Notes under the pieces: generated by a model | The model's database searches: none | Told to the model about the DNA's origin: nothing | What the model saw: the letters and a program-made list of their open reading frames with translations, nothing else | Shown: positions 1-64,000 of the stretch, piece by piece | Layout: every line of letters starts with the position of its first letter | Numbering within the stretch: position 1 is the stretch's first letter | UHGV virus genome: UHGV-0287696 | Direction: 5' to 3' (one strand) | Length of the DNA stretch: 64,000 bases | DNA from: a virus | Position numbers and translations under genes: made by a program

Positions 1-830
1 CAGAAACCATTCGCCGGTGTACGGTCCGTGAGTATTATTACGTCTCTGAACGTGCCTGGACGGGCGGTGATACGCTACTGACACCGAAAGAATACCGTGC
101 GTTTTTGAAGGTTGTTGATGCGATTGCGGATATTGAACAGACTTATGTAAAACGGTTTTACGATGGGGAAACGGCAACGTTGCTTTTCCCGCACGATCGA
201 CACAGCGATGGGTTGCGTAGTCGCGCGTACTACGATGTGTTCTTAGCACAGTTTGTACGTTCTGTAGGCTTACGCACCGTCGGTAAAGATATTCAAATCT
301 ATCCACACCCGCCAATGCGTGTGGAAGATATTGAAACGGTCTGGACAGCGTTGTTAAATCAATCGCCAACGTTCTTAGCGGATTATAAACGTGATTCTAG
401 TGTCTGGCAGGTAAAAACCTTCCGTACGATGCAGCATCGGAATTCTGTGACCTGGTCATTAATTTCGGATACCCGATTCTTTACCGATGAATTAAAACCG
501 GGATATGGGATGGCGCAACGTTTCCCTGGACAGTGGCCGAAGTGGACGGAGTTTGAACCGGTTGAAATGGAGAACTATCGGGGTAATGAAGGCGAATCAA
601 TCCCTGCATTTCTACCACTGACTTACGAACCGTATTTGTTAAGCCCAACGTTCTACGAGGGCTCGTACAGTTCGTTATTAGAATACGGTTTATATCTCTA
701 TCTGAATAAACGCCCACTGTCAACGGTAATTGCATTACGGTTGTTTGAAGAAGTTTACCGTTTGCCGAAGGATGCGCAGTTCTACTATATTCCGATGGTG
801 TATTTGTTGTTACGGTATGCGAGGGATTAA
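1..830 (+). CDS. hypothetical protein (5'-truncated at window edge)
   Basis: Frame is open from the first bases of the window to TAA at 828-830; the track ORF 105..830 starts at an internal TTG, so the gene begins upstream of the window. Confidence 0.5.
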   Translation, partial: ETIRRCTVREYYYVSERAWTGGDTLLTPKEYRAFLKVVDAIADIEQTYVKRFYDGETATLLFPHDRHSDGLRSRAYYDVFLAQFVRSVGLRTVGKDIQIYPHPPMRVEDIETVWTALLNQSPTFLADYKRDSSVWQVKTFRTMQHRNSVTWSLISDTRFFTDELKPGYGMAQRFPGQWPKWTEFEPVEMENYRGNEGESIPAFLPLTYEPYLLSPTFYEGSYSSLLEYGLYLYLNKRPLSTVIALRLFEEVYRLPKDAQFYYIPMVYLLLRYARD

Positions 831-1371
831 CGTGGCTGAAAAACGTAGCGCAGCATTTATGCTGTTTCACAAGTGGGTGGGGTGGCGTGTCCCTGAATGG
901 ACGACGATTTCAACGTACATGTCTCAGGAACATGGGTTGTTCTTACCGGAAGACGAGAAAAAAGCACGCGCGATACTGCTCAATAAAAAGACTGTATACA
1001 TGCGACCTTTCGAAGTTGCGGTTTATGCAGAATCAGGCGCAGCATTAGACGTCCACGACCCACATGACGGGATCATCGTGTACGGGTATATCATGGAACA
1101 CTTAGCCGATTGGCTAAATTACATGCAGACCCCACACCTGACAACACGTAAAGTCCCTATGGAGGGCTTGCGTCAGTTTAATGCGTTAGCGCGTAAACTG
1201 TTCCCGGTAGCGAACCGTTACGGTTACTTTAAGAAACCCGAAGTAACAATGGCGGTTTCCGTACAAGCGTTATTTGGCGAAGTCCGATTGGAAACAGAAC
1301 GGCATCAGTTCAACGATACGATTATGCACCGTATTGAACAGATATACCGTAGACGTGGAGGAATTCTGTAA
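817..1371 (+). CDS. hypothetical protein
   Basis: ORF in track frame 730..1371; first ATG at 817 overlaps the upstream stop (ATGCGAGGGATTAA), suggesting translational coupling; start uncertain (GTG at 832 also possible). Confidence 0.45.
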   Translation: MRGINVAEKRSAAFMLFHKWVGWRVPEWTTISTYMSQEHGLFLPEDEKKARAILLNKKTVYMRPFEVAVYAESGAALDVHDPHDGIIVYGYIMEHLADWLNYMQTPHLTTRKVPMEGLRQFNALARKLFPVANRYGYFKKPEVTMAVSVQALFGEVRLETERHQFNDTIMHRIEQIYRRRGGIL

Positions 1372-2690
1372 TGTCGTTTGGTCGGTTACAGAACATAGCA
1401 AACGTGCACATTGCACAAGCGGCGGGATTACCGGCCATCGACTACGTACCCCTTATCACGGTCCGTGGGGTGACGATTGACGTTTACAAAACCATGTCGA
1501 TAATCCATGCCAGTAATTTCGCTCAGGATTTAACGACCATCACGCACCTCAGTGTGGTGATTCCACTGAGCCAGCAACGTATTCTTACGTCGTCGGCAGA
1601 AGGGGATTTATCAGTTAAAATCCTGATGCGGACAATGAACAAGAAAACCATTGCGCAACTGAACTACCGAGGAATTGTGGTTAACAACCACGATCCTGAT
1701 ATGGAATCACCTACAATGTTTTTGGGTGAATCTGACCAAAAAGGGTTGGGCGTGGTGACGTTGGAACTGATGGACGAATCGATGTGGTTCCTTCGCTGTC
1801 GGCAGGTAGGAGGGATTTACCACGAAACAGACGGATTAAGTGTCGTTCGTGCATTGCTTGCTGACACATTACCTACTGGGGATGCACCAGAAGGTCAGTT
1901 GGTTGGTGTGGAATACGAGGAAGAAGAACAACAGCCTTATCGTGACATTTTGATTCCCGATTCGCAAAGTTTTCTTTCGGTTTTCGATTTCATTCAGAAC
2001 CGTTACGGTGTGTATAGCCAAGGATTAGGTGTCTTCTTGTATAAACACCGTTGGCATATCTTTCAACCGTGGGATTCTAAGAAATTCTCTACGGCAAAAA
2101 AGAAACTGGTGGTGATTAACCTTCCCAGAGAGAAAGTTGCCTATCTAGATAAAACGTGTCACATTGCAGGTGACGTCATTTATCTGATTTGTGGTGGCGA
2201 TGTTCACACCTTCGAAGACAAAGACGCCCTCGCGTTAAATCAGGGAACGGGTTACCGCGTGGGTTCAATCCGTGCCTTAGATGGACGTGCAAGTTCTTTC
2301 TCTCCAGGCGACGTTTCAGCAACGACGTCAGATTCGTTTGTTTCGGCAGCAGACCCTACACAGTACCCAGGTGGTGTTGTTAATGCACCTATTGATCCAA
2401 ACGAGCACTTCAGCGACACGGATAAGCCTCGTCGTTCTAAGTTGGCTGCCGCCAGAGGGACACTGACCGCAACGACCTGGAACCGTTCAGCGTACGGTTT
2501 ATTGCAGCCGGGTATGGCAGTAAAATATCTGTATGCGAATAATTACGGTGTATACACTCGTTATGGGACGTTGGTTGGTGAAGTTTTCCAAGCTGCCGTT
2601 GACGGTGGTTCGATGGCGTCCCCACAATTTAATACCATTAGTCAATTGACGTTGTGGTTGACTAATGAAAAATTTACAACCGCTACGTAA
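1371..2690 (+). CDS. hypothetical protein (possible virion protein)
   Basis: 439-aa ORF; ATG at 1371 immediately follows the upstream TAA (coupled operon). Confidence 0.55.
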   Translation: MSFGRLQNIANVHIAQAAGLPAIDYVPLITVRGVTIDVYKTMSIIHASNFAQDLTTITHLSVVIPLSQQRILTSSAEGDLSVKILMRTMNKKTIAQLNYRGIVVNNHDPDMESPTMFLGESDQKGLGVVTLELMDESMWFLRCRQVGGIYHETDGLSVVRALLADTLPTGDAPEGQLVGVEYEEEEQQPYRDILIPDSQSFLSVFDFIQNRYGVYSQGLGVFLYKHRWHIFQPWDSKKFSTAKKKLVVINLPREKVAYLDKTCHIAGDVIYLICGGDVHTFEDKDALALNQGTGYRVGSIRALDGRASSFSPGDVSATTSDSFVSAADPTQYPGGVVNAPIDPNEHFSDTDKPRRSKLAAARGTLTATTWNRSAYGLLQPGMAVKYLYANNYGVYTRYGTLVGEVFQAAVDGGSMASPQFNTISQLTLWLTNEKFTTAT

Positions 2691-2722
2691 ATTATGTCGT
2701 CCGTAACCTAAAGGATTTGTTA

Positions 2723-3523
2723 ATGAGTAATCTACTTACTTTCAGAATGTCTGGCCAAACGTTAATTCAAATCGACAAGTTCGAAGAAGAGAATTTTTCG
2801 AAACCGTCGAAGTTGTTAGAACGTTGCCTTAATGTTATTCCTGGTGGCGAACAACGCCAGTTGGACTACATCATGGCGTCCAGTGCTGACAAAACGATTT
2901 CTGTTATCTATACCGTAGACGGTGTACAGAATTGTCGCTTATTACCAATCGAAGAAAAAGGGACGTTAGGTCATTTGTTGTTCCTGCACGCGATCACAAC
3001 CGCCGTGGTGTCTGGTGCTTTAGAAGCGCAATACGGCTTTGCTTATTGTTACTTCTATGCTCAGAAATTAGCTGCAGCGGTTATTCCAGGGCAACAAGAA
3101 ACCTATCCTCAGTATATTGAACGTATTCTCCCCTCTCACTTTAGTGAGTCGGAAGACTACGACTTCAATGCGTTTCGTTTTACCGTGGTGGGTGAAGCCC
3201 GCGATCCTGAATACACAACAGCGGTTCGTGCGGTGGTGCGCTATTCTGTTATTTCTACAGACAGCGGTACATCAAATAACTTTAATGAAGTGTATCCGGT
3301 CTTGCAGTTAGGTCCTTATGTGACTTTCAACAGCTATGTGCCATTCAGTTGTCAGCTTGTGGGTCCGCAGGATAACGATTCTATTCTCCCTGTTGCGGAA
3401 GAAAAGTCATTGTTTATTCGCGAATCTGTAGAAGCTATTAGCGATAAGCGCTTTATGATTTCTTCGAAGACGGGCATTAACGATCCTGAAATCGCTGTAA
3501 TGGATAAGATGCAAGGTCTGTAA
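2723..3523 (+). CDS. hypothetical protein
   Basis: ORF with ATG at 2723 preceded by AAAGGA (2710-2715); track start 2717 is a TTG; followed by intrinsic terminator. Confidence 0.55.
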   Translation: MSNLLTFRMSGQTLIQIDKFEEENFSKPSKLLERCLNVIPGGEQRQLDYIMASSADKTISVIYTVDGVQNCRLLPIEEKGTLGHLLFLHAITTAVVSGALEAQYGFAYCYFYAQKLAAAVIPGQQETYPQYIERILPSHFSESEDYDFNAFRFTVVGEARDPEYTTAVRAVVRYSVISTDSGTSNNFNEVYPVLQLGPYVTFNSYVPFSCQLVGPQDNDSILPVAEEKSLFIRESVEAISDKRFMISSKTGINDPEIAVMDKMQGL

Positions 3524-3526
3524 AAA

Positions 3527-3570
3527 CTTCCCGTTACCTCTATGGGTAACGGGAATACCTTTTATTTATT
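3527..3570 (+). terminator. intrinsic terminator
   Basis: Hairpin cttcccgttacc/ggtaacgggaa followed by ttttatttatt. Confidence 0.6.
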
Positions 3571-3684
3571 CCTAAACGACACGCAGAAGTCATTTAACCG
3601 TTAAGACGACTAATTACCCTTTAAAAAGAAAATCGCGTCAGAATGCGTTTTAGAGCGTTCTAGAGGGTATATGGATTCAAAAAG

Positions 3685-3713
3685 ATTTCAGATATATATT
3701 ACCTAGGTGAGAG
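3685..3713 (+). promoter_or_regulatory. conserved early-type promoter motif (TCAGATATATATTACCTAGGTGAGAG)
   Basis: One of five near-identical copies in the window, each 40-70 bp upstream of an RBS+ATG; TATATTAC core is what I recall as the phiKZ early promoter consensus. Confidence 0.55.
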
Positions 3714-3758
3714 TTTACGTAATACTCATTTATCGAATACCTAATTAGGAGTTATATC

Positions 3759-3902
3759 ATGATTTCTGTAAAACACAAAAAAGCTATCTTCGGTGTTGTT
3801 ATCGCTGTTGTTCTGGGTTGCCTGTATCTGGACATCGACAAAGGCTACGACACTTGCATCGACAACGGTAATTCCGTTGCACAGTGCACTGGTCGTGGTT
3901 AA
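3759..3902 (+). CDS. small membrane protein (47 aa), likely highly expressed early gene
   Basis: ATG at 3759 with RBS TAGGAG; MISVKHKKAIFGVVIAVVLGCLYLDIDKGYDTCIDNGNSVAQCTGRG; optimal-codon rich; below the 60-aa track cutoff; flanked by promoter motif and terminator. Confidence 0.5.
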   Translation: MISVKHKKAIFGVVIAVVLGCLYLDIDKGYDTCIDNGNSVAQCTGRG

Positions 3903-3907
3903 TGTAT

Positions 3908-3940
3908 AAGGCACCTTCGGGTGCCCTTAATTTTTTTATT
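3908..3940 (+). terminator. intrinsic terminator
   Basis: ggcacc-ttcg-ggtgcc hairpin followed by ttaattttttt. Confidence 0.65.
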
Positions 3941-3956
3941 AATTGGAGCATAAAAG

Positions 3957-4772
3957 ATGATTACCATTAAAGATTATTTTCCGCGTGGACTGAGCAATGA
4001 AAACTTCGTTCCAACTGAAGACATTGCCATCGTAACAGAGTCTAGTGATAAGTCTTTTAAACTCTACTTGAGTACGGCAGCAGGAAAATCCACTCTTATC
4101 CTTCGCGAACCTGAGGTGATAAGCATCTGCTCGTTTGGGGGCGGTGTAGAAGGAACGATTAATTGGTTGAAATCCAGAATGCATCGTTTGCTTATCGTGA
4201 ACACCGATCCTGTGATTCGTTTACAGCAATTGAAATCGTTGAATGAAGTTATCGTCGGATTATTGGAACATGAAACGTTTGGTAATGTTGCGATTGCGGA
4301 AGAGATTAAATCTGTAGAACTAATCGAGTGGAGTGATATCGAATACGAACGTGCTGCGTTATTCGCAATGTACGGTGACGATAATCCTGTTGTGTTTGCA
4401 CAAACATTAGATAACGTTACAGTAACAGCGCGCGTATTGTTTGGCTTACAGCGTGTTGAGTTTGAACTGAAACACGTTTATGTAAGTAATGCTCCAGAGA
4501 TGGTGGAAACGTTGACTCGTGCGTTCGCTTACCCGTTAGACGGAGAATGGGAACAGCAGATTAATGAAGCGTTAGGTGCGATGCTGTTCTTAGCAGGCAC
4601 ACTAAGGAAAGAAGAGAAATTAAAAGGTCGTGTCTATCCAGAATACGATTTTGTTTGTGAAGAATGTGGAGCACAGTATCAAATACGTGTTCCTTTAACC
4701 GGCCTGACAATCCCGAAAGCCAACGTGCAATGTAAGGAATGTGGCCATGTTCAATACGTAGCGACTAAATAA
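3957..4772 (+). CDS. hypothetical protein with C-terminal zinc-ribbon (CxxC...CxxC)
   Basis: 271-aa ORF, RBS GGAGCA upstream; C-terminus FVCEECGAQ...CKECGH. Confidence 0.55.
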   Translation: MITIKDYFPRGLSNENFVPTEDIAIVTESSDKSFKLYLSTAAGKSTLILREPEVISICSFGGGVEGTINWLKSRMHRLLIVNTDPVIRLQQLKSLNEVIVGLLEHETFGNVAIAEEIKSVELIEWSDIEYERAALFAMYGDDNPVVFAQTLDNVTVTARVLFGLQRVEFELKHVYVSNAPEMVETLTRAFAYPLDGEWEQQINEALGAMLFLAGTLRKEEKLKGRVYPEYDFVCEECGAQYQIRVPLTGLTIPKANVQCKECGHVQYVATK

Positions 4773-4776
4773 AAGC

Positions 4777-4822
4777 AACCCCTAATCCTTTTCGGGATTA
4801 GGGGTACACTTTATTTATTTTC
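4777..4822 (+). terminator. intrinsic terminator
   Basis: acccctaatcc-ttttc-gggattaggggt hairpin plus T-rich tract. Confidence 0.6.
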
Positions 4823-4848
4823 GCAAATTCAACATAGGGGATAAGTTC

Positions 4849-4977
4849 ATGAAACATGAACTGTTGTTTCGACGGTTAAACGAGTTGTCCGTAAAACAGC
4901 TCGAATTTCAACGAAGGGTTAGTGAAATAGCGCAACCAACGTTAACACAGCCCAAGAAACACCCAGTCGGTAGTTGA
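4849..4977 (+). CDS. small protein, putative degenerate member 0 of tandem paralog array
   Basis: 42-aa ORF with RBS AGGGG; KQLEFQRRVSEI resembles KQIQFNQRMDEY of the ORF at 5860; rare codons present. Confidence 0.3.
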   Translation: MKHELLFRRLNELSVKQLEFQRRVSEIAQPTLTQPKKHPVGS

Positions 4978-5026
4978 GAGGGGGTAACAACCTAAAGGGG
5001 GAATGCGCCAACACTCCCCATAGGCG

Positions 5027-5082
5027 CTTTATCTTTTCGAAAGAGAAGTTAAAGCAGTAGGGACTGCCTATACAGTCCCTAC
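5027..5082 (+). promoter_or_regulatory. conserved palindromic leader element plus hairpin (array unit 1)
   Basis: cttttcgaaagagaagttaaagca followed by hairpin gtagggactg...cagtccctac; same architecture at 5345 and 5742. Confidence 0.45.
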
Positions 5083-5138
5083 TTGTCGCTATTACCGGTA
5101 CGTAATAGCTTAATCCCCAACTCGTGTGAGGTTTTAAC

Positions 5139-5309
5139 ATGACTAACAACAATACACGTATCTTTACTTCTATCTCAAACAGCTATGCAGAACAAGCGAG
5201 GTTTAATGAACGACTAAGAGAGGTTCAACAACTCGGATTAAATAAAAGGCTTAAAGCCTCTAACAATCCTCGAGTACAGATCTTCACCGAAAGGAGAAGT
5301 AACTACTAA
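5139..5309 (+). CDS. small basic protein, tandem paralog 1 (56 aa)
   Basis: RBS GAGGT; MTNNNTRIFTSISNSYAEQARFNERLREVQQLGLNKRLKASNNPRVQIFTERRSNY; shares QLG(L/M)(N/D)KRLK...QIFTE(R/K)RS with paralog 2. Confidence 0.45.
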   Translation: MTNNNTRIFTSISNSYAEQARFNERLREVQQLGLNKRLKASNNPRVQIFTERRSNY

Positions 5310-5316
5310 ATAAAAT

Positions 5317-5341
5317 AAAGGGGTGCTGTCACACCCCTTTT
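5317..5341 (+). terminator. hairpin (weak terminator) after paralog 1
   Basis: aaaggggtgctgtcacacccctttt. Confidence 0.4.
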
Positions 5342-5344
5342 CTT

Positions 5345-5403
5345 AGCTTTAACTTTTCGAAAAGAGAAGTTAAAGCAGGGTACGCTGGTGCTACAGCGTA
5401 CCC
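5345..5403 (+). promoter_or_regulatory. conserved palindromic leader element plus hairpin (array unit 2)
   Basis: agctttaacttttcgaaaagagaagttaaagca (arms ctttaactt / aagttaaag) followed by hairpin gggtacgctg...cagcgtaccc. Confidence 0.45.
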
Positions 5404-5465
5404 TTTACAGCACCACCACGTTTCCGTAGTGGATTTCTTTAATCACCCTACAAAGAGGGCTTACC

Positions 5466-5639
5466 ATGAACAATGGTTACTACTTTACTGACAAAATGCT
5501 TGCAGAACAGAGTGCAGCAAAGACCAATTTACAGCAACGTATCTACAAGTATAGTCAGCTCGGCATGGATAAACGGTTAAAACCGTCTACCAACCGTTTC
5601 ACGCAGATATTCACCGAAAAGAGGAGTGAACACTACTAA
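5466..5639 (+). CDS. small basic protein, tandem paralog 2 (57 aa)
   Basis: RBS AGAGGG; MNNGYYFTDKMLAEQSAAKTNLQQRIYKYSQLGMDKRLKPSTNRFTQIFTEKRSEHY; differences from paralog 1 are partly synonymous. Confidence 0.45.
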   Translation: MNNGYYFTDKMLAEQSAAKTNLQQRIYKYSQLGMDKRLKPSTNRFTQIFTEKRSEHY

Positions 5640-5712
5640 CAAATAAAGAGGAGGCGTGTCAGCGCCTCCCCTCCTCGTACAGTAACCTGCCGAGATGGTG
5701 GTCGTAGGTATA

Positions 5713-5741
5713 AAAAAGGGTGCTTCACCACCCCTTTTCTT
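5713..5741 (+). terminator. hairpin (weak terminator) after paralog 2
   Basis: aaaaagggtgcttcaccaccccttttc. Confidence 0.4.
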
Positions 5742-5799
5742 AGCTTTAACTTTTCCGAAGAGAAGTTAAAGCAGCAGAGACTGTTCCGCCAGTCTCTGC
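5742..5799 (+). promoter_or_regulatory. conserved palindromic leader element plus hairpin (array unit 3)
   Basis: agctttaacttttccgaagagaagttaaagca followed by hairpin gcagagactg...cagtctctgc. Confidence 0.45.
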
Positions 5800-5830
5800 T
5801 GTACGGTGTCAACACATAAAGTTGTTGACG

Positions 5831-5840
5831 TTTTTACAAC
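5831..5840 (+). promoter_or_regulatory. TTTTTACAAC motif (candidate second promoter class)
   Basis: Exact 10-mer also at 32079 and 37613, each 20-45 bp upstream of a start codon. Confidence 0.25.
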
Positions 5841-5859
5841 ATTACGAAAGGTAATGAAA

Positions 5860-6021
5860 ATGAACGAATATCAAATACAGATGTTCAATACCGCGATGCG
5901 AAATCGTGAGAAACAAATTCAGTTTAACCAACGCATGGACGAATATGTTCGTCTCGGCCTCGTTGCGGCACCGAAAACGGTTAACAACCACAATGTTCAC
6001 CAACCACCTGTAAGGAGATAA
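5860..6021 (+). CDS. small basic protein, tandem paralog 3 (53 aa)
   Basis: ATG at 5860 after GAAAGG; MNEYQIQMFNTAMRNREKQIQFNQRMDEYVRLGLVAAPKTVNNHNVHQPPVRR; track start 5806 is an upstream GTG. Confidence 0.4.
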   Translation: MNEYQIQMFNTAMRNREKQIQFNQRMDEYVRLGLVAAPKTVNNHNVHQPPVRR

Positions 6022-6163
6022 GTTACTAACTAATAAAGGGGGTGTTGCTACCACCCCCTGCTTAGTTCGGTAGTTGTTTTCCATTCATAATTAATAGTCT
6101 TCTGTTTTTTTTTGCTTTCCGAGACGCATAAGGGGTTATAGGGGGAGCCGAAGCTCCCCAGAC

Positions 6164-7726
6164 TCAAAAGAGTTCGTCACCCATGCCGCCGGTAAATACG
6201 TTAATCGACGAGGCTGTTACAGTTTCTTCTTTATCACAATCCCATGGCAAAATGCCAACATCACGGAAAGGTATTACAGTATAATGATAAGCTTCTTTGG
6301 TATCAATAATTGTACGGTGTTTACCGCGTTGTACTTCTAAATAGCTGTGTCCGCTGACGACACGTTTGTTAAAATACATCTCACCGTCAGCTTCGTTGTC
6401 TAAGCTAGAGCAGTTGTCGTAAAGACCACGACCAGGTAAGCTCTTACAGAAACTTGCTGGGTCGAGTGCTTTTAATTTTTTGCCTTCTGGTGAGATTTGG
6501 TGTGGTGCTAAGAGGAAACCACGATTACGTACCACTTGGATGTTTCGCGCGATACGATAAATTTCTTTAATGTCACTACCCGCAATACCGTTACCGTGCC
6601 CTGCTTTGCTGATAGTACCGAAATAGTCTCCGCGTATTCCAGCTACATGATAACCTCGACGTTTTAAATCTAAAATCAAATCATTCAAATAGTGAATTTT
6701 AAAATCGGAGTTTGTGTGTTTTTGGAAAATATACTCCCAACCGTTTGCCCGCATTTTACTACAGAGGTAATCTGACATTTGTGCATTGTGTAGCGCTTTT
6801 TCTTCGTCAGTTGCCGTTTCAGGTGCAACCATTACCGGAGCTGTACCTTCAAAGTGTCCGTAAAGTGCTTGATACGCGTAAGCCAAGTTAACATCTAATT
6901 CGTTTTCTAAACTTAAATCCAGAATAACCGGTTGTAAGTCACCTTTAACATTTGCCATCACCTTTTCTGGGGTGTTGAATACAGGAATGCTAATAGAGAG
7001 CAATAAACTGAATAATGACTTACAGTTAAAAGGAAGAGCAGGCATTAGCCAGAGTTCTTCGGTGATCCCTTTGTTACAACCGAGCATTTGGTTAATTGCT
7101 TTCCAGCCCGTACGTAACCCGTTCCCTGCTGCTTTCTTACTGATAGAGTCGAATACATGTACGAAGGGTGCTTTATTGTCAGTAATCAATTCCCCTACCA
7201 GAGAAGGAATCTTATTATGAGAGCGTTCACTGAACGTGGATAAGGTATCCTTAAGGTCGTTGAGCGCCGTTTGTAAATCAACACGCGTTTCAGTGCCGTT
7301 CAGTGCGCCTAACGTACGACCCAATTTTTGTTTCAGTTGTACGCCTTGAATAGCTTGACGTAACTGAAAGTAGTATTGTGCTACTTGGCGATTAAGATGC
7401 TCGATGCGTGCTTCTGGTTCTTCTGGAATATCATCTTCCAGGAATTTGGTAATCGTATCGTATAGAGGACGTATTTGCGTAGTGGCCAGTTTCAAACGTT
7501 TCATGACGTTTGTGTGGTCGTAAGGCATACCGCCGTCTATGATGGATGTGATGATATCCTTGATTTCGACGAGGGCGGCACGTTCGTCACCTTCTTCTGC
7601 GTAATCAGGAAGCTTAGCCTCTAACAGCACTTTTCTTATGATGTCGTGGTCCTTTTCAGGATCGGTCAGAAGACTTTCAGCGTATAATGTGGCTAAGGCG
7701 GTTATCAACATCATTTTGTTATTCAT
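6164..7726 (-). CDS. hypothetical protein (520 aa)
   Basis: Long - strand ORF; RBS AAGGA upstream of ATG at 7726; no motif recognised. Confidence 0.6.
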   Translation of the reverse strand: MNNKMMLITALATLYAESLLTDPEKDHDIIRKVLLEAKLPDYAEEGDERAALVEIKDIITSIIDGGMPYDHTNVMKRLKLATTQIRPLYDTITKFLEDDIPEEPEARIEHLNRQVAQYYFQLRQAIQGVQLKQKLGRTLGALNGTETRVDLQTALNDLKDTLSTFSERSHNKIPSLVGELITDNKAPFVHVFDSISKKAAGNGLRTGWKAINQMLGCNKGITEELWLMPALPFNCKSLFSLLLSISIPVFNTPEKVMANVKGDLQPVILDLSLENELDVNLAYAYQALYGHFEGTAPVMVAPETATDEEKALHNAQMSDYLCSKMRANGWEYIFQKHTNSDFKIHYLNDLILDLKRRGYHVAGIRGDYFGTISKAGHGNGIAGSDIKEIYRIARNIQVVRNRGFLLAPHQISPEGKKLKALDPASFCKSLPGRGLYDNCSSLDNEADGEMYFNKRVVSGHSYLEVQRGKHRTIIDTKEAYHYTVIPFRDVGILPWDCDKEETVTASSINVFTGGMGDELF

Positions 7727-7739
7727 GGAGCATCCTTAA

Positions 7740-8264
7740 ATGCAAATTCGTTTTAGTCCACCGTGGGAAGTTCAACCTAACATAGATAAAGGCGCTGCCG
7801 TTAAAAGTATAGAATTGCTCCAGGCAGGGTTCTTTAACTGGTTATATGACTGTCCGAATGGTTTCAGTTCTATTATCTTACCTGAAGTAAGTCGTTCTGC
7901 TATTTATAAAGCACTGATGGCTCCGCCTGTGCTTCCAGGTAAATATTATGATCAGGTGTTACGTCTGGTCGAATCAGGCGAAAAGGTTTCCCTTGACGAT
8001 TTATATGGGGAAACAATTCCTTGTCGCGTACGTTGGGTGTTTACTCAACGTGGTGATACGATTGTGGCGTCATTTGCAGAAGCGAAGTCCGGTTCGGGTT
8101 TTTCTTCGGGTGAAGACCACGCTGCGAAAAAGATGTTCTGCGCAGAACTTTTTAAATATATGCGTACCAAGACTCGCGTCGTGGATGACTGCTTCAGTAC
8201 CTCAACGCAGTTTGCCGCTAACGAAGTGCTGACGCAATTATACGCATGTCATTTATCTCATTAA
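7740..8264 (+). CDS. hypothetical protein
   Basis: ATG at 7740, 13 nt from the divergent start at 7726; GGAG upstream. Confidence 0.55.
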   Translation: MQIRFSPPWEVQPNIDKGAAVKSIELLQAGFFNWLYDCPNGFSSIILPEVSRSAIYKALMAPPVLPGKYYDQVLRLVESGEKVSLDDLYGETIPCRVRWVFTQRGDTIVASFAEAKSGSGFSSGEDHAAKKMFCAELFKYMRTKTRVVDDCFSTSTQFAANEVLTQLYACHLSH

Positions 8265-8276
8265 GGTATTAAACAA

Positions 8277-10571
8277 ATGAAAGATACCCGAATCTCTAAT
8301 CTGGAGAAACTCGTACAAGCTGGTAACTCGCTGGTACAAAGCGTCATTAGTAACAACAGTGCTGGCGAAATGTGGAACACCATCGTTGCTGGTGAGTCTG
8401 TACGTAGCAACACGAAAGTTTTTGGTACCCTGCGTGACGATGCTGCACAGCACTACGCAAACGCGTTTGCTGGCGGTAAGAAAATGTCCCACGCTGCGGA
8501 AGTTGCTTCTGCAATGATTCTGGGTGCTGCTGGCCACGGTATGGACCTGCAAGAAAAAGTAGCGCAAGAATACGCTAAGCCAGAATTCCATAGCCGTTTT
8601 AACCTGGACGTTGCGATTCCTGGTTCCCAAGCTGGTAACGGCGACTGGGGCAAAGAGCGTATGGTTGTTGCTCAGGAATACTACACCAACAAAGATTACG
8701 ACAAAAACCTGGGTCTGACCTGGACGCTGAACGTACGTGCTCTGGAAACTCAGTCTCGTTTCGCTGAGACTCTGTTCCCGACCATCACCGTTGACACCAA
8801 CGATGTTGGTATTACCGTACGTACCAAAGTGACCACCGTTTCTCGTGGTGTCATGCACGCGTTACTGACCAAAGACGTTGTTGAAGATCATCGTCGTAAC
8901 CTGCACGAAGCGCTGACCGACCACACCGTTCTCCAGGACGAAGCGATCAACATCGTTCCTTACGTAATGGAAACCGGTGAAAACGCTGAATACTTCGTAA
9001 GCGAAGAACTGGTACCGAACGAATCTGTTCGTCTGGGCCGCGTACCTCCGTACCCGACTAACTACCTGAGCTTTGCTAAAGACACTCTGAACCTGTTCCA
9101 GCTGTCTGCGCATCCGGGTATCGTTCAGGAAGGTTACGACGAAACTGATGAAATCGCACCGGGTTGTGCTCTGGGCAGCCTGCTGATTTCCGTACGTAAA
9201 CCGACCGAAGAAGCGAAAGCAGGTAAATTCATCAAACTGCACGTTCGTGACATGCAGTTCGCAACCTTCCAGCGTCCTGCTGAAGGTGATGGCCGTGAGC
9301 TGGTACTGCAATTCCGTCGTACTGCGTTCTCTCTGAATGCGAAAACCACCGACTGGAAAGGCGAAGCTATTCCGGCACTGAAATCACTGGAACAGAACTC
9401 CTACACCCTGCGTTATGTGATCACCATCAACATGTCTCTGTTCACTACCGGTCAGTTCGGTGGTAAAGTTGACATCGCTGGTCACAAACTGGAAATCGAA
9501 GGTCTGTACGACGCTACTGGTAACAAAGTTGATACCAAATCTGGTACCGGCAAAGTTATCCTGGACGGTCTGAAACTTGAACTGATGGGCTGGCGCTTCG
9601 ATGGTACTCGTACCAACGAAAACCGTCGTACCCAGGGTCTGCTGCTTGACCCAATCTGGGAACAAGAAAACTACAAACTGCAATACGGTTCTCCGATCCT
9701 GACCAAGTCTCCGGTTGGCGTTGAATACGACGATACCGAACGTCTGGACGACCTGATTTCCGCAGTTAACATCCGTAACGAACAGCTGGCTATCACTCAG
9801 ACGCTGTCTTACACCGAAGCGGTACGTAACGCTGCTGCAAGCATGATCACTCCGTGGGACAAACCGGCCATTCGTGGTCTGGGCCGTCACTGGGTTGCTC
9901 CGTGGTTCAAAGAGTCTGACTACAACGTTGATGAAGTTGTACAGTCCCTGGATACCAAAGATGCACTGATCAACGCTCGTCAGGGCCTGGTACAGCGTAT
10001 CGGTAATCAGGTAACTCAGGCTATCCAGGAATCTCGCTTCATTCCTGCGCTGCGTCTGTACACTGCCGATCCGGACATTCTGCCGAAAGTTGTTATTGCA
10101 ACTGACGAACCGACTGCATCTATGCTGCTGCTGGTACAGGGCGACCAACGTCTGCTGGGCGATCGCTACGAATACGAAGTGATCACCACCAACGATGACC
10201 GCTGGCGTATCTACAACGCAGCTGACGGTTCCTGGACTCGTCGTCTGCAATGGTTCCTGAAAGTTCCGACTGCGGACGATGGTTCCTACAACGTGCTGAA
10301 CTGGGGTAACCACTTCTGGTCTCCGATCATGGTTACCAACATCAACATTCAGCGTAACGGTTCTACCTCTAAAGAGCTGGCCGTACAGCCGCGTAACGCG
10401 CACATCTGTCACTGCCCGATCACCGGTCTGATCTGGGTTAAAGGCATCACCAAACTGGTTGAAGAAAAACTGGCTTACAATGTTTCTGTTGAACAGAACG
10501 GTCAGAAACAAACCGAAGGTGGTGTAGCAGGTAACGTTGCTGGCGAAGGCAAAGCTGCTGCTGGTAAGTAA
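8277..10571 (+). CDS. major virion structural protein, most likely major capsid protein (tail sheath not excluded)
   Basis: 764-aa ORF with strongly optimised codons (ctg, cgt, ggt, aaa), strong downstream terminator; size matches the ~750-aa capsid proteins of phiKZ-like phages; no search run. Confidence 0.5.
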   Translation: MKDTRISNLEKLVQAGNSLVQSVISNNSAGEMWNTIVAGESVRSNTKVFGTLRDDAAQHYANAFAGGKKMSHAAEVASAMILGAAGHGMDLQEKVAQEYAKPEFHSRFNLDVAIPGSQAGNGDWGKERMVVAQEYYTNKDYDKNLGLTWTLNVRALETQSRFAETLFPTITVDTNDVGITVRTKVTTVSRGVMHALLTKDVVEDHRRNLHEALTDHTVLQDEAINIVPYVMETGENAEYFVSEELVPNESVRLGRVPPYPTNYLSFAKDTLNLFQLSAHPGIVQEGYDETDEIAPGCALGSLLISVRKPTEEAKAGKFIKLHVRDMQFATFQRPAEGDGRELVLQFRRTAFSLNAKTTDWKGEAIPALKSLEQNSYTLRYVITINMSLFTTGQFGGKVDIAGHKLEIEGLYDATGNKVDTKSGTGKVILDGLKLELMGWRFDGTRTNENRRTQGLLLDPIWEQENYKLQYGSPILTKSPVGVEYDDTERLDDLISAVNIRNEQLAITQTLSYTEAVRNAAASMITPWDKPAIRGLGRHWVAPWFKESDYNVDEVVQSLDTKDALINARQGLVQRIGNQVTQAIQESRFIPALRLYTADPDILPKVVIATDEPTASMLLLVQGDQRLLGDRYEYEVITTNDDRWRIYNAADGSWTRRLQWFLKVPTADDGSYNVLNWGNHFWSPIMVTNINIQRNGSTSKELAVQPRNAHICHCPITGLIWVKGITKLVEEKLAYNVSVEQNGQKQTEGGVAGNVAGEGKAAAGK

Positions 10572-10584
10572 TCTTGCTTAAAAA

Positions 10585-10630
10585 GAGTCTAAGCCCTTCG
10601 GGGCTTAGACCTTTTATTTTTTTTTTCTTT
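10585..10630 (+). terminator. intrinsic terminator
   Basis: gtctaagccc-ttcg-gggcttagac hairpin followed by a ~19-nt T-rich tract. Confidence 0.75.
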
Positions 10631-10754
10631 CTATTATTTTTTGGATAGATATTATTAAAGGGAGACGGCCAGTTGGTTTTAAAGGAGTATGTATGGAAAA
10701 AATACAGTTTAAACTAAAGATATGTGTCATCATTAAAATTTAGCTTGGGTTCCC

Positions 10755-11765
10755 ATGAAACGTCTTGATATTGATGTGGTGCCCAGTATCTCTGAACGCT
10801 CGTTATGTCAAACGTCTGGATTGAGGAAACTTGTTACGTTTGAAAATAACACTGGCGTGCCTATCCACGTCACTGAAACCAGTGGCGGTAGCTTTATTTT
10901 AAATGCTTCGAAAAACCCCGCTGATGAGCATGGGGTTATCGTTTACGTGACGTATCAATCATACGGAAGATGCGCGAATCTCAATGGGTTTGCTGAACTG
11001 ATGCCGGGAAAACAGTTTTCTCGCTTTTGCGACCAATTGAAAGAAAAAGGGGAGGTAACGTTAGAGTATGCAGTAAACGACGTTGGTGCGTTGCTGCGAG
11101 GAGATTTGGTTGTACTAAAGCAGTTAGGCTTTGCTTTCTCAACAACACCGATACGCTTAGATAGTAAACCCCCAACTATGCGCCCTGGAGGTGAGCGCAC
11201 TGAATTTACATTGGGTGTTGTTGTTGTGCAACGCTACGACGAGCCTGACAATTATCGGTGGCTACGTTTCTACGGTACGAAAATGAAAATCGAACCAATA
11301 ACGTCACGCTATTATGAACCGGGCGTTTACATGATAATAGGAGGTGGAACGAGGGTGGAAGGGAGTCGAATGATTCATTTTGAATTTGACGACATTACTT
11401 CACCGTTTAGATTATTTAAGGATGAGGCAGCGGCGGACGCGTTTCGATGGCAAGAAGCAGTTCCCGGTCTCTTTGAGATTAAGCAACGTTTAGAGGAGCA
11501 GTACAAAGAAAAATTAGAAAGCTTGGATTCGGCAAAAGACAAGTTAGAATTGGAACACAAGAAACAACTACAGAGCATGGCTTTAGAAAAGGAGCGATTG
11601 ACTTTAGCATTCAAGCAACAGGAATTGGAAGCGAAGTCACGGGCTGAGGCGCGTAAAGAATTCTACGAGACGCGTTCTTACATTCGTAAGGACGGCTCAG
11701 ACCTATTTAAATCTGTCCCTGCGTATTTGGCGGCGGGTGTCGCTTTTATAGGGATGCTAACGTAA
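10755..11765 (+). CDS. hypothetical protein with C-terminal coiled-coil and hydrophobic tail
   Basis: 336-aa ORF; C-terminal heptad-like KEKLESLDSAKDKLELEHKKQLQSMALEKERL and terminal AYLAAGVAFIGML. Confidence 0.5.
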   Translation: MKRLDIDVVPSISERSLCQTSGLRKLVTFENNTGVPIHVTETSGGSFILNASKNPADEHGVIVYVTYQSYGRCANLNGFAELMPGKQFSRFCDQLKEKGEVTLEYAVNDVGALLRGDLVVLKQLGFAFSTTPIRLDSKPPTMRPGGERTEFTLGVVVVQRYDEPDNYRWLRFYGTKMKIEPITSRYYEPGVYMIIGGGTRVEGSRMIHFEFDDITSPFRLFKDEAAADAFRWQEAVPGLFEIKQRLEEQYKEKLESLDSAKDKLELEHKKQLQSMALEKERLTLAFKQQELEAKSRAEARKEFYETRSYIRKDGSDLFKSVPAYLAAGVAFIGMLT

Positions 11766-11775
11766 GGAGCATGGC

Positions 11776-13551
11776 GTGTTTAAAGATGCAATCAAAAAGC
11801 TTAAAGAGAGTGGTAAAATAGTACCCTTTAACCGTGCGATTGCGGAAGGAGTCGGTTATACACAAGCCAAAGATGGTATTCACGATCGTGTACATCGTAT
11901 CTTGAAACGTGAGCTAGATTACCATCCTGTAGAGAACCCTCGTGTTCCTGAAGGCTTGGCCGTGTTGGGTGTTCGTTTAATGTCGCCGTTCGAAACTTTT
12001 ATCTATAAGCTGTCTCGTTCAGAGAGCAGCAGGATGGATAAACGTCGTGGGGTGATGTCTATCGCGAATACCGATGCGTATATGGTCATGTCGTCGTTCC
12101 GTATTCCTGGAGACTCAAGACCAATCTCAAGACCGATTAACTTGCCTTTCATTCGTCGTGGTGGGTTGATGAACTATTACGGAACAACGTATCATGTTGC
12201 ACCTGTTATTCATCAGCCGGGTATCTGTCGTGAGCACGGTGGGGTGTTTGTTAATTTTGACTTTAAACGTAAAGCGTCATTAAAATTCTGTAAGCACCCG
12301 GTACGGATTTTAGTGAACGGGAAGAAAGAAGAATTGTTCTTGCCCGGAACAAACAATTTGTTTAAAGCCAAAAACGCCACACATCCTGACACGGACGAAA
12401 AGCCGTTAATGTACTGGCTATTCGGACGTTATGGATTTAAGGAAGCCATCAAACGTTATACTGGCGTGGATGTGGAGATATACCCTGCATTCAAAGTACC
12501 TGAAATCGATCTCGATAAAAAAGTAGTAATCAGTTCAGGTGAGCCTAAACATAATCGGACGATTATGTACGTAGTGACGGTTCCTGCAGAGGCTTTACCA
12601 AATCTCGATAAAGCGGGATGGGATCAAAACGAGCACTTATTACTCGTGGCGATTTCTGCATTCTTTAAAGCAGCGCACTATTATTGCGGAAAGCAAGCGA
12701 TTAAAAACGGCAACGTTGTTCCTTTACCGCCGTTGTTTACCGCGATTAACGAACTTGCAATGGAGGACGATGTTGTAAACCTGAATTCCTCCGCAATTTG
12801 GCGGGAGATTTTGGGGAGAAGTATTGTTGGACTTAAACCGTCCGATATTGAACTGGCACACAGCATGACGAAACACTATACGGAGTGCGAACGCTACGTT
12901 AACTCAACATTCCGTGGTGAGTTAATGATGTCAGATCCCGATATCCCGGACGATATGGATATGTTTGATTTCTTCTGGTACGCGACGAAGTTGATGGTGA
13001 GAACACGCCTTACGAAACAAGGCGATATTCCGTCAATGTATGGAAAACGTCTGACCGTAACAGATTACCTGTTATTGGGTGAGCGTGGCTTTACGCCTAC
13101 CATCGCTGCGATTCGTTTCCACTTGGGACAAACGGAGAATAGAACACCGGAGTCTTGTGCGAACATGATACGCAGTGCGTTGAATAAAGACATTGTAACT
13201 AGCCTGGTATTACGCAACATTACCGGCAATGGCGGTGTAAGTTATTTCAACGCTTCTACCGAGTCTATGGTGCTGGGGGTTTCAACCCATGCTATCAGCC
13301 AGACAGAAACAGAATCTAAACGTAACAGCAAGGGCGGTAAGACGGTTAACCTTAATGACCGGACAAAACATGCCTCTGCATCTCATCTGGAATGTGGTAA
13401 CGTGTATTACATTCCGAAATCATCACCGTTTAAATCGGGTATTCTCAATCCGTATATGAAGACGAACACCCAACTGGTGATGGTACGTAATCCAAAACTC
13501 AACGAGTTGATCCAAGCAACCGAAGAAGACATTGCGAAGATTGGCCGTTAA
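11776..13551 (+). CDS. hypothetical protein (591 aa)
   Basis: GTG start with AAGGAG 6 nt upstream. Confidence 0.55.
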   Translation: MFKDAIKKLKESGKIVPFNRAIAEGVGYTQAKDGIHDRVHRILKRELDYHPVENPRVPEGLAVLGVRLMSPFETFIYKLSRSESSRMDKRRGVMSIANTDAYMVMSSFRIPGDSRPISRPINLPFIRRGGLMNYYGTTYHVAPVIHQPGICREHGGVFVNFDFKRKASLKFCKHPVRILVNGKKEELFLPGTNNLFKAKNATHPDTDEKPLMYWLFGRYGFKEAIKRYTGVDVEIYPAFKVPEIDLDKKVVISSGEPKHNRTIMYVVTVPAEALPNLDKAGWDQNEHLLLVAISAFFKAAHYYCGKQAIKNGNVVPLPPLFTAINELAMEDDVVNLNSSAIWREILGRSIVGLKPSDIELAHSMTKHYTECERYVNSTFRGELMMSDPDIPDDMDMFDFFWYATKLMVRTRLTKQGDIPSMYGKRLTVTDYLLLGERGFTPTIAAIRFHLGQTENRTPESCANMIRSALNKDIVTSLVLRNITGNGGVSYFNASTESMVLGVSTHAISQTETESKRNSKGGKTVNLNDRTKHASASHLECGNVYYIPKSSPFKSGILNPYMKTNTQLVMVRNPKLNELIQATEEDIAKIGR

Positions 13552-13590
13552 CGAATTAAATTATAGAAAAGACGTAACAGGAGTATAATA

Positions 13591-15243
13591 ATGGCAACTG
13601 TCAATAAAGACGTAATTCGTAACCACATCTATAGCACGATCTCCAGTGGTCGTGATGAACTTTTATCGTATCTTTGTAATCAAGCACGTGTTGCTGGATT
13701 GAATGACGACAAATACATGGATAATGCCGTTACCGTCGCCACGTGGTTTGTATACAACCGTCGTCCAGATAACGAAACTGCATCGGCGATTCTGGCAACT
13801 TTTAAATCGACGCTGTATAGTGACTTACTGGGACGTGGTATGCAGCCACTGGACCCGCGTATTCACAGCCAGCTGGAACAGGAATTCCGTACGGCGAATC
13901 AGTATGCGGTACAAGCTAAACAGCTTATGGCGCAATCGAGCACTTTTGGTGGCCCAGCAATGGGTGGGTCTCCGAGCTTAGCGATGCCAGCGTCTGGCTT
14001 CCCAGGCAACGGCTATGGTAGTCCACAACCAGCACCAGCGGTACAAGGGGGTTCTATCCCAATGTCAACTTACGATCCGCGCACAGCGGCACAGAAGCAA
14101 TCACCGCAACCGCAAGGTAACTTCGGCCAGCCTGCACAACAACCTGCACAGCAACCCGTGCAACAGGCACAGCCTAAACCGACTGTTTCGCAGTCTATGG
14201 TGGAAGCTAACAAGCCGCGTGAGCTCGACGAGAAAACTATCGAAGAACTTGTCGAACGTTACAATAAACCTATCATCGATCATTTCCGGGTGGAAATTGT
14301 GGAAGACTATTTAGATCACGAACTTAGAGAACAGATTAAGAAAAATATTCTTACGCCGAAAGAACTCAATGAACGCATCAAAAATTCACCGTATTCTAGC
14401 CATCACAATTGGTCAGAAAAGGTTGACGAAATCATCGATAATGAAGACGTCGATTATTGCGTTTATGATGAAGCGGATGTGATGGTGAAAACCGAAAGCG
14501 AGTATAAATTGTTCCCGATGGTGAGTACGGATTCGAGCAAAACTTACCTTCAAGAATTTTATACTGCCACCCGCCAGGCAATCGATGGTATCGAAGATAT
14601 TCGCGATATTGACGATCCGGAAGAAATGCTGAAGCGTACGATCGATGAGGTGTTCCGCATCCGTAAAATGTCTGAGCGCCTACTGCAATATTTCAATACT
14701 CAGGCAGAGGAGCCGGATACACTGAAACAAAGCTGTGTGGAGTTTTGTCAGCAGTTTAACGCAACACTCACTGTTTTGGTTCATAACGCGATTGCTGTTG
14801 CGACAAACTACGGTAAAGGAATTCCAGGTACGAAATTTGTACAATTCGATTGTAACTTAAGCGATCTCGAATACTTCCGTGACACGCTGTTCCCGCGCAC
14901 TATCGGTGAAAATGGCGTAACTACGGCTGCGGATTTCTTCCGCGAACTGTGCTTGCTGGTTGCACGTTCTGTTCGTAAGCTGCACTTCCGTCTGAAATCT
15001 AACGATCGTGCTATTGAAATTTGCCGCGTAACTTACACTATCCAACTGCCTGCGGATTACCCGTCTGCAAAAGGTCGCAATATCGTAGAGATTTCCTCCT
15101 TCGGTAATGCGTTTGAACCTATTGTCGGTATCTATGAAGCAATTAACCAACGCGCACCTGAAGCTATTGTGAAGCTGGCTACCCCGTCGGCATCCTATAC
15201 ACTGCTTAGCAATGGTGAAATTACCGCACCGGTGCGTTACTAA
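13591..15243 (+). CDS. hypothetical protein with Q/P/G-rich low-complexity linker (scaffold-like?)
   Basis: 550-aa ORF, RBS AGGAG; internal GGPAMGGSPSLAMPASGFPGNGYGSPQPAPAVQGG...QPAQQPAQQPVQQAQP. Confidence 0.55.
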   Translation: MATVNKDVIRNHIYSTISSGRDELLSYLCNQARVAGLNDDKYMDNAVTVATWFVYNRRPDNETASAILATFKSTLYSDLLGRGMQPLDPRIHSQLEQEFRTANQYAVQAKQLMAQSSTFGGPAMGGSPSLAMPASGFPGNGYGSPQPAPAVQGGSIPMSTYDPRTAAQKQSPQPQGNFGQPAQQPAQQPVQQAQPKPTVSQSMVEANKPRELDEKTIEELVERYNKPIIDHFRVEIVEDYLDHELREQIKKNILTPKELNERIKNSPYSSHHNWSEKVDEIIDNEDVDYCVYDEADVMVKTESEYKLFPMVSTDSSKTYLQEFYTATRQAIDGIEDIRDIDDPEEMLKRTIDEVFRIRKMSERLLQYFNTQAEEPDTLKQSCVEFCQQFNATLTVLVHNAIAVATNYGKGIPGTKFVQFDCNLSDLEYFRDTLFPRTIGENGVTTAADFFRELCLLVARSVRKLHFRLKSNDRAIEICRVTYTIQLPADYPSAKGRNIVEISSFGNAFEPIVGIYEAINQRAPEAIVKLATPSASYTLLSNGEITAPVRY

Positions 15244-15287
15244 GGGGCTTCGTGCCCCCTAATCTATAGACACCACAGGACAGTATC

Positions 15288-15536
15288 ATGGCAGCCTATG
15301 TTGATTACAGTAATACAAAAATTGAGTTAAAGGAGATTGATACCGCCGCTCGTTTAAAGCAACAGCTTAATCTGGAGTTATACCAACTCCAAGTTCGGAT
15401 GCACGAACGCGAACAGTTCATTGAAAAACGCCCAATTTTCATTGACGATCGCCAAGTGAAACTGATCACTGCGGAACTGGAGGTAATGGCCGCAGAGAAG
15501 TTGTTGTTAGAAGAACGTATTGCCGCTATTGTCTAA
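15288..15536 (+). CDS. hypothetical coiled-coil protein (82 aa)
   Basis: ATG with CAGGA RBS; followed by terminator. Confidence 0.45.
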   Translation: MAAYVDYSNTKIELKEIDTAARLKQQLNLELYQLQVRMHEREQFIEKRPIFIDDRQVKLITAELEVMAAEKLLLEERIAAIV

Positions 15537-15545
15537 TCGCCCCAC

Positions 15546-15580
15546 AGGAGAGCTTCGGCTCTCCTCCTTTATTTTTATTC
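15546..15580 (+). terminator. intrinsic terminator
   Basis: aggagagc-ttcg-gctctcct followed by tttatttttatt. Confidence 0.65.
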
Positions 15581-15623
15581 CCCAATTTATTATAGCCGCC
15601 CACTATAGTGAGGGAATGAGGAA

Positions 15624-15923
15624 ATGATTAAATATGTCGTTATTAATGTAGACTACGAACGTAGCCCACGTTTTCGTTTTGAGTTACCTGAAACCAAAGC
15701 AACCATGGAGTTTAATCGCTACTTATTAGAGCATTCAAACACCAAAATCAATCACGGTAGATACTGGCTTATCTACTATAATGCCCGCAATGAGCTACTG
15801 AAAGCCGTCAAGAAATCAGGTCAGTCGGAACTGTTAGCGAAACTGACGGCGTACGATAACGATCCCTTAGCAATAGGAGTGATGCTAGACCTTGCTATTA
15901 AGAAAGACGAGATAGCGTGGTGA
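15624..15923 (+). CDS. hypothetical protein (99 aa)
   Basis: ATG with GAGGGAATGAGG upstream. Confidence 0.45.
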   Translation: MIKYVVINVDYERSPRFRFELPETKATMEFNRYLLEHSNTKINHGRYWLIYYNARNELLKAVKKSGQSELLAKLTAYDNDPLAIGVMLDLAIKKDEIAW

Positions 15924-15986
15924 AAAAAAGAAAAGCCACTCCGACCCCAGAAGGGTCGGAGTAAGCTCGAATTATTTTTTTTTGCT
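15923..15986. terminator. bidirectional intrinsic terminator between convergent genes
   Basis: A-run, hairpin actccgaccc-cagaa-gggtcggagt, T-run; lies between the + gene ending 15923 and the - gene ending 15989. Confidence 0.7.
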
Positions 15987-15988
15987 AT

Positions 15989-18706
15989 TTAGAGAGTTTC
16001 GTCGGCGTTGTCGTCTGTACCGGTATCCGTCTCGTCTGTGTCTTCAGCAGAAACGTCTTCTTCCGTTGTCGTATCGGTTTCCGTCGTTTCATCATCAGAC
16101 ATGTCCAAGTCTTCATCACCGCCCATATCGTCACCACCTAAGTCCTCATCGCCCCCTAAGCCACCGTCGTCTTCAGAGCCGCCACCGAAGTCGCTACCCC
16201 CGCCGAAGTTATTGGCGTCCTCAGGATTCAAATCAGCCGCTTTTGCTAAGGTTTCAACTTTACCTGTTGTGCGTTTAGCTAACTGAATCAGCGTCTTCGA
16301 TGCTGCTGCGATTTCATCAGAAATCATCTTGACGTTTTCACCACGTTTATCTTCGTCGTAGATCAAATCAAACAGATCGGTTTCGATGCCTTGATTACGC
16401 AGCCAGTTACGCGTATAGAACGATTTAATCATCGTCTTGAGATCATCATGCTGCATTTCGATACCTTCATTCTGAAGCATATTCGAAATATCGTCGGTAA
16501 CAACCAGATCCGCCAGTTTCTCAATGAACTCATAGCGTTTATCAAACAGATCCGCTTGTGAAGAAGAAGCTGATGTGTCTGGTGGTGGTAAAGTGACCTT
16601 CATACCGTTGATGAACTTCGCCAGATACTCCGACGTTTGTTTGGTCAAGTCTTCACCTGTTACATTAGGATTTTGATTGCGAATATATTCAACAATAATA
16701 CGAACCAACTCTGCTTGTAATTTAGGAGAGGCTTGCAAACTGTTTGTCACGTAGCGTGTTAACGGCGTAGACAGAATTTCTTGTTTCTTCACGATTTGTT
16801 GAGTCACCAGCAGTGACTTGGAATAAATCTGCGAAGCAAATTCCAGGTTTTCCGGCGTCAAAACAAGATCCGGGTCTACACACGCGATGTGACAAGTACG
16901 ACGGAGTAAGTTTTCATCGATTTGTTGATCGGGCACTTTATACTCAGGCGTTGTGTCCGAAACGGACACTTTATGACTGGCGTAGTATTCATTACCCGTC
17001 ACGTTAAATGCAATCCCGGCATTAGCCCCCATCGACCAAGCGTCATTGATATCACCCCACATCGGTAAACGACGGTTATAGGAGTTAAGGATATCCGATT
17101 TAACTTGGTCAACCGTTTTCTGACCGTTCATGTCATCTGGCGATAACTCAATGTCGTATTGCATGTGACGTGCTGAGTTCAACACTGAAGAGTTCATCGT
17201 TGCGAACAACAGCGCCATCCTGACCGTAGAGATGATAAAGGAACGTTCAGTGATAGACACCCCAATACCATCTTCGTTAAAGTCCGTTGCAAAGTAGCAC
17301 AAGTTATTAACCGGGATATAGACAACCTGTGTGTGACGTTTTGCGAGGTGACGTGCCAGCAGAATACGACCGAAAGTTTCGGTAATTTTCATGCTGATTT
17401 CAGCTCCACCCAATGCCTGGCTTAACGCACGGGTAAATTCGTTCTCAGCAATCTCGCTACAACGGGCACTTAAACGGTTGGCGATCTCTGGCGTTATACG
17501 AGAGGTATTACCCAAACCTAAATTAGAGCGGTTGATAATACTGTCCGTCATGCCGTCGTTATTAAGGTAGTTCATAAAGTTCGCGTCCCCGTAAAGTGAA
17601 GAACGTGAGTTGATGAAGTTACCCATATCGTCAATAATGGTCAGAAACCCAATAGGGTTACGAACGTCGTCGCCGATAACCAACGGTGCGGTAGACTCAG
17701 CAGGCAATAGGCATTCGAAATATTCGATTTGGTTGTTTTCATTCATCGAAATAATCGGAATATCGCCATAAGTCTGAGTTTTTGGTGTACCTTTGTACGC
17801 TTCGTTCAGATCACCTAAGTTAATGAAGCCTTTTTCAGCCGCGTCACGCTGACGATCGTTAAACTGTTGATTAACTTCATACGGCGTGGCACCTGTCGGT
17901 GTGGCAGGCTTTTCATATGCGGCTTGCTCTAATTGGCCGTAGAGACCAGTACGTGCGTTCTCATGCGCGATTCGACGATAAGCATGGGGTAGTAACGTGA
18001 TACGTGGGTTGTCGGTGATCGAGATGTCCATTTCGAACTTATCTGAGAACATCTTATCGTGGTTACTGAAATTGATTTTCAGTGATTGTGGTCCTTTAAC
18101 AGGCCCACGGACACGACTCAGAATAGATTCCACACCCACCCGTTGCCCGTCATCTTGCCCGTTGATTGGACCGAGAATACCGAGCTGTTCTTCGAAATAG
18201 GCAGCTTGAGAACGACGTACGGATTCGGTAGCGACTTTGGCGTCTAAACCGAACAACTGGTCAAATCCGTTGTCCGAGATTATCATCACTGGACTTGCGC
18301 CTTTTGTTTTTAACGCGTCGTAAATCCACTGATATAATTTCTTAGGTAATTGACGCACGTTATCATGATAATCACGCGTTGGTGTCAGTAGGTCATTACG
18401 TAAGTCAATTGGAATGTCTGCGATGTTGTCGTAAATCAACGTGGTGTTGATTAAGTCTTTTGTCGACAGCAAGCTCGAAGTTGCAATGGTAACAATCGTT
18501 TCGAGTTCAGGTAACGCATCAAAGATACGTTCCGCATTTTTGATAGTACGAATACGCGAACTTACAATTCCTGCAAGTTCCTGACGTGTTGGCGTAGAAC
18601 CACCCTCGCTACGCGTACCGCGTTGTTGCTGGGGTGCTGGGCCCGTAGTTTTACGAAGAATTGCAGCTACGGCGGGGTCGCCCGTTAATTTACTAATATC
18701 GTCCAT
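15989..18706 (-). CDS. large virion protein, putative portal protein
   Basis: 905-aa - strand ORF a few genes from the putative capsid gene; C-terminal ~80 aa extremely acidic (GGDEDLGGDDMGGDEDLDMSDDETTETD...); size consistent with the ~100-kDa portals of phiKZ-like phages as I recall them; no motif proof. Confidence 0.4.
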   Translation of the reverse strand: MDDISKLTGDPAVAAILRKTTGPAPQQQRGTRSEGGSTPTRQELAGIVSSRIRTIKNAERIFDALPELETIVTIATSSLLSTKDLINTTLIYDNIADIPIDLRNDLLTPTRDYHDNVRQLPKKLYQWIYDALKTKGASPVMIISDNGFDQLFGLDAKVATESVRRSQAAYFEEQLGILGPINGQDDGQRVGVESILSRVRGPVKGPQSLKINFSNHDKMFSDKFEMDISITDNPRITLLPHAYRRIAHENARTGLYGQLEQAAYEKPATPTGATPYEVNQQFNDRQRDAAEKGFINLGDLNEAYKGTPKTQTYGDIPIISMNENNQIEYFECLLPAESTAPLVIGDDVRNPIGFLTIIDDMGNFINSRSSLYGDANFMNYLNNDGMTDSIINRSNLGLGNTSRITPEIANRLSARCSEIAENEFTRALSQALGGAEISMKITETFGRILLARHLAKRHTQVVYIPVNNLCYFATDFNEDGIGVSITERSFIISTVRMALLFATMNSSVLNSARHMQYDIELSPDDMNGQKTVDQVKSDILNSYNRRLPMWGDINDAWSMGANAGIAFNVTGNEYYASHKVSVSDTTPEYKVPDQQIDENLLRRTCHIACVDPDLVLTPENLEFASQIYSKSLLVTQQIVKKQEILSTPLTRYVTNSLQASPKLQAELVRIIVEYIRNQNPNVTGEDLTKQTSEYLAKFINGMKVTLPPPDTSASSSQADLFDKRYEFIEKLADLVVTDDISNMLQNEGIEMQHDDLKTMIKSFYTRNWLRNQGIETDLFDLIYDEDKRGENVKMISDEIAAASKTLIQLAKRTTGKVETLAKAADLNPEDANNFGGGSDFGGGSEDDGGLGGDEDLGGDDMGGDEDLDMSDDETTETDTTTEEDVSAEDTDETDTGTDDNADETL

Positions 18707-18717
18707 TGGGGTCTCCG

Positions 18718-20901
18718 ATGCAGAGATTTAACATATTTCGTGATCAGAACATCGCGTTGGCGAAATCGCTGATTATTAAATCAGAATCAATCGCACAACA
18801 GATGAATCTGGCAATAACCGAGAACGGCGGTTTCGTTTCCGATAACCGTAGTACGTGGCGATACTACCTGCATTTAGCAGGACAACGTCACGAAATGGAT
18901 AAACCCATTTACATCACGTCGCTCGACACGCAAGAGCAGATAGAATTAACGACAGCCAACCTGTCCCGTCATAAAAAGACCTCTAACGTTTTTCGTTCGA
19001 ACGTTGAGTATATCGAGGCGTTGATCGCAACTTATCCTGAATACGCGATTTATATTCGCGGCGTCTTTACGCCAATCGATTTAAATTACGCGTTACGTGT
19101 AGACGATTGTTCTATTTTGTACTACGACAGTTCGTTAGTAGAATCACAAGAGACGTCATTGATTAGCCGACTGGAAGCGAGAATTCGTGCAGCCCACGTC
19201 CGGTACATGGCTGAGGGTTGGAAGGTCCACAACGATGCGTTTGTGTTAGCTTTCTATTGCATGTTGTTTCCGCAGCTACCGGGTATAATTGGTTATATTC
19301 GTTCTTCTTTACAGCATACGACAGAAACACACTCTTTCTTCGTTACCGAATTTTTAGCTTCGCACCAGGAACTGCATGAGTTTATGCCGTACCTGACTCA
19401 GAAACAAAAATTCATTCTTTATCGAAATATTCGATACTGGGAACGCAATTCAGGGAAAGAGGAGATCTTCGATTGGCAAATCGATGCGCTACTGACAGGC
19501 TGGGGAATGCCTGCGGTTGGGTATAATGTTGCGCAGCAGATTCACGAGCCGAAAGATGATGACGATTCAACCTTAACGCCGTTGCCTATCGGTTATCAGC
19601 AATCTTTAAACTACACAGAGAAAGACTCTGGACGCGATTTGGATATTGTTACCACTACGGACATAATCCAAAAAGAGGTGGGGTTAGCGTACAACAACCC
19701 GGCGTACGAACCAGAGTACCAAGAAGACTTAGACACGCGACTGAGTCTGACACAATACCCCAACTTAACGACGAAGCTCGTAGAAGTAACCGCCGTTGAC
19801 CCAGAAGCTATTGAGCGTTTTGAATACACACATAACCTCTTTAATGAATGGGTACATTTGGTAGCGAAGGGAAAATACAACATCTACCACGAGATTCTTA
19901 ACCCGACAAACGGCGATACATTAAAGTTAAGTTCGAAAGAACTGTTGGCGCTGTTTTTGTACGCGGCGTATAAAGGTTACTCCGATGTTGCCCTTGAAGA
20001 AATCCCCGTATTTAACGTTTTTGATGTGTTGATTAAACGTTGGGTGCCTTTCGATGAGATGGAACAACATCTTATCCCGAGTTGGGAGCACCGTTTCGAC
20101 GCGCTGATTAACTACTACACCGACACCCACACCGAGGTGGTCGGGACCATTCTCAGTGCCGACGAACTTTACGATACGATTAATGAAATTATCTTACAGA
20201 AGCGACGCCGTTGGCGTTACAGCCAAAACCGCCGTAAGATTCCCGATCGTGCTGCGGGCTTAATGCTGTTCGATTACCATTATCGTGATTATCGCTGTGA
20301 TTTAAAGTTAAAGTATCGTAACTACGACGAGTTCTTTAAGACCTTTGGGTTAGACTATACGTTGGTCTCTGCAGAGACGTGGCAAGATATTGCAGTCGAT
20401 GCATTGAACACCGCAACAAACCTTGAAACGCGTGCAACCATTTCGCAATCTGAAATACAGCGCGCGATGGTTCGATTAATGACCACGCTTTCGTCGTATA
20501 CCGTACATTTTGCTGCACGGATGGGGTCAGATTCTTACGACGTTATGGACCCGCTTTGTCCAATCTTAGGGGATATCCCTATGAGTGGGGAGGGTACAGT
20601 TACCATCATTGAACCTCTCTTAGGCGTACAGTCAGTTACGCGACACCAATACATGACGACGGACAAAGTGCTTCCCGCAGCGCCGGTGATTAAAGAGCTG
20701 TCCATGCCGCAACACATCAAACTACGGATGAACATTTACATGGGTATCCGTGTGAGAGTGAATCAGCAAGTCGTGGTGGATATTAATGAACCGACCACCG
20801 GGGTTGTTAAGGTCAAGTCTTCACTTGACGACTGGGCGTTAAACGAACAGGTGAAAATTAACGATCTCGAAGGGTTTACGTTAGACCAGCTACCTAAGTG
20901 A
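18718..20901 (+). CDS. hypothetical protein (virion-associated?)
   Basis: First ATG at 18718 (track start 18706 is TTG); divergent from the - strand gene with starts 11 nt apart. Confidence 0.55.
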   Translation: MQRFNIFRDQNIALAKSLIIKSESIAQQMNLAITENGGFVSDNRSTWRYYLHLAGQRHEMDKPIYITSLDTQEQIELTTANLSRHKKTSNVFRSNVEYIEALIATYPEYAIYIRGVFTPIDLNYALRVDDCSILYYDSSLVESQETSLISRLEARIRAAHVRYMAEGWKVHNDAFVLAFYCMLFPQLPGIIGYIRSSLQHTTETHSFFVTEFLASHQELHEFMPYLTQKQKFILYRNIRYWERNSGKEEIFDWQIDALLTGWGMPAVGYNVAQQIHEPKDDDDSTLTPLPIGYQQSLNYTEKDSGRDLDIVTTTDIIQKEVGLAYNNPAYEPEYQEDLDTRLSLTQYPNLTTKLVEVTAVDPEAIERFEYTHNLFNEWVHLVAKGKYNIYHEILNPTNGDTLKLSSKELLALFLYAAYKGYSDVALEEIPVFNVFDVLIKRWVPFDEMEQHLIPSWEHRFDALINYYTDTHTEVVGTILSADELYDTINEIILQKRRRWRYSQNRRKIPDRAAGLMLFDYHYRDYRCDLKLKYRNYDEFFKTFGLDYTLVSAETWQDIAVDALNTATNLETRATISQSEIQRAMVRLMTTLSSYTVHFAARMGSDSYDVMDPLCPILGDIPMSGEGTVTIIEPLLGVQSVTRHQYMTTDKVLPAAPVIKELSMPQHIKLRMNIYMGIRVRVNQQVVVDINEPTTGVVKVKSSLDDWALNEQVKINDLEGFTLDQLPK

Positions 20902-20908
20902 GAGAATC

Positions 20909-21436
20909 ATGGCATATCGTGTCGATTTAACGAAAGCACCTAAACAAATTTTAGTAGACCGGATTAACTACGTATTTAGTCTATCCTATACTGCTGATAA
21001 CATCGAGTTTAACGCAAACGGCGTTCAACCACTAACTTTAGCAGAACGTCAACGTTACGGACTAGAATCAAAGGTTGCTGCCGTCTTCCGTAACGGCGTT
21101 GTCGGAAACCAGGAATTCATTTTAACTCGCGTTGATTTGGCAACGTTCCTGGCCGATGAACCGGTGAGTGTACCGAAAGGCGCAGTAACGTCCAGCGAAG
21201 AGTTGGCTGATTATATCGTTGCACAAACAGGGATTGACCTGCGTGCTGACGACATTATGATTGAGCCGATTTCAGAGGAGCTGGATTCTTATGATGTTCG
21301 TCTCGTCCTGAATCATTTGTCTTTTAAAGGAACGATTCCGGTCGTATTTACTGATTCCACCCCACGCAAATTGGCGTCTCTTGTGACGAAATTGGCGTTG
21401 GATGGGTTCCGCCCAGGAGAATTAATCAATGTCTAA
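20909..21436 (+). CDS. hypothetical protein; possible distant member of recurrent domain family
   Basis: Contains ADYIVAQTGIDLRADDIMIE resembling the DLLxxINxxxGxNLxxxD motif. Confidence 0.45.
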   Translation: MAYRVDLTKAPKQILVDRINYVFSLSYTADNIEFNANGVQPLTLAERQRYGLESKVAAVFRNGVVGNQEFILTRVDLATFLADEPVSVPKGAVTSSEELADYIVAQTGIDLRADDIMIEPISEELDSYDVRLVLNHLSFKGTIPVVFTDSTPRKLASLVTKLALDGFRPGELINV

Positions 21437-22316
21437 TGTCAAAGTTTACGACGGTAAACTCTCGACGGTAACGCTTAATGCGATGCGCTTGGCTACCGCA
21501 TTAATTACCGGTGCTGACGTGCAATACCCGCAAAAATCCACACTGAATGAGTTTTATAAACTCATGCAAACACCAGTGCCGGACGGTAAAGCGCGTCCTC
21601 ATTTGCAGTACATGGCAATTGGCAACCGTGGCCATATGGTCGACACCTCTGATGTGGTGGCTGACGTTGTGCCTGTAGGTAAAGAACCTATTGCTTCCGG
21701 GATGTTTTCCCGCGTTCCGTTTGTCCTGCGTACAAAAGACAATGATCTGTCTGACGAACAACGTAAGAACTACGCTTTTCGTACTTTGGAAACGTTTAAC
21801 AAACGCGAATACTGGGCGTATTATTTAAAACGCATCGACATGCGCGCTGTAAAAACCACCGATTACGATATCAGGCGTGAGAACGGTGTTGAGACCGTCG
21901 AAGACTTTGTGTACACAGACACGGAATTAAACCCCGTACCGAAAGTATTGCCGGACTACGATTACGACGACGATGGCACCGTTGCAATCCCAGATGGTCG
22001 TTATGTGGAGTCAGGTGCTGACCTGGTTATTCCGTGGACAGACTTTGATGTTCAGGAATATATGAACGTAACGAGCATTATGCGTGGTAGCCCGCGTAGT
22101 TCAATTATCTCTGAACTGGCGCTCTGCTCAGGGTTAGACCAGGTCGCGTCCGGGGACTCTGCAACCGGGTCTAAATTTAGCTATAACGAGGCGATCGGTG
22201 TTCAGGCGTTGTACTACATTTCGATGTTTACCAACCTGGCACAGACGAATGACAAATTGTCTTTGACCATTCGTATCGGACAGCCTGCACCGTTCTTCCT
22301 GGGGACAGCTAACTGA
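21429..22316 (+). CDS. hypothetical protein
   Basis: 295-aa ORF overlapping the upstream stop by 8 nt. Confidence 0.5.
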   Translation: MSNVKVYDGKLSTVTLNAMRLATALITGADVQYPQKSTLNEFYKLMQTPVPDGKARPHLQYMAIGNRGHMVDTSDVVADVVPVGKEPIASGMFSRVPFVLRTKDNDLSDEQRKNYAFRTLETFNKREYWAYYLKRIDMRAVKTTDYDIRRENGVETVEDFVYTDTELNPVPKVLPDYDYDDDGTVAIPDGRYVESGADLVIPWTDFDVQEYMNVTSIMRGSPRSSIISELALCSGLDQVASGDSATGSKFSYNEAIGVQALYYISMFTNLAQTNDKLSLTIRIGQPAPFFLGTAN

Positions 22317-22960
22317 TGTTGATACCCGAGCCGAGACTTCCAGATAAGATGGTAAGAATCGCGGCAATAGACCCCGGTACGAGCCATCTTGGTATGGCAG
22401 TATTGGATTGGGAATACGGCAGCGATCAAGCCGAAGTGGTTTGGGCTGATACCATGCATGTATTAGACCCAACGCATCCAAATGCGTTTGCAGAGTGTGT
22501 CGGTAAGCGTGACGATCGTTTAGTTAAGCTCGAAGCTTGTTACCGTGAATTTCTTCGGATTGCCTGCCCAACTTTCGTTGCAACAGAGACACCGTTTATG
22601 CGGAGAGCAAAACTCTCCGCTTATGAATCTGGTGTCGAACTACAATTAATGCTGCGACGTACTTTGTGGGACGTTTACCCGGAGAAAATTTTACACGGCT
22701 TCAATCCTATCATTGTAAAATCATTCGTTGGGGTGGAAGCGAAGGGGACGGATAAAACCGATATGTTTCGGGCCGTGACCAAGCTCTACCGCGAACATGC
22801 TTTGTTTGATATTACAACGTTAGATGAGCACAGTATTGATGCTGTGGCGGTGGGAAATATTTTCGTCAGGGTAAATCTGTTAAACTTAAACAGCCTGCTA
22901 CCGCCTAAACAAAAGTCGACTAAGACCTCCAGGCGGAGAAGGCGTCGGAGAAAACGATAA
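22316..22960 (+). CDS. putative RuvC-like Holliday junction resolvase
   Basis: N-terminal RIAAIDPGTSHLGMAV matches the RuvC motif (I/L)GIDPG; later ...ETPFM... and DAVAVG acidic positions; C-terminal poly-Arg tail KTSRRRRRRRKR. Confidence 0.45.
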   Translation: MLIPEPRLPDKMVRIAAIDPGTSHLGMAVLDWEYGSDQAEVVWADTMHVLDPTHPNAFAECVGKRDDRLVKLEACYREFLRIACPTFVATETPFMRRAKLSAYESGVELQLMLRRTLWDVYPEKILHGFNPIIVKSFVGVEAKGTDKTDMFRAVTKLYREHALFDITTLDEHSIDAVAVGNIFVRVNLLNLNSLLPPKQKSTKTSRRRRRRRKR

Positions 22961-23538
22961 TGGAACCGAGCACACAAGCACTACCCACTGAAATACTTGA
23001 CTTATTGATCCAAGCTGGAAACAGAAAGTTAAGTAAAGAACAGTCTGAACAGTTAACGAAACTCTTGAAAGCGGCGTATGGGGATGACGTCAACGTCGAC
23101 GTCACCCGTTCTGGAACAAAGATTCTTTCCGACTTACGCCCTACGCTAATCGATAACTTAGGCAAACTGTCAGAACAATTCCATCAGCAGGCAACTGACG
23201 CTGTGGAATCTCTAGGGGATGAGATTAGCAAAGAAACCATGCTAACCTTATGGCCGAAATTATCCGCTCCCCAGAAGTTCATTATTGCCCTTCTGACGTT
23301 AGCGACGGTTGTTGTAACCGGTTTCCTGGGTTACGACACGCATCAACATTTTCCAGAAGACAGTTTAGATGTTCTGATTGTGACGTTGGTACCGTTCTTT
23401 GCGTTGGTTGTTTTTGCGACTTGGCCGATTAAAACGTTGGCTTATAAGTCTCTTGAGATAGCCACAAAAGTTGTTGAGAAGAAGCTTGAGAAATCAGGCC
23501 AGCTTAAGTCGAAGACAGAAAGCCCAACAACGAAATAA
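22960..23538 (+). CDS. hypothetical membrane protein
   Basis: Two hydrophobic segments (FIIALLTLATVVVTGFLGY, VLIVTLVPFFALVVFATWPI). Confidence 0.5.
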   Translation: MEPSTQALPTEILDLLIQAGNRKLSKEQSEQLTKLLKAAYGDDVNVDVTRSGTKILSDLRPTLIDNLGKLSEQFHQQATDAVESLGDEISKETMLTLWPKLSAPQKFIIALLTLATVVVTGFLGYDTHQHFPEDSLDVLIVTLVPFFALVVFATWPIKTLAYKSLEIATKVVEKKLEKSGQLKSKTESPTTK

Positions 23539-23541
23539 CAT

Positions 23542-23582
23542 TAACCTCTACCTTCGGGTAGAGGTTACTTCTTTTTATTTTT
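23542..23582 (+). terminator. intrinsic terminator
   Basis: taacctctacc-ttcg-ggtagaggtta followed by cttctttttattttt. Confidence 0.7.
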
Positions 23583-23627
23583 ACAATTTTTAAACATACT
23601 GTGAGACTTAAAAGAAGGAGTGCTATT

Positions 23628-24281
23628 GTGGAACCATTACGCTTAATGACCAGAACGTTACTGATACCTATTCAGGAGCTGAAGGTTGGACCGTTGGTCA
23701 CCTCTAATGGGGAAATTGTTGATTTCGTTAAAGAGGAAAAAATTCTTACGGCGGCTTTTCAAGAGACGCTCCATCGCTATTATCGTGCAGTACCTTTATC
23801 CGGCAGTCTAGATTGTCCGGGTGTAGAGGGGAGTACGTCTGCGTTAATAGCGGAGCATTTAGAAAAGAAAGGGTTTGGGGTCGGGAAAGGACAGGTTTTT
23901 GTAGACACTGCCACACTGAACAAATACCAAAACGACCTAATGTTACAGATAAGGAGATTACTTGCCAGTTATGGTCTTTTCTCGATTAATTGTAAGTTTG
24001 ACGACGTTCGGATGTTAGACCACGGTTTTACTACCAGCCTTAAAATCTGTCGTGGTAAAAGATTCATACAGTTTACCTGGTGGGTGCCGTCCCTACGTGG
24101 TGAGAGAAAAACGGTGGAAGGGCTGTATGGTTGGGCTTTATGGGCCGAAGTTCCAGTAACGAAACTCGATGCGATTATTCCACAGCATCGAAACGTTCCA
24201 CTTAGCAGTTTATTTACTTCTGGTGGGAACACCACGTGGGATGAATTTGTTAAAAACGTTTTATCGATAGGGGAACAATAA
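23628..24281 (+). CDS. hypothetical protein
   Basis: GTG at 23628 with AAGGAG 7 nt upstream (track start 23601 is an earlier GTG). Confidence 0.45.
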   Translation: MEPLRLMTRTLLIPIQELKVGPLVTSNGEIVDFVKEEKILTAAFQETLHRYYRAVPLSGSLDCPGVEGSTSALIAEHLEKKGFGVGKGQVFVDTATLNKYQNDLMLQIRRLLASYGLFSINCKFDDVRMLDHGFTTSLKICRGKRFIQFTWWVPSLRGERKTVEGLYGWALWAEVPVTKLDAIIPQHRNVPLSSLFTSGGNTTWDEFVKNVLSIGEQ

Positions 24282-24757
24282 TGCAGCAGTTAGATATTAC
24301 CGAAGACAAAATTTCCGCTAAATTTCCTGAATTACGTGAATACGTCAAAGACTTAAATTCGATTCGGGAAACGCCAGTTAGAATCACGTTGGCCGTTGAA
24401 GACGATATTACACATGGGGTTGCAATCTGGGAGCCGGGGAATCTTATCTATCTGGTAGTGGCCGAAGGTTCTCGTCGTAGCGGCGTAGGTTCCTTTTTAC
24501 TGAAATACGTTCAACTTAATTCAGATCGTCAAATGGTGATGTGTCGTGTCCATCCCTCAAACATAGACGGGCTGTGTTTCTTTTCCAAAAAAGGCTTCCA
24601 AATAGACCGATGGTTTATTGCCAGTGACTCCCGTCGGTATTTTCGTATGACGAACAGTAACGTTGATTCGTCATACGCCCCGCCGGAAGAAGGATATTTG
24701 GTGGATTTTATTGAAAACACCCCCATCTTTCTCTCTGTTGCGGATAAGATTTATTAG
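24281..24757 (+). CDS. GNAT-family N-acetyltransferase
   Basis: Acetyl-CoA-binding motif A (R-x-x-G-x-G/A): VVAEGSRRSGVGSFLLKYV. Confidence 0.5.
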   Translation: MQQLDITEDKISAKFPELREYVKDLNSIRETPVRITLAVEDDITHGVAIWEPGNLIYLVVAEGSRRSGVGSFLLKYVQLNSDRQMVMCRVHPSNIDGLCFFSKKGFQIDRWFIASDSRRYFRMTNSNVDSSYAPPEEGYLVDFIENTPIFLSVADKIY

Positions 24758-24776
24758 AAACAGTTGAGAGCCCAAA

Positions 24777-25256
24777 ATGATTCGTGTCGAATATGAGACG
24801 CGGTGCTTGGAAGGCAATAAAGCAAAAGTGTTACGTTGCGTTGAAGTTATCCCCGCACACGAGGTTGACTTACGTACAGGTCGTGTTCGGGGAGTTCCTG
24901 TAACGATACTACAACATAATCCTTGTTCGCAATTTAAAGAGAAGGCAACTCCAGCAGTACGTTCTCGTCGTCGAGAGGACTTTTCTGATCTCCGCAAATC
25001 TTTTACACGGCACTACCGACGCAGTAAATGGAAAGTGTTGGTATTAATTTTAGTGGACGATTTTATTAAAGACTTGGTTTGGGAGGAGGTGCTAAAAGAG
25101 CGCGGTTTTACACCCAAACCTTTCTCGTATCACTGGGAACGTTTCAAAAAGAAATATCGTGAAGCGCTATGGTTTTCGCCGAACACACGGAATATGATTC
25201 CGCGTTTAGAGTCGATGCCATGGCTACGCGATCATCTTGATGAGGTAGACCGATGA
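24777..25256 (+). CDS. hypothetical protein
   Basis: 159-aa ORF with ATG start. Confidence 0.45.
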   Translation: MIRVEYETRCLEGNKAKVLRCVEVIPAHEVDLRTGRVRGVPVTILQHNPCSQFKEKATPAVRSRRREDFSDLRKSFTRHYRRSKWKVLVLILVDDFIKDLVWEEVLKERGFTPKPFSYHWERFKKKYREALWFSPNTRNMIPRLESMPWLRDHLDEVDR

Positions 25257-25645
25257 AACGAACTGTCATTACCCTATTTCTAACGTTACTTTCATTTTCC
25301 GCGTTCGCGGAATTTAAACCGCACGATATTAGTCGTTTTGAACCTACAGTGCCGGGCGATAAACCCGTCGTTTTTAAATCTACCGACCAGCCAGTTGTTG
25401 CAGTTCAAAACGATGAGTTCGCCACGGTAAATTACGGTAAAACCGAATTGTGCCCGGCAGGCGGCTACTATTTGGTAAACATCAAACGGCGTACATATCA
25501 GTTTGTTGATCCGGGTAGTTGTTCTGCCAGTGTAAAGGTAACGTTAGAAACTGTGCCCTACGCAAATAAAAGTATTAATGTTCAACGTTTAACTTTCTAT
25601 GTTGGTGATGAGATCACCGCACGGTACCCATTATACGGGTATTAG
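25253..25645 (+). CDS. hypothetical exported protein (signal peptide)
   Basis: N-terminus MKRTVITLFLTLLSFSAFA-EF is a typical Sec signal with AxA cleavage site. Confidence 0.5.
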   Translation: MKRTVITLFLTLLSFSAFAEFKPHDISRFEPTVPGDKPVVFKSTDQPVVAVQNDEFATVNYGKTELCPAGGYYLVNIKRRTYQFVDPGSCSASVKVTLETVPYANKSINVQRLTFYVGDEITARYPLYGY

Positions 25646-25668
25646 TGATTAACCCCCGCGGAGTTTGT

Positions 25669-26307
25669 ATGTCTTTTGTAATTGATTTTGAAGTTGGTCA
25701 TAGACAGAACTTACTCAACCTCGTTAGTTACTGTAATAGCGGCAGTGTACGTAAAAAGCTTTCGGCTGAGAAAGTGGATGTTTCTTTAATAGGCGCACCC
25801 ACACCGGAAGGTCGGTATCGAGTAAAGTTAACTAACCGCAATGATATTAACGACGCGGTGATGATATCTTACACGAAACTTCAATTGAATGACTTTCTTG
25901 ATATTCCCGGTAAGTATCTGGATTGGTTCGATTTCGAAAACGGCCAACCTAAAAATTACGATAAATGGGCAGAGTCCGCGAAAGTGTCGGTGGAGAAGAT
26001 GTGTCAAGACCGTGGTATGGTTTTGTCACGTGCATGGGACACGGGCTCGCAGTGTCACGTTGAGTATGATGAGGATCTCGAGCGCTATGTGGTAATTTAC
26101 GAATGTGATTCGTTTATTTATAGCGCACGAAATCGATTTATTCTACCGCTTCATATTGGGCAAATTATTACGAATAAAACCCTTGACGGACTTAATTACA
26201 ACAACGAACTGAATAAACGTCCTTTAGGGGGCTTAGATGGTGAGTTGGACGTCTGGATGGGCAAAGCGTTACTCGAGACCGTCGTTTTAAGTGGTTTAGA
26301 AGCGTGA
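25669..26307 (+). CDS. hypothetical protein
   Basis: ATG at 25669 with GGAG upstream (track start 25645 is GTG). Confidence 0.45.
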   Translation: MSFVIDFEVGHRQNLLNLVSYCNSGSVRKKLSAEKVDVSLIGAPTPEGRYRVKLTNRNDINDAVMISYTKLQLNDFLDIPGKYLDWFDFENGQPKNYDKWAESAKVSVEKMCQDRGMVLSRAWDTGSQCHVEYDEDLERYVVIYECDSFIYSARNRFILPLHIGQIITNKTLDGLNYNNELNKRPLGGLDGELDVWMGKALLETVVLSGLEA

Positions 26308-26320
26308 TAACATCACCGAT

Positions 26321-26364
26321 AGGAGAGAACCTTTTCAGGGTTCTCTCCTGCTTTCTTTTTTTTC
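26321..26364 (+). terminator. intrinsic terminator
   Basis: aggagagaacc-ttttca-gggttctctcct followed by gctttctttttttt. Confidence 0.7.
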
Positions 26365-26393
26365 ACTTCACAACTTCAGTATGGAGGTGACAA

Positions 26394-26942
26394 ATGTATA
26401 AAATTGCTATTATTGGTTCTCGAGAAACGCCCGAAGACACGATGCATGAAATGTTGGATGTGTTGCAACGTGGGTTCAAAATTCTTCGTAGTAAACAGCA
26501 CAGTATCGAAACCCGGTCAGGGGGTTGTTACAAAGGGCCAGACCAATTACAGTTTATGTTAGCACGTACTGAACCAGGTCCACATATTTGTTATTTGCCT
26601 GACGAACGTAAGTTGTGGTTACGTAAGTTACATCCGAAAGTGGATTTTCGCGTTATTCCACAAGACGTCCGTTATCGTGGGATTGTGGCATCGCTTCACC
26701 CTAATCCTGATAAGCTATCGGAAATAGCTTGGGCGTTGCATGGACGAAACTTAAATATTGTATCCGGTGATTCTTTGGACGATCATGTAGACGCCGTCTA
26801 TTATTACGCCGAGCATGATAAAAAGGGAAATCCAAAAGGGGGTACGGCGATGGGTGTTCGCTACGCACAGTCACTGAACATCCCTTGCTATTATCATGTT
26901 ACGGATGCATCTAAGTGGTTAGAAGACCTACGCTTATTATGA
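26394..26942 (+). CDS. DprA/SLOG-like Rossmann-fold protein (putative)
   Basis: N-terminal MYKIAIIGSRETP resembles the (I/V)xGSR motif of DprA/Smf and SLOG/DUF2493 proteins; glycine-rich GNPKGGTAMGVRYA near the C-terminus; RBS GGAGGTGA. Confidence 0.35.
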   Translation: MYKIAIIGSRETPEDTMHEMLDVLQRGFKILRSKQHSIETRSGGCYKGPDQLQFMLARTEPGPHICYLPDERKLWLRKLHPKVDFRVIPQDVRYRGIVASLHPNPDKLSEIAWALHGRNLNIVSGDSLDDHVDAVYYYAEHDKKGNPKGGTAMGVRYAQSLNIPCYYHVTDASKWLEDLRLL

Positions 26943-26992
26943 AGTTAGTCAGGGCGGGCTTCTCCCCGCTTTAGCTTAAAATGGGGTAAAGG

Positions 26993-28126
26993 ATGTCAAC
27001 ATTAGATTCCGATTTAGAAGTCCTTTGCGATGACTACGATCGTTTGGTCGCGTTAGAATCGCTTAATGTTAAAGACAATTATCCGGCGGTTGTCGCTATT
27101 CGAAAACGGTGGGCTTTAGATGATGTCCACGTTGCGTTGGAGTCCGCAGCGATGATGGAACGCGCGCAATTTGTTGCAGACACCGAGCCTTACGCAGGGG
27201 TAGGTAAAGCGGTCGCACGCGCGACCGGCAGAGCGGTTAAGGGAGTTGGACGCGTTGCTGGAAAAGCAGCAGTGGCAGGAGCCAAAGCGTCTGGAAAATT
27301 CGCAGGTAAACATTCTAAGCAGCTGGCCTTACGGTTTATCGACTTCGCGGAAGCCGCCGGTAAAGAAGTTATTAATGAACTGAAAGAAGCGACGTCCAAA
27401 GCATCGTCGCTAGAGCGCAAGCTGCAGAAGTTAGAAGCACGTTTAAGTTTACTCGGTATCAAGGACACTTTAGAACCGGTTGACTGTGACACGGGAAGTT
27501 GGACAACCAAAGTTTGTTTAGAAGACAAGCCTAACGTAAAAGCATGTATTGAGTTCAGTAAGAACCTGAGTGCAATGGATGCGATGGTCAACGAGTATAC
27601 CGTTAAAACACGTACTTTAATCGGTAAGAGCAAGAAAGTTACCGAGAGCGGTTTGGAGAAAGTGGGCCGGTCAACGAACTGGGCGATTAAACGAAGCGCA
27701 GGGCTGTTCGGTATTATCGATCCGTTTAAAACGGTGAAGGCATATCCGTGGCCAGGTAACGTGGTGGTCGTTGAACACGACAGCGGTAAGATTGAGTGGG
27801 CGATTGCCCGCGATGGTGATTTTGGCCACACAATTAAATCTCTGAACTTGCATGAAATCGGTTCAGCGCTCGACGCCGTTAGAAACATTATCCGAGCGTT
27901 ACGTCAGCGTGGTGCGAAACGACGTAGTGTTGGGTATACAGGAATTTATGATGAAATTCAACGTATGCGTAAGGAACTTAAGTCGCTTGAAGGGCGGGAG
28001 TTACGCGACGCTACCGTACGTTATAAAAACGCACTGCGATTAGAAGATGCGTTTACTACCTCGTTAGTGCGCGTTGCGGAAGGGTTACTGGAATGGTGCA
28101 GGTTGTCACTGATTGAGGTTAAATAA
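26993..28126 (+). CDS. hypothetical protein with Gly/Ala/Lys-rich segment
   Basis: 377-aa ORF; VGKAVARATGRAVKGVGRVAGKAAVAGAKASGKFAGK. Confidence 0.5.
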   Translation: MSTLDSDLEVLCDDYDRLVALESLNVKDNYPAVVAIRKRWALDDVHVALESAAMMERAQFVADTEPYAGVGKAVARATGRAVKGVGRVAGKAAVAGAKASGKFAGKHSKQLALRFIDFAEAAGKEVINELKEATSKASSLERKLQKLEARLSLLGIKDTLEPVDCDTGSWTTKVCLEDKPNVKACIEFSKNLSAMDAMVNEYTVKTRTLIGKSKKVTESGLEKVGRSTNWAIKRSAGLFGIIDPFKTVKAYPWPGNVVVVEHDSGKIEWAIARDGDFGHTIKSLNLHEIGSALDAVRNIIRALRQRGAKRRSVGYTGIYDEIQRMRKELKSLEGRELRDATVRYKNALRLEDAFTTSLVRVAEGLLEWCRLSLIEVK

Positions 28127-28593
28127 TGCGTATCACTATTATTCTCAAACCCGACAGTAAATACGGAAAGTTATACGGTGACCAGGTACTCAAACTGCAC
28201 AACATGTTGTTCGCAGAAGAGAAAGTGCGTATTAGTCAGTTAACAGGACGTGACACGTTCAACCCAATTGAACACTTAGAAGAGATCTGGCCCCAAGATT
28301 ATCTCTGTGCGTGTGCCGTGGATGACAACGAACAACTTCTGGGAATTATGACCTTTTCAATGGGTTCTTGCTCGAAGGACACATTTGTTTATATTGGGAA
28401 CTACTACGTGATTCCCGAAGCGCGTTCTCAAGGGGTGGGTCGTGCGCTTATGGACAAAGTCCGTGAATATGGAAAGTCCAAAGGTTGTGGTTGGATGAGT
28501 TTGGATGTGTTAGACAACAACGTTAAAGCTATCTCCTTGTATGAGAAAATGGGATTCCGTACTGAATGCAGGGAAATGATAAAGGAAATCTAA
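28126..28593 (+). CDS. GNAT-family N-acetyltransferase
   Basis: Motif A YYVIPEARSQGVGRALMDKV and overall GNAT length (155 aa). Confidence 0.55.
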   Translation: MRITIILKPDSKYGKLYGDQVLKLHNMLFAEEKVRISQLTGRDTFNPIEHLEEIWPQDYLCACAVDDNEQLLGIMTFSMGSCSKDTFVYIGNYYVIPEARSQGVGRALMDKVREYGKSKGCGWMSLDVLDNNVKAISLYEKMGFRTECREMIKEI

Positions 28594-28594
28594 A

Positions 28595-29227
28595 ATGGCT
28601 GCAAGATTCGTACCGTTTCACGACGGGTCTAGATATACTTTTGGTGTAGAGCGTTACGCTGTGGGTTTTCGTCCTGGTTGGAGAGTGGTACGAATCGATA
28701 AGGCGTGTTGGTATTTACCGACGGGCATTTTTGATTACTTTACACCTGAAGCTTTAACGCGGTTTGTTTCTCTGGGTTCACCCACCCAACGTGCTGCGTG
28801 GGAAAAGAATATTCGCTGTCGTTACTTGGGTAAAACTCGAAACGCCACAGTACGCGGTGTTTATCATGTTGGGAGTCGTTGGTTACATGTCGAACCGACA
28901 CACCCACGATGTGCAGTGACGCCCTTTAATGGGGAGTATAAAGGTCAGGTATACACAGGGTTGCATTTTGCTTTTCCAGACAACCCCGATCTTAATTACT
29001 TTTTAGCCACCCCGAAAGACGTTACGTTGGCTACGTTCTATAAATACCTTTTGTTCTATCCTGCGTATGTCGTTGCAGAATTTGAACACAAAGCATTTCC
29101 TCTACCTTACGGTAGAGACAGGAGATTAGCAGGATGTTCTATCGAGAACTTCAGCAATACACCGACGCTCTCCGAAAGGCGACCATCGATGCAGACAACA
29201 ACCTCAGAGATGTCGTTAGCGTTATAG
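28595..29227 (+). CDS. hypothetical protein (3' end uncertain)
   Basis: ORF overlaps the next gene by 94 nt in another frame. Confidence 0.4.
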   Translation: MAARFVPFHDGSRYTFGVERYAVGFRPGWRVVRIDKACWYLPTGIFDYFTPEALTRFVSLGSPTQRAAWEKNIRCRYLGKTRNATVRGVYHVGSRWLHVEPTHPRCAVTPFNGEYKGQVYTGLHFAFPDNPDLNYFLATPKDVTLATFYKYLLFYPAYVVAEFEHKAFPLPYGRDRRLAGCSIENFSNTPTLSERRPSMQTTTSEMSLAL

Positions 29228-29505
29228 AACAGTGTTCGGATGTATTGTATGCGGAAACGATTGAATCACCAACCCACGACGGTGTGAAATCGCTCCAGCT
29301 ACACGTTTGTAGTAAACACGGGAGTCTGTCGTTAAACTTCCGTGTAGGTTTAGATTATTACATGGTTCGTAAGAGCTATTTAAGTTGTGACGGCGACCTC
29401 TATCCGGTTGTCTGGAACAACGATTATTCTAAGTTTGTTTATCCGCTTGAAGAACACCGACGCACGGTTTACGAATTTGTGAAAGCTGTTCTTGAGGGGT
29501 TCTAA
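29134..29505 (+). CDS. hypothetical protein
   Basis: ATG at 29134 with AGGAG upstream. Confidence 0.45.
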   Translation: MFYRELQQYTDALRKATIDADNNLRDVVSVIEQCSDVLYAETIESPTHDGVKSLQLHVCSKHGSLSLNFRVGLDYYMVRKSYLSCDGDLYPVVWNNDYSKFVYPLEEHRRTVYEFVKAVLEGF

Positions 29506-29519
29506 GAGAGGGCCTTGTA

Positions 29520-30125
29520 ATGTCAGAGATGATTCTCGATTCATTACTATTGATTACAGTATCGTATATCAACAAAACAGGCAAGTTGCCTAAACGTGGC
29601 GTTACTATCGAACGTGACGGGTTTAAACACCGCTATCCCTTAACGAAAATTTTGGATTTAGCTGCACGTTTAGCCAAGATGCGTCGACCGAATAGCGAAG
29701 CGGCTCCGAAATACGTATTGCTGGTTTTACAACGCGCGATTTCTGAGGTGCGACGTAAACGTCGCCGTGCTGCGTTTCGATTTTATCCAAACTCGACGCA
29801 ACAAGTGGTGGGGGAATACAGCAATATGGTCGTTGATCTTCGTGCAGGCCGGAGTAATGTAACTGGGTTGGCGTATAACCGCCTTAAACGCATTCTGGAC
29901 GACAGTGATGCCTTAACCACACCGCAAGAGGGTCAAGCGGCTCTAACGCTTCTACGTGGCGCTGAGCTCGTTATTGTGGACACCGCCGTGGAGGCAGCAA
30001 GAATGCAACACTATCTTGCTAAACAAGGGTTAGTCTTGCTGTGCGTAACGTCTGCACAGGCTGCTAACCTCACCGCGCCGGAAACGTCAGAAGTGTGGAG
30101 TGGTCCGATTGTTGACCACCAATAA
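29520..30125 (+). CDS. hypothetical protein
   Basis: 201-aa ORF followed by terminator. Confidence 0.5.
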   Translation: MSEMILDSLLLITVSYINKTGKLPKRGVTIERDGFKHRYPLTKILDLAARLAKMRRPNSEAAPKYVLLVLQRAISEVRRKRRRAAFRFYPNSTQQVVGEYSNMVVDLRAGRSNVTGLAYNRLKRILDDSDALTTPQEGQAALTLLRGAELVIVDTAVEAARMQHYLAKQGLVLLCVTSAQAANLTAPETSEVWSGPIVDHQ

Positions 30126-30131
30126 AACCTT

Positions 30132-30170
30132 ACCCCTACTTAACGGTAGGGGCGGGTTTCTTTTTTTATT
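30132..30170 (+). terminator. intrinsic terminator
   Basis: cccctac-ttaacg-gtagggg followed by cgggtttcttttttt. Confidence 0.65.
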
Positions 30171-30215
30171 GTAAATTATTACAACTGTTACCCTCATTGT
30201 GAGAGGTTTCACTTA
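30170..30215 (+). promoter_or_regulatory. degenerate promoter-like element (ATTATTACAAC...GTGAGAG...CACTTAAC)
   Basis: Partial match to both the early motif and the TTTTTACAAC motif, upstream of the kinase gene. Confidence 0.25.
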
Positions 30216-30240
30216 ACGTGCGTAAAAAGGTAAAACAATA

Positions 30241-30864
30241 ATGCTTAAGACAGTGTCTATTGATGGTCCTGACTTTTCTGGGAAATCAACGTTGTGTAAA
30301 ATGGTAAAAGCGATGTTGGAATCCGCAGGATTAAAAGTGTGTATTCGGAACCATCCGACGTCTGAAACTGAGGCGGGAATTCGTGCACGCAGTTTGGTTG
30401 TACAGTCTGCCTCGAAAACAAAAATTGCTGAAGCAATGTGTGATGACTTCCTTCACACGTTAGACCATGTTGTTGACGAGTACGATGTCGTTATTTTCGA
30501 TCGTTTTTGCCCTTCAACGATTGTTTATCAGGGGACAGATGGCAAGGACGTAGTTTTCCAACGTAAGCTAACTCGTCATTTCCATACACCAGACCTTTAT
30601 ATTTGGACAGATGTTGATTACCCAACAGCGTTAGCGCGATTTAAGAAACGTGTAGAAGAACAAGGTAAGAATTGGGACGATGAGGTACTTACGGTTAAGT
30701 ACCTAAAGGACAACCAATCTTGGGATGGCTTACGCGACCATTATCGTTTCGCGCATCACATCTTAACAGAAGGAGGTTGTCTTCACGCATTATTACCAGT
30801 AACGCAGAATGACGATTACCGTTTGAAAGCCGCTGAGATTGTTACGCACATTTTAGCAAACTAA
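30241..30864 (+). CDS. P-loop nucleotide kinase, thymidylate/dNMP kinase-like
   Basis: Walker A at the N-terminus: SIDGPDFSGKSTL (compare Tmk IEGxxGxGKST); size 207 aa. Confidence 0.45.
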   Translation: MLKTVSIDGPDFSGKSTLCKMVKAMLESAGLKVCIRNHPTSETEAGIRARSLVVQSASKTKIAEAMCDDFLHTLDHVVDEYDVVIFDRFCPSTIVYQGTDGKDVVFQRKLTRHFHTPDLYIWTDVDYPTALARFKKRVEEQGKNWDDEVLTVKYLKDNQSWDGLRDHYRFAHHILTEGGCLHALLPVTQNDDYRLKAAEIVTHILAN

Positions 30865-30870
30865 CCGCTC

Positions 30871-30909
30871 AGGTACCACCGTTGGGTGGTACCTATATTT
30901 TATTTTTTC
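30871..30909 (+). terminator. intrinsic terminator
   Basis: aggtaccacc-gttg-ggtggtacct followed by atattttatttttt. Confidence 0.7.
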
Positions 30910-30937
30910 TCAGATATATTTTACTTAGGTGAGAGTT
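30909..30937 (+). promoter_or_regulatory. conserved early-type promoter motif (variant CTCAGATATATTTTACTTAGGTGAGAG)
   Basis: Copy 2 of the motif, immediately after a terminator and ~50 bp upstream of the HTH gene. Confidence 0.5.
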
Positions 30938-30984
30938 ACAACTAACTCTTTACACCGACTTGTTAACCTAAAGGAGTATTTACA

Positions 30985-31344
30985 ATGGCTTACAATCACA
31001 ATTCCATCGTTCTGGCAAAACGTAAATTCGGTCTTCACTTGTCTTACGTAATTCGTCATTTGACCACAAAAGACATTACTCAGCGTGAACTTGCCCAGCT
31101 TGCGAAAGTTTCACAACCTGTTATCTCGTCTATTAAGAACGATCACTCAGAACGTTTAAGCTTGCCGATTATGATGAAAGTTGCTGATGCGATTCGTCTG
31201 AAATACCAGATTAGTTTTAATTCCGTTAAGGGTCGTTGCTCAGTAACCGTTCACGTAGAGTCCGCGTTGGACTACGTTGCAAACACGTCCATTAAACGCA
31301 CCACGAAGAATGTGTGTTTTATCACTAACGCCGCAACGCACTAA
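30985..31344 (+). CDS. helix-turn-helix DNA-binding protein (putative early regulator)
   Basis: ITQRELAQLAKVSQPVISSIKN fits the XRE-type HTH pattern; first gene after a promoter motif; RBS AAAGGAG. Confidence 0.45.
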   Translation: MAYNHNSIVLAKRKFGLHLSYVIRHLTTKDITQRELAQLAKVSQPVISSIKNDHSERLSLPIMMKVADAIRLKYQISFNSVKGRCSVTVHVESALDYVANTSIKRTTKNVCFITNAATH

Positions 31345-31365
31345 TCAACCTGAAGGAGTATTATC

Positions 31366-32037
31366 ATGCCACCGAAAATTGGTAAAACTGTAATTGAAGA
31401 AACTGTAAAGAACGAGACTAAAGTTAACGAAGCACAACCGCCTGTGAAAGTTGAGCTTTTACCCTGCGTTAATGAAATACTCGGGGTGAAATTCTTAACT
31501 TTTAGCCCGTATACTGACCTGGTTTTCGAACTTTATCAAGACCAGCCTTTCAACTTATTCACACTTGTCTGCACTTATAATGGTGATGTTTTGGCGGTTG
31601 CACCTGGTCTCAATAGAGACAAATTACTTACAGGCACGGTTATTACTGAAATTCTTCTGCGGTTAATGCATAAGTTTGAAGGGCCTGAACTTGACAAAAT
31701 CGCTGTTAAGTTAGCGGACTTGCTAATCAATGCCGCCACCTGGTTGTGTTTTAACCCTTCTATCTATTTCCATTTCAGTACAAATATTCTTCACGCCGTA
31801 ACAGACGACGGTAAAAAGTATCGCATCTTAATTAAGGGTGGGGTGCAACAACCTTTGTTCTCTAGACAAAACTGCCATATTAAGTTTTCGCCTGACTTGG
31901 TAGAAGTTTACGGCCAGCGAGCAGCGGCTGGCCACTACGACGCCCATCTCAGATTTTTCAATTACCTGTATGAAAAATTAGGGAAAGCTGGCTTGACACC
32001 CAATCTTGCTTTTACAAACTCTGCCCCTTCTGCATGA
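31366..32037 (+). CDS. hypothetical protein
   Basis: 223-aa ORF with RBS GAAGGAG. Confidence 0.5.
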   Translation: MPPKIGKTVIEETVKNETKVNEAQPPVKVELLPCVNEILGVKFLTFSPYTDLVFELYQDQPFNLFTLVCTYNGDVLAVAPGLNRDKLLTGTVITEILLRLMHKFEGPELDKIAVKLADLLINAATWLCFNPSIYFHFSTNILHAVTDDGKKYRILIKGGVQQPLFSRQNCHIKFSPDLVEVYGQRAAAGHYDAHLRFFNYLYEKLGKAGLTPNLAFTNSAPSA

Positions 32038-32049
32038 TGTTTAATAATT

Positions 32050-32083
32050 GGGGAACTTCGGTTCCCCTTTCTTTTTTGTTTTT
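32050..32083 (+). terminator. intrinsic terminator
   Basis: ggggaac-ttcg-gttcccc followed by tttcttttttgttttt. Confidence 0.7.
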
Positions 32084-32088
32084 ACAAC
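32079..32088 (+). promoter_or_regulatory. TTTTTACAAC motif
   Basis: Exact copy of the 10-mer, 44 bp upstream of ATG 32132. Confidence 0.25.
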
Positions 32089-32131
32089 TTTAGCGTATTG
32101 TTTTGAGACGACCTTTTAAGGAGTAATTAAC

Positions 32132-33130
32132 ATGGCTTTTATGAAGATTATAAAACATACCGCCACGGATTTAACAGTAGGTCGGTTAGCACGTAGAGAT
32201 ATTCGCAATCCTCAACTTCAGACATGTTTATCGGGCCCTAACGGTGCTGTGATTCGTGAGGCGTTGTGCAATAGTGAACTGAATACGTTCTCTTTACAAA
32301 AAGGAAAAACAATCCAAGGGTTTATCATCACAAAACACATTTACGGCGACCCAACGTTACACTGCTTGTATATGCATGAAATTGTACCGGGTTGTTTGAA
32401 CAAACTGAACCTGTTACTGGTACTCGACTATACCGGTTTTACGTATCTTAATCGAATCGCCAGTGGTGTAGAAGAAATCGCTGAGCTTAATGACTTAGGA
32501 TTTAGACACACCCACACTACGTATCGTTTAGGTACACGCTCGTTATTGGATATCGCTCTACCAACAAACGTGAAGAACATCTCCGGCGATTTTTATAAAG
32601 AGCTAACCGCTGCACAACGTGAACAGCTTATGTTGCTTTTGGGTACGAGTGTCGTTGAAAACATCAACGGTGACCCTGTAGGTCGCACACGACAAATCAT
32701 GCCACAAGTCGAAACGTTGGTGGAGTTAGTACGTCATGTCAACCACCACACCTACGTTTGGATGGATGGCAATGATATTGTGGGCGCGGTGCAAGTTAAA
32801 TTGCGTAATCTTAACGAGTGTGAATTAAAAGCCATTGCGGTAAGTGAGACACATCGGGGTCGTGGTATCGGACGGACTTTATTGTATCGTGCTCTACAAA
32901 TTGCATCGACAACAGCGGCACCATTAGAGATAGGGTGTTTCAATAACAACCCTGCATTCAGGCACCTGGCCGTCGAATTATTTAAATTTCGCCCCTACGA
33001 ATACGAACTTGTTTTAGTGCGTGACGAAAACGTCGTCAGTTGGGAGCGTCAGAAAAATCATGTCAGATTGGTGTTAGTCGACGAAGTGTCATCGTTACAA
33101 GGCGGATATAATGCGGAAACCGATAATTAA
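32132..33130 (+). CDS. protein with C-terminal GNAT acetyltransferase domain
   Basis: C-terminal motif A AVSETHRGRGIGRTLLYRAL; N-terminal ~200 aa unassigned. Confidence 0.5.
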   Translation: MAFMKIIKHTATDLTVGRLARRDIRNPQLQTCLSGPNGAVIREALCNSELNTFSLQKGKTIQGFIITKHIYGDPTLHCLYMHEIVPGCLNKLNLLLVLDYTGFTYLNRIASGVEEIAELNDLGFRHTHTTYRLGTRSLLDIALPTNVKNISGDFYKELTAAQREQLMLLLGTSVVENINGDPVGRTRQIMPQVETLVELVRHVNHHTYVWMDGNDIVGAVQVKLRNLNECELKAIAVSETHRGRGIGRTLLYRALQIASTTAAPLEIGCFNNNPAFRHLAVELFKFRPYEYELVLVRDENVVSWERQKNHVRLVLVDEVSSLQGGYNAETDN

Positions 33131-33926
33131 ATGGATGGGTGGGAAAACACGCGTTTTGGGTGAATTACAAAAGGTCTTACCTAAACGTACAACCTTTGTA
33201 GAACCGTTTGTGGGCGCAGGGTCTGTTTTCCTAAATACGAATTACAGCCGGTATATTCTATCGGATTCTAACCCCGATTTGATACGCTTACTTTGTGTTG
33301 CGCGTGAACAGCCTGAAGAACTGATCGCTGCGTCGCAACCGTTGTTCTTAGACGGTAATACCACTGTAAAGTATATGGAACGTCGTGAACTGTTTAATAG
33401 CGGTAAAACGATGTCCGAAGTTGAACGTGCTGCAATGTTTTTATACTTAATGCGTCACGGCTATAACGGGATGTGTCGCTATAACAGTAGTGGTGGATTC
33501 AATGTTCCGTTTGGACGTTACCCGAATGGCGTTTATTATCCATTAGAAGAAATTCGGGATTGGGCTAAACGTTGCGCAGAAGTTGAGTATCTGGAAATTG
33601 TTTGTGAGGACTTTCGTTCTGTATTAGCACGGACACCTGAAGATGCCGTGATTTATGCTGATCCTCCTTATATTCCGTTATCGGATACCGCGAAACACGC
33701 TCAATATCACCGTAAAGAATTCTCACAAACGGATCATCGGGAATTAGCCAAGTTACTACAGCAGCAGGTGGAACGTGGCAACAGCGTCGTGCTGTCAAAT
33801 GCAGACACCCTACTCACCCGAGAAATTTATTACGGTTTTGAGTGGCGCAGTATTGAGGTTGGTCGCTATATGGGTGCGTCTGGTGCCGCTCGGAAAACAG
33901 TGACTGAATTACTGGGAGTGCTCTAA
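33111..33926 (+). CDS. dam: DNA adenine methyltransferase (Dam family, N6-adenine)
   Basis: SAM-binding motif I FVEPFVGAGSV, catalytic DPPY (YADPPYIP), N-terminal IIKWMGGK typical of Dam; 271 aa. Confidence 0.8.
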   Translation: MRKPIIKWMGGKTRVLGELQKVLPKRTTFVEPFVGAGSVFLNTNYSRYILSDSNPDLIRLLCVAREQPEELIAASQPLFLDGNTTVKYMERRELFNSGKTMSEVERAAMFLYLMRHGYNGMCRYNSSGGFNVPFGRYPNGVYYPLEEIRDWAKRCAEVEYLEIVCEDFRSVLARTPEDAVIYADPPYIPLSDTAKHAQYHRKEFSQTDHRELAKLLQQQVERGNSVVLSNADTLLTREIYYGFEWRSIEVGRYMGASGAARKTVTELLGVL

Positions 33927-34699
33927 TGCGCATAGTGGATATCCACGATTATCGTAATGACCATTTAGCAATCGGTGTGGATGGCAAAATGGTTTCGCTA
34001 ACCCGTGTACGGAAAGGGTTACTGGAAAAGGACGTCATTCGCGAATCTGAAGATCCGACCTTTATCATTCTTTCGAACACGAATCAGCTACAAGGAATCT
34101 TCTCCGGCCGTACCGATGGTAAGTTTTTCTACATGTCGGCAATCGTTATGGTTGAGAAGAAGAAAATTAATTTCGCACAACTCAAACGGTTGTTAAATGT
34201 GGAGGTGTTTGATATCACCTACCCTGCCAACGACCTAAAACGTCGTGATCAGTTAATGATGTTTTTGGGTATGCAGCCGACGTCTATCGACTATGACCTG
34301 ACGTTTACTGAAGAACCCGAAGTTTGCACCGATTTACCTGATGTAGTTGACATTGAATCTCTAACGTTAGAAGAAACGTTTACGATTCCTAAGGTGGCTA
34401 ATGTCAGTTTGGATACGTACTGCCTGGGTTTGTTAGCGATTGGGGCTGCCGAAGGGCTGTGCTGCCGTAAAGATGGTAAAGTTGAAGGTATCTTAGTCTA
34501 TTCGAAAATCAACGAAAAGACGTTTGCCACCGAAGGTTTCTTCTATAACGATTGTACTTACGGGAATGCACTCTTAACCACATACTGCCGTATTGCGTAT
34601 TTAAAGGGGGCAACCGTGCGTCTTACTTTTCCATATTCAGCACCTCCAGCGATGTCTGGTGTTGAAGCAGAAGCATTAACTGGCCATTTTATCTTTTAA
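33926..34699 (+). CDS. hypothetical protein
   Basis: 257-aa ORF, ATG overlapping the upstream stop. Confidence 0.5.
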   Translation: MRIVDIHDYRNDHLAIGVDGKMVSLTRVRKGLLEKDVIRESEDPTFIILSNTNQLQGIFSGRTDGKFFYMSAIVMVEKKKINFAQLKRLLNVEVFDITYPANDLKRRDQLMMFLGMQPTSIDYDLTFTEEPEVCTDLPDVVDIESLTLEETFTIPKVANVSLDTYCLGLLAIGAAEGLCCRKDGKVEGILVYSKINEKTFATEGFFYNDCTYGNALLTTYCRIAYLKGATVRLTFPYSAPPAMSGVEAEALTGHFIF

Positions 34700-34708
34700 G
34701 GACATTGA

Positions 34709-34936
34709 ATGGAAATCAAACGTATTGTAACCAAAGACAAAAAGATTACTTACGTCGCAGGTGATAACGAATTCTCGGCGGTTATTAATACTGAGAACGT
34801 GCTGATTATCGGTTATCCAGGTAAAGTCATTACTCGTAGCCATCAGCGCGTGATTGACAAGCTCATCGCCAAAGCAAAAGCGCGTGACGGTGTTGGTTCA
34901 GTAGAAACCCATACCGGGTTAACGTTGGCACTCTAA
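34709..34936 (+). CDS. hypothetical protein (75 aa)
   Basis: ORF with AAGGA RBS. Confidence 0.4.
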   Translation: MEIKRIVTKDKKITYVAGDNEFSAVINTENVLIIGYPGKVITRSHQRVIDKLIAKAKARDGVGSVETHTGLTLAL

Positions 34937-34974
34937 CCAGCAGGTAATATGACCTCTTAACTGGAGACTTAGAG

Positions 34975-35481
34975 ATGAAAGAGACTCTGGATTTTAATCA
35001 GCTTGAGCAGCACGATTTTGATCTCGGTGTTCGCGACTTAGAAGCTGACTATGAAACGCGTTGTAAAGAATTCTTTAATCGCTACGGGCAATTGATTACC
35101 GGGGCATCTGAAGACACCGAATTCTCGTTAGACGATTTCGAAAAGATTCTATCTTGCTTTATCACCGACAGCTTAGCGAAACAGGCGTTGCTGGTAGAAC
35201 AGAACCTGCAAATGGTGGAGCCTACGGATGCTCACGCCGTGCTAAAAGAATCCATTATTCCGAACGACGAAATTATGGATGCGGTAGCAGGTATTCGTGG
35301 TACGTTCGACAGCGCTGTGGAAGACTATACCGAGCAGCTTCGTGAGTCTGGGCTAACGTTGTGTGCACCTGCGGGCGAACAGTTACCTTCTGAAGAAGAA
35401 ACGGAAGAAGCACGCAGTCGTTTAGCGCGTTATGTGATTACTTCGATTTTAGTAGACGATCGCGAAGAAAACGTACTGTAA
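34975..35481 (+). CDS. hypothetical acidic protein
   Basis: 168-aa ORF, RBS GGAGA. Confidence 0.5.
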   Translation: MKETLDFNQLEQHDFDLGVRDLEADYETRCKEFFNRYGQLITGASEDTEFSLDDFEKILSCFITDSLAKQALLVEQNLQMVEPTDAHAVLKESIIPNDEIMDAVAGIRGTFDSAVEDYTEQLRESGLTLCAPAGEQLPSEEETEEARSRLARYVITSILVDDREENVL

Positions 35482-35486
35482 ACTTA

Positions 35487-35525
35487 CCCTCTCTCCGTTT
35501 GGAGAGAGGGAGTATTTATTTTTAC
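35487..35525 (+). terminator. intrinsic terminator
   Basis: ccctctctcc-gttt-ggagagaggg followed by T-run; near-identical hairpin at 36551. Confidence 0.7.
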
Positions 35526-35579
35526 GCTTTCGTGTCTAATTATGCACACGTAAACAAAATTAATTGAGGAACAGCTTAA

Positions 35580-35915
35580 ATGTGGTTAAGTGCGATTCAC
35601 CGTGATTTACCAAAACAAGAAATGGTATTTACCGTTGGGGAACCAGCAACTGTAGTAGGTGTTGCTAAGTTCGAAAGGGTGGAAGAAGGTCAATTCGTCG
35701 TAGTAGACGACAACGAGAACGAATTCATGTTGTTCCACCCTGAGGTCGATACCTCTGAAATCTGTGAGGGTTCTCTTTTGTTGTCCTGGCAAGATCCTGA
35801 AACCGGTGCATGGAAGTGGCGTGTCGCTAAACCGACGCTTGAAACAGAATCTGCATACGTGACTGAACACGTATACGTGTTTGGGGAAACTTATGTCGAG
35901 CCAAAACCACACTAA
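35580..35915 (+). CDS. hypothetical protein
   Basis: 111-aa ORF with GAGGA RBS. Confidence 0.45.
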   Translation: MWLSAIHRDLPKQEMVFTVGEPATVVGVAKFERVEEGQFVVVDDNENEFMLFHPEVDTSEICEGSLLLSWQDPETGAWKWRVAKPTLETESAYVTEHVYVFGETYVEPKPH

Positions 35916-36201
35916 TACCGATGAAACGAATTTACAGCGCTTGCAACGGGCACTAACTGCACCGCTAGGCGGTGAGATTCACGAACGTTGGGTAATTGCG
36001 AGGGTGGTAGAAATTGACTATTCTCAGGATCAGTTACTGTTAAACAACTGCTCGACGAACGTGTCTTTCACGTTACCGCGCGCTGTATTCCGTCTTACGC
36101 CCAACGTTGATGAAATACTGACTATTGACAGGAAACTTCTGTCGATAGAACTACAGCATTTCCCGCTACCTGGTAAGTCGGTTAACATCGCGCTATACTG
36201 A
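35893..36201 (+). CDS. hypothetical protein
   Basis: ATG at 35893 (track start 35881 is TTG); overlaps the upstream gene end. Confidence 0.4.
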   Translation: MSSQNHTNTDETNLQRLQRALTAPLGGEIHERWVIARVVEIDYSQDQLLLNNCSTNVSFTLPRAVFRLTPNVDEILTIDRKLLSIELQHFPLPGKSVNIALY

Positions 36202-36218
36202 TAATTGTCTAAAAAATT

Positions 36219-36257
36219 TAAGATATATTTCATCTATGTGAGAATTCTCACTTAACT
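36219..36257 (+). promoter_or_regulatory. conserved early-type promoter motif (variant) with downstream palindrome GTGAGAATTCTCAC
   Basis: TTAAGATATATTTCATCTATGTGAGAATTCTCACTTAAC; copy 3, upstream of ATG 36275. Confidence 0.45.
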
Positions 36258-36274
36258 AAATGGAGTAATCTAAA

Positions 36275-36544
36275 ATGGGTAAGATTTATATTGTTGAAAA
36301 ACGTGCAGGTAATGTTCTTTCCTATTACGAAGAAGGTAAACCTGAAAAGGTTAAAACACTCAAACTCGACGGCTTCAATGTGAAGAGTTTACGTAAGGGT
36401 GTGAAGATTACCTTTAAAGGTCTGATTCGCGCAGGTAACTTGCAGATTGTTAAGGACGACGGCACGATGGTTGCGTTAGCACCGGCCAGTGCTGCGAAAA
36501 CGACAGCAGGTTGTGGCTGCTACGGTAGCAGTCGTAAGATTTAA
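36275..36544 (+). CDS. hypothetical early protein (89 aa)
   Basis: Strong RBS context; follows the promoter motif; followed by terminator. Confidence 0.5.
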   Translation: MGKIYIVEKRAGNVLSYYEEGKPEKVKTLKLDGFNVKSLRKGVKITFKGLIRAGNLQIVKDDGTMVALAPASAAKTTAGCGCYGSSRKI

Positions 36545-36550
36545 GCAGTG

Positions 36551-36590
36551 CCCCTCTCTCCGTCTGGAGAGAGGGTACTTTTATTTTTCT
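36551..36590 (+). terminator. intrinsic terminator
   Basis: cccctctctcc-gtct-ggagagaggg followed by tacttttatttttctt. Confidence 0.7.
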
Positions 36591-36602
36591 TCGAGGTGCG
36601 TG

Positions 36603-37091
36603 ATGACAACGGTATTAGTAACAAAGGATTACATTTTAGCTGACCGACTTGTGGATTATGCTGGTACGGTTAAAGAATTGCCCAAACTGCATAAACACAA
36701 AAACAAGTTTGTTTTCTACACGGGTGAACGTGTACTGGACACCGAGTTTTGGAAAATGTCGATTACCGCTGCTATAGAAAAATATTTAGACGAGGATAAA
36801 CGTAAGAAAGTTGAGCCCCTGTTTGCAGATCTTATCGAAAAAGAGCGAATATACGATCAAATCGTCATTTTTACGGCTAGAGAAACACATTGGTTGACGT
36901 TAGTAGCAGATAAGTTTAAAACGTTTGTAATAAATAAAAATGCGGTTTGGACAACGGGTTCTGGTGGCGGCTTTGCGCGGGCTGCTTGGGCAACTGGAAT
37001 ATCAGAAAAGAAAATTATGCCATTGGTAGGTTCTATTGATCCATCTAGCTCGACCACCTATGACTTATTTTACAGGAAGCACTTACGATGA
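36603..37091 (+). CDS. HslV/proteasome-like Ntn-hydrolase (putative)
   Basis: ATG 36603 (RBS GAGGTG); predicted N-terminus M-TTVLVTKDYILADRLV places Thr directly after Met as in HslV (TTIVSVRR...); GSGG motif (WTTGSGGGFARAAWATG) where HslV has GSGGxYAxAAARAL. Confidence 0.35.
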   Translation: MTTVLVTKDYILADRLVDYAGTVKELPKLHKHKNKFVFYTGERVLDTEFWKMSITAAIEKYLDEDKRKKVEPLFADLIEKERIYDQIVIFTARETHWLTLVADKFKTFVINKNAVWTTGSGGGFARAAWATGISEKKIMPLVGSIDPSSSTTYDLFYRKHLR

Positions 37092-37609
37092 AGATAAACG
37101 CTGTCTTAATTGGCGATGAAATATTCGTTAATACAAAAACACAATATCTGTATTACGAAGGTATTACTGTAATAGACGATTATTACGGTAAGTACGGTTG
37201 GTGGATTCCGTCCCCTAACTCCTTACGATTAGAAGAAGCATTAACTGCTGAAGAGAACAAACTAGAAGGAGAGTGGACTTATATTAGTTCTATAATTGAT
37301 GTTAGTGGACGTATTAAAGACGTCTACTGGGCTAAAGAGTCAGGGTGGCGTGTTACGCTACACCAACCAACACCAGTAAGATTGTTGTACGACCATTCGG
37401 ATAGTTCAGAGTTAGCGTTTACCATTGAGACGCTCTCGGTACGTAAGGATCTAGACAACGTAGGGAAAGGGAAGTGGTCTATTGAGCGCATTGAGGAGAT
37501 TCTCAGCCACTTTAAAGCTAACAACCAATTTAAACGTTGGTGCACATTACCTGAGTTAGTAGAGGAGTTGAAAAAGCGGGATTGCAAACCGCTACCTTTT
37601 AACCCGTAG
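37088..37609 (+). CDS. hypothetical protein
   Basis: 173-aa ORF overlapping the upstream stop (ATGA). Confidence 0.5.
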   Translation: MKINAVLIGDEIFVNTKTQYLYYEGITVIDDYYGKYGWWIPSPNSLRLEEALTAEENKLEGEWTYISSIIDVSGRIKDVYWAKESGWRVTLHQPTPVRLLYDHSDSSELAFTIETLSVRKDLDNVGKGKWSIERIEEILSHFKANNQFKRWCTLPELVEELKKRDCKPLPFNP

Positions 37610-37612
37610 TCT

Positions 37613-37622
37613 TTTTTACAAC
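37613..37622 (+). promoter_or_regulatory. TTTTTACAAC motif
   Basis: Exact copy, 34 bp upstream of ATG 37656. Confidence 0.25.
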
Positions 37623-37655
37623 TGCGGCTATTTTAATGATTAGGAGAATATAGAG

Positions 37656-38051
37656 ATGACCGCAATAATAGGTATAATGTCAAGAAAAGCTGATGTCATT
37701 AAGACATTTATCGACCAATATAACAACTCACCGTATACGCGTCTTAGATTGCGTAAACCCCAGAATAGCACCGAATGGGTTCGCTGGTTTAATATTTGGG
37801 ATAAAACAATAAGTAAAATCAATCCGTTATTCAGAATTAGGATTGAGCCTGCTTATTGGATTGTAATGGAAATATCGCTATTACGTATTCTCGAAAAACG
37901 TCCTATAGACGTAAAGACGATGTTTGGGGTAGATACGTATAAAATGTTGAACAATGGTTTTGTGGGTAATGGGGAACACACATTGTATCAAGCGATGTTG
38001 GAAATGTGTTTGTTCGATTTAGTTACTTACGAATTGGGGATTTCAAAATGA
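37656..38051 (+). CDS. hypothetical protein
   Basis: 131-aa ORF, RBS AGGAGAA. Confidence 0.45.
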   Translation: MTAIIGIMSRKADVIKTFIDQYNNSPYTRLRLRKPQNSTEWVRWFNIWDKTISKINPLFRIRIEPAYWIVMEISLLRILEKRPIDVKTMFGVDTYKMLNNGFVGNGEHTLYQAMLEMCLFDLVTYELGISK

Positions 38052-38512
38052 ATTACTTCGAATCTAAAGAAATTGTTGAGTTGTTTAAACAGCGTGAGAA
38101 AACTGCTTTCCGTGACTTGTACGATTCTGATTATCGCCCACTGTTTGCGGTATTAATGCGACTGGATAAAGAACCCGAAGTCGCGTTAGCAGAGGTACAG
38201 CACCACCACGTCAGTTTCGTATTAACCGAAAACATGAGTCGGTGGGTAGATGGTATGCTGATCCGTATTGGGCTCTTGGAAACGCCGCATCGTTGGGAAG
38301 TGGTTATTCAGAAATCACTATTCCCACGGGAAGACATTTTCAACAAATATCGTCCGAAGCAGTATTACAATCACGACGGGTCACCAAAACGTCCTTTCCT
38401 GGCACCCCAACATTTTGTAACCTACGTAACACTACGTTATAAAGACACTGTGGTGCCGTTTGACACCTATCTGGAAATGCGTGAGATAATTTTAGGGAAG
38501 AATCCAACATGA
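38048..38512 (+). CDS. hypothetical protein
   Basis: ATG 38048 overlaps the upstream stop (track start 38006 is an alternative codon). Confidence 0.45.
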   Translation: MNYFESKEIVELFKQREKTAFRDLYDSDYRPLFAVLMRLDKEPEVALAEVQHHHVSFVLTENMSRWVDGMLIRIGLLETPHRWEVVIQKSLFPREDIFNKYRPKQYYNHDGSPKRPFLAPQHFVTYVTLRYKDTVVPFDTYLEMREIILGKNPT

Positions 38513-38991
38513 ATCAATTTTCTGTTGATGCAGAAAGACTAGCGTCATTTAAAGAGCGTAGTCAGTTTGCAGTTAAAAACGGCTATATTGAAAAAGGTGT
38601 TCGTGACACCTGCAAGCTAATCAACGACCATCCACACTTGGCGACAATGTGGAGTTGTGAAGGTCACGGTATGTATTCTAAGTCACCTGGAAATCTGCAT
38701 ATCGTTTTTGCAACAGACGCTATTGGAAGTCAGATTCCAATGCAGGTTATGACTGAACTTGCAAAATCGGATTTACCGAATTTCTGGAATCTTAGTTTGT
38801 GTCGTCTTTATATACCAGATGCATACACGGATTTGGTATATCTTGAACCTGATTACGGGTTAAATACCGACGACACTTCTTACTGGTCTTGGAAAATTGG
38901 ATACATGTGCTTGATTAATCGTCCCGCGTTAATTGAGACACGTCAAGCTCTTTACAAAGCATTTCATACAGTATTAGTTGAGAATAAATAA
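38509..38991 (+). CDS. hypothetical protein
   Basis: 160-aa ORF, coupled start. Confidence 0.45.
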   Translation: MNQFSVDAERLASFKERSQFAVKNGYIEKGVRDTCKLINDHPHLATMWSCEGHGMYSKSPGNLHIVFATDAIGSQIPMQVMTELAKSDLPNFWNLSLCRLYIPDAYTDLVYLEPDYGLNTDDTSYWSWKIGYMCLINRPALIETRQALYKAFHTVLVENK

Positions 38992-39683
38992 TGGCTACCA
39001 AACAAAAGAAACCGCGTAACAAAAAGTATAATCCGAAAGCCGCTGCTAACCGTACTGCGCACACCATTGCTGAAAATGCGCTAAACCGCATTACTTTCGT
39101 TGGTAGCTCTATTCGTCCTATCGGTCCGTACGCGGGCCGTGGTTTCCAGTTTACAACGTCACCGCGTATGCGCATGGCGGCTACCGATATGTTAATCGGT
39201 GGTTTGTTTGACGAGCCACGTAACTGGAAACTGTGGGTTGCGCATCTGTACGAAACAGATAATGGTGTGCAAGCAGAAACCATCGTGGCAACGCTTGACG
39301 ACTACACGTTAAGTGATTTCTGTCAACACGGTGACAAGATCATCAAGTCGCTACGCGAGACGGAAGAAAACTACTTCGGTTATGCTTTCGTTGCTGCACC
39401 TAACGAACGTTATGATTTTGACCAGGGAGAAGAACGCTTACTGGAAAACTTCATGCATTCGGGTCTGTTAGACAAATCCTTACACTTACCTGAAGAAGAA
39501 CTGATGGTTACACGTAAGGACATGGTAACGTTGCTGTTAGCTGATCGTGGTCGTTTTGATATTACCGAATCACATGTACGTAAAGTACAGAAACTTGTGG
39601 ATAAGGTAGACGAAACTGACCTGGACACTAACGAAGTCGCAACCCGTATCCAATCGGTAGTGAATCAGGAAGAGGATTACTAA
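38991..39683 (+). CDS. hypothetical protein (basic N-terminus)
   Basis: 230-aa ORF; N-terminal KQKKPRNKKYNPKAAANR; fairly optimised codons. Confidence 0.5.
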   Translation: MATKQKKPRNKKYNPKAAANRTAHTIAENALNRITFVGSSIRPIGPYAGRGFQFTTSPRMRMAATDMLIGGLFDEPRNWKLWVAHLYETDNGVQAETIVATLDDYTLSDFCQHGDKIIKSLRETEENYFGYAFVAAPNERYDFDQGEERLLENFMHSGLLDKSLHLPEEELMVTRKDMVTLLLADRGRFDITESHVRKVQKLVDKVDETDLDTNEVATRIQSVVNQEEDY

Positions 39684-39685
39684 GC

Positions 39686-40207
39686 GTGATAGCGCGACTT
39701 GCGAGTTGGTTTAAGCAACGTCGGGCAAAGGCGGTCGAATGGCCGCCTATTACGCACGATGAAAAGGTGGTTGCTTTTCTGAATTATAACAAAGACTTGA
39801 AAAGATTAGGCGAGTTAATGCGCTTAACGGAACGTCAGGTTTTTGCTAAGATTTCAAGCAGCGCGTTACGTAAAGAAGTGTTCCCACACTTATCCTTTAT
39901 GGAACAAATCCATGCTGAAAGTGTGGAGAAATTTCTTTCGTTAGTAAATAATGAAACTCCACGTATACGGTACTCGGTTACGGATTCATCTGATGCTGTC
40001 GGTACGGTCAATTTCGGACGATTGTATCAGAGCATTAAAGACGTGGGCCATATACATGTTAAACGAGTATCAGAAACATCTGTAGTGATTTATCACCATA
40101 CTGAGCATGATTTGTTAGGGTGCGTTATAACACTAACAAATTTACATAGTTTTTACGTTGATTTACTTACAGGGTTTTATCCAGAACCATGGTGTTTTAT
40201 ACGATGA
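39686..40207 (+). CDS. hypothetical protein
   Basis: GTG start with GGAAGAGGA upstream. Confidence 0.4.
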   Translation: MIARLASWFKQRRAKAVEWPPITHDEKVVAFLNYNKDLKRLGELMRLTERQVFAKISSSALRKEVFPHLSFMEQIHAESVEKFLSLVNNETPRIRYSVTDSSDAVGTVNFGRLYQSIKDVGHIHVKRVSETSVVIYHHTEHDLLGCVITLTNLHSFYVDLLTGFYPEPWCFIR

Positions 40208-40413
40208 AAAGAGCTAATGGATACATCATCTCAGCGATTGTTTCAACCGTGCTGGTTGTGACGATGCTGATGTTTTATGTCCGTGTGTCAGATGACTCGC
40301 GCAAAGAAAGTCTTTATCGTGAGTGTATGTCAGGAAAGACCGTAGACGATCCGCGTTACGCCGAATTAGTAATGGCGTGTACGGAATACGCTAAACGAAT
40401 GGGAGATGGATGA
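40204..40413 (+). CDS. small membrane protein (69 aa)
   Basis: ATG 40204 (ATGA overlap); single TM segment GYIISAIVSTVLVVTMLMFYV; paralogous layout to the next ORF. Confidence 0.4.
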   Translation: MKRANGYIISAIVSTVLVVTMLMFYVRVSDDSRKESLYRECMSGKTVDDPRYAELVMACTEYAKRMGDG

Positions 40414-40610
40414 TGAAAATTTGGTTGCCGATTCTAGTTTTTATCCTTATCGCAGGTGCACTAGCAAGTGCTGAGTACGATAATCGTGTTCTAGAAACAA
40501 AACGTGAATTGTATCAGGATTGTATAAAGGATTACACACCCGGTACAGAGCTTCATGCACAGGCTGTGAAAAGTTGTGCGTTGATGGCTGAATCGCAGAC
40601 TCGTTCCTAA
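40410..40610 (+). CDS. small membrane or secreted protein (66 aa)
   Basis: MMKIWLPILVFILIAGALASA signal/TM, then a Cys-containing domain similar to the preceding ORF. Confidence 0.4.
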   Translation: MMKIWLPILVFILIAGALASAEYDNRVLETKRELYQDCIKDYTPGTELHAQAVKSCALMAESQTRS

Positions 40611-40984
40611 TGCGTATCTGGACGTTACAGCTCGCTAAGTGGCGGTTAGCTAAGCAGAAAGGGTTTCACGCAGTGGATATCACTGTGAAGTCAGGGCGAA
40701 AGGAACTCGCCCCCGATTGGGATTTCTTGATGGCGTATAAAAACTCTGCAAAGGATGCAGCTGCTGAACGCGAGTACACGCTAAAGTATTTGTACAAACT
40801 CGAACGACTGTTAGATACCGACGCCGAAACTTTAGTGTCGTTACTTAGGCACGAAGATTTGGTTTTGATGTGTTATTGTCCCGCAGGCAAGTTTTGCCAT
40901 CGTCATCTACTGGCGAGCAAGCTTCAAGAAGTGGGATTGATGTTCGGTATCGACGTTGAGTTGTGTGGAGAATTAATCGAATGA
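40610..40984 (+). CDS. DUF4326-like protein (putative)
   Basis: C-terminal LVLMCYCPAGKFCHRHLLA resembles the CxC...CH motif I associate with DUF4326 phage proteins. Confidence 0.3.
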   Translation: MRIWTLQLAKWRLAKQKGFHAVDITVKSGRKELAPDWDFLMAYKNSAKDAAAEREYTLKYLYKLERLLDTDAETLVSLLRHEDLVLMCYCPAGKFCHRHLLASKLQEVGLMFGIDVELCGELIE

Positions 40985-41415
40985 AAGTAAAAGCAGAAAT
41001 AACGGTGATACCTGAAAGACAGGATATTAAAGTTAAAGGGTTATTATTGACATTACCTCGTTCGGATTTCTACGATCCTGAAAATCCCGCCGCAGCGTTT
41101 GCGCGCCTACTAAGACATCACATGAGCGTTTGTGAGGCTATTAAAGATCCTACAGAATTCAATACTGACTTTCCAAAAACTGTCAGTATTGAATTTTCTG
41201 GTGGCCATCTTACTGACATCATGGTGACAGCGGACGATAATAACGTTGAAGTTTATGGTGAGTTTTGTCCGGGTGGTGTATACGGTGACGATGTTCGAAA
41301 CTTTATTATTGAGCATGGTTACGTAGATCTAAAACCACGCATAATGTATCGCAACGATAAAATTTTAGAAATCCGATTCTTTGATATCAATCTAGCAAAG
41401 TCCGTTAAAGCGTAG
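40981..41415 (+). CDS. hypothetical protein
   Basis: ATG 40981 overlapping the upstream stop. Confidence 0.45.
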   Translation: MKVKAEITVIPERQDIKVKGLLLTLPRSDFYDPENPAAAFARLLRHHMSVCEAIKDPTEFNTDFPKTVSIEFSGGHLTDIMVTADDNNVEVYGEFCPGGVYGDDVRNFIIEHGYVDLKPRIMYRNDKILEIRFFDINLAKSVKA

Positions 41416-41448
41416 TAACTACTTCGATTTTTAGCTGTAAAATGACTG

Positions 41449-41492
41449 CCTACCGCCCGATTCTATGGGCGGTAGGTGTTTTTATTTTTTTT
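41449..41492 (+). terminator. intrinsic terminator
   Basis: cctaccgccc-gattctat-gggcggtagg followed by tgtttttattttttttg. Confidence 0.75.
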
Positions 41493-41508
41493 GATCTGGG
41501 AGGTTTTA

Positions 41509-42069
41509 GTGACTACTTACGTACCTGATTTAAGTCTGGCCTCAGCCGAATTAGTGGTCGCTTTAATCAACCACGATAACGGTTCACGGTTGTCTCTAAA
41601 CGAAATCCGTATTAGCAACATTATGGCAAACCCGTCCCCGACCACTTCGCGTCGTAACACACTGACAGAGATTACAAAAATCAGGAAACCTGATGGTGCT
41701 TCTGTGGTTGTTTATTACGACCGTTTGGATGCGGACGAAGTGTTAGCGTCTGAACCTATTTTGATTTCGTTAGACGGTACCGAAGACAACCTTCGTGACA
41801 TTTTAGGTGTTGTAAATGAATTCTGCGGAACGAACTTACAACCCGAAGATTTACGTGCTGCAGATATCACCTTAGGTAACGAACCCATTGCTGTTAACGT
41901 TGCTGACGATTCTCCTGCGTGGATGAATGCGTTTATGGTAACGTTATTCGATACAACCGAACGAGCATTAGCAAACGAAGATGACGCGATCTTCTGTATT
42001 GGTGATGATGCTGTTCTTACTTTTGAGGTTCCAGATGACGACACAGCTGAAGAAAACCCGGCTACATGA
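41509..42069 (+). CDS. tail-associated protein carrying the recurrent anchor-like domain
   Basis: GTG 41509 with GGGAGG RBS; ~160 aa homologous to the C-terminal domain of ORF 47464 (VVALINHD..VVYYDRLDA..DILGVVNEFCGTNLQPEDL..VLTF). Confidence 0.45.
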   Translation: MTTYVPDLSLASAELVVALINHDNGSRLSLNEIRISNIMANPSPTTSRRNTLTEITKIRKPDGASVVVYYDRLDADEVLASEPILISLDGTEDNLRDILGVVNEFCGTNLQPEDLRAADITLGNEPIAVNVADDSPAWMNAFMVTLFDTTERALANEDDAIFCIGDDAVLTFEVPDDDTAEENPAT

Positions 42070-42271
42070 ACTTGACCGTTTTACCGGTAATGGAGGCCAA
42101 CGCAAACTTTTATCAAAACTTAACAATCCCAAATCATGAAGCGCGGAGTTGGGCATCACTTTCACGTTAGAAGATGATGGATTAAAACCAGTATAATAAT
42201 CCGCTTATAAAAATGTTGAGGGGTAAAACACTTCCTCAGATCTTTTAGCTCCCGATAGAGAATTAAATATC

Positions 42272-45200
42272 ATGGCTAAAGCGGTAAAGAAAATTCGTTT
42301 ACACGATTTACGTCCATACACCGGGGATATCGGTGAAGGCGTTTTACTTTTTTCGAAAGACGAAAGGGATTATCAGTTACCTGTCCGCGAGATTGTTGCG
42401 GATATTGACACCGTCAGAAACGCGGTTGCCGACGCACAAACGGCGGCGGCCAAATCGCAACAGTCTGCAACAGAAGCCACACAAGCAAAAGACTTAGCAG
42501 AAACCGCGAAGCAACAAACTGACACGTTAGCTTCCACCGTTAGCGAGCAAGCGGGAACCGTTGCCACTAAAACTGCTGAGGTTAGCAAAAAACACGCTGA
42601 AGTTTTAGCCGCGAAAACTGCCGTAGATACTGTATTACAGTCGGTAAATGAGAAAGCTCAAGCTGTCGCTACAAGCGAACAATCGGTGACGGCTGCAGCG
42701 GCTGATGTAACTAAGAAAGCAGAAACGGTTACGCAACAGGCCGGACAAGTTCAACAGACGGCTACCGGTGTCGAGAATACTGCGGCTTCAGTTGAGGCCA
42801 GTAAGGGCGCAGTGGAGAAGATTGCTGCACAGGTCGCGAAAGATAAAGAAAGTTCAGAAGGCGCAGCAACACGTTCGGAGTCAGCTGCCTTACGTGCGGA
42901 GAAAATCGCTGCGCAGGGCTTAATCGACGCTAGTACAACCGGTAAAGGTATCGTTAAACTTAACGATACACTGACTAGCGAATCCGTGACTGAGGCTGCC
43001 ACACCGTCCACGGTTAAACAGCTGAATGACGAATTACAGTTAAAAGCCAATAAACATTCGCCGAATTTTACGGGTAAACCGTCATCCCCAACACCCCCGA
43101 AAGATTCAAACGACACGAGTATTTCCACAACGGCCTGGGTGCGTGACGCGATTGCGGAACTGGTTGGTTCTTCACCCGAGACGTTAAATACCTTAGCGGA
43201 ATTAGCTGAGGCGTTAGGTAATGACCCTAACTTCGCAACAACGATTACTGGGGAACTTGCGCAGAAACAACCCCTCAGTCCGTTGCTCACCGCCATTGCC
43301 GCAGTCACCACAGCGGCAAACAAACTCATGTATTTCACTGGCAGTAATAAAGTCGGATTAACGGATTTTACAGAAACGGCTAGATCCTTGTTAGCGAAAG
43401 GGTCAACTGCGGATATCATCAATTTCTTGGGATTAAAAGCCACTGTAGATAAAGCGAATAGCGCGTTACAGAAAAACTCTAACGGCGCTGATATCCCAGA
43501 TAAAGAAATGTTTGCTCGCAATATCGGTCTGTCTCCTGACACCTATCTGCGTTTCCGTGGCGAAATGCCAGTAGATGCCGATATTAACACATTTGCTCCT
43601 GATGCCAATTACACAGGAACGTGGGCTAAGTCGACGTCAACCAATGCGTCGATGGCAAAACATTTCCCAGAAGACGGTGCAGTCGGTTATCTGGAAGTGT
43701 ATAAAGCCGGTAATTACAGTGGCGCACAGCGTTTTACCTGCCGTAATGGTAACGTGTACAACCGTATGCTGAGTGGCGCGTGGAATGGTGCCAATGGACC
43801 CTGGTCACCGTGGAGAATGGTAACTACTGGTGTACGTCCGTTATCTACCTCTATAGACTTGAACAGTTTGGGTGGCGCTGAGCATATGGGTAACTGGCGA
43901 AACTCGTCCAGTTCGCTGGCTGTTTTTAGCAGACATTACCCTGAAGAAGGTGGTGGCGCGCAAGGCGTACTAGAAGTAATGGAAGGTGGTCTTTTCGGAC
44001 GGTTGCAACGATACACCACACGTCGTGGTACAATGTATGTCCGTGGTTTGACCGCAACGTGGGATTCATCAAACCCGCAATGGGAAGATTGGATTCAGGT
44101 TGGTTATCAGACTGACGGTGCTTTCTTTAAAGCCAATTTTGACGATCTCGTTAAACCGGGACGTTTCAGTGTCACTGGTGAAGCAACTAATGGTCCACTT
44201 ACCGGTTCTTCTGGTGAAACCATATTAGGCGTTTGTGAAGTTACCTTACGCTTAGACGGTACAGGGGTCGAACAGAATTATACTACATACGGTACGGGTG
44301 TAGAAACTAAAGGTCGTAAATTCCAACGTATCCGTACGGGTAACGCTTGGAGCGATTGGCGCGAGATTTTCACATCATATTCGCTTCCGTTAGTATTAGG
44401 TATAGGCGGTGAACGCGCGAATGTTGATCCTTTAGACTGGCAAACCTATGACTTTAAACCGGGTGAGTTAATCTGTACACCACTTAACACCATGAAAAAC
44501 ATTCCTGCGGGAATGGATTGGGGTGTTATTGACGGTAACTTAGTTAGCATTCTGGTTGGTCCATCAGATGGCGCATCCTCAGGCCGGAGTATGTTGGTTT
44601 GGCGTAGTACGGTGTCTACTGCCAACTATCGATTCTTTGCAGTACGTATCGCCGGTGAGAAAGGTAGTCGTACGATTACACCACGACAGATGCCTGTATT
44701 GAATGCAGCACACACCTGGGCAGAAAAACAGACCTTTGCAAAAGGGTTAGCAGGTGAGTTAACAGGCAATGCTTCAACCGCAACGAAATTAAAGACCGCA
44801 CGTAGAATTGGTGGAGTCGCTTTCGACGGCAGTGGTGATATTAACCTCCCAGGTGTTAACCAACAGGGTAATCAAAACACCACGGGTAATGCCGGTACAG
44901 CCACTAAACTTCAAACCGCCAGAAATATTAACGGTGTGAGGTTCGATGGTTCTGCTGACATCAATATCAACACCCTGGTAGGTCGTGGTCGGGTTACTGC
45001 ACTAACCGGTTCAAACAAAGGTACGCCTGGTATTCAGATGTACGAAGTTTACAATAACGGTTATCCGACCGCTTATGGTAACTTGCTGCATTTGGGCGGT
45101 TCTACTGCATTAGGTGAAGGTGAACTGTTAATCGGTTGGTCGGGCACGAGTGGTGCGCACGCACCCGTTTATATTCGTAGTCGACGTGATACAGCGGATG

Positions 45201-46870
45201 CGCCGTGGTCAGATTGGGCACAAGTTTATACTGCCCGTGATAGTATTCCTGGTGTAAATACCACCGGTAATCAAGATACTACTGGTAACGCTGCTACCGC
45301 GACGAAACTGAAAACTGCTCGCAGAATCGGGGGCGTTACCTTTGACGGTACTGGGGATATCAATTTACCGGGGGTTAACCAGCAAGGTAACCAGAATACG
45401 ACAGGTAATGCAGCAACCGCTACTAAGTTACAAACAGCACGTAAGATCGGCGGTGTTAACTTTGACGGTTCGCAAGACATTAGTCTGCCCGGTGTGAACC
45501 AAACCGGTAACCAATCGACTACGGGGAATGCTGCGACAGCGACTAAGCTCCAGACTGCGCGAAATATAGGTGGCGTAGCTTTTGATGGTACTAAAGACAT
45601 CAACTTACCTGGCGTAAACCAAACGGGTAATCAGTCGACCACCGGAAACGCGGCCACTGCAACAAAATTGCAGACAGCGCGTACCATTAACGGTATCGCA
45701 TTTGACGGCACTAAAAACATCGAAATAACGGCTGAAAGTTTAAATCTTGGTCAAACTGTAGAATTGGCCGGTGGGTCATTGCAGAAGAAACAGAACGGTG
45801 CCGATATTCCAGATAAGAGAAAATTCTTACGAAATGTTGGTGCCGCGAACACAACAACTGTGTCTTTTAATGGTGGTGCCGGATGGTTCAAACTGGCAAC
45901 TGTAACGATGCCGCAAGCCAGTTCCGTGGTTTACATAAGCCTGATTGGTGGTGCAGGGTTTAACGTTGGTTCCCCGCATCAAGCAGGTATCTCTGAGCTG
46001 GTTCTGCGTGCAGGAAATGGGAATCCAAAAGGTATTACTGGTGCGTTATGGCGACTGACTTCAGTCGGCTTCGCTAATTTTGCATGGGTGAATACATCTG
46101 GTGACACTTACGATATTTATGTTGAAATAGGTAATTACGCCACCGGTGTTACTATTCAGTGGGATTACACTAGTAATGCCAACGTAACGATTCATACATC
46201 GCCAAGTTATACGGCTAATAAACCCGCAGGACTAACAGACGGTACCGTCTATCTGATTTACAGCACACACAACAAGCCTAACGCTGGTGACATCGGTGCG
46301 TTACCGTCAGGGGGCGGTACTATAGGTGGCGATTTAACCGTTAACGGTAAATTGGTCACTAAGTACCCTGATTTTCGAATCGCTTACGGCAACTACGGCT
46401 TTATGTTACGTAACGATGGTGCCAATACCTATTTCTTAGTAACCGACGCCGGTCAAGCTGCAACGGGTTCCTGGAACGGTCTACGTCCGTTGTATTTTAA
46501 TAATGCTAACGGTCAAGTAACCTTTGGTCATAACGTTACTGGCAGCGGTAACGGTTCGTTTAACGACGTACAGATTCGTTCTGACCGTCGTAACAAACGT
46601 AATCTGGTGAAACTAGATAAAGCTTTGGATCGGTTAGAGTTACTAACCGGTTATTTGTACGAAATTCAGCATCCTGACGACGGCTGGCAGACCTCTGTAG
46701 GTTTAATTGCCCAAGACGCATTAGAAGCGTTACCTGAACTTGTGTCTGAGGACGACGATGCCATTTCAGGCGAAAAACGTTTACGTCTAAACTACAATGG
46801 CGTTATTGCGCTGTTAGTAGAGGGGATGAAATCCCTTCGCCAAGAGCTTAAAGAGCTTAAGGAGAAATAA
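42272..46870 (+). CDS. tail fibre protein with Ala-rich N-terminal region, ~40-aa tandem repeats and C-terminal S74 intramolecular chaperone domain
   Basis: 1532 aa; repeats NxTGNAATATKLQTARxIGGVxFDGxxDINLPGV about seven times; C-terminus SDRRNKRNLVKLDKALDRLELLTGYLYE...GLIAQDALEALPELV is the classic S74 auto-cleaving chaperone signature. Confidence 0.8.
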   Translation: MAKAVKKIRLHDLRPYTGDIGEGVLLFSKDERDYQLPVREIVADIDTVRNAVADAQTAAAKSQQSATEATQAKDLAETAKQQTDTLASTVSEQAGTVATKTAEVSKKHAEVLAAKTAVDTVLQSVNEKAQAVATSEQSVTAAAADVTKKAETVTQQAGQVQQTATGVENTAASVEASKGAVEKIAAQVAKDKESSEGAATRSESAALRAEKIAAQGLIDASTTGKGIVKLNDTLTSESVTEAATPSTVKQLNDELQLKANKHSPNFTGKPSSPTPPKDSNDTSISTTAWVRDAIAELVGSSPETLNTLAELAEALGNDPNFATTITGELAQKQPLSPLLTAIAAVTTAANKLMYFTGSNKVGLTDFTETARSLLAKGSTADIINFLGLKATVDKANSALQKNSNGADIPDKEMFARNIGLSPDTYLRFRGEMPVDADINTFAPDANYTGTWAKSTSTNASMAKHFPEDGAVGYLEVYKAGNYSGAQRFTCRNGNVYNRMLSGAWNGANGPWSPWRMVTTGVRPLSTSIDLNSLGGAEHMGNWRNSSSSLAVFSRHYPEEGGGAQGVLEVMEGGLFGRLQRYTTRRGTMYVRGLTATWDSSNPQWEDWIQVGYQTDGAFFKANFDDLVKPGRFSVTGEATNGPLTGSSGETILGVCEVTLRLDGTGVEQNYTTYGTGVETKGRKFQRIRTGNAWSDWREIFTSYSLPLVLGIGGERANVDPLDWQTYDFKPGELICTPLNTMKNIPAGMDWGVIDGNLVSILVGPSDGASSGRSMLVWRSTVSTANYRFFAVRIAGEKGSRTITPRQMPVLNAAHTWAEKQTFAKGLAGELTGNASTATKLKTARRIGGVAFDGSGDINLPGVNQQGNQNTTGNAGTATKLQTARNINGVRFDGSADININTLVGRGRVTALTGSNKGTPGIQMYEVYNNGYPTAYGNLLHLGGSTALGEGELLIGWSGTSGAHAPVYIRSRRDTADAPWSDWAQVYTARDSIPGVNTTGNQDTTGNAATATKLKTARRIGGVTFDGTGDINLPGVNQQGNQNTTGNAATATKLQTARKIGGVNFDGSQDISLPGVNQTGNQSTTGNAATATKLQTARNIGGVAFDGTKDINLPGVNQTGNQSTTGNAATATKLQTARTINGIAFDGTKNIEITAESLNLGQTVELAGGSLQKKQNGADIPDKRKFLRNVGAANTTTVSFNGGAGWFKLATVTMPQASSVVYISLIGGAGFNVGSPHQAGISELVLRAGNGNPKGITGALWRLTSVGFANFAWVNTSGDTYDIYVEIGNYATGVTIQWDYTSNANVTIHTSPSYTANKPAGLTDGTVYLIYSTHNKPNAGDIGALPSGGGTIGGDLTVNGKLVTKYPDFRIAYGNYGFMLRNDGANTYFLVTDAGQAATGSWNGLRPLYFNNANGQVTFGHNVTGSGNGSFNDVQIRSDRRNKRNLVKLDKALDRLELLTGYLYEIQHPDDGWQTSVGLIAQDALEALPELVSEDDDAISGEKRLRLNYNGVIALLVEGMKSLRQELKELKEK
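44761..44990 (+). repeat. tandem coding repeats (block 1) within tail fibre gene
   Basis: Two ~120-bp units encoding GNASTATKLKTARRIGGVAFDG.. and GNAGTATKLQTARNINGVRFDG.. Confidence 0.6.
45250..45720 (+). repeat. tandem coding repeats (block 2, about four units of ~120 bp) within tail fibre gene
   Basis: Repeated ggtaa(c/t)ca..ac(c/t)acgggtaatgc.gc.ac.gc.ac.aa..t.ca.ac.gc encoding GNQxTTGNAATATKLQTAR. Confidence 0.65.
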
Positions 46871-46872
46871 AA

Positions 46873-47376
46873 ATGGGGGTAGCATCTGGATGGGTCGGTT
46901 CTTCGGCCAAGAACGAAACGGGCGAACAATGGATGAGCGCTGCTGGTAGTAAATTAGGATTGGGTAGACCTTTTATGATGAGTCAAATGGTGGGACGATC
47001 AATGGGCTGTAAAATTGCAACTGCTGCATATAGCGATTCTTTAGGTAAGAAATGGGGCGCGGTAGGGCCAAGCTGGCCGTTAAACCAGAAAAATCAGGGA
47101 ACCATTCAAAACGCGGGTAACTGCGGGGTGGGAACTTTAGTAGGTATCGAGTTACAGTTAACGACGATAGTTGCTAACGCAAAACCCACTTTAGCGGTTT
47201 ACTTACAAGGTGGGAGAGCCTCTAACATTACCGTAAATTTAGGTGGCAACACTTGTACGCTGACCTATCAGCAGGTTATTAACGGACAGCATTATTACTG
47301 GACTAATAACATCAGCGCTGCGTTCCAAAACGTGATGAAATCAACCGGTACACTGAGAGATTTCAAAATTAGTTAA
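46873..47376 (+). CDS. hypothetical protein downstream of tail fibre (fibre accessory?)
   Basis: 167-aa Gly/Ser-rich ORF starting 3 nt after the fibre stop. Confidence 0.45.
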   Translation: MGVASGWVGSSAKNETGEQWMSAAGSKLGLGRPFMMSQMVGRSMGCKIATAAYSDSLGKKWGAVGPSWPLNQKNQGTIQNAGNCGVGTLVGIELQLTTIVANAKPTLAVYLQGGRASNITVNLGGNTCTLTYQQVINGQHYYWTNNISAAFQNVMKSTGTLRDFKIS

Positions 47377-47463
47377 TTATTTTTCAAGTGGAAGCGCTTG
47401 AAATCGTAATCGGGGGGATGTTTTAAAAGACTTTCTACGTCCCCCTAAACTTAAAGGTGTGTT

Positions 47464-49398
47464 ATGATGTTGGTGCGCGATATTAAAGATTACACCGAAC
47501 TAGCAACATACGCGTTAAATTCGTTGTTAACGCTTGACAAACCAGAAATACTCGACGAATCCGTCACGATAACGGTAGATCAAGAAACGAACTATGATTA
47601 CGTTGGCCAAGTCACTGGTCGTGTTTCTGTAGCTAGTCCCACTGAATATAAAATTGCGATGTATACCTATACAACGGGAGAGTACGCGCAAGGTGAATCA
47701 GCATTAAACGAATCGGGTGAGTTTAATTTTAAACGAACATGGCCGGGGACAAAACAATTTCGTTTAATTAGAATTGCTGATGGCAAATGGATTTCTACGT
47801 TAGAGTTCCCATTGTGCATCCGTAGTTACCATATGCCAGAAAACGCGGACCCTGAAACGATCAGGATTATGAAAGATCGGTGTTATACTTACGATCAGGC
47901 TGTTGCTGCTCTCGCATTAATGGTATACGGTCATGAAAAGGTAGAACAGTTTGTAAAAGGTCTTTTAGCGCTGGTCAATGAAGACGGGGGCGTTAAATTC
48001 TACGTAAACCGACTTTCAGCTAAATCTTCGCGAAATTATTACCGTATGGGTAACGTCGCGTGGGTACTTTACGCTTTAGCTTTTTATCTTGAAAAATTTC
48101 CTGCCGGAAATCTAGCGGCACAGGTTCGTGAAAAATTAACACTTTCCTTAACCTGGCTGGAAACTTACAAGGTAACGCAGGAGACAGATCGCCGCAAAGG
48201 TTTATATCTTGGTGGAAAGGGTCGTTTTGTTACTACCGAATCAGGCGAACGTGTTTTTGAAGAAGACTACGTTGCACCTTTTGCGGCTTTAGAACATCAG
48301 GTAGATATTTGGTTCCTGTTCGAATTACTAGGGCGCGTCGGTTTTGATGCATACCAACAAAAAGCAGCGGACTTCGGTAATAGAATAGTAGAAGCTTTTT
48401 GGATGGAAGACGAAGGACGTTTTCGTCAGGGTGTGAGAGAAACAGAAGATGATAACGCAGCTGCGTTAGATCAGTCCAGTTGGGGTGGGCTATTTGCGGC
48501 CAAATTTAAACCAGAGTACGCCGAACGTTGTCACGCTTTTATGGAGAAATTTCGCTCGGAAACCTCTGAGTGTCGTGGCTACACACCATACAAAACCGAG
48601 TTTGGTTACCCTAATGCTAAAGAAGGGGTGTGGGTTGAAGGTGCCGCCGGTGTTGCATTATTCGAACGTCAGTTAGGAAATGATAAACGTGCTGTTGAGA
48701 TCATTAACGACTTAGATGTTCTTTTATCAGAATACGGTTATCGTGATTCTTGCGATGATCCTACCTATGATACGCTGCCGCCGTGGTGGTCAACCACAAA
48801 CACTGCATGGGTGCTTTTAGTCTGTAAGCCAAGTAATTTTTGGCTTGTAGATAAGTCTCCTTTAACGGAGAGATATAATCCGCAGAATAAATTTTTACCA
48901 GATATTTCATTAAACTCTTTAAATCTTGTAATTTCGTTAGTGAATCACGATTTAAAAACAGATTACACGGAGTCTGATGTTGAAATCAGCAAGATTTCAC
49001 TTAGCACGGAAGAAAATCGTGACACAACAGCGATAATGGAAATAAGACGTCCTAATAAACGGTCGTTACAGATCTATTACAATCGTTTAACCGCAGAGCG
49101 GTGGTTAAACCAGCAACCTATTCTGGTAAAGGTCACCGGTAATGGTTTTACTACTCGCGATCTGATCGACGGAATTAATGCGGTCTGTGGTAGTAATTTA
49201 CAAGCCGACGATCTTACCGATAAAACATTTACCGTAGGGAGGGACGCTGTAACATTACAAGTTTCACCCAACTCGCTAGGTTATAAAGGCCAATTCTCCG
49301 TTCTGGTTTTCGGTAACGATGAAGAAGCCGCAGTAACAAAAGACAACGATTTAATCGTTACTGCAGATAACCGTGTCTTAACATTCGGAGGTCACTAA
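47464..49398 (+). CDS. tail-associated protein with glycosidase-like central region and C-terminal recurrent domain (putative depolymerase-type protein)
   Basis: 644 aa; central TYDQAVAALALMVYG...WVLYALAFYLEKF...WGGLFAAKF suggests an alpha-helical toroid glycosidase fold (inference); C-terminal 160 aa homologous to ORF 41509. Confidence 0.4.
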   Translation: MMLVRDIKDYTELATYALNSLLTLDKPEILDESVTITVDQETNYDYVGQVTGRVSVASPTEYKIAMYTYTTGEYAQGESALNESGEFNFKRTWPGTKQFRLIRIADGKWISTLEFPLCIRSYHMPENADPETIRIMKDRCYTYDQAVAALALMVYGHEKVEQFVKGLLALVNEDGGVKFYVNRLSAKSSRNYYRMGNVAWVLYALAFYLEKFPAGNLAAQVREKLTLSLTWLETYKVTQETDRRKGLYLGGKGRFVTTESGERVFEEDYVAPFAALEHQVDIWFLFELLGRVGFDAYQQKAADFGNRIVEAFWMEDEGRFRQGVRETEDDNAAALDQSSWGGLFAAKFKPEYAERCHAFMEKFRSETSECRGYTPYKTEFGYPNAKEGVWVEGAAGVALFERQLGNDKRAVEIINDLDVLLSEYGYRDSCDDPTYDTLPPWWSTTNTAWVLLVCKPSNFWLVDKSPLTERYNPQNKFLPDISLNSLNLVISLVNHDLKTDYTESDVEISKISLSTEENRDTTAIMEIRRPNKRSLQIYYNRLTAERWLNQQPILVKVTGNGFTTRDLIDGINAVCGSNLQADDLTDKTFTVGRDAVTLQVSPNSLGYKGQFSVLVFGNDEEAAVTKDNDLIVTADNRVLTFGGH

Positions 49399-50018
49399 TG
49401 GCTGAACTGGTAGGAAAGGTACGCGTTCACGAACTGCCGACACTTTCAGAAGACGTCACAGGTGTAGTCGTCTTAGCGTCTAAAGAACAAACTGAATACC
49501 AACTCCCGATTGAAAAATTAGGGGGTGGTGAGGTTACAGTGAGTCCGTCGGCGAATAACATCCTTAAGTCTAACAGTGATGGGTTGTTTGTTAATGGTGC
49601 GCACCCGATTGTACCAAAAATAGATGCAAAAACCGTATCGGGAAATATGGTAGTAGAAAAAACGTTGACGGGTGGTGCGGTAATCTGCAAAACAACGGTT
49701 GACGTTAATAACAGGCTGGGTGTTACGCAATTATCAGGGGTATCAATTTATAGCCAGTGTCTGTTGGAAAATAAATTGGTTTACCTGGCAGCAGATGGTG
49801 GTATTATTGATGCGTACTTCTACGTTAGTGGTACAAAAACCACAGCGAGTACAATAACCCACACCATTCGTGTTGTTTTAGCGAAGGTACCCTCTAAAGT
49901 TGTCGATATCACCGATTTGTCTGAAACCGAAGTACAATACGAGAATAGTAATTTACCTGTTAAGATCGTTATTAAACATCTTGCAGGGACAACACTTTCT
50001 CAGAACGGAATGAAATAA
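49398..50018 (+). CDS. tail fibre-related protein sharing the N-terminal domain of the large fibre
   Basis: MAELVGKVRVHELPTLSEDVTGVVVLASKEQTEYQLPIEKL aligns with fibre N-terminus MAKAVKKIRLHDLRPYTGDIGEGVLLFSKDERDYQLPVREI. Confidence 0.5.
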   Translation: MAELVGKVRVHELPTLSEDVTGVVVLASKEQTEYQLPIEKLGGGEVTVSPSANNILKSNSDGLFVNGAHPIVPKIDAKTVSGNMVVEKTLTGGAVICKTTVDVNNRLGVTQLSGVSIYSQCLLENKLVYLAADGGIIDAYFYVSGTKTTASTITHTIRVVLAKVPSKVVDITDLSETEVQYENSNLPVKIVIKHLAGTTLSQNGMK

Positions 50019-50024
50019 ATTTTA

Positions 50025-50069
50025 GGTAGTAGGGGCTAAGCCCCTACTACCTTTCTTTTTTTATTTTTT
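50025..50069 (+). terminator. intrinsic terminator
   Basis: ggtagtaggggc-taa-gcccctactacc followed by a ~18-nt T-rich tract. Confidence 0.75.
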
Positions 50070-50098
50070 CTCAGATATATATTACCTAGAGGAGAGCG
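50070..50098 (+). promoter_or_regulatory. conserved early-type promoter motif (CTCAGATATATATTACCTAGAGGAGAG)
   Basis: Copy 4, immediately after a terminator and 46 bp upstream of ATG 50144. Confidence 0.55.
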
Positions 50099-50143
50099 AA
50101 ATTTACGTTCACTCCATTAGTTATAGCCGAAAAGGAGGATTAG

Positions 50144-50995
50144 ATGCATCACCCGTATTATCTCCCGCACATTCTAGCAAATAGGGACCCCGCTTATTAT
50201 TACGGACAAACAGAAGGATCTTTTAATCGACTTTACATTCGTGAATTTAATACCGATGAAATGACGGACGACCAGTATCTGGAGTATCTAAAAGACCTTT
50301 ACGGTTTTTCAAAATCGAATAAAGATGGCTTTGGACGCCTCTCAGTCATTAGCGATGGTGAATATCGTCATTTAGCTAAGCCTGTTACGTACCCTATTAT
50401 TACACGCGCTTATACATCAGATAGGCAATATCTTGCTGAACTAAAAATTCCTCTACGGATAGACGGGCCCCAAATTAGCTGTATGGAGGTAGAAATTCAA
50501 CCGATTGCTGAAGACTATATTGAGGACTACTTCAAGAAAGCTAAAGACGTACTCGACGAGGGTTTAAGTTACTCTGAAGAAGGTACGATTTGTCTTCTCT
50601 CGCTACTCTCGAAGACTTATGTCACAGCAAATTTCCGTGTCTCTGATTCCAGTAACTACAATACACTTACTCCCTCTAAGACAAAACCGGTCTATTGGGA
50701 CGATCGGTTAGTCGACAGACACCGTTGGCTTACTATCTTAGATAAAGTAAAATTCGAACCCCCTAAACACACCGAAGACAATTTTACTTTATTACACAAC
50801 TTCGAACCGATCTATATCCCGACACATTTTGAACAAGCCTTACGTCATCGGTTGAAGTATGTGTTGGAATTACGGTACGGGAAGATAAATGGGCTAACCT
50901 GTTCTGGTGAATTGGGTGAAGAAGAACGCGAGAAAATAAAAATCGTGTTTGATAAGTTGGTTGAAGATTACATTAAGAAGGAAGGGCAATTATGA
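50144..50995 (+). CDS. hypothetical early protein
   Basis: 283-aa ORF, strong RBS AAAGGAGGA. Confidence 0.5.
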   Translation: MHHPYYLPHILANRDPAYYYGQTEGSFNRLYIREFNTDEMTDDQYLEYLKDLYGFSKSNKDGFGRLSVISDGEYRHLAKPVTYPIITRAYTSDRQYLAELKIPLRIDGPQISCMEVEIQPIAEDYIEDYFKKAKDVLDEGLSYSEEGTICLLSLLSKTYVTANFRVSDSSNYNTLTPSKTKPVYWDDRLVDRHRWLTILDKVKFEPPKHTEDNFTLLHNFEPIYIPTHFEQALRHRLKYVLELRYGKINGLTCSGELGEEEREKIKIVFDKLVEDYIKKEGQL

Positions 50996-51435
50996 AACCA
51001 AATACTACTAATGGCATTATGCTACTTTGTGATTCTGAAACGTTAGCAAACCGTATTCGTGGTTTGATGCAAGTACGTTGGCAGCAAAAAGTTCTCGTCG
51101 ACTATGCTGCCCCATTTGTTCACATTACCTGGTTGCCAGAAGCCAGCGATTTCAAAGAACGTATAACCACAAGAAGAATTAAAGAATGGTTATCGGCGAT
51201 CATTAATAAACAGATTACCGTCATCAATTTTCAACTTTTCGGTACCGCTGAAGAACATGAAATCTTGAAACAGTGTTTAAGAGCGTTGGCTGTTTCCTTT
51301 TCTGTTCGTGGTAGCTGCTATACGGCTTACTTTATCGGTTCGCTTGAACTGTTTAAGAATACGCTAATGCTTCAGCTAAAAGATGACTACAAACTTTTAG
51401 ATAAAATCGATTTCGAATTCCCAGGTATGATTTAA
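50992..51435 (+). CDS. hypothetical protein
   Basis: 147-aa ORF with ATGA overlap. Confidence 0.45.
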   Translation: MKPNTTNGIMLLCDSETLANRIRGLMQVRWQQKVLVDYAAPFVHITWLPEASDFKERITTRRIKEWLSAIINKQITVINFQLFGTAEEHEILKQCLRALAVSFSVRGSCYTAYFIGSLELFKNTLMLQLKDDYKLLDKIDFEFPGMI

Positions 51436-51481
51436 GGAACCGTAGCTTAATTACCCCACCATTTACCTAAAGGAGCATTAA

Positions 51482-51997
51482 ATGTCAGTAAATATTAACA
51501 TGAATCTTTATACTAAACGTGAACGTCAGATCCTGGCGAATCAACCTGGCGTTACGACCATCGACGGTAAGCCTATTGACCGTTTAAAAGTTATCGTTGC
51601 GCGAAATTGCCATGAACGCGATTGGGATATCACCTACTTCCGTTGCTGTTCGGTCGCAAACGCGCTTACCCAACTCTCCAACTATCACCCAGGACCGCTA
51701 TTAAAAGACTGGGTTTGGTTAGTCCCTAAAACTCCCTCAGCAATTGAGTATCCCGCTGGGTTAGTCTATATTCGACCTGTCGCTTACCCAGAACGTCTGA
51801 AAGAGTATCTTGAAGTTATCTGGAACCGTCCTCGTAAAGAGCTGGCGACGATTATTAATTTACTGCAACAGATCGATATCCCCGGTGTTTTGAATTTGAA
51901 ACTCACGTCTCGCGATATTAACCAGGCTTACTGGGAACTGGAGTGGACAGAACCGAAATTCGAAAACACTAACCGTATTTTCTTGCACCGGGGGTAA
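51482..51997 (+). CDS. hypothetical protein
   Basis: 171-aa ORF, RBS AAAGGAG. Confidence 0.45.
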   Translation: MSVNINMNLYTKRERQILANQPGVTTIDGKPIDRLKVIVARNCHERDWDITYFRCCSVANALTQLSNYHPGPLLKDWVWLVPKTPSAIEYPAGLVYIRPVAYPERLKEYLEVIWNRPRKELATIINLLQQIDIPGVLNLKLTSRDINQAYWELEWTEPKFENTNRIFLHRG

Positions 51998-51999
51998 AA

Positions 52000-52281
52000 A
52001 TGTTAGATTGGTTGTTGGGATTAATTAACTCACGTCAACAGGAGCTTTATAAAGAAAACACGCGATTACGGCAGGAGCTTAGTAACAATCGTCAAACCAA
52101 ACGACAATTAATTCGGATGGTAAAACAACAGGCGCGTTGTATACGTGATATCGATTATCAGTATCACCGTCTGAATACCTTAGACCCAACAACAAAAGCT
52201 TTAGGTAGTACGATTGGACACGCACGTAAAGTCAGTCACGATGCGTTAGTTCGAATCGATACAGTAGAAGAGAAACTGTGA
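52000..52281 (+). CDS. hypothetical protein (93 aa)
   Basis: ORF 3 nt after the upstream stop. Confidence 0.4.
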   Translation: MLDWLLGLINSRQQELYKENTRLRQELSNNRQTKRQLIRMVKQQARCIRDIDYQYHRLNTLDPTTKALGSTIGHARKVSHDALVRIDTVEEKL

Positions 52282-52324
52282 TATAACCCCTCTCAGGAAC
52301 TCCTGAGAGGGAGGAGAAAGAAAG

Positions 52325-52633
52325 ATGCACGGTATTTTGATTATTCTTAAAGCCAAACTATACAAAATTGCCTTTTCTTTGTTTTACGGCCGTATTGTAG
52401 AAGAGGTTGTATCGGAATCCGAACCCCATGAAGAAACAGTGATTCGTTTTGGAAAGGAATACACAGTCATGGTTCGAGATGTTGTGATAGACGTTTACTC
52501 TACCGGGGGAATCTTAAAAGGAAAACCTAAGCGTAGATTGTACGGTAAAAGACTTCCTTACATGAGAGATCATTTAATTCTGGGCTCGTTACAAGAATTT
52601 TTTAATTTAAGAGATAATGTAAGAAGTAAATGA
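52325..52633 (+). CDS. hypothetical protein
   Basis: 102-aa ORF, RBS GGGAGGAGAAAG. Confidence 0.4.
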   Translation: MHGILIILKAKLYKIAFSLFYGRIVEEVVSESEPHEETVIRFGKEYTVMVRDVVIDVYSTGGILKGKPKRRLYGKRLPYMRDHLILGSLQEFFNLRDNVRSK

Positions 52634-52636
52634 AAT

Positions 52637-53002
52637 ATGCTGAACAAAATTAAATATTGGTTAAACGATTCGTTTAAAACCTGGGCTTGTGGTGCGAATG
52701 TCAAAACAGTAGTTAAATCGGGCGACTGGTATACAGAGATTATTACGTTAGCAAACGGAGGATTGCAAAACATACAAGTTCGTAACGTTGTTGTTAGAAT
52801 AGGGCGCGAGGGAGGAGCAATCTTCAACTCTGAATACTATCTAGTTTCTGCCTTGGAATTGAAAAACGGCCCGATTCTATTTAATGCTACAGCACAGAAT
52901 CTTTACGACACGATGGTTAAGTTTGGTGAAAGAGTAAAACGTTTAAATGATTCGCTCAGTAAGTTTATTAAAGAAACTGAACGAACCACGGTGGAGATTT
53001 AA
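52637..53002 (+). CDS. hypothetical protein
   Basis: 121-aa ORF. Confidence 0.4.
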   Translation: MLNKIKYWLNDSFKTWACGANVKTVVKSGDWYTEIITLANGGLQNIQVRNVVVRIGREGGAIFNSEYYLVSALELKNGPILFNATAQNLYDTMVKFGERVKRLNDSLSKFIKETERTTVEI

Positions 53003-53005
53003 AAG

Positions 53006-53314
53006 ATGGAAAACAAAATCACAAACACATCGGTACCTGAGAACATCGTCAACTATATTCTCCGCGGTGGGTTGTTAGAAGACAATAAAGAAACGTGCGA
53101 TAAACTCGTTTCTCAACTACTGCCTATTCGTTCAGAATACTGCGAAATCGTTATCTTAGGTTCCGAGTATTGCGTACGCTCTTACTGCCGTCGTTTCGAA
53201 GCCTTACGCGTACCTCGTACGTTAGGCGGTGTGATCTTGCTGATTTCGTCTTTTCAAGACGCTCATGTGCGTGTGGCGACCTGGATTGCCAAAGGAGGCG
53301 ATAGTGGTTTTTAA
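53006..53314 (+). CDS. hypothetical protein
   Basis: 102-aa ORF. Confidence 0.4.
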   Translation: MENKITNTSVPENIVNYILRGGLLEDNKETCDKLVSQLLPIRSEYCEIVILGSEYCVRSYCRRFEALRVPRTLGGVILLISSFQDAHVRVATWIAKGGDSGF

Positions 53315-53591
53315 TTTATTTAAACGTAAGGAATGTCCTGTCTGCGAAACCAACGATAAAATTATCTCTACGCAAGATGAGCTAATAAAACAACAAGATA
53401 AGATGCTCACTGAAATGGGCGAACTTTATTTTAAACTTTGTGCTATTACCGAACTGATTAGTGAAGGTAAGTTATCGAAAGATGGTGGGTTAGAGTTGGT
53501 CAAGAAGGCAACGATTCACTGTCGTCCAGAAGTAGAAAAATATAAACTTGAAGTGAAACGTGAACTATGGGAGGTTATTAATGAAGCGTGA
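53304..53591 (+). CDS. hypothetical protein with CxxC motif
   Basis: GTG 53304 with AAAGGAGG 5 nt upstream (track start 53265 lies inside the upstream gene); KECPVCETN. Confidence 0.35.
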   Translation: MVFNLFKRKECPVCETNDKIISTQDELIKQQDKMLTEMGELYFKLCAITELISEGKLSKDGGLELVKKATIHCRPEVEKYKLEVKRELWEVINEA

Positions 53592-53862
53592 AACAGTTGT
53601 ATTTCGTAGTAATGGTGATGTGGTTTTGTATCGTGGTAAGAAACGTATTCGTACGTTAGAATACCGAGAAGCAAAACGTTTCGTTGAAGAGTGTGCCTGG
53701 TTAATGCATTACGAAGGGAACTATCGTGCCATCTTAGAAGCGCCGCGTTTAGAACGTGCAGTTGCGCAGATGGCAATAGGTAATCCTAAGAACTGTTACC
53801 TGGCACGTAAGCCAAAATACCTACAACGTGTCTCGCTAGGCAGTTTTATTGCGGGATTTTAA
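53581..53862 (+). CDS. hypothetical protein
   Basis: ATG 53581 with GGGAGG upstream (track start 53560 is an alternative codon). Confidence 0.4.
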   Translation: MKRETVVFRSNGDVVLYRGKKRIRTLEYREAKRFVEECAWLMHYEGNYRAILEAPRLERAVAQMAIGNPKNCYLARKPKYLQRVSLGSFIAGF

Positions 53863-53873
53863 TAAAAATAATT

Positions 53874-53912
53874 TCAGATATATATTACTTAGGTGAGAGT
53901 ACAAAAGCTCTC
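53874..53912 (+). promoter_or_regulatory. conserved early-type promoter motif with downstream palindrome (GTGAGAGTACAAAAGCTCTCAC)
   Basis: TTCAGATATATATTACTTAGGTGAGAG; copy 5, 44 bp upstream of ATG 53944. Confidence 0.55.
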
Positions 53913-53943
53913 ACTTAACTAAACCATTTTAGGAGAATATACC

Positions 53944-54210
53944 ATGAACTTCACTAAAGCTGATTATGCTAAAGAATTCGTTTCTAAAGAAGATTACAAG
54001 TTTACTGTTGAACTAGACTACGTATTAACCGAAGATGAAAAAGATGCGCTGTATAAAGCGTTCCGCAAACACTTCGGTGCGTTGTTCTTTATGGGTTTCC
54101 GTAAAGACTCTATCGATATTGGCTATACTGTCGCAGTACGTACCGATGAGGAAATGTTCAATATGGTGTGCGAAATCGTCAGTACCATTACTGCTAAACG
54201 TGCGATTTAA
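53944..54210 (+). CDS. hypothetical early protein (88 aa)
   Basis: RBS TAGGAGAA; follows the promoter motif. Confidence 0.5.
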   Translation: MNFTKADYAKEFVSKEDYKFTVELDYVLTEDEKDALYKAFRKHFGALFFMGFRKDSIDIGYTVAVRTDEEMFNMVCEIVSTITAKRAI

Positions 54211-54291
54211 CTTCAGCGTTTAATTACACTACAGGGTAAGGGAATCCCTTACCCTATTATTTCGATATGTAAAACTAAAAGGAAAATAAAA

Positions 54292-55068
54292 ATGAAAACT
54301 GTTGAGTTTAAAAATAGCAGTCTTTGGGCATACTCGCACATCATTACGAGTTTCCTGAAAAACGTTACTTCGCACCTCGCTTATCAGTTTTGTGGAAATG
54401 AGCTCACTATCGGTGGTTTTAACGAGGAAGAATTAAAACGTGCAAAAGAGTTCATTGTCGATGTTCTTCATGGTGATGCGACGTGTTTAGTTGTGAGTTA
54501 CGTTGCTAAAGACAAAGGAAGATTAAACATCATGGGAATCTTCAGGACACTCTCCGAAAAAGTATACGAAGTTGAGAAGGTTAGTCATGGCGTTTATATT
54601 GTTTACTTTAAACGTTCGGCGGAGAAAAACGCTGATAAACTTCTGGAGTATTTCGACTGTAACCCAGGGGAAGGTATGGATGTTTATACGCTCGGTTATG
54701 ATGGGGTACCTCACCGGAATAACCTTATTCGTATTGACGAACCTTTTTCAGTCAATGATAACTCCACGCCTATAGAGTTGGTTCTGGTACACAAAGATCG
54801 ATTCGCGCATTACGATTCCGATACTATTCAACGTGTCCTGAACAACGTTAATATACAGTTTTCACAAACCGAGCACCTGGTACGTGCTTGTGTTAGGTCT
54901 AACGGCACAACATCTTTTTTCCTCGAACGTCAAATCGTTTGGCAGACTTATCTGGCTTTGATGGAAGAACTCGATAGGATCGAACCAGTTCAGGTTGGTA
55001 CAAATTGCTTATATTGGATAAAAACAAAGGGGTTCATGAATGAAAACACTCAATTCAGATTTGCGTGA
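54292..55068 (+). CDS. hypothetical protein
   Basis: 258-aa ORF, RBS AAAGGAAAA. Confidence 0.5.
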   Translation: MKTVEFKNSSLWAYSHIITSFLKNVTSHLAYQFCGNELTIGGFNEEELKRAKEFIVDVLHGDATCLVVSYVAKDKGRLNIMGIFRTLSEKVYEVEKVSHGVYIVYFKRSAEKNADKLLEYFDCNPGEGMDVYTLGYDGVPHRNNLIRIDEPFSVNDNSTPIELVLVHKDRFAHYDSDTIQRVLNNVNIQFSQTEHLVRACVRSNGTTSFFLERQIVWQTYLALMEELDRIEPVQVGTNCLYWIKTKGFMNENTQFRFA

Positions 55069-55468
55069 TTATATCCGTAAGTATCCAGCCAGTATTCCTG
55101 TACTGGCTTCACTTACGCTTTCAGGTACTGACGTTAACGTCTTAACTGTGGAACAATTTCACGAGATAATAAAAACCGCATATAACTCCATTACCGCAAC
55201 GTCAGTACGTAAACGTTGCGATTATCCCGACGGTCCTTTCGGCACAGAGATGTTTACCGATTACGCGGTTGCGTTTCTGTTAGGCCGACACTGTCTCGAT
55301 AAACTTAACACTGCTGTAGAAGGGGAAACAGTGACGGAAATAGTCAATGCTTGGCAGCAACGTATTCTGAATGACCCTTACTGCCGCCAAGCGTTAAAAC
55401 GTATGTCCACAACGGCGATTACAAACGACCAGCGTGCTTTAGAGTTCTTTAAGCACAACTACAGCTAA
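55040..55468 (+). CDS. hypothetical protein, paralog of ORF 56721
   Basis: LRDYIRKYPASIPVLASL / ILNDPYCRQALKRMSTTAITNDQRALEFFKHN aligns with IRNYIRNNPIALGVLAGF / VYNDPTASALLSQMSQTSRDIDTRTLMYLAHN. Confidence 0.5.
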   Translation: MKTLNSDLRDYIRKYPASIPVLASLTLSGTDVNVLTVEQFHEIIKTAYNSITATSVRKRCDYPDGPFGTEMFTDYAVAFLLGRHCLDKLNTAVEGETVTEIVNAWQQRILNDPYCRQALKRMSTTAITNDQRALEFFKHNYS

Positions 55469-55490
55469 TTTACCAAAAAGGAAAAAAGAC

Positions 55491-56651
55491 ATGTTTAATA
55501 TCGAAATTACCCCGCTCGTTAAAACTGAAATCCGTCCGGTTCCCGAAGCACAATTACTCGATCAACTTTATCGCATATTCCTGGATAAAGGTGTACATTT
55601 CCGTGTAGAACAAGTCAATGATGAAAGCATCGTGTTCTACTGGACTCACAGCAATGATTACCTTTGTGACACTATTGCGGCGGAAATCGGTGAGTTGCTC
55701 AACCCGGTAGCCGAGAACGCCAAGGTAAAAGCGACCGAGGCTGAGCAACCGAATGCCGAGGTTGAAAAACAACAGTGGGCTGAAACCAGCGCCGACAAAC
55801 CGCTCGTCTATCGGTATGATGCCGAAACGAACGAGAAAATTAAAGAAGCGTTAGAAGCTCTCTATCCTGATTATTTAACCGTCGGTCAACAATGCGACAC
55901 GTTAATTGTCTGGATGAATGATTTCGAACCTAAGCTCATTAAAGCCATACGCATCACTGTTGCACTGATCGTCAAAGACGCCGTTCGCCTTATTTCGTTT
56001 GGAGGTATCGGTCGACGTGACGCGGATGATTTCATGCGTGATGCCGTTCACGAACACAAGGAGAATATTCTTCGGTCTAATTATGTTGGTGACACTCTAA
56101 CTGTACTTGTTGTTAATGACCCTGTTGTTATTAATCAGCTACGCACCCGTATGGATGGGTTAGTAAAGAAAAATTCACGTAAATGCGCCGAAAGACAGGA
56201 TGACGTTAATTATACTGGCCCAAAGGCCAAGGTGATTAATGATACCTTGACAGCATTCTACTCTAGCAGGGTAGAAACTAAACTCGAGACCGAACGACTC
56301 ACCATTAAGTTCCAGTTAGACGACATTTCCCTGCAAGATGAAATTCATAGCCTCATTGATGGGTTTGTTAACAAGCGCCTACGTCTTCTAACGATCAATA
56401 CTATCGGGGAAGAAGATGCTGATCTGTTTATGGGTGAGATTCTTCACACGTTTCCTGAGAAAGTCCGTCAGTGGACTTACACAGACAATACACTTACCAT
56501 TCTACTCAACTATGAGCCTGGTCTTATTAAAAATTTAGAACGCCGTCTAGAGGATTTGTCGCTCAAACGTTTTCTTAAGGATGGCGCACGTTCAGTCCTT
56601 AAAGGATTATTTTCTGATTGCAACTGCCCTATTTGTCAGAAGCATCGCTAA
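55491..56651 (+). CDS. hypothetical protein with internal domain duplication
   Basis: Two copies of a ~70-aa unit (ISFGGIGRRDADDFMRDAVHEHKENILRSNYVGDTLTVLVVN vs LTINTIGEEDADLFMGEILHTFPEKVRQWTYTDNTLTILLNY). Confidence 0.5.
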   Translation: MFNIEITPLVKTEIRPVPEAQLLDQLYRIFLDKGVHFRVEQVNDESIVFYWTHSNDYLCDTIAAEIGELLNPVAENAKVKATEAEQPNAEVEKQQWAETSADKPLVYRYDAETNEKIKEALEALYPDYLTVGQQCDTLIVWMNDFEPKLIKAIRITVALIVKDAVRLISFGGIGRRDADDFMRDAVHEHKENILRSNYVGDTLTVLVVNDPVVINQLRTRMDGLVKKNSRKCAERQDDVNYTGPKAKVINDTLTAFYSSRVETKLETERLTIKFQLDDISLQDEIHSLIDGFVNKRLRLLTINTIGEEDADLFMGEILHTFPEKVRQWTYTDNTLTILLNYEPGLIKNLERRLEDLSLKRFLKDGARSVLKGLFSDCNCPICQKHR

Positions 56652-56720
56652 TTAACTAAATTCATCTAAGGGGTGGTAATCCGCCCCTCTATTATTGTAT
56701 TTACCTAAAGGAGTATTAAA

Positions 56721-57152
56721 ATGTTTTTCGTACTAAAAGATGAAATCCGTAACTACATTCGTAACAACCCGATTGCTCTGGGCGTTTTAGCAGGTTTCTG
56801 TCGTCCAAATACTGATTTCGATTTAGTTAAGTTAGAAGAATATCAGGAAATTGTGAATACTAACTACTTGCACATCTGTAGCTGGGGTAAACGTCCTCGC
56901 GAAGAGTACCCTGTAGGTGAGTTAGGTGACACTATGCACCGTGACCAGAATCTGATGCACGAATTCGTTGAATACACACTGGAAAATCTTAACTATCCGC
57001 TTCTGGTCGACACTGTACCAGAAATGGTTGACGAGTGGTTAAGTCGTGTTTACAATGACCCTACTGCCAGCGCTCTACTGAGCCAGATGTCACAAACTTC
57101 TCGTGATATCGACACCCGTACCCTGATGTACTTAGCACACAACGTTCGTTAA
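56721..57152 (+). CDS. hypothetical protein, paralog of ORF 55040
   Basis: RBS AAAGGAG; paralogy as above; codon usage fairly optimised. Confidence 0.5.
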   Translation: MFFVLKDEIRNYIRNNPIALGVLAGFCRPNTDFDLVKLEEYQEIVNTNYLHICSWGKRPREEYPVGELGDTMHRDQNLMHEFVEYTLENLNYPLLVDTVPEMVDEWLSRVYNDPTASALLSQMSQTSRDIDTRTLMYLAHNVR

Positions 57153-57159
57153 TCTCGCT

Positions 57160-57216
57160 CCGCTATAGGCTTCGGTCTATAGCGGAATTAATTTTCTTTC
57201 CCTTTTCTTTTTTGTT
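57160..57216 (+). terminator. intrinsic terminator
   Basis: ccgctatag-gcttcggt-ctatagcgg followed by a long T-rich tract. Confidence 0.7.
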
Positions 57217-57318
57217 ATTTTGACACTACTTTGCTTACTCTCTACTCGACTATTCCTATGCTGGCTGAGGGATGTAAAACGACCTCTTAAACCTTTTTAC
57301 TTATTGTGAGTTAACGCG

Positions 57319-58167
57319 ATGTCTCTTACGTCAAAACAGAAACTGCTAAAACTCATCAACACTGAAAACAATATTGTTCCGCCATTGACCTTCAGTGATG
57401 TTGATATCGGCGAACCTACTGGTACTGGGGTTGATACCCAGGTGGTTCTGACTTCTAAACTCAAAGGCGATGAGTCTACTACTTTAACTGTGACTTATCA
57501 TCGTCGTAATTTGCCCGAATACCTAACAGGTGAGTTGGTATTCGGTAACGATGGTGTTGTAACCGCTACAGATTTGCTTAATGCAATCAACGCAAAATAC
57601 GATTTAAATATCCTGCCGTCGGATATCGTTGATGCGAAAGTTGAAGGTGAAACCCATCAGCTTACCGCTAACGAGAAATCCTACGAATGGTGTGGCGAGG
57701 TGACACTTACGCTACGCGACCCTATTGATTTGGCTAAACTGTTACCTGTTACTCAATTAGAAAACCTGGTAGAGTATCCGTCCACTAAGAAAGGTAACGC
57801 AGCGGTTTATTCTTATCCAATTGACTTCACCGCAGAAAAAGATTACCTCGATCCGATTACCATTAACGACACTGTCGACCTGGCTGAGTTAGCCACTAAA
57901 CTGGTCAACGTCGTTGATGAGAAATGGGTAAGTGTACCTAAAAACGCTGCTAATAACCTCTACGGTGCTAAGGTTATCTACGATGGCCCTACCGCAGGTT
58001 ACGAAGGCGCAAATACGAAGTACACGCGTGTGCTGGTACTCGCACTCAGTGGACTGTGTGCTAACCTGACCGGTAATCTGTTAATCCACTTTAACGGTAC
58101 CGATCGTCCGAAGTCGAAGATTGAATTAGCTAAAACTAATTCGGTCTTACCGGGATTCTTAGATTAA
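57319..58167 (+). CDS. virion-type protein, member of recurrent domain family
   Basis: N-terminal LLKLINTENNIVPPLTFSDVDIGEP..VDTQVVLTSK..TVTYHRRNL..DLLNAINAKYDLNILPSDIVD matches the family signature. Confidence 0.5.
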   Translation: MSLTSKQKLLKLINTENNIVPPLTFSDVDIGEPTGTGVDTQVVLTSKLKGDESTTLTVTYHRRNLPEYLTGELVFGNDGVVTATDLLNAINAKYDLNILPSDIVDAKVEGETHQLTANEKSYEWCGEVTLTLRDPIDLAKLLPVTQLENLVEYPSTKKGNAAVYSYPIDFTAEKDYLDPITINDTVDLAELATKLVNVVDEKWVSVPKNAANNLYGAKVIYDGPTAGYEGANTKYTRVLVLALSGLCANLTGNLLIHFNGTDRPKSKIELAKTNSVLPGFLD

Positions 58168-58180
58168 GAGGATTACAGTA

Positions 58181-58657
58181 ATGACCAGTCAAGAAACTAT
58201 CTTCGACCTTATTAAAAAGGCTAACCCAGACGCTGAGCTCGACACCGCCAAAGTTACATTGGGTGAGCCCGTCGTAAGTACCGGTGCGTACAACACCGAA
58301 GTTACGGTTGCGTCAATTAAGAATCTCGGTTATGCTAATAAGCAAACGTTCCAGTATAACCGCATTGATGCAGGTTTGTATTTCCTCAACGTATTGCCGA
58401 AACTGTTAGTTGAATCAGCAACTACGACTGCGGACCTGTTGCCTGTAATTAACGAACAATATGGCTTAACCCTTACTGAAGACGACGTATGGGTAGAGCA
58501 GGTTGGTGAGTTACCGCTGGACGGCAGTACAATCGAGCACGGCATTTTCTTCCGTCCTGAGTGCCTAACCTGGGTCGGTGGTTTTACAGTGCGCGTTGCG
58601 CGTAAGCCGACTGTTGAAACACCGCCAGCTAATCCATCGCGCGCTAAGAAGAAATAA
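58181..58657 (+). CDS. virion-type protein, member of recurrent domain family
   Basis: IFDLIKKANPDAELDTAKVTLGEP..NTEVTVASIK..FQYNRIDAG..DLLPVINEQYGLTLTEDDVWV. Confidence 0.5.
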   Translation: MTSQETIFDLIKKANPDAELDTAKVTLGEPVVSTGAYNTEVTVASIKNLGYANKQTFQYNRIDAGLYFLNVLPKLLVESATTTADLLPVINEQYGLTLTEDDVWVEQVGELPLDGSTIEHGIFFRPECLTWVGGFTVRVARKPTVETPPANPSRAKKK

Positions 58658-58661
58658 CGAC

Positions 58662-58697
58662 AGGGTGGGGTAATCCCACCCTCTTTTCTTTTTTTGT
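58662..58697 (+). terminator. intrinsic terminator
   Basis: agggtggg-gtaat-cccaccct followed by cttttctttttttg. Confidence 0.7.
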
Positions 58698-58718
58698 GTA
58701 AAAGAGGAGTTAAACAAA

Positions 58719-59309
58719 ATGGCCGAACGTTGGACTAAAGAAGGTATTATTGCTTCGAAAACAGATTTAGAAGGCGGGTACGTAAACGACCCTGACGATA
58801 AAGGTGGGGAAACCTGTCACGGTGTAACACTAACAACTGCGCGCGAATACGGGTATAAAGGAAGAATGAAGGATCTGACCCGTGCGCAAGCGTTTGATAT
58901 TTACGATCGCGGTTGGTGGAAGAAACTTAAACTCGATGAGATTTTAGCTATCTCACCCTTACTCGCAGACCGGATGTTTGATTTTGCTATTAACTCTGGC
59001 CGCGTTAACTGCGTGAAATCGTTACAACGTATTCTCAACGTTTTAAATAACGAAGGGAAACTTTACGCAGATATTGACACCGACGGCGGTATGGGACCTA
59101 AAACGCTAGGTGCCCTGAATGCTTATCTGAATTACCGTAAAGACGAAGGATTAGGCATCTTAATCTTTGCCTTAATCTCACACCAGGTAACTTACTACAC
59201 AGAAATCTCCGAAAAGCGTAAGAAGAATGAAAAATTCGCTTACGGCTGGTACGCACGTGTGTTCAGGGAAATGCCGGATTATGTGGCGAAGGCGGGGTTA
59301 GTAAAATGA
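58719..59309 (+). CDS. endolysin, GH108-type N-terminal domain plus peptidoglycan-binding domain
   Basis: EGGYVNDPDDKGGETCHGVT is the GH108 signature (catalytic Glu in EGGY); C-terminal ...DTDGGMGPKTLGALNAYL resembles PG_binding_3; RBS AGAGGAG. Confidence 0.8.
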   Translation: MAERWTKEGIIASKTDLEGGYVNDPDDKGGETCHGVTLTTAREYGYKGRMKDLTRAQAFDIYDRGWWKKLKLDEILAISPLLADRMFDFAINSGRVNCVKSLQRILNVLNNEGKLYADIDTDGGMGPKTLGALNAYLNYRKDEGLGILIFALISHQVTYYTEISEKRKKNEKFAYGWYARVFREMPDYVAKAGLVK

Positions 59310-59410
59310 ACTGGTTTGCTAAACTCTTAGCGTTATTGTGGAAAGCGTTAACGTCTGGGCGGAAACGTAAAGACGAAAAGCGTGGATACGAATTTTTCTG
59401 GTTTCTATAA
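59306..59410 (+). CDS. small amphipathic peptide (34 aa) overlapping endolysin stop
   Basis: ATGA overlap; MNWFAKLLALLWKALTSGRKRKDEKRGYEFFWFL; below the track size cutoff. Confidence 0.3.
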   Translation: MNWFAKLLALLWKALTSGRKRKDEKRGYEFFWFL

Positions 59411-59425
59411 GGGAAGGTGTGGGTA

Positions 59426-60091
59426 ATGGAGAAGCTTCAATATAAACGTTTAGACAATAAGTGGTTTGTATTAACGGAGGATTACCATTATCCGTTTACG
59501 TTACGTGAAATTTATCACGACCACGTACACTTAGACCGTGCGGTTTATTTAACGGGTGTATTGCCTGACACACAACTGTGGTTAACGGCACCGAAAGGGT
59601 TCGTTACCGATTTAGCGTCGATTCCTGAACACCTCCAGGGAATCTTCCATCCTGACGGACCGTGGGCACCTGCGGCCTGCATTCACGACCTACTTTATCA
59701 AAAATGTAGTACGGAACGGAGCTATCCCATGACACCGGGTGGTAACGTTTCGCGTTTTATCGATAAAGAGTTCTCTGATTTAACGTTCCTGCGTATTATG
59801 CAGTCGTTGGAAATCTCGCCTTATATCTGCCAAACATTTTATAAGGCCGTCGTTGAATTCGGCTGGGATTCCTACGTAGATCCTAATGCAATGCCATCCT
59901 ACAACACTAACGCGTTTCGTACGTTAGATTACAATCGAAACTATTTATTCGTTCGCGAGTTTAAGGAACCTGCAATCCCTGACCACGAACGTATTGATAT
60001 CACCACAGATCAGCCCGTTAATGTCAAATACCTGAACATCAAACGTGCTTTTCTGTCTGGGAGGGAAGATGTTTCATCCAAATCCGAGTAA
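59426..60091 (+). CDS. DUF1353-like protein
   Basis: ATG 59426 (RBS GGGAAGG); PKGFVTDLASIP and AACIHDLLY match DUF1353 motifs as I recall them. Confidence 0.45.
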   Translation: MEKLQYKRLDNKWFVLTEDYHYPFTLREIYHDHVHLDRAVYLTGVLPDTQLWLTAPKGFVTDLASIPEHLQGIFHPDGPWAPAACIHDLLYQKCSTERSYPMTPGGNVSRFIDKEFSDLTFLRIMQSLEISPYICQTFYKAVVEFGWDSYVDPNAMPSYNTNAFRTLDYNRNYLFVREFKEPAIPDHERIDITTDQPVNVKYLNIKRAFLSGREDVSSKSE

Positions 60092-60584
60092 CTTTAAACT
60101 CAAAGAGTTAGTACCACAGTCTTATATTGCCAAATACGGCGATTCTGCAATTCGGTTTATGAATCCGCTGTTAATGATTTCGCTACAACAGATTCGTAAC
60201 CGTTTCGGTAGAATGGTCATTAACTCAACCGCTGCGCAACAGCGTGGCCTAAGAACCTTAGACTTCTTTATTAATCAAGAAAAGCCTAAAGGCGGTAACT
60301 ATAAACAACGTGCTTTACAACTCTACTCTGATTCAGGAAGTCAACACAAATTCGGTAACGCAATTGACGCAACGTTGTTGGACAGTACCGTAAAGCAGGT
60401 TCACGACTACATCGCTGCTAACCCTGATGAGTTTCCGTTCATTCACTTTATTGAATGTGACATCAGTTGGTTACACATCGACGTTCGTAACCAACCTAAC
60501 ATTACTTTCTGGTCACCGAATCGCGGTACTGTGAAAGTGGTTAAGCAAAAACCAATCGACTGGAGCGCCTTAGTCGAGATTTAA
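60069..60584 (+). CDS. peptidase M15-like (zinc D-Ala-D-Ala carboxypeptidase/endopeptidase fold), putative second peptidoglycan hydrolase
   Basis: ATG 60069; SQHKFGNAIDA fits SxHxxGxAxD and WLHIDVR fits the C-terminal H-x-D zinc ligand motif of M15 peptidases. Confidence 0.45.
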   Translation: MFHPNPSNFKLKELVPQSYIAKYGDSAIRFMNPLLMISLQQIRNRFGRMVINSTAAQQRGLRTLDFFINQEKPKGGNYKQRALQLYSDSGSQHKFGNAIDATLLDSTVKQVHDYIAANPDEFPFIHFIECDISWLHIDVRNQPNITFWSPNRGTVKVVKQKPIDWSALVEI

Positions 60585-60669
60585 CTATTTCTAAGGTGTT
60601 TATACCTTATTTCGTATAAAGACGCTTAGAATGCGTTCTACGCACGATTTGGCGGTTAAAATGAATATA

Positions 60670-60706
60670 CCCTACTCCTTAACGGGAGTAGGGTAGTTTT
60701 TATTAT
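60670..60706. terminator. hairpin terminator shared by convergent genes
   Basis: ccctactcc-ttaac-gggagtaggg followed by tagtttttatt; abuts the stop of the - strand lipoprotein gene. Confidence 0.6.
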
Positions 60707-61182
60707 TCCGCAGGATGGAGCATTGTTCCGGTGTCAGGAGCTACGCCTTCCTTACAGTGGAAGAAAGTAATGCCTTTACCATCACCCGTTTTATATTCTA
60801 AAGTAGAATACGCAAACGTTGGCGTTTTTGAAAGTAACCCATTTACACGGTAGTAACGTTGCCCCGTGATAGGATCGATATTTCCATTAACTTTACCTAA
60901 TAAATCTTTATAAAGTTGGGGTGACTCAATCTTACCATTTGGCCAAGTGGCTACCCAGTTAGCGCCAGTATCGATTACAGTTACTGAACCTAACATTAGG
61001 TTAGTCGAACTGACGACAGGTTTGTAATTTACAAAATCCTGCTCTACACCCATACAGGTGTAAATAACCATGTCGTGTGGCTCTACGGGTACAGTTGAGA
61101 ATTGGCCATTACTATTCGGTTGTAAAGCACATCCTGCTAATGAAAAAACACCAACCATAGCGATAAGAAAACGTTTTAGCAT
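60703..61182 (-). CDS. putative lipoprotein (moron; possible superinfection exclusion factor)
   Basis: Start at internal ATG (MLKRFLIAMVGVFSLAGC, lipobox LAGC) with RBS AAGGTG; only - strand gene inside a + strand block. Confidence 0.5.
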   Translation of the reverse strand: MLKRFLIAMVGVFSLAGCALQPNSNGQFSTVPVEPHDMVIYTCMGVEQDFVNYKPVVSSTNLMLGSVTVIDTGANWVATWPNGKIESPQLYKDLLGKVNGNIDPITGQRYYRVNGLLSKTPTFAYSTLEYKTGDGKGITFFHCKEGVAPDTGTMLHPAE

Positions 61183-61320
61183 GTTTTCACCTTTTATAAA
61201 AAAGTTAAAAATAATAATTTTACAGACGACCCTTACTGCCATCTGTCATAACTATTAAAACCACTTCTATAATCCGAACAATACTATGCAATCCACCCTG
61301 CCACACACGAGGTAAAAACG

Positions 61321-61866
61321 ATGGCTAAAGCTTTCAATCTGCAGCTCATTGAAGCTGTTAAAGCTAAAAACCCTGAAACTGCTTCTAAACTGACCGTAAA
61401 TGATGTCGATTTCGGGGCCGTAGAAGCTTACACCCCGACCGGTAAAAGCGACGCCCGTAACACTAAAGTTGTCCTGACAGCGAAGAGCACGAGTGCTAAC
61501 TTCACCGGTAATAAAGAATTTCATTACATCCGTCTGGCATCCGCTAACCTGATTGGGGCCAAAGCTTACCAGCAGGAAGGTAGCCTCGACCTGGAAAATG
61601 ACGCCATCGTAACCAAACTCAATCAAGAAATGGTTACTAAAGGTTATGCCGATGACGCGTTCGCTGTAGGTGAACTCACTATTGAGAAAACTAATGGCGA
61701 GAGCGGTGCTAAGGTTTACACTATCAAAGTAAACGAAGGTCACATCAAATTCTTAGCCGGTACCATTGCTACCTTCACCTATACCAACCCGGTTCCTCCG
61801 AAGGTAGCTCTGAGCGGCCTGGAAGGTGAACTGGATGGTTTCACCGCACCGTCTCCTAAAGAGTAA
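61321..61866 (+). CDS. abundant virion-type protein, member of recurrent domain family
   Basis: Strongly optimised codons; QLIEAVKAKNPETASKLTVNDVDFGA..NTKVVLTAK..FHYIRLA..GELDGFTAPS. Confidence 0.55.
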   Translation: MAKAFNLQLIEAVKAKNPETASKLTVNDVDFGAVEAYTPTGKSDARNTKVVLTAKSTSANFTGNKEFHYIRLASANLIGAKAYQQEGSLDLENDAIVTKLNQEMVTKGYADDAFAVGELTIEKTNGESGAKVYTIKVNEGHIKFLAGTIATFTYTNPVPPKVALSGLEGELDGFTAPSPKE

Positions 61867-61869
61867 TTA

Positions 61870-61904
61870 AATCGGGGAGGGGGTAACCTCCCCGATATTT
61901 CTTT
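61870..61904 (+). terminator. intrinsic terminator
   Basis: atcggggagg-gggtaa-cctccccgat followed by atttcttt. Confidence 0.6.
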
Positions 61905-61931
61905 AACTCGTACTATTAAGGATTTAAGATA

Positions 61932-62462
61932 ATGGCAGCTACTAACCAGATGATGTTGGTCGCGCTTTACAATGCTGCTAACACCGAGCTACCACATCAG
62001 GTAACTGATAAAGAAGTGTCCTTTGGTCTCCCTACTGCGCTGGAAGGCGAAGGTAAGAATACCAAAGTTACCATGACTGCACTACCAGGTTCTGAGAATT
62101 TCAAAGGCGCAATCGAACTGAAATACGATCGTCTGGAACCGGGTGTTGTAGGGCGTATTGAACTAACTGACGATCTGTCTCGTTGGGAAGATCAAAACGA
62201 ATTGCGCGCATGGTTACAATATTACATCAATAAAGTTAAACCGGACGATGCTATTCATCCAGCGGACGTTTCTTATTCTACCGAAGACCAGAAAGACGAA
62301 CATGAAAACGTCACTCTGCGTACGGTAACGTGCACCGTTACTGAAAAGAACCTCCGTTATAAACCAGGTGTAATGGCAACTTTCGTAATTACGCCGAAAG
62401 TTGTTGATAATCGTATTGACCTGGCCACCACCAACGGTGAGCTGGACGGCTTTACGTCCTAA
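61932..62462 (+). CDS. abundant virion-type protein, member of recurrent domain family
   Basis: Optimised codons; MLVALYNAANTELPHQVTDKEVSFGLP..NTKVTMTAL..LKYDRLE..GELDGFTS. Confidence 0.55.
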   Translation: MAATNQMMLVALYNAANTELPHQVTDKEVSFGLPTALEGEGKNTKVTMTALPGSENFKGAIELKYDRLEPGVVGRIELTDDLSRWEDQNELRAWLQYYINKVKPDDAIHPADVSYSTEDQKDEHENVTLRTVTCTVTEKNLRYKPGVMATFVITPKVVDNRIDLATTNGELDGFTS

Positions 62463-62521
62463 GAAAAAAATAAAAAATACCTACCTCCTATTACGGGAGG
62501 TAGGTATACTATTTTTTTTTT
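62463..62521. terminator. bidirectional intrinsic terminator
   Basis: A-run, hairpin atacctacctcc-tattac-gggaggtaggtat, T-run; between convergent genes. Confidence 0.75.
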
Positions 62522-62530
62522 CGCTGTCGA

Positions 62531-63202
62531 TTACAGCCCTTGCTCTAACGCAAACGCTTTAATTGAATCGTAATCACGTGCTTCAGCCCAAGCCCTGACT
62601 TCTCTTTTCTGCTCAGACATTGCGTGGTGTAGTCTTTGATCGCGCTCAACGATTGCTGCCAGCAACGTCTTGCACTGTTCTAACGTAAACGGTTCGATAC
62701 GGGTGTTGTTAGCCGTTAACCAATACGCAGGCGCAGTTTCTGACTGGATATAACGACTCAGTGCTACCTGTGACTTCTCATCTGCCTGGAAAGTGAAATC
62801 ACCTACCTGAATCTCAGCATAGCGTGCATCTTGATAACGGAATTCCAAAGCGCTTAGAATTTTCTGAACATCGGTAAAGATGTACCGCACCGTGGAACGT
62901 AAACCTGTACGAATTTCTTCCAGGTCAATCCCCAACGTGTCGTTAACAAAGTCTTTCGCTTTCTGTAGCGTAAACCGTGCTTCGATTTCAGACATGTCGT
63001 AGTTACGCATTTGTTCCAATGCTTCGCGATCAGACATCCCATCAATCAACTTATAGTGCAGTAACGCACAAAACCCTGTACGGCCGTGATCTTCGCTACC
63101 GATTTTCTCCATGTAGTTACCATGGCGGTCAATCGGTAAATCGTGCGCAAAATAACGGCGACGGATTTCTTCTTTCGTTAAGCCTTCACCAGTAGCAGAC
63201 AT
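62531..63202 (-). CDS. hypothetical protein
   Basis: 223-aa - strand ORF with strong RBS AAAGGAG upstream of ATG 63202. Confidence 0.5.
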   Translation of the reverse strand: MSATGEGLTKEEIRRRYFAHDLPIDRHGNYMEKIGSEDHGRTGFCALLHYKLIDGMSDREALEQMRNYDMSEIEARFTLQKAKDFVNDTLGIDLEEIRTGLRSTVRYIFTDVQKILSALEFRYQDARYAEIQVGDFTFQADEKSQVALSRYIQSETAPAYWLTANNTRIEPFTLEQCKTLLAAIVERDQRLHHAMSEQKREVRAWAEARDYDSIKAFALEQGL

Positions 63203-63750
63203 TCATCGTCTCCTTTAATCAACCCTAATTCGATTAACAGTTCAAAATCGATATGACGGAATCTTGTGTCGAAGTCCGATTCCCAATCGATACGGATACC
63301 CTGGCATTCTTCTGGCGTTAGCTCAGGAAAAATCACGCTATTAAATTTCTCCCGCTCATCGTAAAACCCATCAATCGGTGAGTTCGGGTTACGTGTTGCG
63401 AAGATAGTAATGCCGGGGAAGGACAATGCCAACACAGTGATAGATTCTGCGCTGGGTTCGCTTAAAGAGCGGCGTAGAAACGCAATTTTGTGACGTGGGA
63501 AATCCAATACCCGTTCTTCAAACCCTGGGTTACGTTTTTCAATTTCCGCGACCGACAGGTCAGTAAGTTCGGTGCAGTACATTGGGATGATTACAGTCAC
63601 ACCGTGACGTATCAGCAAGCGTTTTACGTCATCGGTAAAATCTTCACCGTTAATCACCACATAACAACCGAATAGCTTACTGTTTTCCAGAAACTTATCC
63701 AGAAGTCGAATTCTACGCTTCGTAATATTGTTGATCAGAATTGGTTTCAT
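63178..63750 (-). CDS. hypothetical protein
   Basis: 190-aa - strand ORF overlapping the downstream gene start by 25 nt. Confidence 0.5.
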   Translation of the reverse strand: MKPILINNITKRRIRLLDKFLENSKLFGCYVVINGEDFTDDVKRLLIRHGVTVIIPMYCTELTDLSVAEIEKRNPGFEERVLDFPRHKIAFLRRSLSEPSAESITVLALSFPGITIFATRNPNSPIDGFYDEREKFNSVIFPELTPEECQGIRIDWESDFDTRFRHIDFELLIELGLIKGDDECLLLVKA

Positions 63751-64000
63751 CTTTGGCTTCTCTTAATAATTTTTCCTTTTGGGCACGTTCACGAACACAG
63801 CGTGGGCAATAACACATGCTCGTGTCGTGGAACGCTTTTGCTGACGTCGTACCCATCTTCTGTTTCCAGTATTCCGCCACCATCAGTTTCGCTGTCGTCC
63901 AGCCACACTGACGTCGTTCAGCGTGATACGCTTTACGGTCTTCTAACGTTCCTTCCCCGTTCTCGTAAGAAGCCGCCGCGCAGCTACCACAAGCGTGTTT
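63713..64000 (-). CDS. hypothetical protein with Cys-rich motifs (3' part only; gene starts beyond window)
   Basis: - strand frame open from the window edge to TAG at 63713-63715; contains HACGSC and CYCPRC; not in the ORF track because no start codon lies in the window. Confidence 0.4.
   Translation of the reverse strand, partial: KHACGSCAAASYENGEGTLEDRKAYHAERRQCGWTTAKLMVAEYWKQKMGTTSAKAFHDTSMCYCPRCVRERAQKEKLLREAKDETNSDQQYYEA

Follow-up and report, generated by a model that had tools for sequence, protein, structure and literature searches.

We identified five copies of a 27-bp motif, YTCAGATATATATTACYTAGGTGAGAG, in a 64,000-nucleotide stretch of virus genome UHGV-0287696 (the window). These sites (class 1) are probably early promoters of a phage of the family Chimalliviridae, read by its virion RNA polymerase and followed in the leader by a stem-loop that may protect the transcript 5' end. 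We propose that a multisubunit RNA polymerase, packaged in the virion and injected along with the DNA, would read these promoters. The recognized element would extend over ~35 bp. It would open with an A-rich block near -30, continue with ATTT-CAGAT (about -24 to -15) and the AT-rich core TATATATTAC (about -16 to -7), and close with four variable bases and GTG. In the enterobacterial branch, which comprises Erskinevirus, Seoulvirus and uncultured relatives, a stem-loop would form from the leading 18-24 nt of the transcript, with pairing from the presumed +1 G. Its most likely role would be to bury the early mRNA 5' end and thereby shield it from RppH/RNase E 5'-end-dependent decay. Each promoter would serve a short transcription unit with between one and nine small genes. 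Most of these are orphans, one encodes a Cro-like HTH protein, and the units are usually bounded by intrinsic terminators (Table 1). For this clade, we infer early timing, the responsible polymerase and rifampicin resistance from sequence; the term immediate-early, which the sequence-only reading had applied to the downstream genes, is finer than sequence can distinguish.

Class-1 motif copies in the window

We scanned the window for the 27-mer, permitting up to three mismatches, with 100 dinucleotide-preserving shuffles as the control. There were four near-perfect copies (3687, 30909, 50070 and 53873), all on the + strand, and no matches in the shuffles. A matrix scan aligned a fifth, degenerate copy best at 36218, and all five copies are intergenic and on the + strand. 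We also searched with a covariance model that combines motif and hairpin (filters off); it returned exactly these five sites (E 4e-14 to 0.046) and no further credible site on either strand of the window. The repeated motif is real and non-random, as the sequence-only reading, which had asked for such a scan, had maintained. Two of the positions it gave (30909 and 50070) were exact, and three shifted by 1-2 nt (3685 to 3687, 36219 to 36218, and 53874 to 53873).

The core had been attributed to all copies. The exact core, TATATTAC, is present in three of the five, with TATTTTAC at 30909 and TATTTCAT at 36218. By itself, TATATTAC was not over-represented in the window (3 found, 2.3 expected), indicating that the signal resides in the long motif. 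A ribosome binding site and ATG follow every copy, 30-49 nt past the 27-mer. The copies had also been placed just after terminators, which held for 30909 and 50070; the terminator upstream of 3687 is 132 nt away, and the terminator scan called none immediately 5' of 36218 or 53873. The HTH assignment in unit 2 was based on Pfam (HTH_37, HTH_26, HTH_3) and phrog_7126. Of the nine ORFs in unit 4, seven were scanned against Pfam and gave only a sub-threshold match to DUF3958, and the first two had no PHROG match.

Table 1. Predicted promoters, leader stem-loops, transcription units and marker genes in the window.
Feature	Position	Strand	Details
Predicted class-1 promoter 1	3675..3709 (-34 to presumed +1); 27-mer 3687-3713; +1 G 3709	+	0 mismatches; covariance model 51.6 bits, E 3e-11; phiKZ matrix 29.5, rank 2 in window
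Predicted class-1 promoter 2	30897..30931; 27-mer 30909-30935; presumed +1 G 30931	+	1 mismatch; covariance model 63.1 bits
Predicted class-1 promoter 3, degenerate	36206..36240; 27-mer 36218-36244; presumed +1 G 36240	+	21/27; covariance model E 0.046 (filters off); phiKZ matrix rank 4
Predicted class-1 promoter 4	50058..50092; 27-mer 50070-50096; presumed +1 G 50092	+	2 mismatches; AGG in place of GTG; covariance model 26.2 bits, E 9e-5
Predicted class-1 promoter 5	53861..53895; 27-mer 53873-53899; presumed +1 G 53895	+	0 mismatches; covariance model 46.9 bits; phiKZ matrix 34.4, rank 1
Stem-loop 1	3709..3729	+	GAGAGUUU-ACGU-AA(u)ACUCAU, interrupted stem; covariance-model alignment
Stem-loop 2	30931..30950	+	GAGAGUUA-CAAC-UAACUCUU, 8 bp
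Perfect 14-bp palindrome at promoter 3	36238..36251	+	GTGAGAATTCTCAC; sequence
Stem-loop 4	50094..50110	+	GAGCG-AAAUUUA-CGUUC
Stem-loop 5	53895..53912	+	GAGAGU-ACAAAA-GCUCUC
Unit 1 first gene, 47-aa hydrophobic peptide	3759..3902	+	ORF list; phrog_8574, function unknown
Terminator-like hairpin after unit 1 first gene	3910-3925		Terminator scan
Unit 2, Cro/C1-type HTH protein (30985-31344) and 223-aa orphan	30985..32037	+	
Unit 2 closing terminator	32050-32067		Terminator scan
Unit 3, single 89-aa gene	36275..36544	+	phrog_12339; terminator 36552-36575
Unit 4, nine consecutive small orphan ORFs up to promoter 5	50144..53862	+	ORF list
Unit 5, single 88-aa orphan gene	53944..54210	+	ORF list; terminator 54233-54255
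Terminator 5' of the 3687 copy	3528-3555		Terminator scan
Intrinsic terminator 15 nt 5' of promoter 2	30871..30894	+	10-bp stem and T-run
Bidirectional intrinsic terminator 18 nt 5' of promoter 4	50024..50052		13-bp stem; scores on both strands
Candidate class-2 promoter	10644..10662	+	GATAGATATTATT-AAAG-GGG; 1 mismatch to GATAGATATTATC; once in window
Major capsid protein gene, phiKZ type	8277..10571	+	phrog_3231, E 1e-280
Non-virion RNA polymerase subunit gene (PHIKZ123 / phiKZ gp123 homologue)	11776..13551	+	PDB 7OGP chain E, E 8.8e-18; phrog_2943

Relation to phiKZ-type early promoters

The source of the window is a phiKZ-like jumbo phage, as judged by homology of the capsid protein and of a subunit of the non-virion RNA polymerase (nvRNAP). 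The capsid protein is 80.8% identical in amino acid sequence to that of Erwinia phage Asesino (Erskinevirus asesino) and 79% identical to that of Seoulvirus SPN3US, and both genera belong to Chimalliviridae. The solved phiKZ nvRNAP (PDB 7OGP) includes PHIKZ123. These homologies support the placement in Chimalliviridae proposed from the sequence; the virion RNA polymerase genes are outside the 64-kb window.

The reading of the core as the phiKZ early consensus was correct: TATATTAC is listed as the phiKZ early-promoter core, together with the extended forms TTTRARR_BTATATTACDWHDGTG for 201phi2-1 and TTTCARRYAKATATTATYWAAGTG for OBP and N1M2 (PMC7058600 Table 2). The comparison with published early promoters that had been proposed showed that these extended forms match the window motif through GTG (OBP and N1M2: ...ATATTATYWAAGTG). 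All RNA polymerase-encoding jumbo phages have an AT-rich element centered near -10 and 5' of early operons, which is the early promoter consensus wherever transcripts have been profiled and is credited to the virion RNA polymerase (PMC7598289). When we scanned both strands with a matrix made from 18 phiKZ sites only, the five window sites ranked 1-5.

The likeness to phiKZ early promoters, which depend on the virion RNA polymerase (Ceyssens 2014, Wicke 2021, Putzeys 2024), extends over a shared ~35-nt architecture: an ATTnAAA block, ATTT(G/C)AGAT, TATATTAC, N4, and NTG. The phiKZ site at 51715 (ATTTCAGATTTATATTACTAAGGTG) has a core nearly identical to that of the window motif, and the phiKZ sites, like those described here, are intergenic, co-oriented with genes, and 5' of small genes of unknown function. 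Unlike phiKZ, the window clade fixes CAGATA 5' of the core and TAGGTGAGAG 3' of it. Alignment with phiKZ would put the transcription start at the last G of GTG, possibly with an error of ~2 nt. This assignment is consistent with the published location of the T-rich block of phiKZ early promoters, upstream of -19, and with the pattern at positions -2 and -31, which are variable in phiKZ and fixed in 201phi2-1. In the literature searched, we found neither mapped transcript 5' ends nor a time course or a rifampicin experiment for this clade.

Beyond the window, copies of the class-1 motif are found in Asesino, EaH2 and SPN3US, as well as in about ten contigs of uncultured jumbo phages. There are eight co-oriented intergenic sites in Asesino and 40 loci in about 12 jumbo-phage contigs, SPN3US and EaH2 included. 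Promoter 2 and its orthologous site in Asesino (96795) are identical at 26 of the 27 positions, with downstream HTH proteins that are 35% identical. The copy at Asesino 101960 is as degenerate as promoter 3 and precedes a homologous gene (44% amino acid identity).

A second promoter class, GATAGATATTATC, has no hairpin and is found 5' of the nvRNAP operons in Asesino. Its candidate in the window, at 10644, follows the capsid-gene terminator and precedes the gene at 10755 and the nvRNAP subunit gene, a position equivalent to Asesino 73982 and 74901. It ranked 6 in the window with the phiKZ matrix, yet scored under the shuffle mean, and showed no leader hairpin when folded singly (z +0.44). The 201phi2-1 form resembles class 1, and the OBP/N1M2 form (YAKATATTATY...GTG) resembles class 2. 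Compared with the predicted early promoters of 201phi2-1, OBP, EL and N1M2, both variants occur here in one genome and the gene sets are split, class 1 preceding small orphans with a hairpin leader and class 2 preceding nvRNAP operons without one.

A covarying stem-loop at the presumed transcript start

The sequence-only reading had described a palindrome, GTGAGAG followed by CTCTCAC or CTCAC, in most copies, which was correct in part. GTGAGAG/CTCTCAC occurs literally only at 53873, and 36218 has GTGAGAA/TTCTCAC. The arms differ at 30909 (GAGAGTTA/TAACTCTT), at 50070 (GAGCG/CGTTC) and at 3687 (GAGAGTTT/AA-u-ACTCAT, interrupted), and the feature is instead a covarying stem-loop. Folded singly, stem-loops 2 (-6.5 kcal/mol, z -4.35) and 5 (-8.3 kcal/mol, z -4.18) were each more stable than all of 200 shuffles, and stem-loop 4 was intermediate (-4.5 kcal/mol, z -1.96). 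Stem-loop 5 can be extended to GUGAGAGU/GCUCUCAC (53893-53914). Two of the five lacked significance: stem-loop 1 (-2.7 kcal/mol, z -0.35), which is weak, and the promoter 3 RNA, which forms only 3 bp from G36240 (z -0.18) and 5 bp if started 2 nt earlier. Because these single-fold scores are mixed, the significance of the hairpin comes from comparative data and not from the window alone.

An uninterrupted stem of at least 5 bp that begins 0-2 nt away from the GTG G was present at 76% of 45 distinct sites, including all eight in Asesino, compared to 24% of 778 genomic GAGA[GT] control occurrences and 30% in 200 shuffles of the tail (highest value 47%). In an alignment fitted to the structure, 89.4% of cells were paired (75.0% when shuffled) and six of the eight pairs had compensatory changes; none of 500 shuffles reached any of these measures and slid controls collapsed, although the comparative sites include many orthologues and hence are not independent. 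Stem sequences vary among sites with pairing kept by compensatory changes, the first paired base is the presumed +1 G, and loops range from 3 to 12 nt. For example, the relatives L025 and L034 carry ACUCUC at stem-loop 5, which turns a U.G pair into U:A. The counterpart of the promoter 4 site (L025:3544) has GAGUG/CAUUC, a compensatory C:G to U:A change. L038 has a leader nearly identical to that of promoter 2 past the hairpin, with a compensatory change in the stem (AGCGU/ACGCU). Asesino 66942, a candidate counterpart of stem-loop 1, has a different 6-bp stem (GAGAGA/TCTCTC), and the Asesino counterpart of the promoter 3 palindrome is GAGGAAT/ATTCCTC.

G.U pairs outnumbered A.C pairs 44 to 6. 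Without the first pair the ratio was 14 to 6 (p = 0.12), so that action at the RNA rather than the DNA level is only suggested. The phiKZ early promoters had no enrichment of hairpins at the start (39% with at least 5 bp and mean z -0.3, compared to 76% and -2.0 for the clade sites), indicating that the hairpin is not needed for virion RNA polymerase promoters in general. The covarying hairpin would then be a clade-specific addition to a known phiKZ-type early promoter; we found no description of it in the literature searched.

By analogy, the hairpin would most likely act as RNA and stabilize the mRNA. Stem-loops at the 5' end of the leaders of ompA and T7 gene 10 protect mRNA from 5'-end-dependent decay. 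Hairpin hp1 of the E. coli ompA leader and the T7 gene 10 hairpin are likewise short and leave almost no unpaired 5' nucleotides, and the latter is, as here, directly 3' of a phage-polymerase promoter. Compared to these leaders, the stems described here are weaker and AU-rich, with a start site assigned by alignment and a function assigned by analogy.

Alternative functions of the motif and stem-loop

The motif is unlikely to be mainly an operator at which a phage DNA-binding protein, such as the HTH protein encoded at 30985, shuts the early units off, with the repeat as its dyad. An HTH gene is directly 3' of one copy and 36238-36251 is a perfect DNA palindrome, but the maintenance of pairing in stems that vary by site points to a folded single strand rather than a sequence-specific dyad, loop length varies, and the invariant part is non-palindromic. 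That invariant part might double as promoter and operator.

Use of the sites as middle or late promoters by the nvRNAP, and not by the virion enzyme, seems quite improbable. Class-1 sites are interspersed among structural genes in the window, and timing in this clade is deduced from sequence. However, they precede small orphans and no structural gene, and the class-2 variant precedes the Asesino nvRNAP operons, which are needed before nvRNAP exists. In phiKZ, late promoters have only TATG at the start site, and middle promoters are marked by a weak element, AT-rich or TACT, around -22 to -24. Neither resembles the motif, which is matched by the phiKZ early matrix.

We give equally little credence to a hairpin that acts in DNA, in promoter recognition or melting. 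The virion RNA polymerase of coliphage N4 recognizes a DNA hairpin, and in N4, too, a polymerase delivered in the virion serves early genes and a small hairpin is associated with the promoter. Several stems here extend 5' of the presumed +1 (53893, 36238), and the G.U excess without the first pair is not significant. In N4, however, the hairpin is 5' of +1, has a fixed 3-nt loop, and is read as DNA by a single-subunit enzyme, to which the multisubunit phiKZ-type virion enzyme is unrelated. The hairpin in the window clade is 3' of the core element, has variable loops, and is dispensable in phiKZ, whose promoters have an equal core. In addition, the overall pair counts (G.T versus A.C) would leave a template-strand hairpin mismatched.

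It is very unlikely that the stem-loop is an attenuator or terminator aborting most transcripts after ~25 nt. The 3' arm runs into UUUU in many relatives (covariance model consensus UCUUUUA), and prematurely terminated short RNAs from 5' UTRs have been reported for phiKZ and 201phi2-1. However, the stems are weak (-2 to -9 kcal/mol) and rich in A and U, the U-run is at most 3-4 nt and is missing from four of the five window copies, and the terminator scan called none of the stem-loops. Similarly far-fetched are host sigma-70 promoters, in which TATATT would be the -10 hexamer and the host polymerase would express the genes. TATATT is similar to TATAAT and one site (53859-53886) scored 9/12 in a sigma-70 scan, but it was the only one of the five to pass this lax scan, sigma-70-like matches were at or below chance in the three regions scanned (9 versus 11.9, 12 versus 12.2, and 8 versus 8.1), and there is no conserved -35 element. 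Moreover, the ~35 conserved nucleotides include CAGAT and TAGGTG, which are superfluous for sigma-70, and the motif, which phages of Erwinia, Salmonella and Pseudomonas have in common, corresponds to the class of promoters used in the rifampicin-resistant phiKZ infection.

Copies of the motif and identity of the phage

We scanned the window for the 27-bp promoter-like motif YTCAGATATATATTACYTAGGTGAGAG, allowing up to three mismatches. There were four matches, at 3687, 30909, 50070 and 53873, all on the + strand, and none in 100 dinucleotide-preserving shuffles. A fifth, degenerate copy was located by best alignment at 36218, with 21 of 27 positions identical. This was the motif scan proposed in the sequence-only reading, run on the window; the sites listed in that reading were recovered, with positions corrected by 1-2 nt. 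A covariance model that combined the motif with the hairpin following it, applied without filters to the full window, identified these five sites only (E values from 4e-14 to 0.046), and the next matches had E values of at least 0.2. The exact core TATATTAC, which had been described as shared, is present in three of the five copies but not in the other two, which have TATTTTAC and TATTTCAT. Taken alone as an 8-mer, TATATTAC is not over-represented in the window (3 found compared to 2.3 expected), indicating that the signal is carried by the long motif.

All five copies (hereafter class-1 sites) are intergenic, on the + strand and co-oriented with the downstream genes. At each there is a Shine-Dalgarno sequence and ATG 30-49 nt past the 27-mer; a downstream RBS and ATG had been noted from the sequence. 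The description of the copies as usually just after a terminator fits 30909 and 50070, with terminators 15 and 18 nt upstream, but not 3687, where the distance is 132 nt, or 36218 and 53873, upstream of which the terminator scan found none. The hairpins at 3528-3555, 4778-4805 and 50024-50052 scored as terminators in both orientations (bidirectional), despite the uniform + orientation of the genes around them. One 10-bp-stem terminator, CCCTCTCTCCGTYTGGAGAGAGGG, is present in two copies ~1 kb apart, at 35487-35510 and 36552-36575, and the second copy ends the single-gene unit under the 36218 promoter.

The window encodes a 764-aa phiKZ-type major capsid protein (8277-10571; phrog_3231), which shares 80.8% identity with its counterpart in Erwinia phage Asesino (Erskinevirus) and ~79% with those of EaH2, SPN3US and relatives. 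Erskinevirus and Seoulvirus are genera within Chimalliviridae. The ORF at 11776-13551 has a match in PHIKZ123, one of the subunits in the solved structure of the phiKZ non-virion RNA polymerase (nvRNAP; PDB 7OGP, E = 9e-18), and the gene order of the window parallels that of Asesino from ~64 to 140 kb. A 10-kb megablast against 50,697 phage records gave a single 132-nt match, to Asesino, and no close nucleotide relative. The match (33410-33541) is inside the ORF at 33111-33926 and shares 81% identity with the DNA adenine methyltransferase gene of Asesino. Because of the capsid, the nvRNAP subunit, the gene order and the lack of a near nucleotide relative, the source of the window is, as judged by sequence, an unsequenced or uncultured enterobacterial member of Chimalliviridae. 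The placement suggested in the sequence-only reading is thus supported, the close relatives being classified in that family. Genes for the virion RNAP, the packaged and injected enzyme, are absent from the window, and one nvRNAP subunit gene (the PHIKZ123 homologue) is present; the Asesino annotation includes further RNAP beta-subunit genes, gp262-gp263 adjoining structural genes among them. There were no tRNA genes in the window. The ORF at 42272-46870 (1532 aa) is a tail-fibre ORF. Many tail-fibre PHROGs match it repeatedly, in as many as eight stretches for one family, and its C-terminus resembles that of a T4 distal fibre; its product is probably a mosaic receptor-binding protein.

The motif is also present in relatives. 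In Asesino it occurs eight times, in each case on the + strand and just upstream of a gene. An exact-pattern scan of IMG/VR identified 40 loci on ~12 contigs of 107-246 kb, SPN3US and EaH2 among them; the pattern stops at GTG and is hence uninformative on the hairpin region. At the helix-turn-helix (HTH) gene, window site 30909 is orthologous to Asesino 96795, and the two 27-mers are identical at 26 of 27 positions, the proteins at only 35%. The degenerate copy at 36218 has a degenerate Asesino counterpart at 101960, with a homologous gene downstream (44% identity) and a different hairpin.

Comparison with phiKZ-type and other promoters

In a published table, the phiKZ early promoter is given as TATATTAC, that of 201phi2-1 as TTAWTAVAA_HYWTTTRARR_BTATATTACDWHDGTG, and those of OBP and N1M2 as ...TTTCARRYAKATATTATYWAAGTG (PMC7058600). 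These forms agree position by position with the window motif, (A-rich)TTTCAGATATATATTACYTAGGTG. According to reviews, all RNAP-encoding jumbo phages carry an AT-rich element of ~10 nt, with its centre near -10, ahead of their early operons; it is the early promoter consensus wherever transcripts have been profiled, and the presumed target of the virion RNAP (PMC7598289). Primer extension, dRNA-seq and ONT-cappable-seq support 28-32 such promoters in phiKZ, and in 201phi2-1 the same motif is ~10 bp upstream of start sites.

We built a matrix from phiKZ sites alone (18 sites from 200 kb of the phiKZ genome; consensus ATTnAAAnnnATTTAAAAnnTATATTACAAATnTGA) and scanned both strands of the window. 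The class-1 sites ranked first to fifth, with scores of 34.4, 29.5, 18.3, 10.6 and 9.2; the mean maximum in shuffles was 6.0, with one shuffle up to 25.6. The sixth-ranked site belongs to a hairpin-less promoter-like variant (class 2). The extended phiKZ layout is present, with an A-rich block near -30, a T-rich block near -20, the core near -10, N4 and NTG. The comparison with published early promoters that had been proposed gave a match to the phiKZ and 201phi2-1 forms, and the phiKZ-like consensus named in the sequence-only reading proved sound. By sequence, the promoter belongs to the well-described phiKZ-type early-promoter kind. Its clade-specific consensus has probably already been predicted bioinformatically, in the study that PMC7598289 lists as reference 18.

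Several other kinds of element were considered and set aside. For a sigma-70 promoter with -35 and -10 hexamers 16-18 bp apart, only one of the five sites, at 53859-53886, reached 9/12, and sigma-70-like matches were at chance level across all three regions scanned. Of the phiKZ promoters used by nvRNAP, the late ones have TATG at the start, and the middle ones have an AT-rich/TACT element around -22 to -24 and none at -10; here, the conserved block is centred at about -10, with GTG at the start. In an N4-type hairpin promoter the DNA hairpin precedes the start and has a 3-nt loop; the hairpin here is downstream of the core, with loops of 3-12 nt. A mobile repeat is disfavoured by conservation over only ~45 nt, invariable co-orientation with genes and unrelated flanks. 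An intrinsic terminator or attenuator, which has a GC-rich stem and then a U-tract, is likewise disfavoured, as the stems are AU-rich and the terminator scan called none of the hairpins.

The phiKZ-type early promoter also guides placement of the transcription start, for which the last G of NTG (GTG here) is the best fit, perhaps ~2 nt off. The published text places the T-rich block upstream of -19 and the AT-rich element ~10 bp upstream, and describes positions -2 and -31 as fixed in 201phi2-1 and variable in phiKZ. If +1 is the G of NTG, our phiKZ alignment has ATTT at -24 to -21, the variable base preceding TG at -2, and the variable base of ATTnAAA at -31. A third position in the same published statement, -9, does not agree with these coordinates: there, the pattern-selected phiKZ sites have an invariant T.

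A stem-loop at the predicted transcript start

We computed minimum-energy folds for the 35 nt beginning with the last G of GTG, and in 34 of 45 distinct sites this G was the first paired base. An uninterrupted stem beginning 0-2 nt from that G had at least 5 bp in 76% of the 45 sites and at least 6 bp in 62%. The corresponding values were 24% and 10% for 778 genomic GAGA[GT] positions, and 30% and 12% for 200 shuffles of the tails (maxima of 47% and 24%). At the paralogous sites of Asesino, the stem was found in eight of eight (probability ~1e-5 from the 24% background).

The arms of the stem vary from site to site (GAGAGTTA/TAACTCTT, GAGATTAC/GTAATCTC, GAGATTGC/GTAATCTT, GAGCATTGA/TCAATGCTT, GATAGA/TCTATC, GAGTGATG/TATCGCTT and GAGATGAG/CTTATCTC). 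In a model-fitted alignment of 44 distinct sequences, which is biased towards structure in a way that the stem counts against GAGA[GT] and shuffle controls are not, 89.4% of cells held standard pairs (shuffled mean 75.0%), six of the eight pairs were changed on both sides (shuffled mean 3.2), and 42 cells were changed on both sides (shuffled mean 15.4). None of 500 shuffles attained any of these three measures, and the signal collapsed when the partners were shifted by 1-3 columns. Compensatory changes were also found between near-identical leaders: GAGCG/CGTTC at window ~50070-50072 is GAGTG/CATTC in one related jumbo-phage contig (L025), and AGAGTT/AACTCT at ~30909-30911 is AGCGT/ACGCT in another (L038). 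On this comparative evidence, the predicted 5'-terminal stem-loop is conserved through covariation, not sequence. The hairpin originally noticed near the predicted start holds as a comparative feature but is weak by itself at 3687 and 36218: single-fold RNA z-scores were -4.35 (30909), -4.18 (53873), -1.96 (50070), -0.35 (3687) and -0.18 (36218).

We also considered a family-wide hairpin. The 18 phiKZ promoter sites, with the same core and spacing, were at background, with no hairpin enrichment (39% with at least 5 bp; mean z of -0.3), which argues that the hairpin is a feature of the clade and not of virion-RNAP promoters generally. G.U pairs outnumbered A.C pairs by 44 to 6 overall, and by 14 to 6 with the first pair excluded (p = 0.12); the excess favours RNA over a template-strand DNA structure, and is not significant without the first pair.

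Between the hairpin and the Shine-Dalgarno sequence there are conserved segments (30951-30984, 36250-36262 and 53912-53924) that are found at many related loci. Segment CGACYNTTAAYCTAAAGGAG is common in relatives, and CACTTAACTAAA is common to the 36218 and 53873 sites. The leader TTAAC(T/C) bears what we take to be a resemblance, and only that, to the T7 gene 10 'epsilon' translational enhancer.

A putative second promoter class, predicted early units and a proposed mechanism

Asesino also has GATAGATATTATC-N4-NTG, the OBP/N1M2 core form. A scan of Asesino for GATAGATATTATC with up to two mismatches gave 21 + strand and 2 - strand matches, compared to a shuffle mean of 4.7 for both strands. 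The + strand total includes a few class-1 sites, the two classes being only two positions apart. Leaders at class-2 sites are shorter and, by inspection, mostly without the hairpin. In Asesino, class-2 sites precede every nvRNAP subunit operon checked: gp39-gp40 (gp40 is the PHIKZ055 homologue), gp51 and gp52 (the PHIKZ071 and PHIKZ074 homologues), and gp93-gp94 (gp94 being, by gene order and annotation, the counterpart of the PHIKZ123 homologue in the window). Expression of the nvRNAP genes would have to come from the virion enzyme. The candidate class-2 site in the window corresponds in position to Asesino 73982 and 74901 and is weak alone: its core has one mismatch, GGG replaces GTG, and the matrix scores it lower than the shuffle mean. 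Past this site, 10693-10743 holds only a 16-aa ORF (MEKIQFKLKICVIIKI) where Asesino has the 269-aa gp92, and the gp92 counterpart looks to have been lost or replaced in the window phage.

Predicted early units and class-2 promoter sites
Feature	Coordinates	Content or position
Unit 1	3759-3902	47-aa hydrophobic peptide, then terminator at 3910
Unit 2	30985-32037	Cro-like HTH protein and orphan, then terminator at 32050
Unit 3	36275-36544	then terminator at 36552
Unit 4	50144-53862	nine small orphan ORFs
Unit 5	53944-54210	then terminator at 54233
Class-2 site, window	10644-10662	past capsid-gene terminator, upstream of 10755 and nvRNAP gene 11776
Class-2 sites, Asesino sequence piece L001	16338, 24557, 29796	
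Class-2 sites, Asesino sequence piece L002	23982, 24901	

In the literature searched, including a 2026 review, neither a covarying hairpin at +1 nor the two-class split is described, an absence that is no proof of novelty, and transcript timing or 5' ends for the SPN3US group were not found there. We regard the hairpin and the two classes as modest new details and not as a new system.

In the mechanism we propose, the injected virion RNAP would bind the ~35-bp element and initiate at the G of GTG, transcribing a short terminator-bounded unit from each class-1 site, and the nascent RNA would immediately fold into the 5'-terminal stem-loop. In E. coli, RppH and the 5' sensor of RNase E require unpaired 5' nucleotides for mRNA decay, and the ompA and T7 gene 10 leaders stabilize mRNA through a paired 5' end. 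Given this requirement and precedent, the most economical role for the stem-loop would be to shield early mRNAs from decay. The likeness to the ompA and T7 gene 10 leaders is the 5'-terminal stem-loop; here, the start is placed by best fit and the role is assigned by analogy.

A stronger proposal, which we consider rather improbable, is that the +1 stem-loop, beyond any passive stabilizing effect, is a required cis-signal specific to virion-RNAP early transcripts of enterobacterial Chimalliviridae, and that the promoter classes are two early sub-programmes. Such a signal could act, for example, in marking mRNA for extrusion from the early-infection vesicle, recruitment of a phage or host factor for immediate translation, or promoter clearance by the virion RNAP. 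If this were true, class 1 with its hairpin would serve host-takeover genes, and class 2 without it the nvRNAP operons.

The assignment of phiKZ-type early promoters provides an early-gene map for an uncharacterized jumbo phage and also for its relatives, among them the genetic model SPN3US, and makes ~15 small orphan genes in the window candidates for host takeover. It also offers a compact, portable early promoter for engineering such phages, a use to which the phiKZ consensus has already been put. The +1 hairpin and the two classes are leads on how early mRNAs from an injected polymerase are stabilized or sorted, which is poorly understood in nucleus-forming phages.

Separately, three or four paralogous ORFs of ~42-71 aa (4849, 5139, 5466, 5806) that share ..QLGL.KRLK..N...QIFTE.RS are arrayed in tandem at 4780-6100. 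The spacers of the array contain strong hairpins and repeated elements, CTTAGCTTTAACTTTTCGAAAGAGAAGTTAAAGCAG, itself an inverted repeat. A scan of 2500-6500 found 21 terminator-like sites compared to 3.7 expected, most of them within the array.

What the first reader, a model, noticed from the sequence alone, without database searches (positions are those of the whole stretch)
3759..3902. Unlisted 47-aa membrane protein ORF directly behind an early promoter
Between promoter copy 1 and a strong terminator lies ATG..TAA 3759..3902 with RBS TAGGAG, encoding MISVKHKKAIFGVVIAVVLGCLYLDIDKGYDTCIDNGNSVAQCTGRG, with one TM helix, three Cys and optimal codons. It is below the 60-aa track threshold. A strongly expressed immediate-early membrane peptide could act in host takeover or superinfection immunity.
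Basis: seen in the sequence. Interest (0 to 1): 0.5.

Follow-up and report, generated by a model that had tools for sequence, protein, structure and literature searches.

The report
Conserved early jumbo-phage membrane micropeptide
The 47-codon ORF is a real, conserved and apparently very highly expressed early gene of an SPN3US-like jumbo phage; it encodes a tiny membrane-anchored peptide with a probably disulfide-clasped loop facing the periplasm, and relatives already annotate it as a hypothetical protein of unknown function.

Summary
ATG 3759..TAA 3902 (+) encodes the stated 47-aa peptide, with a TAGGAG Shine-Dalgarno 7 nt upstream. It follows a perfect copy of a 26-nt motif that has 4 copies in the window against 0 expected. 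A UUCG-loop terminator follows the gene.

A 47-codon ORF alone means nothing, but four results show this one is a gene:
- Homologs occur in 68 phage records, usually annotated "hypothetical protein" (SPN3US_0066, Machina gp80).
- It matches PHROG 8574 end to end.
- It keeps its syntenic position in relatives.
- The C-terminal 20 codons are under purifying selection (pN 0.11-0.21, pS 0.5-0.8).

43 of 46 codons are enterobacterial optimal codons, more than in any of 72 long ORFs in the window, including the major head gene. Homologs share this bias.

The motif contains the published phiKZ-group early-promoter core TATATTAC.

The peptide has a basic N-terminus, a 16-20-residue hydrophobic anchor and an almost invariant tail, DY.xC..NGNS...CTGRG. 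Cys21 is not conserved and does not fit the strict lipobox. The Cys-loop also occurs as tandem repeats in secreted bacterial proteins.

Function is untested. My best guess, at low confidence, is early envelope protection or superinfection exclusion. This is a new member of a known but uncharacterised family.

The parts
3528..3555 (+). Intrinsic terminator-like hairpin that closes the preceding gene (2717..3523) and insulates the early unit from upstream transcription
   Evidence: 12-bp stem with 6 GC pairs, followed by a T-rich tail
3688..3713 (+). Early-promoter motif TCAGATATATATTACCTAGGTGAGAG (core TATATATTAC at 3693-3702). The TSS is predicted at about 3707-3712; this is inferred, not mapped.
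   Evidence: Four copies in the window against 0 expected. The same motif heads the syntenic gene block in 10 of 11 relatives. The core TATATTAC is the published phiKZ early promoter, and the motif resembles the 201phi2-1 consensus (PMC7058600 Table 2). The AT-rich early motif lies about 10 bp upstream of the TSS (PMC7598289, PMC11512511).
3704..3732 (+). Weak predicted hairpin at the 5' end of the transcript (GTGAGAG...ACTCAT). It is stronger in the other promoter copies and in relatives.
   Evidence: RNAfold gives -6.6 kcal/mol here, against -10.9 to -17.2 at copies 30915 and 53879. Relatives keep a hairpin with different sequence.
3746..3751 (+). Shine-Dalgarno TAGGAG, 7 nt before the ATG
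   Evidence: Read directly from the sequence. All homologs carry an AGGA/GAGG-type SD at the same distance.
3759..3902 (+). CDS for the 47-aa micropeptide MISVKHKKAIFGVVIAVVLGCLYLDIDKGYDTCIDNGNSVAQCTGRG (stop codon included)
   Evidence: PHROG 8574 matches 1-47/47, E 3e-23. tblastn finds it in 68 phage records. Purifying selection. Fop 0.935.
3759..3782 (+). Residues 1-8: basic N-terminal segment (K5, H6, K7, K8), predicted cytoplasmic
   Evidence: The net N-terminal charge is +3 to +4 in all homologs, against -2 to +2 for the tail. The cytoplasmic placement follows from the positive-inside rule and is an inference.
3783..3830 (+). Residues 9-24: hydrophobic membrane anchor (AIFGVVIAVVLGCLYL). 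It contains the non-conserved C21 (3819-3821) in a VLG|C context.
   Evidence: Uncharged stretch of 16 residues here and 15-22 in homologs. AF2 predicts a helix over residues 4-35 with pLDDT 82-94. A lipobox is present by PS51257 in 14 of 45 sequences and by the strict consensus in 0 of 45.
3840..3899 (+). Residues 28-47: conserved Cys-loop KGYDTC33IDNGNSVAQC43TGRG. It is predicted to be a periplasmic helix-turn-helix clasped by a C33-C43 disulfide.
   Evidence: C33, G37, S39 and C43 are invariant; Y30 and N36 are at least 90% conserved across 37 sequences. pN is 0.11-0.21 against pS 0.5-0.84. AF2 places a turn at residues 36-39 and a short helix at 40-44. The same unit is tandemly repeated in signal-peptide-bearing proteins.
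3910..3937 (+). Intrinsic terminator: GGCACC-UUCG-GGUGCC followed by CTTAATTTTTTT. It makes the peptide gene a roughly 230-nt monocistronic unit, or an attenuator for the downstream genes.
   Evidence: A structurally equivalent terminator follows the homolog in Machina and pEa_SNUABM_43.

Best explanation
The ORF is a genuine, conserved, very highly expressed immediate-early gene of an SPN3US-like (Chimalliviridae-type) jumbo phage.

How I think it works:
1. The injected virion RNA polymerase starts at the consensus early promoter (3688-3713).
2. It makes a short transcript that ends at the terminator (3910-3937).
3. The strong SD and near-perfect codon usage drive abundant synthesis of the 47-aa peptide.
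4. The peptide inserts into the inner membrane with its basic N-terminus in the cytoplasm and a single hydrophobic anchor (N-in/C-out).
5. This exposes a 20-residue C-terminal module (Y30, C33, G37, S39, C43, TGRG-COOH) at the periplasmic face.
6. There the module folds as a helix-turn-helix that is probably clasped by a C33-C43 disulfide.

The almost invariant hairpin most likely binds, stoichiometrically, a conserved periplasm-exposed partner right after infection. My preferred guess is that it protects the envelope of the infected cell against further phage attack. That would be superinfection exclusion or protection from lysis-from-without, the job done by the T4 early proteins Imm and Sp.

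What is shown: gene reality, conservation, synteny, expression signals and sequence architecture.
What is inferred: the timing, the TSS, the topology and the disulfide.
What rests on analogy only: the target and the biological role.
For: Gene reality:
- 68 phage records carry a homolog, usually annotated as a CDS.
- PHROG 8574 matches over the full length, E 3e-23.
- The gene keeps its position between the homolog of 2717..3523 and the minus-strand DnaB helicase.
- Over the C-terminal 20 codons, pN is 0.11-0.21 and pS is 0.5-0.84.

Early, high expression:
- The motif has 4 copies against 0 expected.
- It is present at the head of the same block in 10 of 11 relatives and sits directly before the gene in SPN3US, at -69.
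- It contains the published phiKZ-type early-promoter core.
- Fop is 0.935, above all 72 long ORFs in the window. Every homolog exceeds its long neighbours.
- A terminator lies right after the gene.

Topology and extracytoplasmic loop:
- The N-terminus carries +3 to +4 charge, followed by a 15-22-residue uncharged stretch.
- AF2 reaches pLDDT 86, with a helix at 4-35, a turn at NGNS and a helix at 40-44.
- The Cys pair is invariant.
- The same unit is repeated 4-5 times in proteins with N-terminal signal peptides.

Conserved target:
- The loop is nearly identical in phages of Salmonella, E. coli, Erwinia and Proteus.
Against:
- Promoter class and TSS are inferred from motif similarity, not mapped in this phage group.
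- No sequence or fold similarity to Imm, Sp, Llp, Cor or any characterised exclusion protein was found: Pfam gave 0 hits at E<=1, and Foldseek found only the family's own member.
- Coinfection is known to occur in nucleus-forming phages (my own knowledge), so strict exclusion is not expected.
- In about a third of members a Cys in the anchor passes the permissive lipobox rule. If these are processed, the location could be the outer membrane, which complicates the idea of one shared inner-membrane-proximal target.
Confidence: 0.35

Rival explanations
1. Host-takeover factor acting on a conserved host envelope machine. The anchored hairpin would bind, for example, a late divisome component to block septation while the phage nucleus occupies mid-cell, as the bitopic early protein gp56 of SPO1 does. 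Alternatively it would bind the periplasmic domain of a sensor kinase, as the 47-aa host peptide MgrB does with PhoQ.
For: - It has the same size and architecture as MgrB (47 aa, N-in anchor, two essential periplasmic Cys; my own knowledge).
- Early, abundant expression is predicted.
- The loop is conserved across phages of different enterobacterial genera, which fits a conserved host target.
Against: - There is no sequence relationship to MgrB or any known division inhibitor: Pfam gave 0 hits at E<=1.
- Remote relatives of the module occur in very different, non-enterobacterial contexts, so the module is not tied to one host machine.
- No phenotype data exist.
Confidence: 0.2
2. Small lipoprotein. 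The N-terminal 20 residues would be a signal peptide cut by signal peptidase II at VLG|C21. The result would be a 27-residue lipopeptide, sorted to the outer membrane because residue +2 is Leu. It would act like the phage lipoproteins Llp (T5) or Cor by masking a receptor, or as an o-spanin.
For: - The window peptide passes PROSITE PS51257, as do 14 of 45 family sequences.
- UniRef labels the Kwan homolog 'Lipoprotein'.
- The uncharged stretch here is only 16 residues.
- There is a weak PHROG hit to an Rz-like spanin, E 0.032, restricted to the hydrophobic segment.
Against: - C21 is absent from most homologs, including SPN3US, Machina, phiEaH2 and CR5.
- 0 of 45 sequences fit the strict lipobox [LVI][ASTVI][GAS]C; the Leu sits at -2, not -3.
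- The hydrophobic stretch has the same length with or without the Cys (17.8 and 18.1 residues).
- For a spanin there is no adjacent or embedded i-spanin gene, the gene has an early-type promoter and the peptide is not Pro-rich.
- Receptor masking is hard to reconcile with a loop that is invariant across phages of different hosts.
Confidence: 0.15
3. Membrane-active or membrane-organising peptide. The stapled hairpin would resemble the thionin helix-turn-helix and act on the lipid bilayer itself. It might seal or remodel the inner membrane at the entry site, or populate the membrane of the early phage infection (EPI) vesicle, whose lumen is topologically periplasmic.
For: - hhalign aligns the loop in register with the thionin C16-C26 hairpin: probability 76-84%, P about 1e-5.
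- All three repeat proteins give near-threshold Pfam Thionin hits of 20.2-23.4 bits against a cutoff of 23.6.
- Crambin and viscotoxin B appear among the weak Foldseek hits.
- Chimalliviridae make an inner-membrane-derived EPI vesicle during early transcription (PMC13282480).
Against: - The window peptide itself does not hit Pfam Thionin.
- The Cys-loop profile finds no thionin in the PDB at E<=10.
- The other four to six thionin cysteines are absent.
- The hypothesis was suggested by a scan of about 25,000 families, so the pairwise P-value overstates significance.
- Nothing links this family to EPI vesicles.
Confidence: 0.1
4. Not a gene: a chance ORF in an untranslated leader, or a region whose function is an RNA.
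For: Short ORFs are abundant by chance: 58 ORFs of at least 20 aa overlap 2000-6000.
Against: - Start, stop, length and frame are conserved in 68 records.
- There is strong purifying selection at the amino-acid level while synonymous sites are near saturation.
- The SD is conserved.
- Codon bias is extreme.
- No Rfam family matches the region.
- The transcript is not unusually structured, z -1.75.
Confidence: 0.02

Closest known systems
PHROG 8574 / SPN3US_0066 (AEP83899.1; RefSeq ACQ60_gp200), Machina gp80, phiEaH2 gp253, Asesino gp84, Wellington gp81
   Same: These are orthologs. They are 45-47 aa, 45-60% identical overall, and share the same basic N-terminus, hydrophobic anchor and DY.xC..NGNS...CTGRG tail. 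They occupy the same genomic block and the same early-motif-headed operon, and they share the elevated codon optimality.
   Different: - In the window and in SPN3US the gene is the first gene behind the motif. In the other relatives it is the second to fourth gene.
- In the window and in Machina-type phages it is followed by a terminator. In SPN3US-type phages it is translationally coupled (TAATG) to gp67, which the window lacks.
- The window variant carries C21 and an acidic juxtamembrane stretch (LDIDK).
- The function of the whole family is unknown.
T4 Imm and Sp (spackle); T5 Llp: early phage envelope proteins that block superinfection
   Same: They are small, made immediately after infection, and exported or membrane-anchored, and they act in the envelope. 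Llp also carries a disulfide (my own knowledge). This is the functional model I favour.
   Different: No sequence or fold similarity was detected. Those proteins are 60-100 aa. No exclusion phenotype is known for SPN3US-like phages.
MgrB (47-aa enterobacterial inner-membrane peptide, PhoQ inhibitor)
   Same: It has identical length and layout: a basic N-terminus in the cytoplasm, one anchor and a short periplasmic tail with two functionally essential Cys about 10 residues apart (my own knowledge).
   Different: There is no detectable homology: the Pfam scan gave no hit at E<=1. The loop sequences are unrelated. The similarity is an analogy of design only.
Thionins (Pfam PF00321; crambin, purothionins, viscotoxins)
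   Same: There is a local match of the stapled helix-turn-helix, [FY]-N-x-C-R-x-x-G-x5-C, with identical Cys spacing and Gly position.
   Different: The peptide is not a member. The window peptide gives no Pfam hit, and the other thionin cysteines and the beta-strands are missing. Thionins are soluble secreted plant toxins, whereas this peptide is membrane-tethered. The resemblance may be convergent.
phiKZ-group early (virion RNA polymerase) promoters
   Same: The core TATATTAC lies within an AT-rich, highly conserved motif that stands in front of operons of small genes of unknown function. The extended motif resembles the 201phi2-1 and OBP consensus, TTTxARR..TATATTAC...GTG.
   Different: The TSS and the polymerase dependence have not been mapped for SPN3US-like phages in anything I could read. 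The downstream GTGAGAG plus complementary hairpin is a feature of this clade.

Membership tests
PHROG 8574 (SPN3US gp66-like micropeptides) | Full-length match to the family profile | tested here: met
   hmmscan matches residues 1-47 to profile positions 1-47 of 47, E 3.2e-23. The profile search recovers 36 clusters of 45-51 aa.
PHROG 8574 (SPN3US gp66-like micropeptides) | Conserved C-terminal motif Y..C...G.S...C(TGRG) and an N-terminal basic segment plus hydrophobic anchor | tested here: met
   C33, G37, S39 and C43 are invariant and Y30 and N36 are at least 90% conserved in 37 sequences.
PHROG 8574 (SPN3US gp66-like micropeptides) | Syntenic position in the early block between the structural-gene cluster and the minus-strand DnaB-like helicase | tested here: met
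phiKZ-type early (vRNAP) promoter | Conserved AT-rich core TATATTAC in a repeated motif upstream of operons | tested here: met
   Four copies against 0 expected. The motif is conserved in relatives. The published consensus is quoted in PMC7058600.
phiKZ-type early (vRNAP) promoter | Transcription start about 10 bp downstream of the motif, early after infection, rifampicin-resistant | not testable with these tools
   This needs dRNA-seq, ONT-cappable-seq or primer extension. It is only inferred here from PMC7598289 and PMC11512511.
Bacterial lipoprotein (signal peptidase II substrate) | Lipobox by the permissive PROSITE PS51257 rule | tested here: met
   The window peptide passes with Cys at position 21. 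14 of 45 family sequences pass.
Bacterial lipoprotein (signal peptidase II substrate) | Canonical lipobox [LVI][ASTVI][GAS]C, and conservation of the lipidated Cys among orthologs | tested here: not met
   0 of 45 sequences fit the strict pattern. C21 is replaced by V, S, T or A in most orthologs.
Bacterial lipoprotein (signal peptidase II substrate) | Actual lipidation and cleavage | not testable with these tools
   This needs globomycin treatment, palmitate labelling or mass spectrometry.
o-spanin (Rz1-like) | Outer-membrane lipoprotein gene adjacent to or embedded in an i-spanin gene within a late lysis cassette | tested here: not met
   There is no i-spanin-like neighbour. The gene stands alone between an early-type promoter and a terminator. 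The PHROG Rz-like hit is only E 0.032 and lies over the hydrophobic segment.
Thionin (PF00321) | Score above the Pfam gathering threshold | tested here: not met
   The window peptide gives no hit at E<=1. Repeat-protein relatives reach 20.2-23.4 bits against a cutoff of 23.6. The Cys-loop profile finds no thionin in the PDB.
Thionin (PF00321) | Six to eight Cys framework (C3, C4, C16, C26, C32, C40) | tested here: not met
   Only the equivalents of C16 and C26 exist.
Thionin (PF00321) | Helix-turn-helix with a C16-C26 staple in the same register | tested here: inconclusive
   hhalign gives probability 76-84% over 19-20 columns. The AF2 secondary structure is compatible.
MgrB family | Sequence match to the curated family | tested here: not met
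   The Pfam scan of the peptide returned 0 families at E<=1. The resemblance is architectural only.
Known superinfection-exclusion proteins (T4 Imm/Sp, T5 Llp, Cor) | Sequence or fold similarity | tested here: not met
   Pfam, NCBIfam, PDB sequence search, Foldseek PDB and BFVD all gave nothing beyond the peptide's own family.
Known superinfection-exclusion proteins (T4 Imm/Sp, T5 Llp, Cor) | Exclusion phenotype on expression | not testable with these tools
   This needs plating, adsorption and DNA-entry assays.

The most novel reading that the evidence does not exclude
The peptide would be the founding phage example of a membrane-tethered, disulfide-stapled, thionin-like alpha-hairpin module. 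The same module is used in tandem arrays by secreted bacterial proteins. The phage would make it in very large amounts within minutes of injection to act on the membrane itself. It might seal or remodel the inner membrane at the entry site, or line the lumen of the early phage infection vesicle that shelters the genome of nucleus-forming jumbo phages. On this reading it does not simply bind a protein receptor.
Probability: 0.08. Interest if true: 0.8.

Novelty: new member of a known kind. Interest (0 to 1): 0.4.

Why it matters
Small genes of unknown function dominate the early regions of jumbo phages. The 2026 review PMC13282480 lists their roles as an open question.

This gene stands out among them for four reasons:
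- It is conserved across SPN3US-, Machina-, Erskine-, Wellington- and Derbicus-type phages.
- It sits at or near the head of an early operon.
- Its codon optimisation is the strongest in the window, above the major head gene.
- It is exported.

Together these point to an abundant, envelope-directed function in the first minutes of infection.

It is also a cheap target to test. The peptide has 47 residues, one tryptic reporter peptide and two Cys to mutate. A result could reveal how nucleus-forming phages protect or remodel the envelope early.

The separate observation that its Cys-loop is a portable extracytoplasmic mini-module may help annotate other micropeptides.

If nothing comes of this, it remains one more correctly called hypothetical gene.

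Tried and rejected
1. Lipoprotein idea. VLG|C21 looked like a lipobox. I rejected it as the family's defining feature because the Cys is not conserved and no member fits the strict consensus. I keep it as a minor rival for this phage.
2. Spanin. The PHROG hit has E 0.032 and covers only the anchor, and there is no partner gene.
3. RNA element. Rfam finds nothing in the region and the transcript fold is unremarkable.
4. Solved-structure and fold searches. PDB sequence searches with the family and Cys-loop profiles, and Foldseek against PDB and BFVD, returned only the family's own member.
5. Thionin membership. Tested and not met; only a local resemblance remains.
6. Partner genes gp67 and gp68 of SPN3US. 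They are absent from the window, so they are not obligatory partners.
7. Word-indexed single-sequence protein search. It found only one near-identical cluster. The profile and exhaustive searches were needed.
8. Literature. I found nothing on SPN3US gp66, nothing on small early membrane proteins, and nothing on superinfection exclusion in these phages. The SPN3US infection-proteomics paper (PMC6384053) is not held.
9. Link to peptidoglycan enzymes. Two remote members lie next to a Tlde1/YkuD-like gene and an M23/ChW endolysin-like gene. With only two weak members (E about 1e-4), this is too thin to use.
10. P0039 (293 aa) in the exhaustive search is a low-complexity repeat and was discarded.
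Full report
**1. The observation**

- TAGGAG lies at 3746-3751, 7 nt before the ATG.
- Upstream, a 12-bp terminator hairpin (3528-3555) closes the preceding 268-aa gene.
- Downstream, GGCACC-UUCG-GGUGCC (3910-3925) is followed by CTTAATTTTTTT. Its energy is -11.6 kcal/mol, z -2.6 against shuffles.
- The promoter copy is real as a repeated element. TATATATTACCTAGGTGAGAG occurs four times on the + strand (3693, 30915, 50076, 53879, with at most 2 mismatches) against 0.00 expected. Each copy precedes an SD+ATG by about 45-55 nt.

A 47-codon ORF is not significant in itself, because 58 ORFs of at least 20 aa overlap 2000-6000. Everything therefore depends on comparative evidence.

**2. It is a gene**

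The window has no close DNA relative among 50,697 phage records. The only stretch that megablast finds is the roughly 45-nt promoter motif.

At the protein level the flanking 268-aa gene is 55-64% identical to genes of SPN3US (Seoulvirus) and of Erwinia Erskinevirus and Machinavirus jumbo phages. The window also carries their DnaB-like helicase on the minus strand and their major head protein.

tblastn with the peptide finds 68 records, 54 of them over at least 80% of its length. In most, the match is annotated as a CDS 'hypothetical protein'. Examples are SPN3US_0066, Machina gp80, phiEaH2 gp253, Asesino gp84, Wellington gp81 and ChrisDB gp82. The Cronobacter phage CR5 homolog is present but unannotated (L010 2519..2656).

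Further evidence:
- The peptide matches PHROG 8574 from end to end, E 3e-23, function unknown. It matches no Pfam or NCBIfam family.
- The gene always lies in the same block, after the homolog of 2717..3523 and before the minus-strand helicase.
- Nei-Gojobori counts give pN 0.11-0.21 and pS 0.5-0.84 for the C-terminal 20 codons against the SPN3US- and Erwinia-type homologs; the distant CR5 pair is higher at pN 0.42. That is strong purifying selection with near-saturated synonymous sites.
- Rfam finds nothing here.
- The identical peptide is also called as a gene on two metagenome contigs.

**3. Expression signals**

The motif TCAGATATATATTACCTAGGTGAGAG heads the same gene block in 10 of 11 relatives examined. 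In SPN3US it lies 69 nt before the gene, as in the window (66 nt). In the other relatives one to three further small genes intervene.

Its core is the published phiKZ early-promoter element TATATTAC. The extended motif resembles the 201phi2-1 and OBP consensus (PMC7058600 Table 2). Reviews and transcript mapping place such AT-rich motifs about 10 bp upstream of the start sites of early genes, which the virion RNA polymerase transcribes (PMC7598289, PMC11512511). By that rule the TSS should be near 3707-3712. This is an inference, and I found no mapping for SPN3US-like phages.

- 43 of 46 scorable codons belong to the enterobacterial optimal set (Fop 0.935).
- The 72 ORFs of at least 100 aa average 0.50, with a maximum of 0.84 for the major head gene.
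- Only 0.27% of 47-codon chunks of other genes reach the peptide's value.
- Every homolog examined also exceeds all long ORFs in its own locus, 0.70-0.89 against maxima of 0.61-0.71.

The terminator right after the gene is shared with Machina-type phages. It makes the gene a roughly 230-nt unit that can be expressed in molar excess over the downstream genes.

**4. The protein**

An alignment of 37 distinct family members (45-51 aa) shows three parts:
- a basic N-terminus, net +3 to +4;
- a 15-22-residue uncharged stretch;
- an almost invariant tail, [DG]Y[ND]xC..NG[NH]S...CTGRG, which ends at the C-terminus in nearly all members.

C33, G37, S39 and C43 are invariant.

AlphaFold2 with this alignment gives pLDDT 86, with a helix at 4-35, a turn at NGNS (36-39) and a short helix at 40-44. 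This puts the two Cys on either side of a tight turn. Charge distribution (positive-inside rule) puts the N-terminus in the cytoplasm and the Cys-loop in the periplasm, where a disulfide can form. Both the topology and the disulfide are inferred.

The third Cys (C21) first looked like a lipobox (VLG|C), and UniRef even calls the Kwan homolog 'Lipoprotein'. Three results argue against that:
- C21 is replaced by V, S, T or A in most orthologs.
- 14 of 45 sequences pass the permissive PROSITE rule, but none fits [LVI][ASTVI][GAS]C.
- The hydrophobic stretch is equally long with and without the Cys.

I therefore favour a signal-anchor and keep lipidation as a minor rival for this phage.

**5. The Cys-loop as a module**

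An exhaustive HMM search of 1.84 billion representatives found only 19 hits. Besides the family itself, there are further 44-52-aa anchor-plus-loop peptides. There are also three longer proteins with N-terminal signal peptides and 4-5 tandem copies of just the loop (P0041, P0046, P0047). For example, P0041 has AYNTCIGNGNSASQC where the window has GYDTCIDNGNSVAQC. This supports an extracytoplasmic, self-contained mini-fold.

All three repeat proteins score just under the Pfam Thionin threshold, and crambin and viscotoxin B appeared among the weak Foldseek hits. I tested the thionin idea in four ways:
- The window peptide does not hit Pfam Thionin.
- The loop profile finds no thionin in the PDB.
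- The remaining thionin cysteines are absent.

My conclusion is a local, possibly convergent resemblance, not membership.

Genomic contexts of the remote members are mixed. One looks like a bacterial chromosome. Two lie in runs of small phage-like genes. One overlaps the end of a Tlde1/YkuD-like gene. One follows an M23/ChW endolysin-like gene. This is too thin to build on.

**6. Mechanism**

Shown:
- a conserved gene;
- a consensus early-type motif, an SD and a terminator;
- extreme codon optimisation;
- the anchor-plus-loop architecture.

Inferred:
- transcription by the virion polymerase within minutes of infection;
- abundant synthesis;
- N-in/C-out insertion;
- a C33-C43 disulfide.

By analogy only:
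- the role.

The loop is nearly identical in phages of Salmonella, E. coli, Erwinia and Proteus. The partner should therefore be either a conserved phage component or a conserved host envelope machine, and not a strain-specific receptor.

I rank early envelope protection or superinfection exclusion first. In that model the peptide blocks the entry apparatus or the wall-degrading activity of later-arriving particles, as T4 Imm and Sp do. Next come a host-takeover role (division block or sensor modulation, like SPO1 gp56 or MgrB), a lipoprotein variant, and a membrane or EPI-vesicle role. None of these can be separated with the tools at hand.

My confidence differs by claim:
- that it is a real gene: about 0.97;
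- that it is early and abundant: about 0.75;
- that the loop is periplasmic and disulfide-bonded: about 0.7;
- that its role is exclusion or envelope protection: about 0.25-0.3.

**7. Novelty and verdict**

The ORF is 'unlisted' only because of a length threshold. It is a new ortholog of an already annotated but uncharacterised family. The added value here is the evidence for exceptional expression, the definition of the invariant periplasmic hairpin, and its recurrence as a repeat module elsewhere.

Interest is moderate. It is a good, cheap experimental target in a group of phages whose early small genes are an acknowledged open question. Nothing here is categorically new.

Noticed in passing
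window 3704-3732, 30918-30946, 50086-50110, 53889-53918; also L001-L011 downstream of each motif: Directly after the early-promoter core, the conserved GTGAGAG is followed by its complement. This gives a hairpin at the predicted 5' end of the early transcripts (-6.6 to -17.2 kcal/mol). Relatives keep the hairpin with different sequences (SPN3US GATAG/CTATC; STsAS 12 bp), which amounts to compensatory changes. It could stabilise the mRNA or form part of promoter recognition.
   Followed up: partly
window 4800-6100: A cluster of small paralogous ORFs (4849..4977, 5139..5309, 5466..5639, 5806..6021) shares a ..Q.RFN.R..E...LG..KRLK.. pattern. They are separated by direct repeats (D2 at 5026/5743, D3 at 5317/5714) and by many hairpins, 21 terminator-like sites against 3.7 expected in 3000-6500. 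SPN3US gp71 and gp72 (48 aa each) look like their counterparts.
   Followed up: no
window 3957-4772: The 271-aa protein downstream of the terminator has a C-terminal double CxxC zinc-ribbon (weak Pfam Zn_ribbon hits). It is distantly related (23-27% identity) to phiEaH2 gp257 and Asesino gp88. It has no promoter motif of its own, so it probably depends on read-through of the 3910-3937 terminator.
   Followed up: partly
L010 (Cronobacter phage CR5, JX094500.1) 2519-2656; Salmonella phage JN03 MT799840.1 67812-67952: Homologs of the peptide are present but not annotated in these public records. Four SPFM records (SPFM9, 10, 15, 20) show only partial matches (about 40% coverage), which may reflect sequence errors or truncated copies.
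   Followed up: partly
P0041, P0046, P0047 (loci L021, L022, L015): These are secreted proteins with 4-5 tandem copies of the Y-x2-C-x3-G-x-S-x3-C loop. One lies in a bacterial chromosome-like context (adh_short, Fer2 neighbours). They score just below the Pfam Thionin threshold. I found no curated family that describes this repeat.
   Followed up: partly
L016 574-1112; L020 2706-4144: Two remote anchor-plus-loop peptides lie next to peptidoglycan-acting enzymes. P0045 overlaps the 3' end of a 127-aa Tlde1/YkuD-like gene. P0043 lies 310 bp after an M23-peptidase/ChW endolysin-like gene. They could be immunity or lysis-regulator peptides, or the adjacency could be coincidence.
   Followed up: partly
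window 8277-10571: The major head protein gene has the second-highest codon optimality in the window (Fop 0.84). It serves as an internal benchmark for 'highly expressed', and the 47-aa gene surpasses it.
   Followed up: yes
window 10629-10666: A degenerate fifth relative of the early motif (TTGGATAGATATTATTAAAGGGAGAC) was picked up by the repeat finder. It lies just before the ORF at 10755. It may be a weaker or different-class promoter.
   Followed up: no

Follow-up and report, generated by a model that had tools for sequence, protein, structure and literature searches.

We interpret a row of small genes in an enterobacterial jumbo phage as a hyperplastic array of self-contained cassettes equipped with a portable stop/restart/stabilise module, a reading to which we assign a probability of about one half. 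The array was found in a 64,000-nucleotide stretch of DNA (hereafter the window), where four small paralogous ORFs are flanked on one side by a conserved early-type operon and on the other by the convergent helicase gene. ORFs 2-4 have a common layout: a terminator hairpin (T1), an AT-rich palindrome (P), a GC-rich hairpin directly adjoining P (H2), a further hairpin (H3), an SD, the ORF and overlapping stops in three frames; all of the genuine genes have an SD, and the cassette genes encode 53-61 aa.

The source is an SPN3US/Machina/phiEaH2-like nucleus-forming jumbo phage found in E. coli/Shigella assemblies. The window encodes a PhiKZ-type major capsid protein and a divergent DnaB-like helicase that is 85% identical to that of phiEaH2 (83-85% across phiEaH2 and SPN3US), and we used the helicase gene as the anchor for comparative work on the array. 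By analogy with phiKZ, the phage would make no use of the host polymerase. The operon ending in the array is headed by the motif TTTCAGATATATATTACCTAGGTGAGAG (AT-rich core ATATATATTAC plus CTAGGTGAGAG), copies of which lie at 3692, 30914, 50075 and 53878 of the window and which by analogy with phiKZ-like phages would be an early promoter (PMC7598289). SPN3US, phiEaH2, Asesino and Huxley-like L011, L014 and L007 have this motif at the head of the same operon, in agreement with an earlier, sequence-only reading that had placed the array in the early region. Seoulvirus and Machinavirus phages carry the gene family at this locus as well; in phiEaH2 and Asesino the locus has neither P nor the family. 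The region is laid out as follows.

3686..3714, + strand: early-type (virion-RNAP-like) promoter motif
3759-3902, + strand: 47-aa membrane protein (phrog_8574), one of the operon's upstream genes (3759..4772)
3957-4772, + strand: 271-aa protein with C-terminal zinc ribbon, upstream gene of the operon
4778..4805, + strand: T(up), terminator hairpin of the upstream genes, stem 11-12 bp, loop TTTTCG
4809..4827, + strand: left half of the ancestral palindrome, CTTTATTTATTTTCGCAAA; right arm and H2 lost
4849..4977, + strand: ORF1, cassette type A, 42 aa, frameshifted remnant
4998..5019, + strand: hairpin after ORF1, GGGGAATG CGCCAA CACTCCCC
5026..5055, + strand: P of cassette B, GCTTTATCTTTTC GAAA GAGAAGTTAAAGC
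5056..5083, + strand: H2 of cassette B, AGTAGGGACTG CCTATA CAGTCCCTACT
5088..5109, + strand: H3 of cassette B, GCTATTAC CGGTAC GTAATAGC
5139..5309, + strand: ORF2, cassette type B, 56 aa, upstream SD GAGG
5317..5340, + strand: T1 after ORF2, AAAGGGGTG CTGTCA CACCCCTTT then TCTTAG
5346..5376, + strand: P of cassette C, GCTTTAACTTTTC GAAAA GAGAAGTTAAAGC
5377..5404, + strand: H2 of cassette C, AGGGTACGCTG GTGCTA CAGCGTACCCT
5413..5432, + strand: H3 of cassette C, CCACCACG TTTC CGTAGTGG, 7/8 pairs
5466..5639, + strand: ORF3, cassette type C, 57 aa
5647..5672, + strand: hairpin after ORF3, AGAGGAGGCG TGTCAG CGCCTCCCCT
5677..5707, + strand: type E 3' remnant, last 31 nt of the gene, identical to the E gene 3' end in L005
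5713..5738, + strand: T1 belonging to the E remnant, AAAAAGGGTG CTTCAC CACCCCTTTT
5743..5772, + strand: P of cassette D, GCTTTAACTTTTC CGAA GAGAAGTTAAAGC
5773..5800, + strand: H2 of cassette D, AGCAGAGACTG TTCCGC CAGTCTCTGCT
5803-5834, + strand: H3 of cassette D, ACGGTGTCAACA..TGTTGACGTTTT
5840-5856, + strand: small SD-holding hairpin of cassette D, CATTAC GAAAG GTAATG
5860..6021, + strand: ORF4, cassette type D, 53 aa; SD spacing is best for the ATG at 5860
6037..6059, + strand: final terminator hairpin, AGGGGGTG TTGCTAC CACCCCCT
6164..7726, - strand: DnaB-like replicative helicase gene (PF20307 at 2e-125), convergent, bounding the array

Low pN/pS and polymorphism skewed towards third codon positions show ORFs 2-4 to be genuine genes. 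The ORF2 protein is identical on about 90 contigs; orthologues of type B give a pN/pS of 0.17 (20 of 32 segregating sites at codon position 3), those of type C 0.18 (17/30) and those of type D 0.37, the last from few differences. Type E, represented in the window by its remnant only and in L005, L116 and others by an intact gene for a 61-aa MPDLRKEV... protein, gives 0.18. By comparison with its orthologue in L007, which is intact, 52 aa long and ends in ..QLIVERRSN, ORF1 is a decayed copy: 14 nt between CCCAA repeats have been deleted, shifting the frame, and the three segregating sites of the 40-aa type A alleles all fall at codon position 2. The sequence-only reading had taken all four ORFs to be coding sequence under selection; this holds for ORFs 2-4 (pN/pS 0.17-0.37) and fails for ORF1. 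The four ORFs and the core that it described do exist, the family core (K/E)Q..F.QR..E giving coherent alignments of 13 and then 41 members. The paralogues, which fall into separate types A-E, are only 30-36% identical to one another, with about 10 conserved helix positions in common, and the C-terminal motif is missing from types D and E.

The proteins are hydrophilic, with many Q, N, R and K residues, and are predicted to form one soluble long helix with a basic tail; the AlphaFold2 prediction for ORF2 has a helix at residues 2-34 plus a low-confidence tail. Being hydrophilic, with a predicted soluble helix and basic tail, they do not fit the description of type I toxins as small hydrophobic membrane peptides. 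Synteny and a common leader architecture support their homology to the proteins of phrog_18219. The SPN3US members, ACQ60_gp194 and gp195 (48 aa), occupy the same locus between early operon and helicase, are preceded by the same T-P-H2 arrangement and share an N-terminal helix core, (K)Q..F.QR(V/L).E, with the window family. They differ at the C-terminus, which in SPN3US-type proteins is an invariant KGLGG(D/E)I(I/L)FNK(R/K), in window types B and C QIFTE(R/K)RS and in types D and E an unrelated tail, and in number, with one or two genes per SPN3US-type array and up to five types in the window clade. Aligning the window-clade profile to the SPN3US-clade profile with hhalign gave 86% probability (E 4.7e-6) over the helix, and a joint profile retrieves proteins of both kinds. 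The phrog_18219 model matches SPN3US-type proteins at 1e-27 to 4e-13 and does not match ORFs 2-4; the best single window-family score was E = 0.11, for a type A orthologue. Profile searches with the small proteins led to this relation and to no relatives outside this phage clade, and no DNA- or RNA-binding domain match was found in Pfam, PHROGs or the PDB. Our guess is that they are accessory early proteins binding a host or phage partner.

P measures 30-31 nt, with arms of 13 bp (9 bp had been proposed from the sequence alone) that contain one fixed T.G and, in unit 2, an additional T.T. It lies ahead of ORFs 2, 3 and 4; the palindromic leader that had been ascribed to units 1-3 is thus real but shifted by one, ORF1 being preceded by no hairpins and by only the left half of an older palindrome version. 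That half, CTTTATTTATTTTCGCAAA, corresponds to the left arm and the loop of TTTATTTTC-GCAAA-GAAAATAAAAG, the palindrome of SPN3US/Machina. Type A, whose gene is decaying, has kept half of P only. P gave no match in shuffled sequence. It is confined to the array, both within the 64-kb window and in 220-225 kb relatives, and always stands ahead of the same gene family; the genomes of SPN3US and the Huxley-like phage each contain a single copy. Of 99 intact B-E ORFs, 98 have P 82-91 nt ahead of them, the exception being the type D gene of L007. Since the second SPN3US gene also has no P, the palindrome is not required before every ORF. H2 ends 56, 62 and 59 nt before the ATG, just as the sequence-only reading had it (~56-62 nt).

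The constant company of P and this family in Seoulvirus, Machinavirus and the window clade, and nowhere else, together with the fixed P-to-ATG distance and the constrained P sequence, would suit an arrangement in which P is the binding site of the small proteins, as DNA operator or RNA hairpin, and each cassette regulates itself. Such circuits exist: Aca proteins repress anti-CRISPR promoters, and lambda N acts on its own leader by binding the boxB hairpin there. The proteins are basic and their one long helix could dimerise, and the GAAAA loop is the same as a lambda boxB loop, although this is a resemblance only. We nevertheless regard autoregulation as distinctly unlikely. Divergent paralogues with about 10 common positions, two types of which lack the C-terminal motif, stand behind the same P; the domain searches above were negative; the helix is not arginine-rich like N peptides; and no downstream gene needs antitermination because the next gene is convergent.

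The leaders are strongly structured. Their folds have z-scores of -6.6 to -7.3, and across 27 distinct leaders 98.3% of cells pair, versus 41-56% when the partner is slid, which upholds the earlier proposal of a structured, conserved leader before real small genes. In H2, the GC-rich hairpin that had been described as variable in sequence and preserved in pairing, 7 of 11 pairs have indeed changed on both sides while 99% of cells pair, and covariation is also seen across genera. Variants compensated on both sides include AAGGTACGCTG/CAGCGTACCTT and, in L007, AAGGTTCGCTG/CAGCGAACCTT for cassette C and AGTAGAGACTG/CAGTCTCTACT in L004 for cassette D. Whereas H2 drifts, 8 of the 13 pairs of P are invariant, and its sequence is nearly unchanged between Machinavirus and Seoulvirus. 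Where P does change, the two arms do so jointly: an A-T pair has become T-A, a C-G pair has become T-A, and in pEa_SNUABM_29 and L014 both arms have gained +1 and +2 bp. The stem is kept under loops as different as GAAA, GAAAA, CGAA, CAAA, GCAAA, GGGAG and ATTGC. Arms that change together are not what a plain asymmetric promoter predicts; they fit a hairpin or a dimer site. A search of Rfam gave no match above threshold (best 23.9 bits versus a gathering score of 42).

Neither does P resemble a sigma-70 promoter or the early promoter motif of the phage. No sigma-70-like site overlaps it (the region holds 6 in total versus 6.2 expected), and the best hexamers that can be picked by hand match at 3/6 and 3/6, without the -7 T. 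We also rejected P as a phage early promoter of the chimallivirus kind, in which such an AT-rich core lies about 10 nt ahead of the start, as it has at most TTTC in common with the motif at 3692, 30914, 50075 and 53878. In a rival scheme, the array is served by one attenuated read-through transcript from the promoter at ~3692, with no internal promoter, and P is only a processing or insulation hairpin of the + strand RNA. RNase III, RNase E or a phage factor would cut the AU-rich 13-bp stem, after which the upstream mRNA would be protected at its 3' end by T1 and the downstream one at its 5' end by H2; the T7 early region is processed by RNase III. The joint changes of the P arms, insertions included, and the stem that holds while its loop varies are as expected here, as are an early-type promoter kept at the operon head in all genera and a P unlike any promoter of the phage. 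The T.G pair fixed in 27/27 leaders, and doubled in the P' variant, would be tolerable only if the + strand folds, and mismatch events in P plus H2 comprise 9 G.T versus 3 A.C, an excess that is only suggestive of + strand folding (one-sided p about 0.07, i.e. not significant); leader fold energies do not discriminate between the strands. However, up to four or five serial terminator-like hairpins would leave the distal cassettes with little transcription, yet ORFs are under selection at any position; a purely structural hairpin should drift like H2, and P does not; and 13 bp is short for RNase III. We consider this scheme possible, if doubtful.

Terminator-like hairpins are abundant in the region (19 versus 3.2 expected). 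A GGGGTG...CACCCC hairpin had been assigned to the end of every unit; some units have it, while ORF1 is followed by GGGGAATG..CACTCCCC and ORF3 by GAGGAGGCG..CGCCTCC, the latter in turn followed by the type E remnant with its own GGGTG/CACCCC hairpin. With an A-tract before it and a T-tract after it, T1 after ORF2 looks bidirectional.

Nearly every array hairpin also occurs with its loop inverted in sister genomes. The loop of T(up) turns from TTTTCG to CGAAAA; L005 carries inverted loops in H2 of cassettes B (TATAGG) and D (GCGGAA), and L004 in T1 after ORF2 (TGACAG) and H2 of cassette C (TAGCAC). Three loops are flipped between genomes whose flanks differ by ~0.4%, and eight H2 loop pairs were found in both orientations. 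Such frequent inversions imply that arm-to-arm recombination or template switching operates at the array, a mutational process that could keep arms complementary without selection on RNA. The compensatory stem changes of the sequence-only reading are therefore real, but selection on RNA does not follow from them. Kelchner and Wendel reportedly described hairpin-loop 'flip-flop' inversions in chloroplast non-coding DNA in 1996; the likeness lies in small inversions of exactly the loop between the arms, recurrent among very close relatives, and the difference in their setting, a phage genome whose terminator and leader hairpins carry them at high density.

Loop inversion also bears on whether P has any function of its own. 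P might be just the T-tracts of two face-to-face terminators, T1 on the + strand and H2 on the minus strand, that insulate the operon from the helicase gene, with template switching flipping the loops and keeping P complementary. Two GC hairpins always flank P; its 5' arm is always T-rich and its 3' arm A-rich, in an orientation that is never reversed; a terminator scan calls H2 plus CTTTAACTT a minus-strand terminator three times; and the inversions reveal active arm-to-arm exchange. Nonetheless, conservation among paralogues and genera extends to GC..AAC / GTT..GC, the closing C-G and the loop region, far beyond the needs of a U-tract, the minus-strand U-tract of the window clade is poor (GCUUUAACUUCUC) and that of SPN3US stands 3 nt away from the stem, each cassette already has a bidirectional-looking T1, and the fixed ATG distance and restriction to a single family are left unexplained. 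We therefore hold a functionless P to be very unlikely.

The array is highly plastic. Among 40 complete arrays of near-identical phages there are 14 cassette architectures (for instance ABC, AEC, BE, EC, BC and D alone), and the ORFs are under purifying selection regardless of their position or order. Between the window and L004 the flanks differ by ~0.4% and the differences cluster at 4500-6000; microhomologies and conserved 3' ends mark the deletion junctions, and in phage 1252 the two SPN3US genes are combined as a hybrid. The dosage amplification of one small-protein family that had been suggested does not agree with this picture: paralogues that are 30-36% identical, separately selected, and gained, lost and reordered in 14 architectures among 40 arrays speak for diversification and shuffling, not amplification.

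For the cassette module, we propose the following sequence of events. T1, with the T-rich 5' arm of P serving as its U-tract, would end or attenuate incoming transcription by the phage RNA polymerases; P would be a family-specific control site that restarts or licenses expression, whether it acts as a promoter/operator in the DNA or as an RNA hairpin recognised by a protein, and would make each cassette independent of its place in the array. H2, at or near the 5' end of the resulting short mRNA, would be a protective stem-loop that stabilises it, and the T1 of the next cassette would supply the 3' hairpin. Exchange within P/T1 and the conserved 3' ends, along with microhomology deletions, would duplicate, delete and reorder cassettes: the array would be plastic because the repeated module offers sites of homologous exchange. 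Against restart at P, a promoter confined to a single locus would be unusual. In the chimallivirus 201phi2-1, 132 terminators have been mapped, and 24 of 67 mapped promoters fall outside any motif class (PMC11512511).

Nucleus-forming jumbo phages rely on polymerases of their own for transcription, and much of the grammar of their promoters and RNA control is unassigned. The locus is a compact natural test bed for it, with a sequence-fixed P beside a freely covarying H2 in three repeats within the window, dozens of sampled natural variants, and the one- or two-cassette form in the cultivable SPN3US and Machina. As a distinctly improbable but consequential idea, P and the small proteins might be a cis/trans pair invented by this clade, in which a helix-plus-tail protein of about 50 aa recognises P as a sequence-specific AU-rich hairpin or palindromic operator and each paralogue licenses or represses its own cassette, or P might be a hairpin promoter for one form of the phage multisubunit RNAP; if true, either would be a new type of control element in phages whose transcription does not depend on the host. 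Under the same improbable idea, the loop flip-flop might also serve as a phase-variation-like switch. Clade-restricted, reassorting proteins under purifying selection have the profile of accessory genes for host interaction or anti-defence, which makes them candidates for functional screens. Finally, rapid loop inversion in a phage genome calls for caution in taking compensatory stem changes as proof of selection on RNA.

Several known systems resemble parts of the array. As at lambda nutL/boxB-N, small early genes are preceded by a short hairpin, its loop GAAA(A), and then by a larger hairpin in the leader; a lambda-type nut site was rejected since there is no boxA and no arginine-rich motif and the next gene is convergent, and the P stem has 13 AU-rich bp where that of boxB has about 5 bp, is GC and carries a GNRA-like pentaloop. 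As in the T7 early region, hairpins between early cistrons could give protected mRNA ends, but the array has no long (about 20 bp) RNase III-type stem. Like integron cassettes, the small and mostly unknown genes form an array split by imperfect palindromes, with a set and order that vary between close relatives, and AAC...GTT, at symmetric positions of the window-clade P, recalls RYYYAAC/GTTRRRY of attC. Integron attC sites are about 57-141 nt long, have R/L boxes and extrahelical bases, lie 3' of a promoterless ORF and are used by a tyrosine integrase. An attC identity was rejected: P is 30-31 nt long, lies 5' of the ORF after a terminator and lacks AAC/GTT in its SPN3US/Machina form. Rearrangement junctions, moreover, are at microhomologies and conserved 3' ends, not at an integron-type G/TT site, and no integrase was seen within the 64-kb window.

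The closest analogue is the PeSL (promoter-early stem-loop) of T4-type phages, composite terminator/promoter cassettes that flank ORFan genes and drive modular shuffling (Arbiol et al. 2010, PMC2839356; Comeau et al. 2014, PMC4122927). In both, short conserved composite motifs with a stem-loop, in the array a predicted terminator, lie directly upstream of small ORFans in hyperplastic regions and would make every gene an insulated unit, and recombination between the repeated motifs would account for indels and replacements among very close relatives. PeSL are also characterised by excised mini-circles that arise through exchange between adjacent motifs; for the array, the observations that correspond to the PeSL pattern are P before 98/99 of the small genes, 14 architectures among 40 arrays and differences gathered at 4500-6000. 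They differ in that PeSL has a consensus sigma-70 early promoter (-35/-10 with an AT-rich upstream region) and P does not, in that about 50 PeSL per genome precede unrelated genes whereas P serves one paralogous family at one locus, and in that a covarying hairpin comes after P, itself an exact palindrome. If our reading is right, PeSL-like shuffling of ORFan cassettes extends beyond the sigma-70-using T4-type phages.

The four small plus-strand ORFs that the sequence-only reading had placed at 4849, 5139, 5466 and 5860 (ORF1 to ORF4; cassette types A to D) are present there. They lie between an early-type operon and a convergent helicase gene, ORFs 2-4 in cassettes ordered as terminator hairpin (T1), palindrome (P), GC-rich hairpin (H2), third hairpin (H3), SD and ORF. 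The features used below are as follows.

Features of the array and its surroundings
4809-4827: left half only of an older palindrome form, before ORF1
5026-5055: P, before ORF2
5346-5376: P, before ORF3
5743-5772: P, before ORF4
6164-7726, minus strand: divergent DnaB-like helicase
8277-10571: PhiKZ-type major capsid protein

Given the type of the capsid protein and the 83-85% identity of the helicase to its counterparts in Erwinia phage phiEaH2, Asesino and Salmonella phage SPN3US, the source is a nucleus-forming jumbo phage of the phiEaH2/Asesino/SPN3US group. Comparing the region at the nucleotide level with near and distant INPHARED phages gave no close relative, and tblastn with ORF2 gave no match. 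Genomes of ~220-227 kb whose helicase is 97-100% identical are present in IMG/VR, in gut metagenomes and, as whole contigs, in many NCBI E. coli/Shigella assemblies. Many isolate assemblies of E. coli/Shigella contain the ~220-225 kb phage as a complete contig (array loci L108-L110, L113, L114 and L163-L172; NCBI GCA), which suggests carriage with cultured hosts, as a carrier state or as contamination. GC skew over 20 kb followed transcription direction only, with no origin-like switch at the array locus.

That the small ORFs are real genes holds for ORFs 2-4, as judged by pN/pS and codon-position bias, but not for ORF1, a frameshifted remnant: compared with the related locus L007, where the protein has 52 aa, it has lost 14 nt between CCCAA repeats and is truncated. 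Among orthologous alleles of 34 arrays, pN/pS is 0.17 for B (ORF2), 0.18 for C (ORF3), 0.18 for E, a fifth gene type, and 0.37 for D (ORF4), and segregating sites fall mostly at codon position 3 (20/32, 17/30 and 12/17). In type A the three changes all fall at codon position 2, and several forms are truncated. Between ORF3 and the last cassette lie the 31-nt 3' end of a type E gene and its terminator. Minus-strand ORFs at 4919-5152, 5636-5815 and 5842-6084 were rejected because codon-position bias tracks the plus-strand frames. Directly 5' of the terminator, the ends of all cassettes carry overlapping stops in all three frames (TAACTACTAAATAA, TACTAACAAATAA and TAAGTTACTAACTAATAA at 5299-5316, 5630-5646 and 6019-6036), and their AAGGAGA..ACTAA nucleotide motif is retained even where the frame differs (ORF4).

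The AlphaFold2 model, built from a 41-sequence alignment, has a single helix over residues 2-34 (pLDDT 79-90) together with a basic tail of low confidence. Family members of the SPN3US type, such as ACQ60_gp194 and gp195 of SPN3US, belong to phrog_18219, to which the window paralogues are linked, as putative relatives, by shared position and by profile-profile comparison (86% probability, E 4.7e-6). Pfam, and PHROGs for the window ORFs, gave no match. A joint profile retrieved 67 proteins, all from 220-250 kb jumbo-phage contigs or fragments. Among 1.84 billion representative proteins, searched exhaustively by profile, the only matches were 12 family members and a spurious one, with no remote homologues and none outside the clade. 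A PDB sequence search found no relative of the small proteins, and a literature search on SPN3US gp71/gp72 found nothing. Type I toxins were rejected, as their defining features are absent.

The palindrome had been read as preceding units 1-3 with 9-bp arms; instead, it precedes ORFs 2, 3 and 4, and its arms are 13 bp, with a loop of 4-5 nt and one T.G pair that is fixed in all leaders. Beyond these three copies it is absent from the 64-kb window, and shuffles yield none. In four contigs of 150-225 kb no copy lies outside the array, and the genomes of SPN3US and of a Huxley-like phage have a single copy each. Of the 99 intact B-E ORFs, 98 have P 82-91 nt upstream. A scan of IMG/VR for the SPN3US-type palindrome gave mostly chance AT-rich matches, with only three true loci relevant. 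Across 27 distinct P+H2 sequences of the window clade, P is invariant at 8 of its 13 pairs, and two pairs are changed on both sides. P is constrained in sequence, whereas the adjoining H2 is constrained in pairing only. Some factor must read P sequence-specifically; this could be a regulator, one form of the polymerase, a nuclease, or the small protein itself. That the array's own small proteins autoregulate via P is improbable. P was rejected as a sigma-70 promoter, there being no such site at P, and as an N4-type hairpin promoter, since C.A mismatches would arise on the template strand and the type of polymerase is not the same.

H2 (11 bp, 6-nt loop, GC-rich) directly adjoins each palindrome and is followed by the third hairpin, SD and ATG; the distance from its end to the ATG (56, 62 and 59 nt) agrees with the near-constant spacing noted at the outset. 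The three leaders fold as described here, with z-scores of -6.65, -7.10 and -7.26, and the reverse strand folds nearly as well, the energies being too close to distinguish strands. An Rfam search of the region gave nothing near threshold. The fold of the leader of cassette C includes a long-range alternative to the T1 hairpin: the 5' arm and loop of T1 (GGUGCUGU, 5322-5329) pair with ACAGCACC (5407-5414) immediately 3' of H2, so that both P and H2 are enclosed. This pairing may be coincidental.

As for the proposed covariation, pairing is indeed maintained: in the 27 sequences 98.3% of cells are standard pairs versus 41-56% with partners slid, and H2 is changed on both sides in 7 of 11 pairs. 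By itself this is no proof of RNA selection, given the loop inversions. Nearly every hairpin has an inverted-loop version in a sister genome, indicating that arm-to-arm exchange or template switching is frequent; such exchange could carry a change in one arm over to its partner and may itself keep the arms complementary. Five loop inversions separate the window from the related loci L004 and L005 within 1.1 kb, and H2 alone accounts for eight reverse-complement loop pairs among 54 arrays. Distinct mismatch events in P+H2 comprise nine G.T, tolerated if the plus strand folds, versus three A.C, an asymmetry toward a plus-strand fold that is suggestive only.

The rapid flip-flop of hairpin loops is a useful side observation. 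Loops are exactly reverse-complemented between near-identical genomes (TTTTCG/CGAAAA, CCTATA/TATAGG, CTGTCA/TGACAG, GTGCTA/TAGCAC and TTCCGC/GCGGAA) at window positions 4789-4794, 5067-5072, 5326-5331, 5388-5393 and 5784-5789 and in the array loci L004, L005, L107-L177 and L137-L141. The Machina group has such a pair too (CTGTAA/TTACAG). Within the same 10 kb, hairpins at 3528-3555, 3910-3925 and 6142-6159 show no loop flip.

The array is highly plastic. Forty complete arrays with a 97-100% identical helicase display 14 architectures, including ABC, AEC, AC, BE, BEC, EC, BC, D alone, CD, ED, ABD and BD; that of the window, A-B-C-(E remnant)-D, is the longest of the set. The flanks of the window and L004 differ by ~0.4%, and the differences cluster at 4500-6000. 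Some junctions are microhomology deletions: TTCAACA fuses the ORF1 leader to mid-ORF2 in L004, and CTCG/TTCG removed most of E in the window. Other junctions lie at repeated 3' ends or terminators, or inside P, where chimeric forms (AAC/GAT and ATC/GTT) occur alongside the matched AAC/GTT and ATC/GAT. Salmonella phage 1252 (PP695294.1, 17980-18126) carries one hybrid gene, with the N-terminal part of SPN3US gene 1 and the C-terminal ..GGEILLNKS of gene 2, the product of unequal crossover between the two SPN3US paralogues.

The layout is shared across genera: a terminator, TTTATTTTC-GCAAA-GAAAATAAAAG, a GC hairpin of varying stem sequence (GCTCTCTCC, GGTTACTCCCC, GTCCTCTCC or GTTCTCCC), SD, a gene of 47-49 aa, a terminator and the helicase. 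It holds in SPN3US, STsAS, phage 1252, pEa_SNUABM_29, Machina, pEa_SNUABM_43/6/10, pSal-SNUABM-04 and two IMG/VR phages, and both arms of P are longer by 1 bp in pEa_SNUABM_29 and by 2 bp in the related locus L014. At the array locus, phiEaH2 and Asesino have neither small gene nor P. The locus is real, non-random and conserved in at least three jumbo-phage lineages. The stretch that separates the array from the stop codon of the helicase (~6095-6163; T9-G..CGAGACGCATAA..GGGGAGCCGAAGCTCCCC) is non-coding and is kept in SPN3US, phiEaH2 and Machina-group phages; its hairpin is not an ordinary terminator, since no U-tract follows it on the helicase strand.

In all genera examined, the array operon is headed by an early-type motif (the ATATATATTAC promoter), to which P is unrelated. 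This motif, TTTCAGATATATATTAC(C/T)TAGGTGAGAG, is found at 3692, 30914, 50075 and 53878. Together with a T-rich tract, it reads TCAGATATATATTAC(C/T)TAGGTGAGAG at 3686-3714, 30908-30936, 50069-50097 and 53872-53900, with variants near 10645 and 36221. The motif is strongly conserved and usually stands just 3' of a terminator hairpin; SPN3US, phiEaH2, Asesino and others have it too, and it probably serves this phage group as the early promoter of the virion RNA polymerase. A second motif class, ..GAGATAGATATTATCT.., lies downstream of the capsid gene. Two 11-mers are found at four sites each, all within unrelated coding regions and without common flanks, more than a uniform model predicts: GCGATTGCGGA (120, 4290, 11836 and 43148; always in frame as Ala-Ile-Ala-Glu/Asp) and GATTACCATTA (3959, 20272, 57855 and 59480).

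We propose that each unit is an autonomous cassette. T1 would stop or attenuate upstream transcription, with the T-rich arm of P as its U-tract; P would be a family-specific site for restart or licensing of expression; and H2 would sit at the 5' end, or close to it, of a short mRNA closed by the next T1. That P is instead the by-product of two face-to-face terminators is quite unlikely. The case for autonomy is an indirect one: purifying selection acts on the ORFs at any position and in any order, and serial terminators would starve distal genes if read-through alone supplied them. The main rival, possible though doubtful, is that transcription reads through from upstream and P acts as an RNA processing or insulation hairpin, as the symmetric evolution of the P arms and the G.T bias would favour; however, transcription would then have to pass a series of as many as four or five terminator-like hairpins to reach the distal genes. 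A literature search found no transcript maps for the SPN3US group. In the related 201phi2-1, 132 terminators were mapped, 15 of them bidirectional, and no motif could be assigned to 24 of 67 promoters (PMC11512511), so that orphan promoters and dense terminators are normal in these phages.

Several known systems were rejected for the autonomous cassettes we favour. The 321-396 bp 'spacers' of a CRISPR-like array are coding, and integron attC sites, lambda nut/N and Rfam families each fail on defining features, as does a sigma-70 PeSL for want of its promoter. The closest analogue is nonetheless found in T4-type phages, in the PeSL 'mobile regulatory cassette': composite terminator/promoter motifs before ORFan genes in hyperplastic regions, whose modules are shuffled by recombination (PMC2839356; PMC4122927). 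The array resembles it in architecture and evolutionary behaviour, but is not a PeSL: it has no sigma-70 promoter, its motif is restricted to a single locus and a single gene family, and the core of that motif is an exact palindrome. It is a case of regulatory-cassette-mediated shuffling of small accessory genes, with one element that sets it apart: a sequence-fixed, family-exclusive palindrome.
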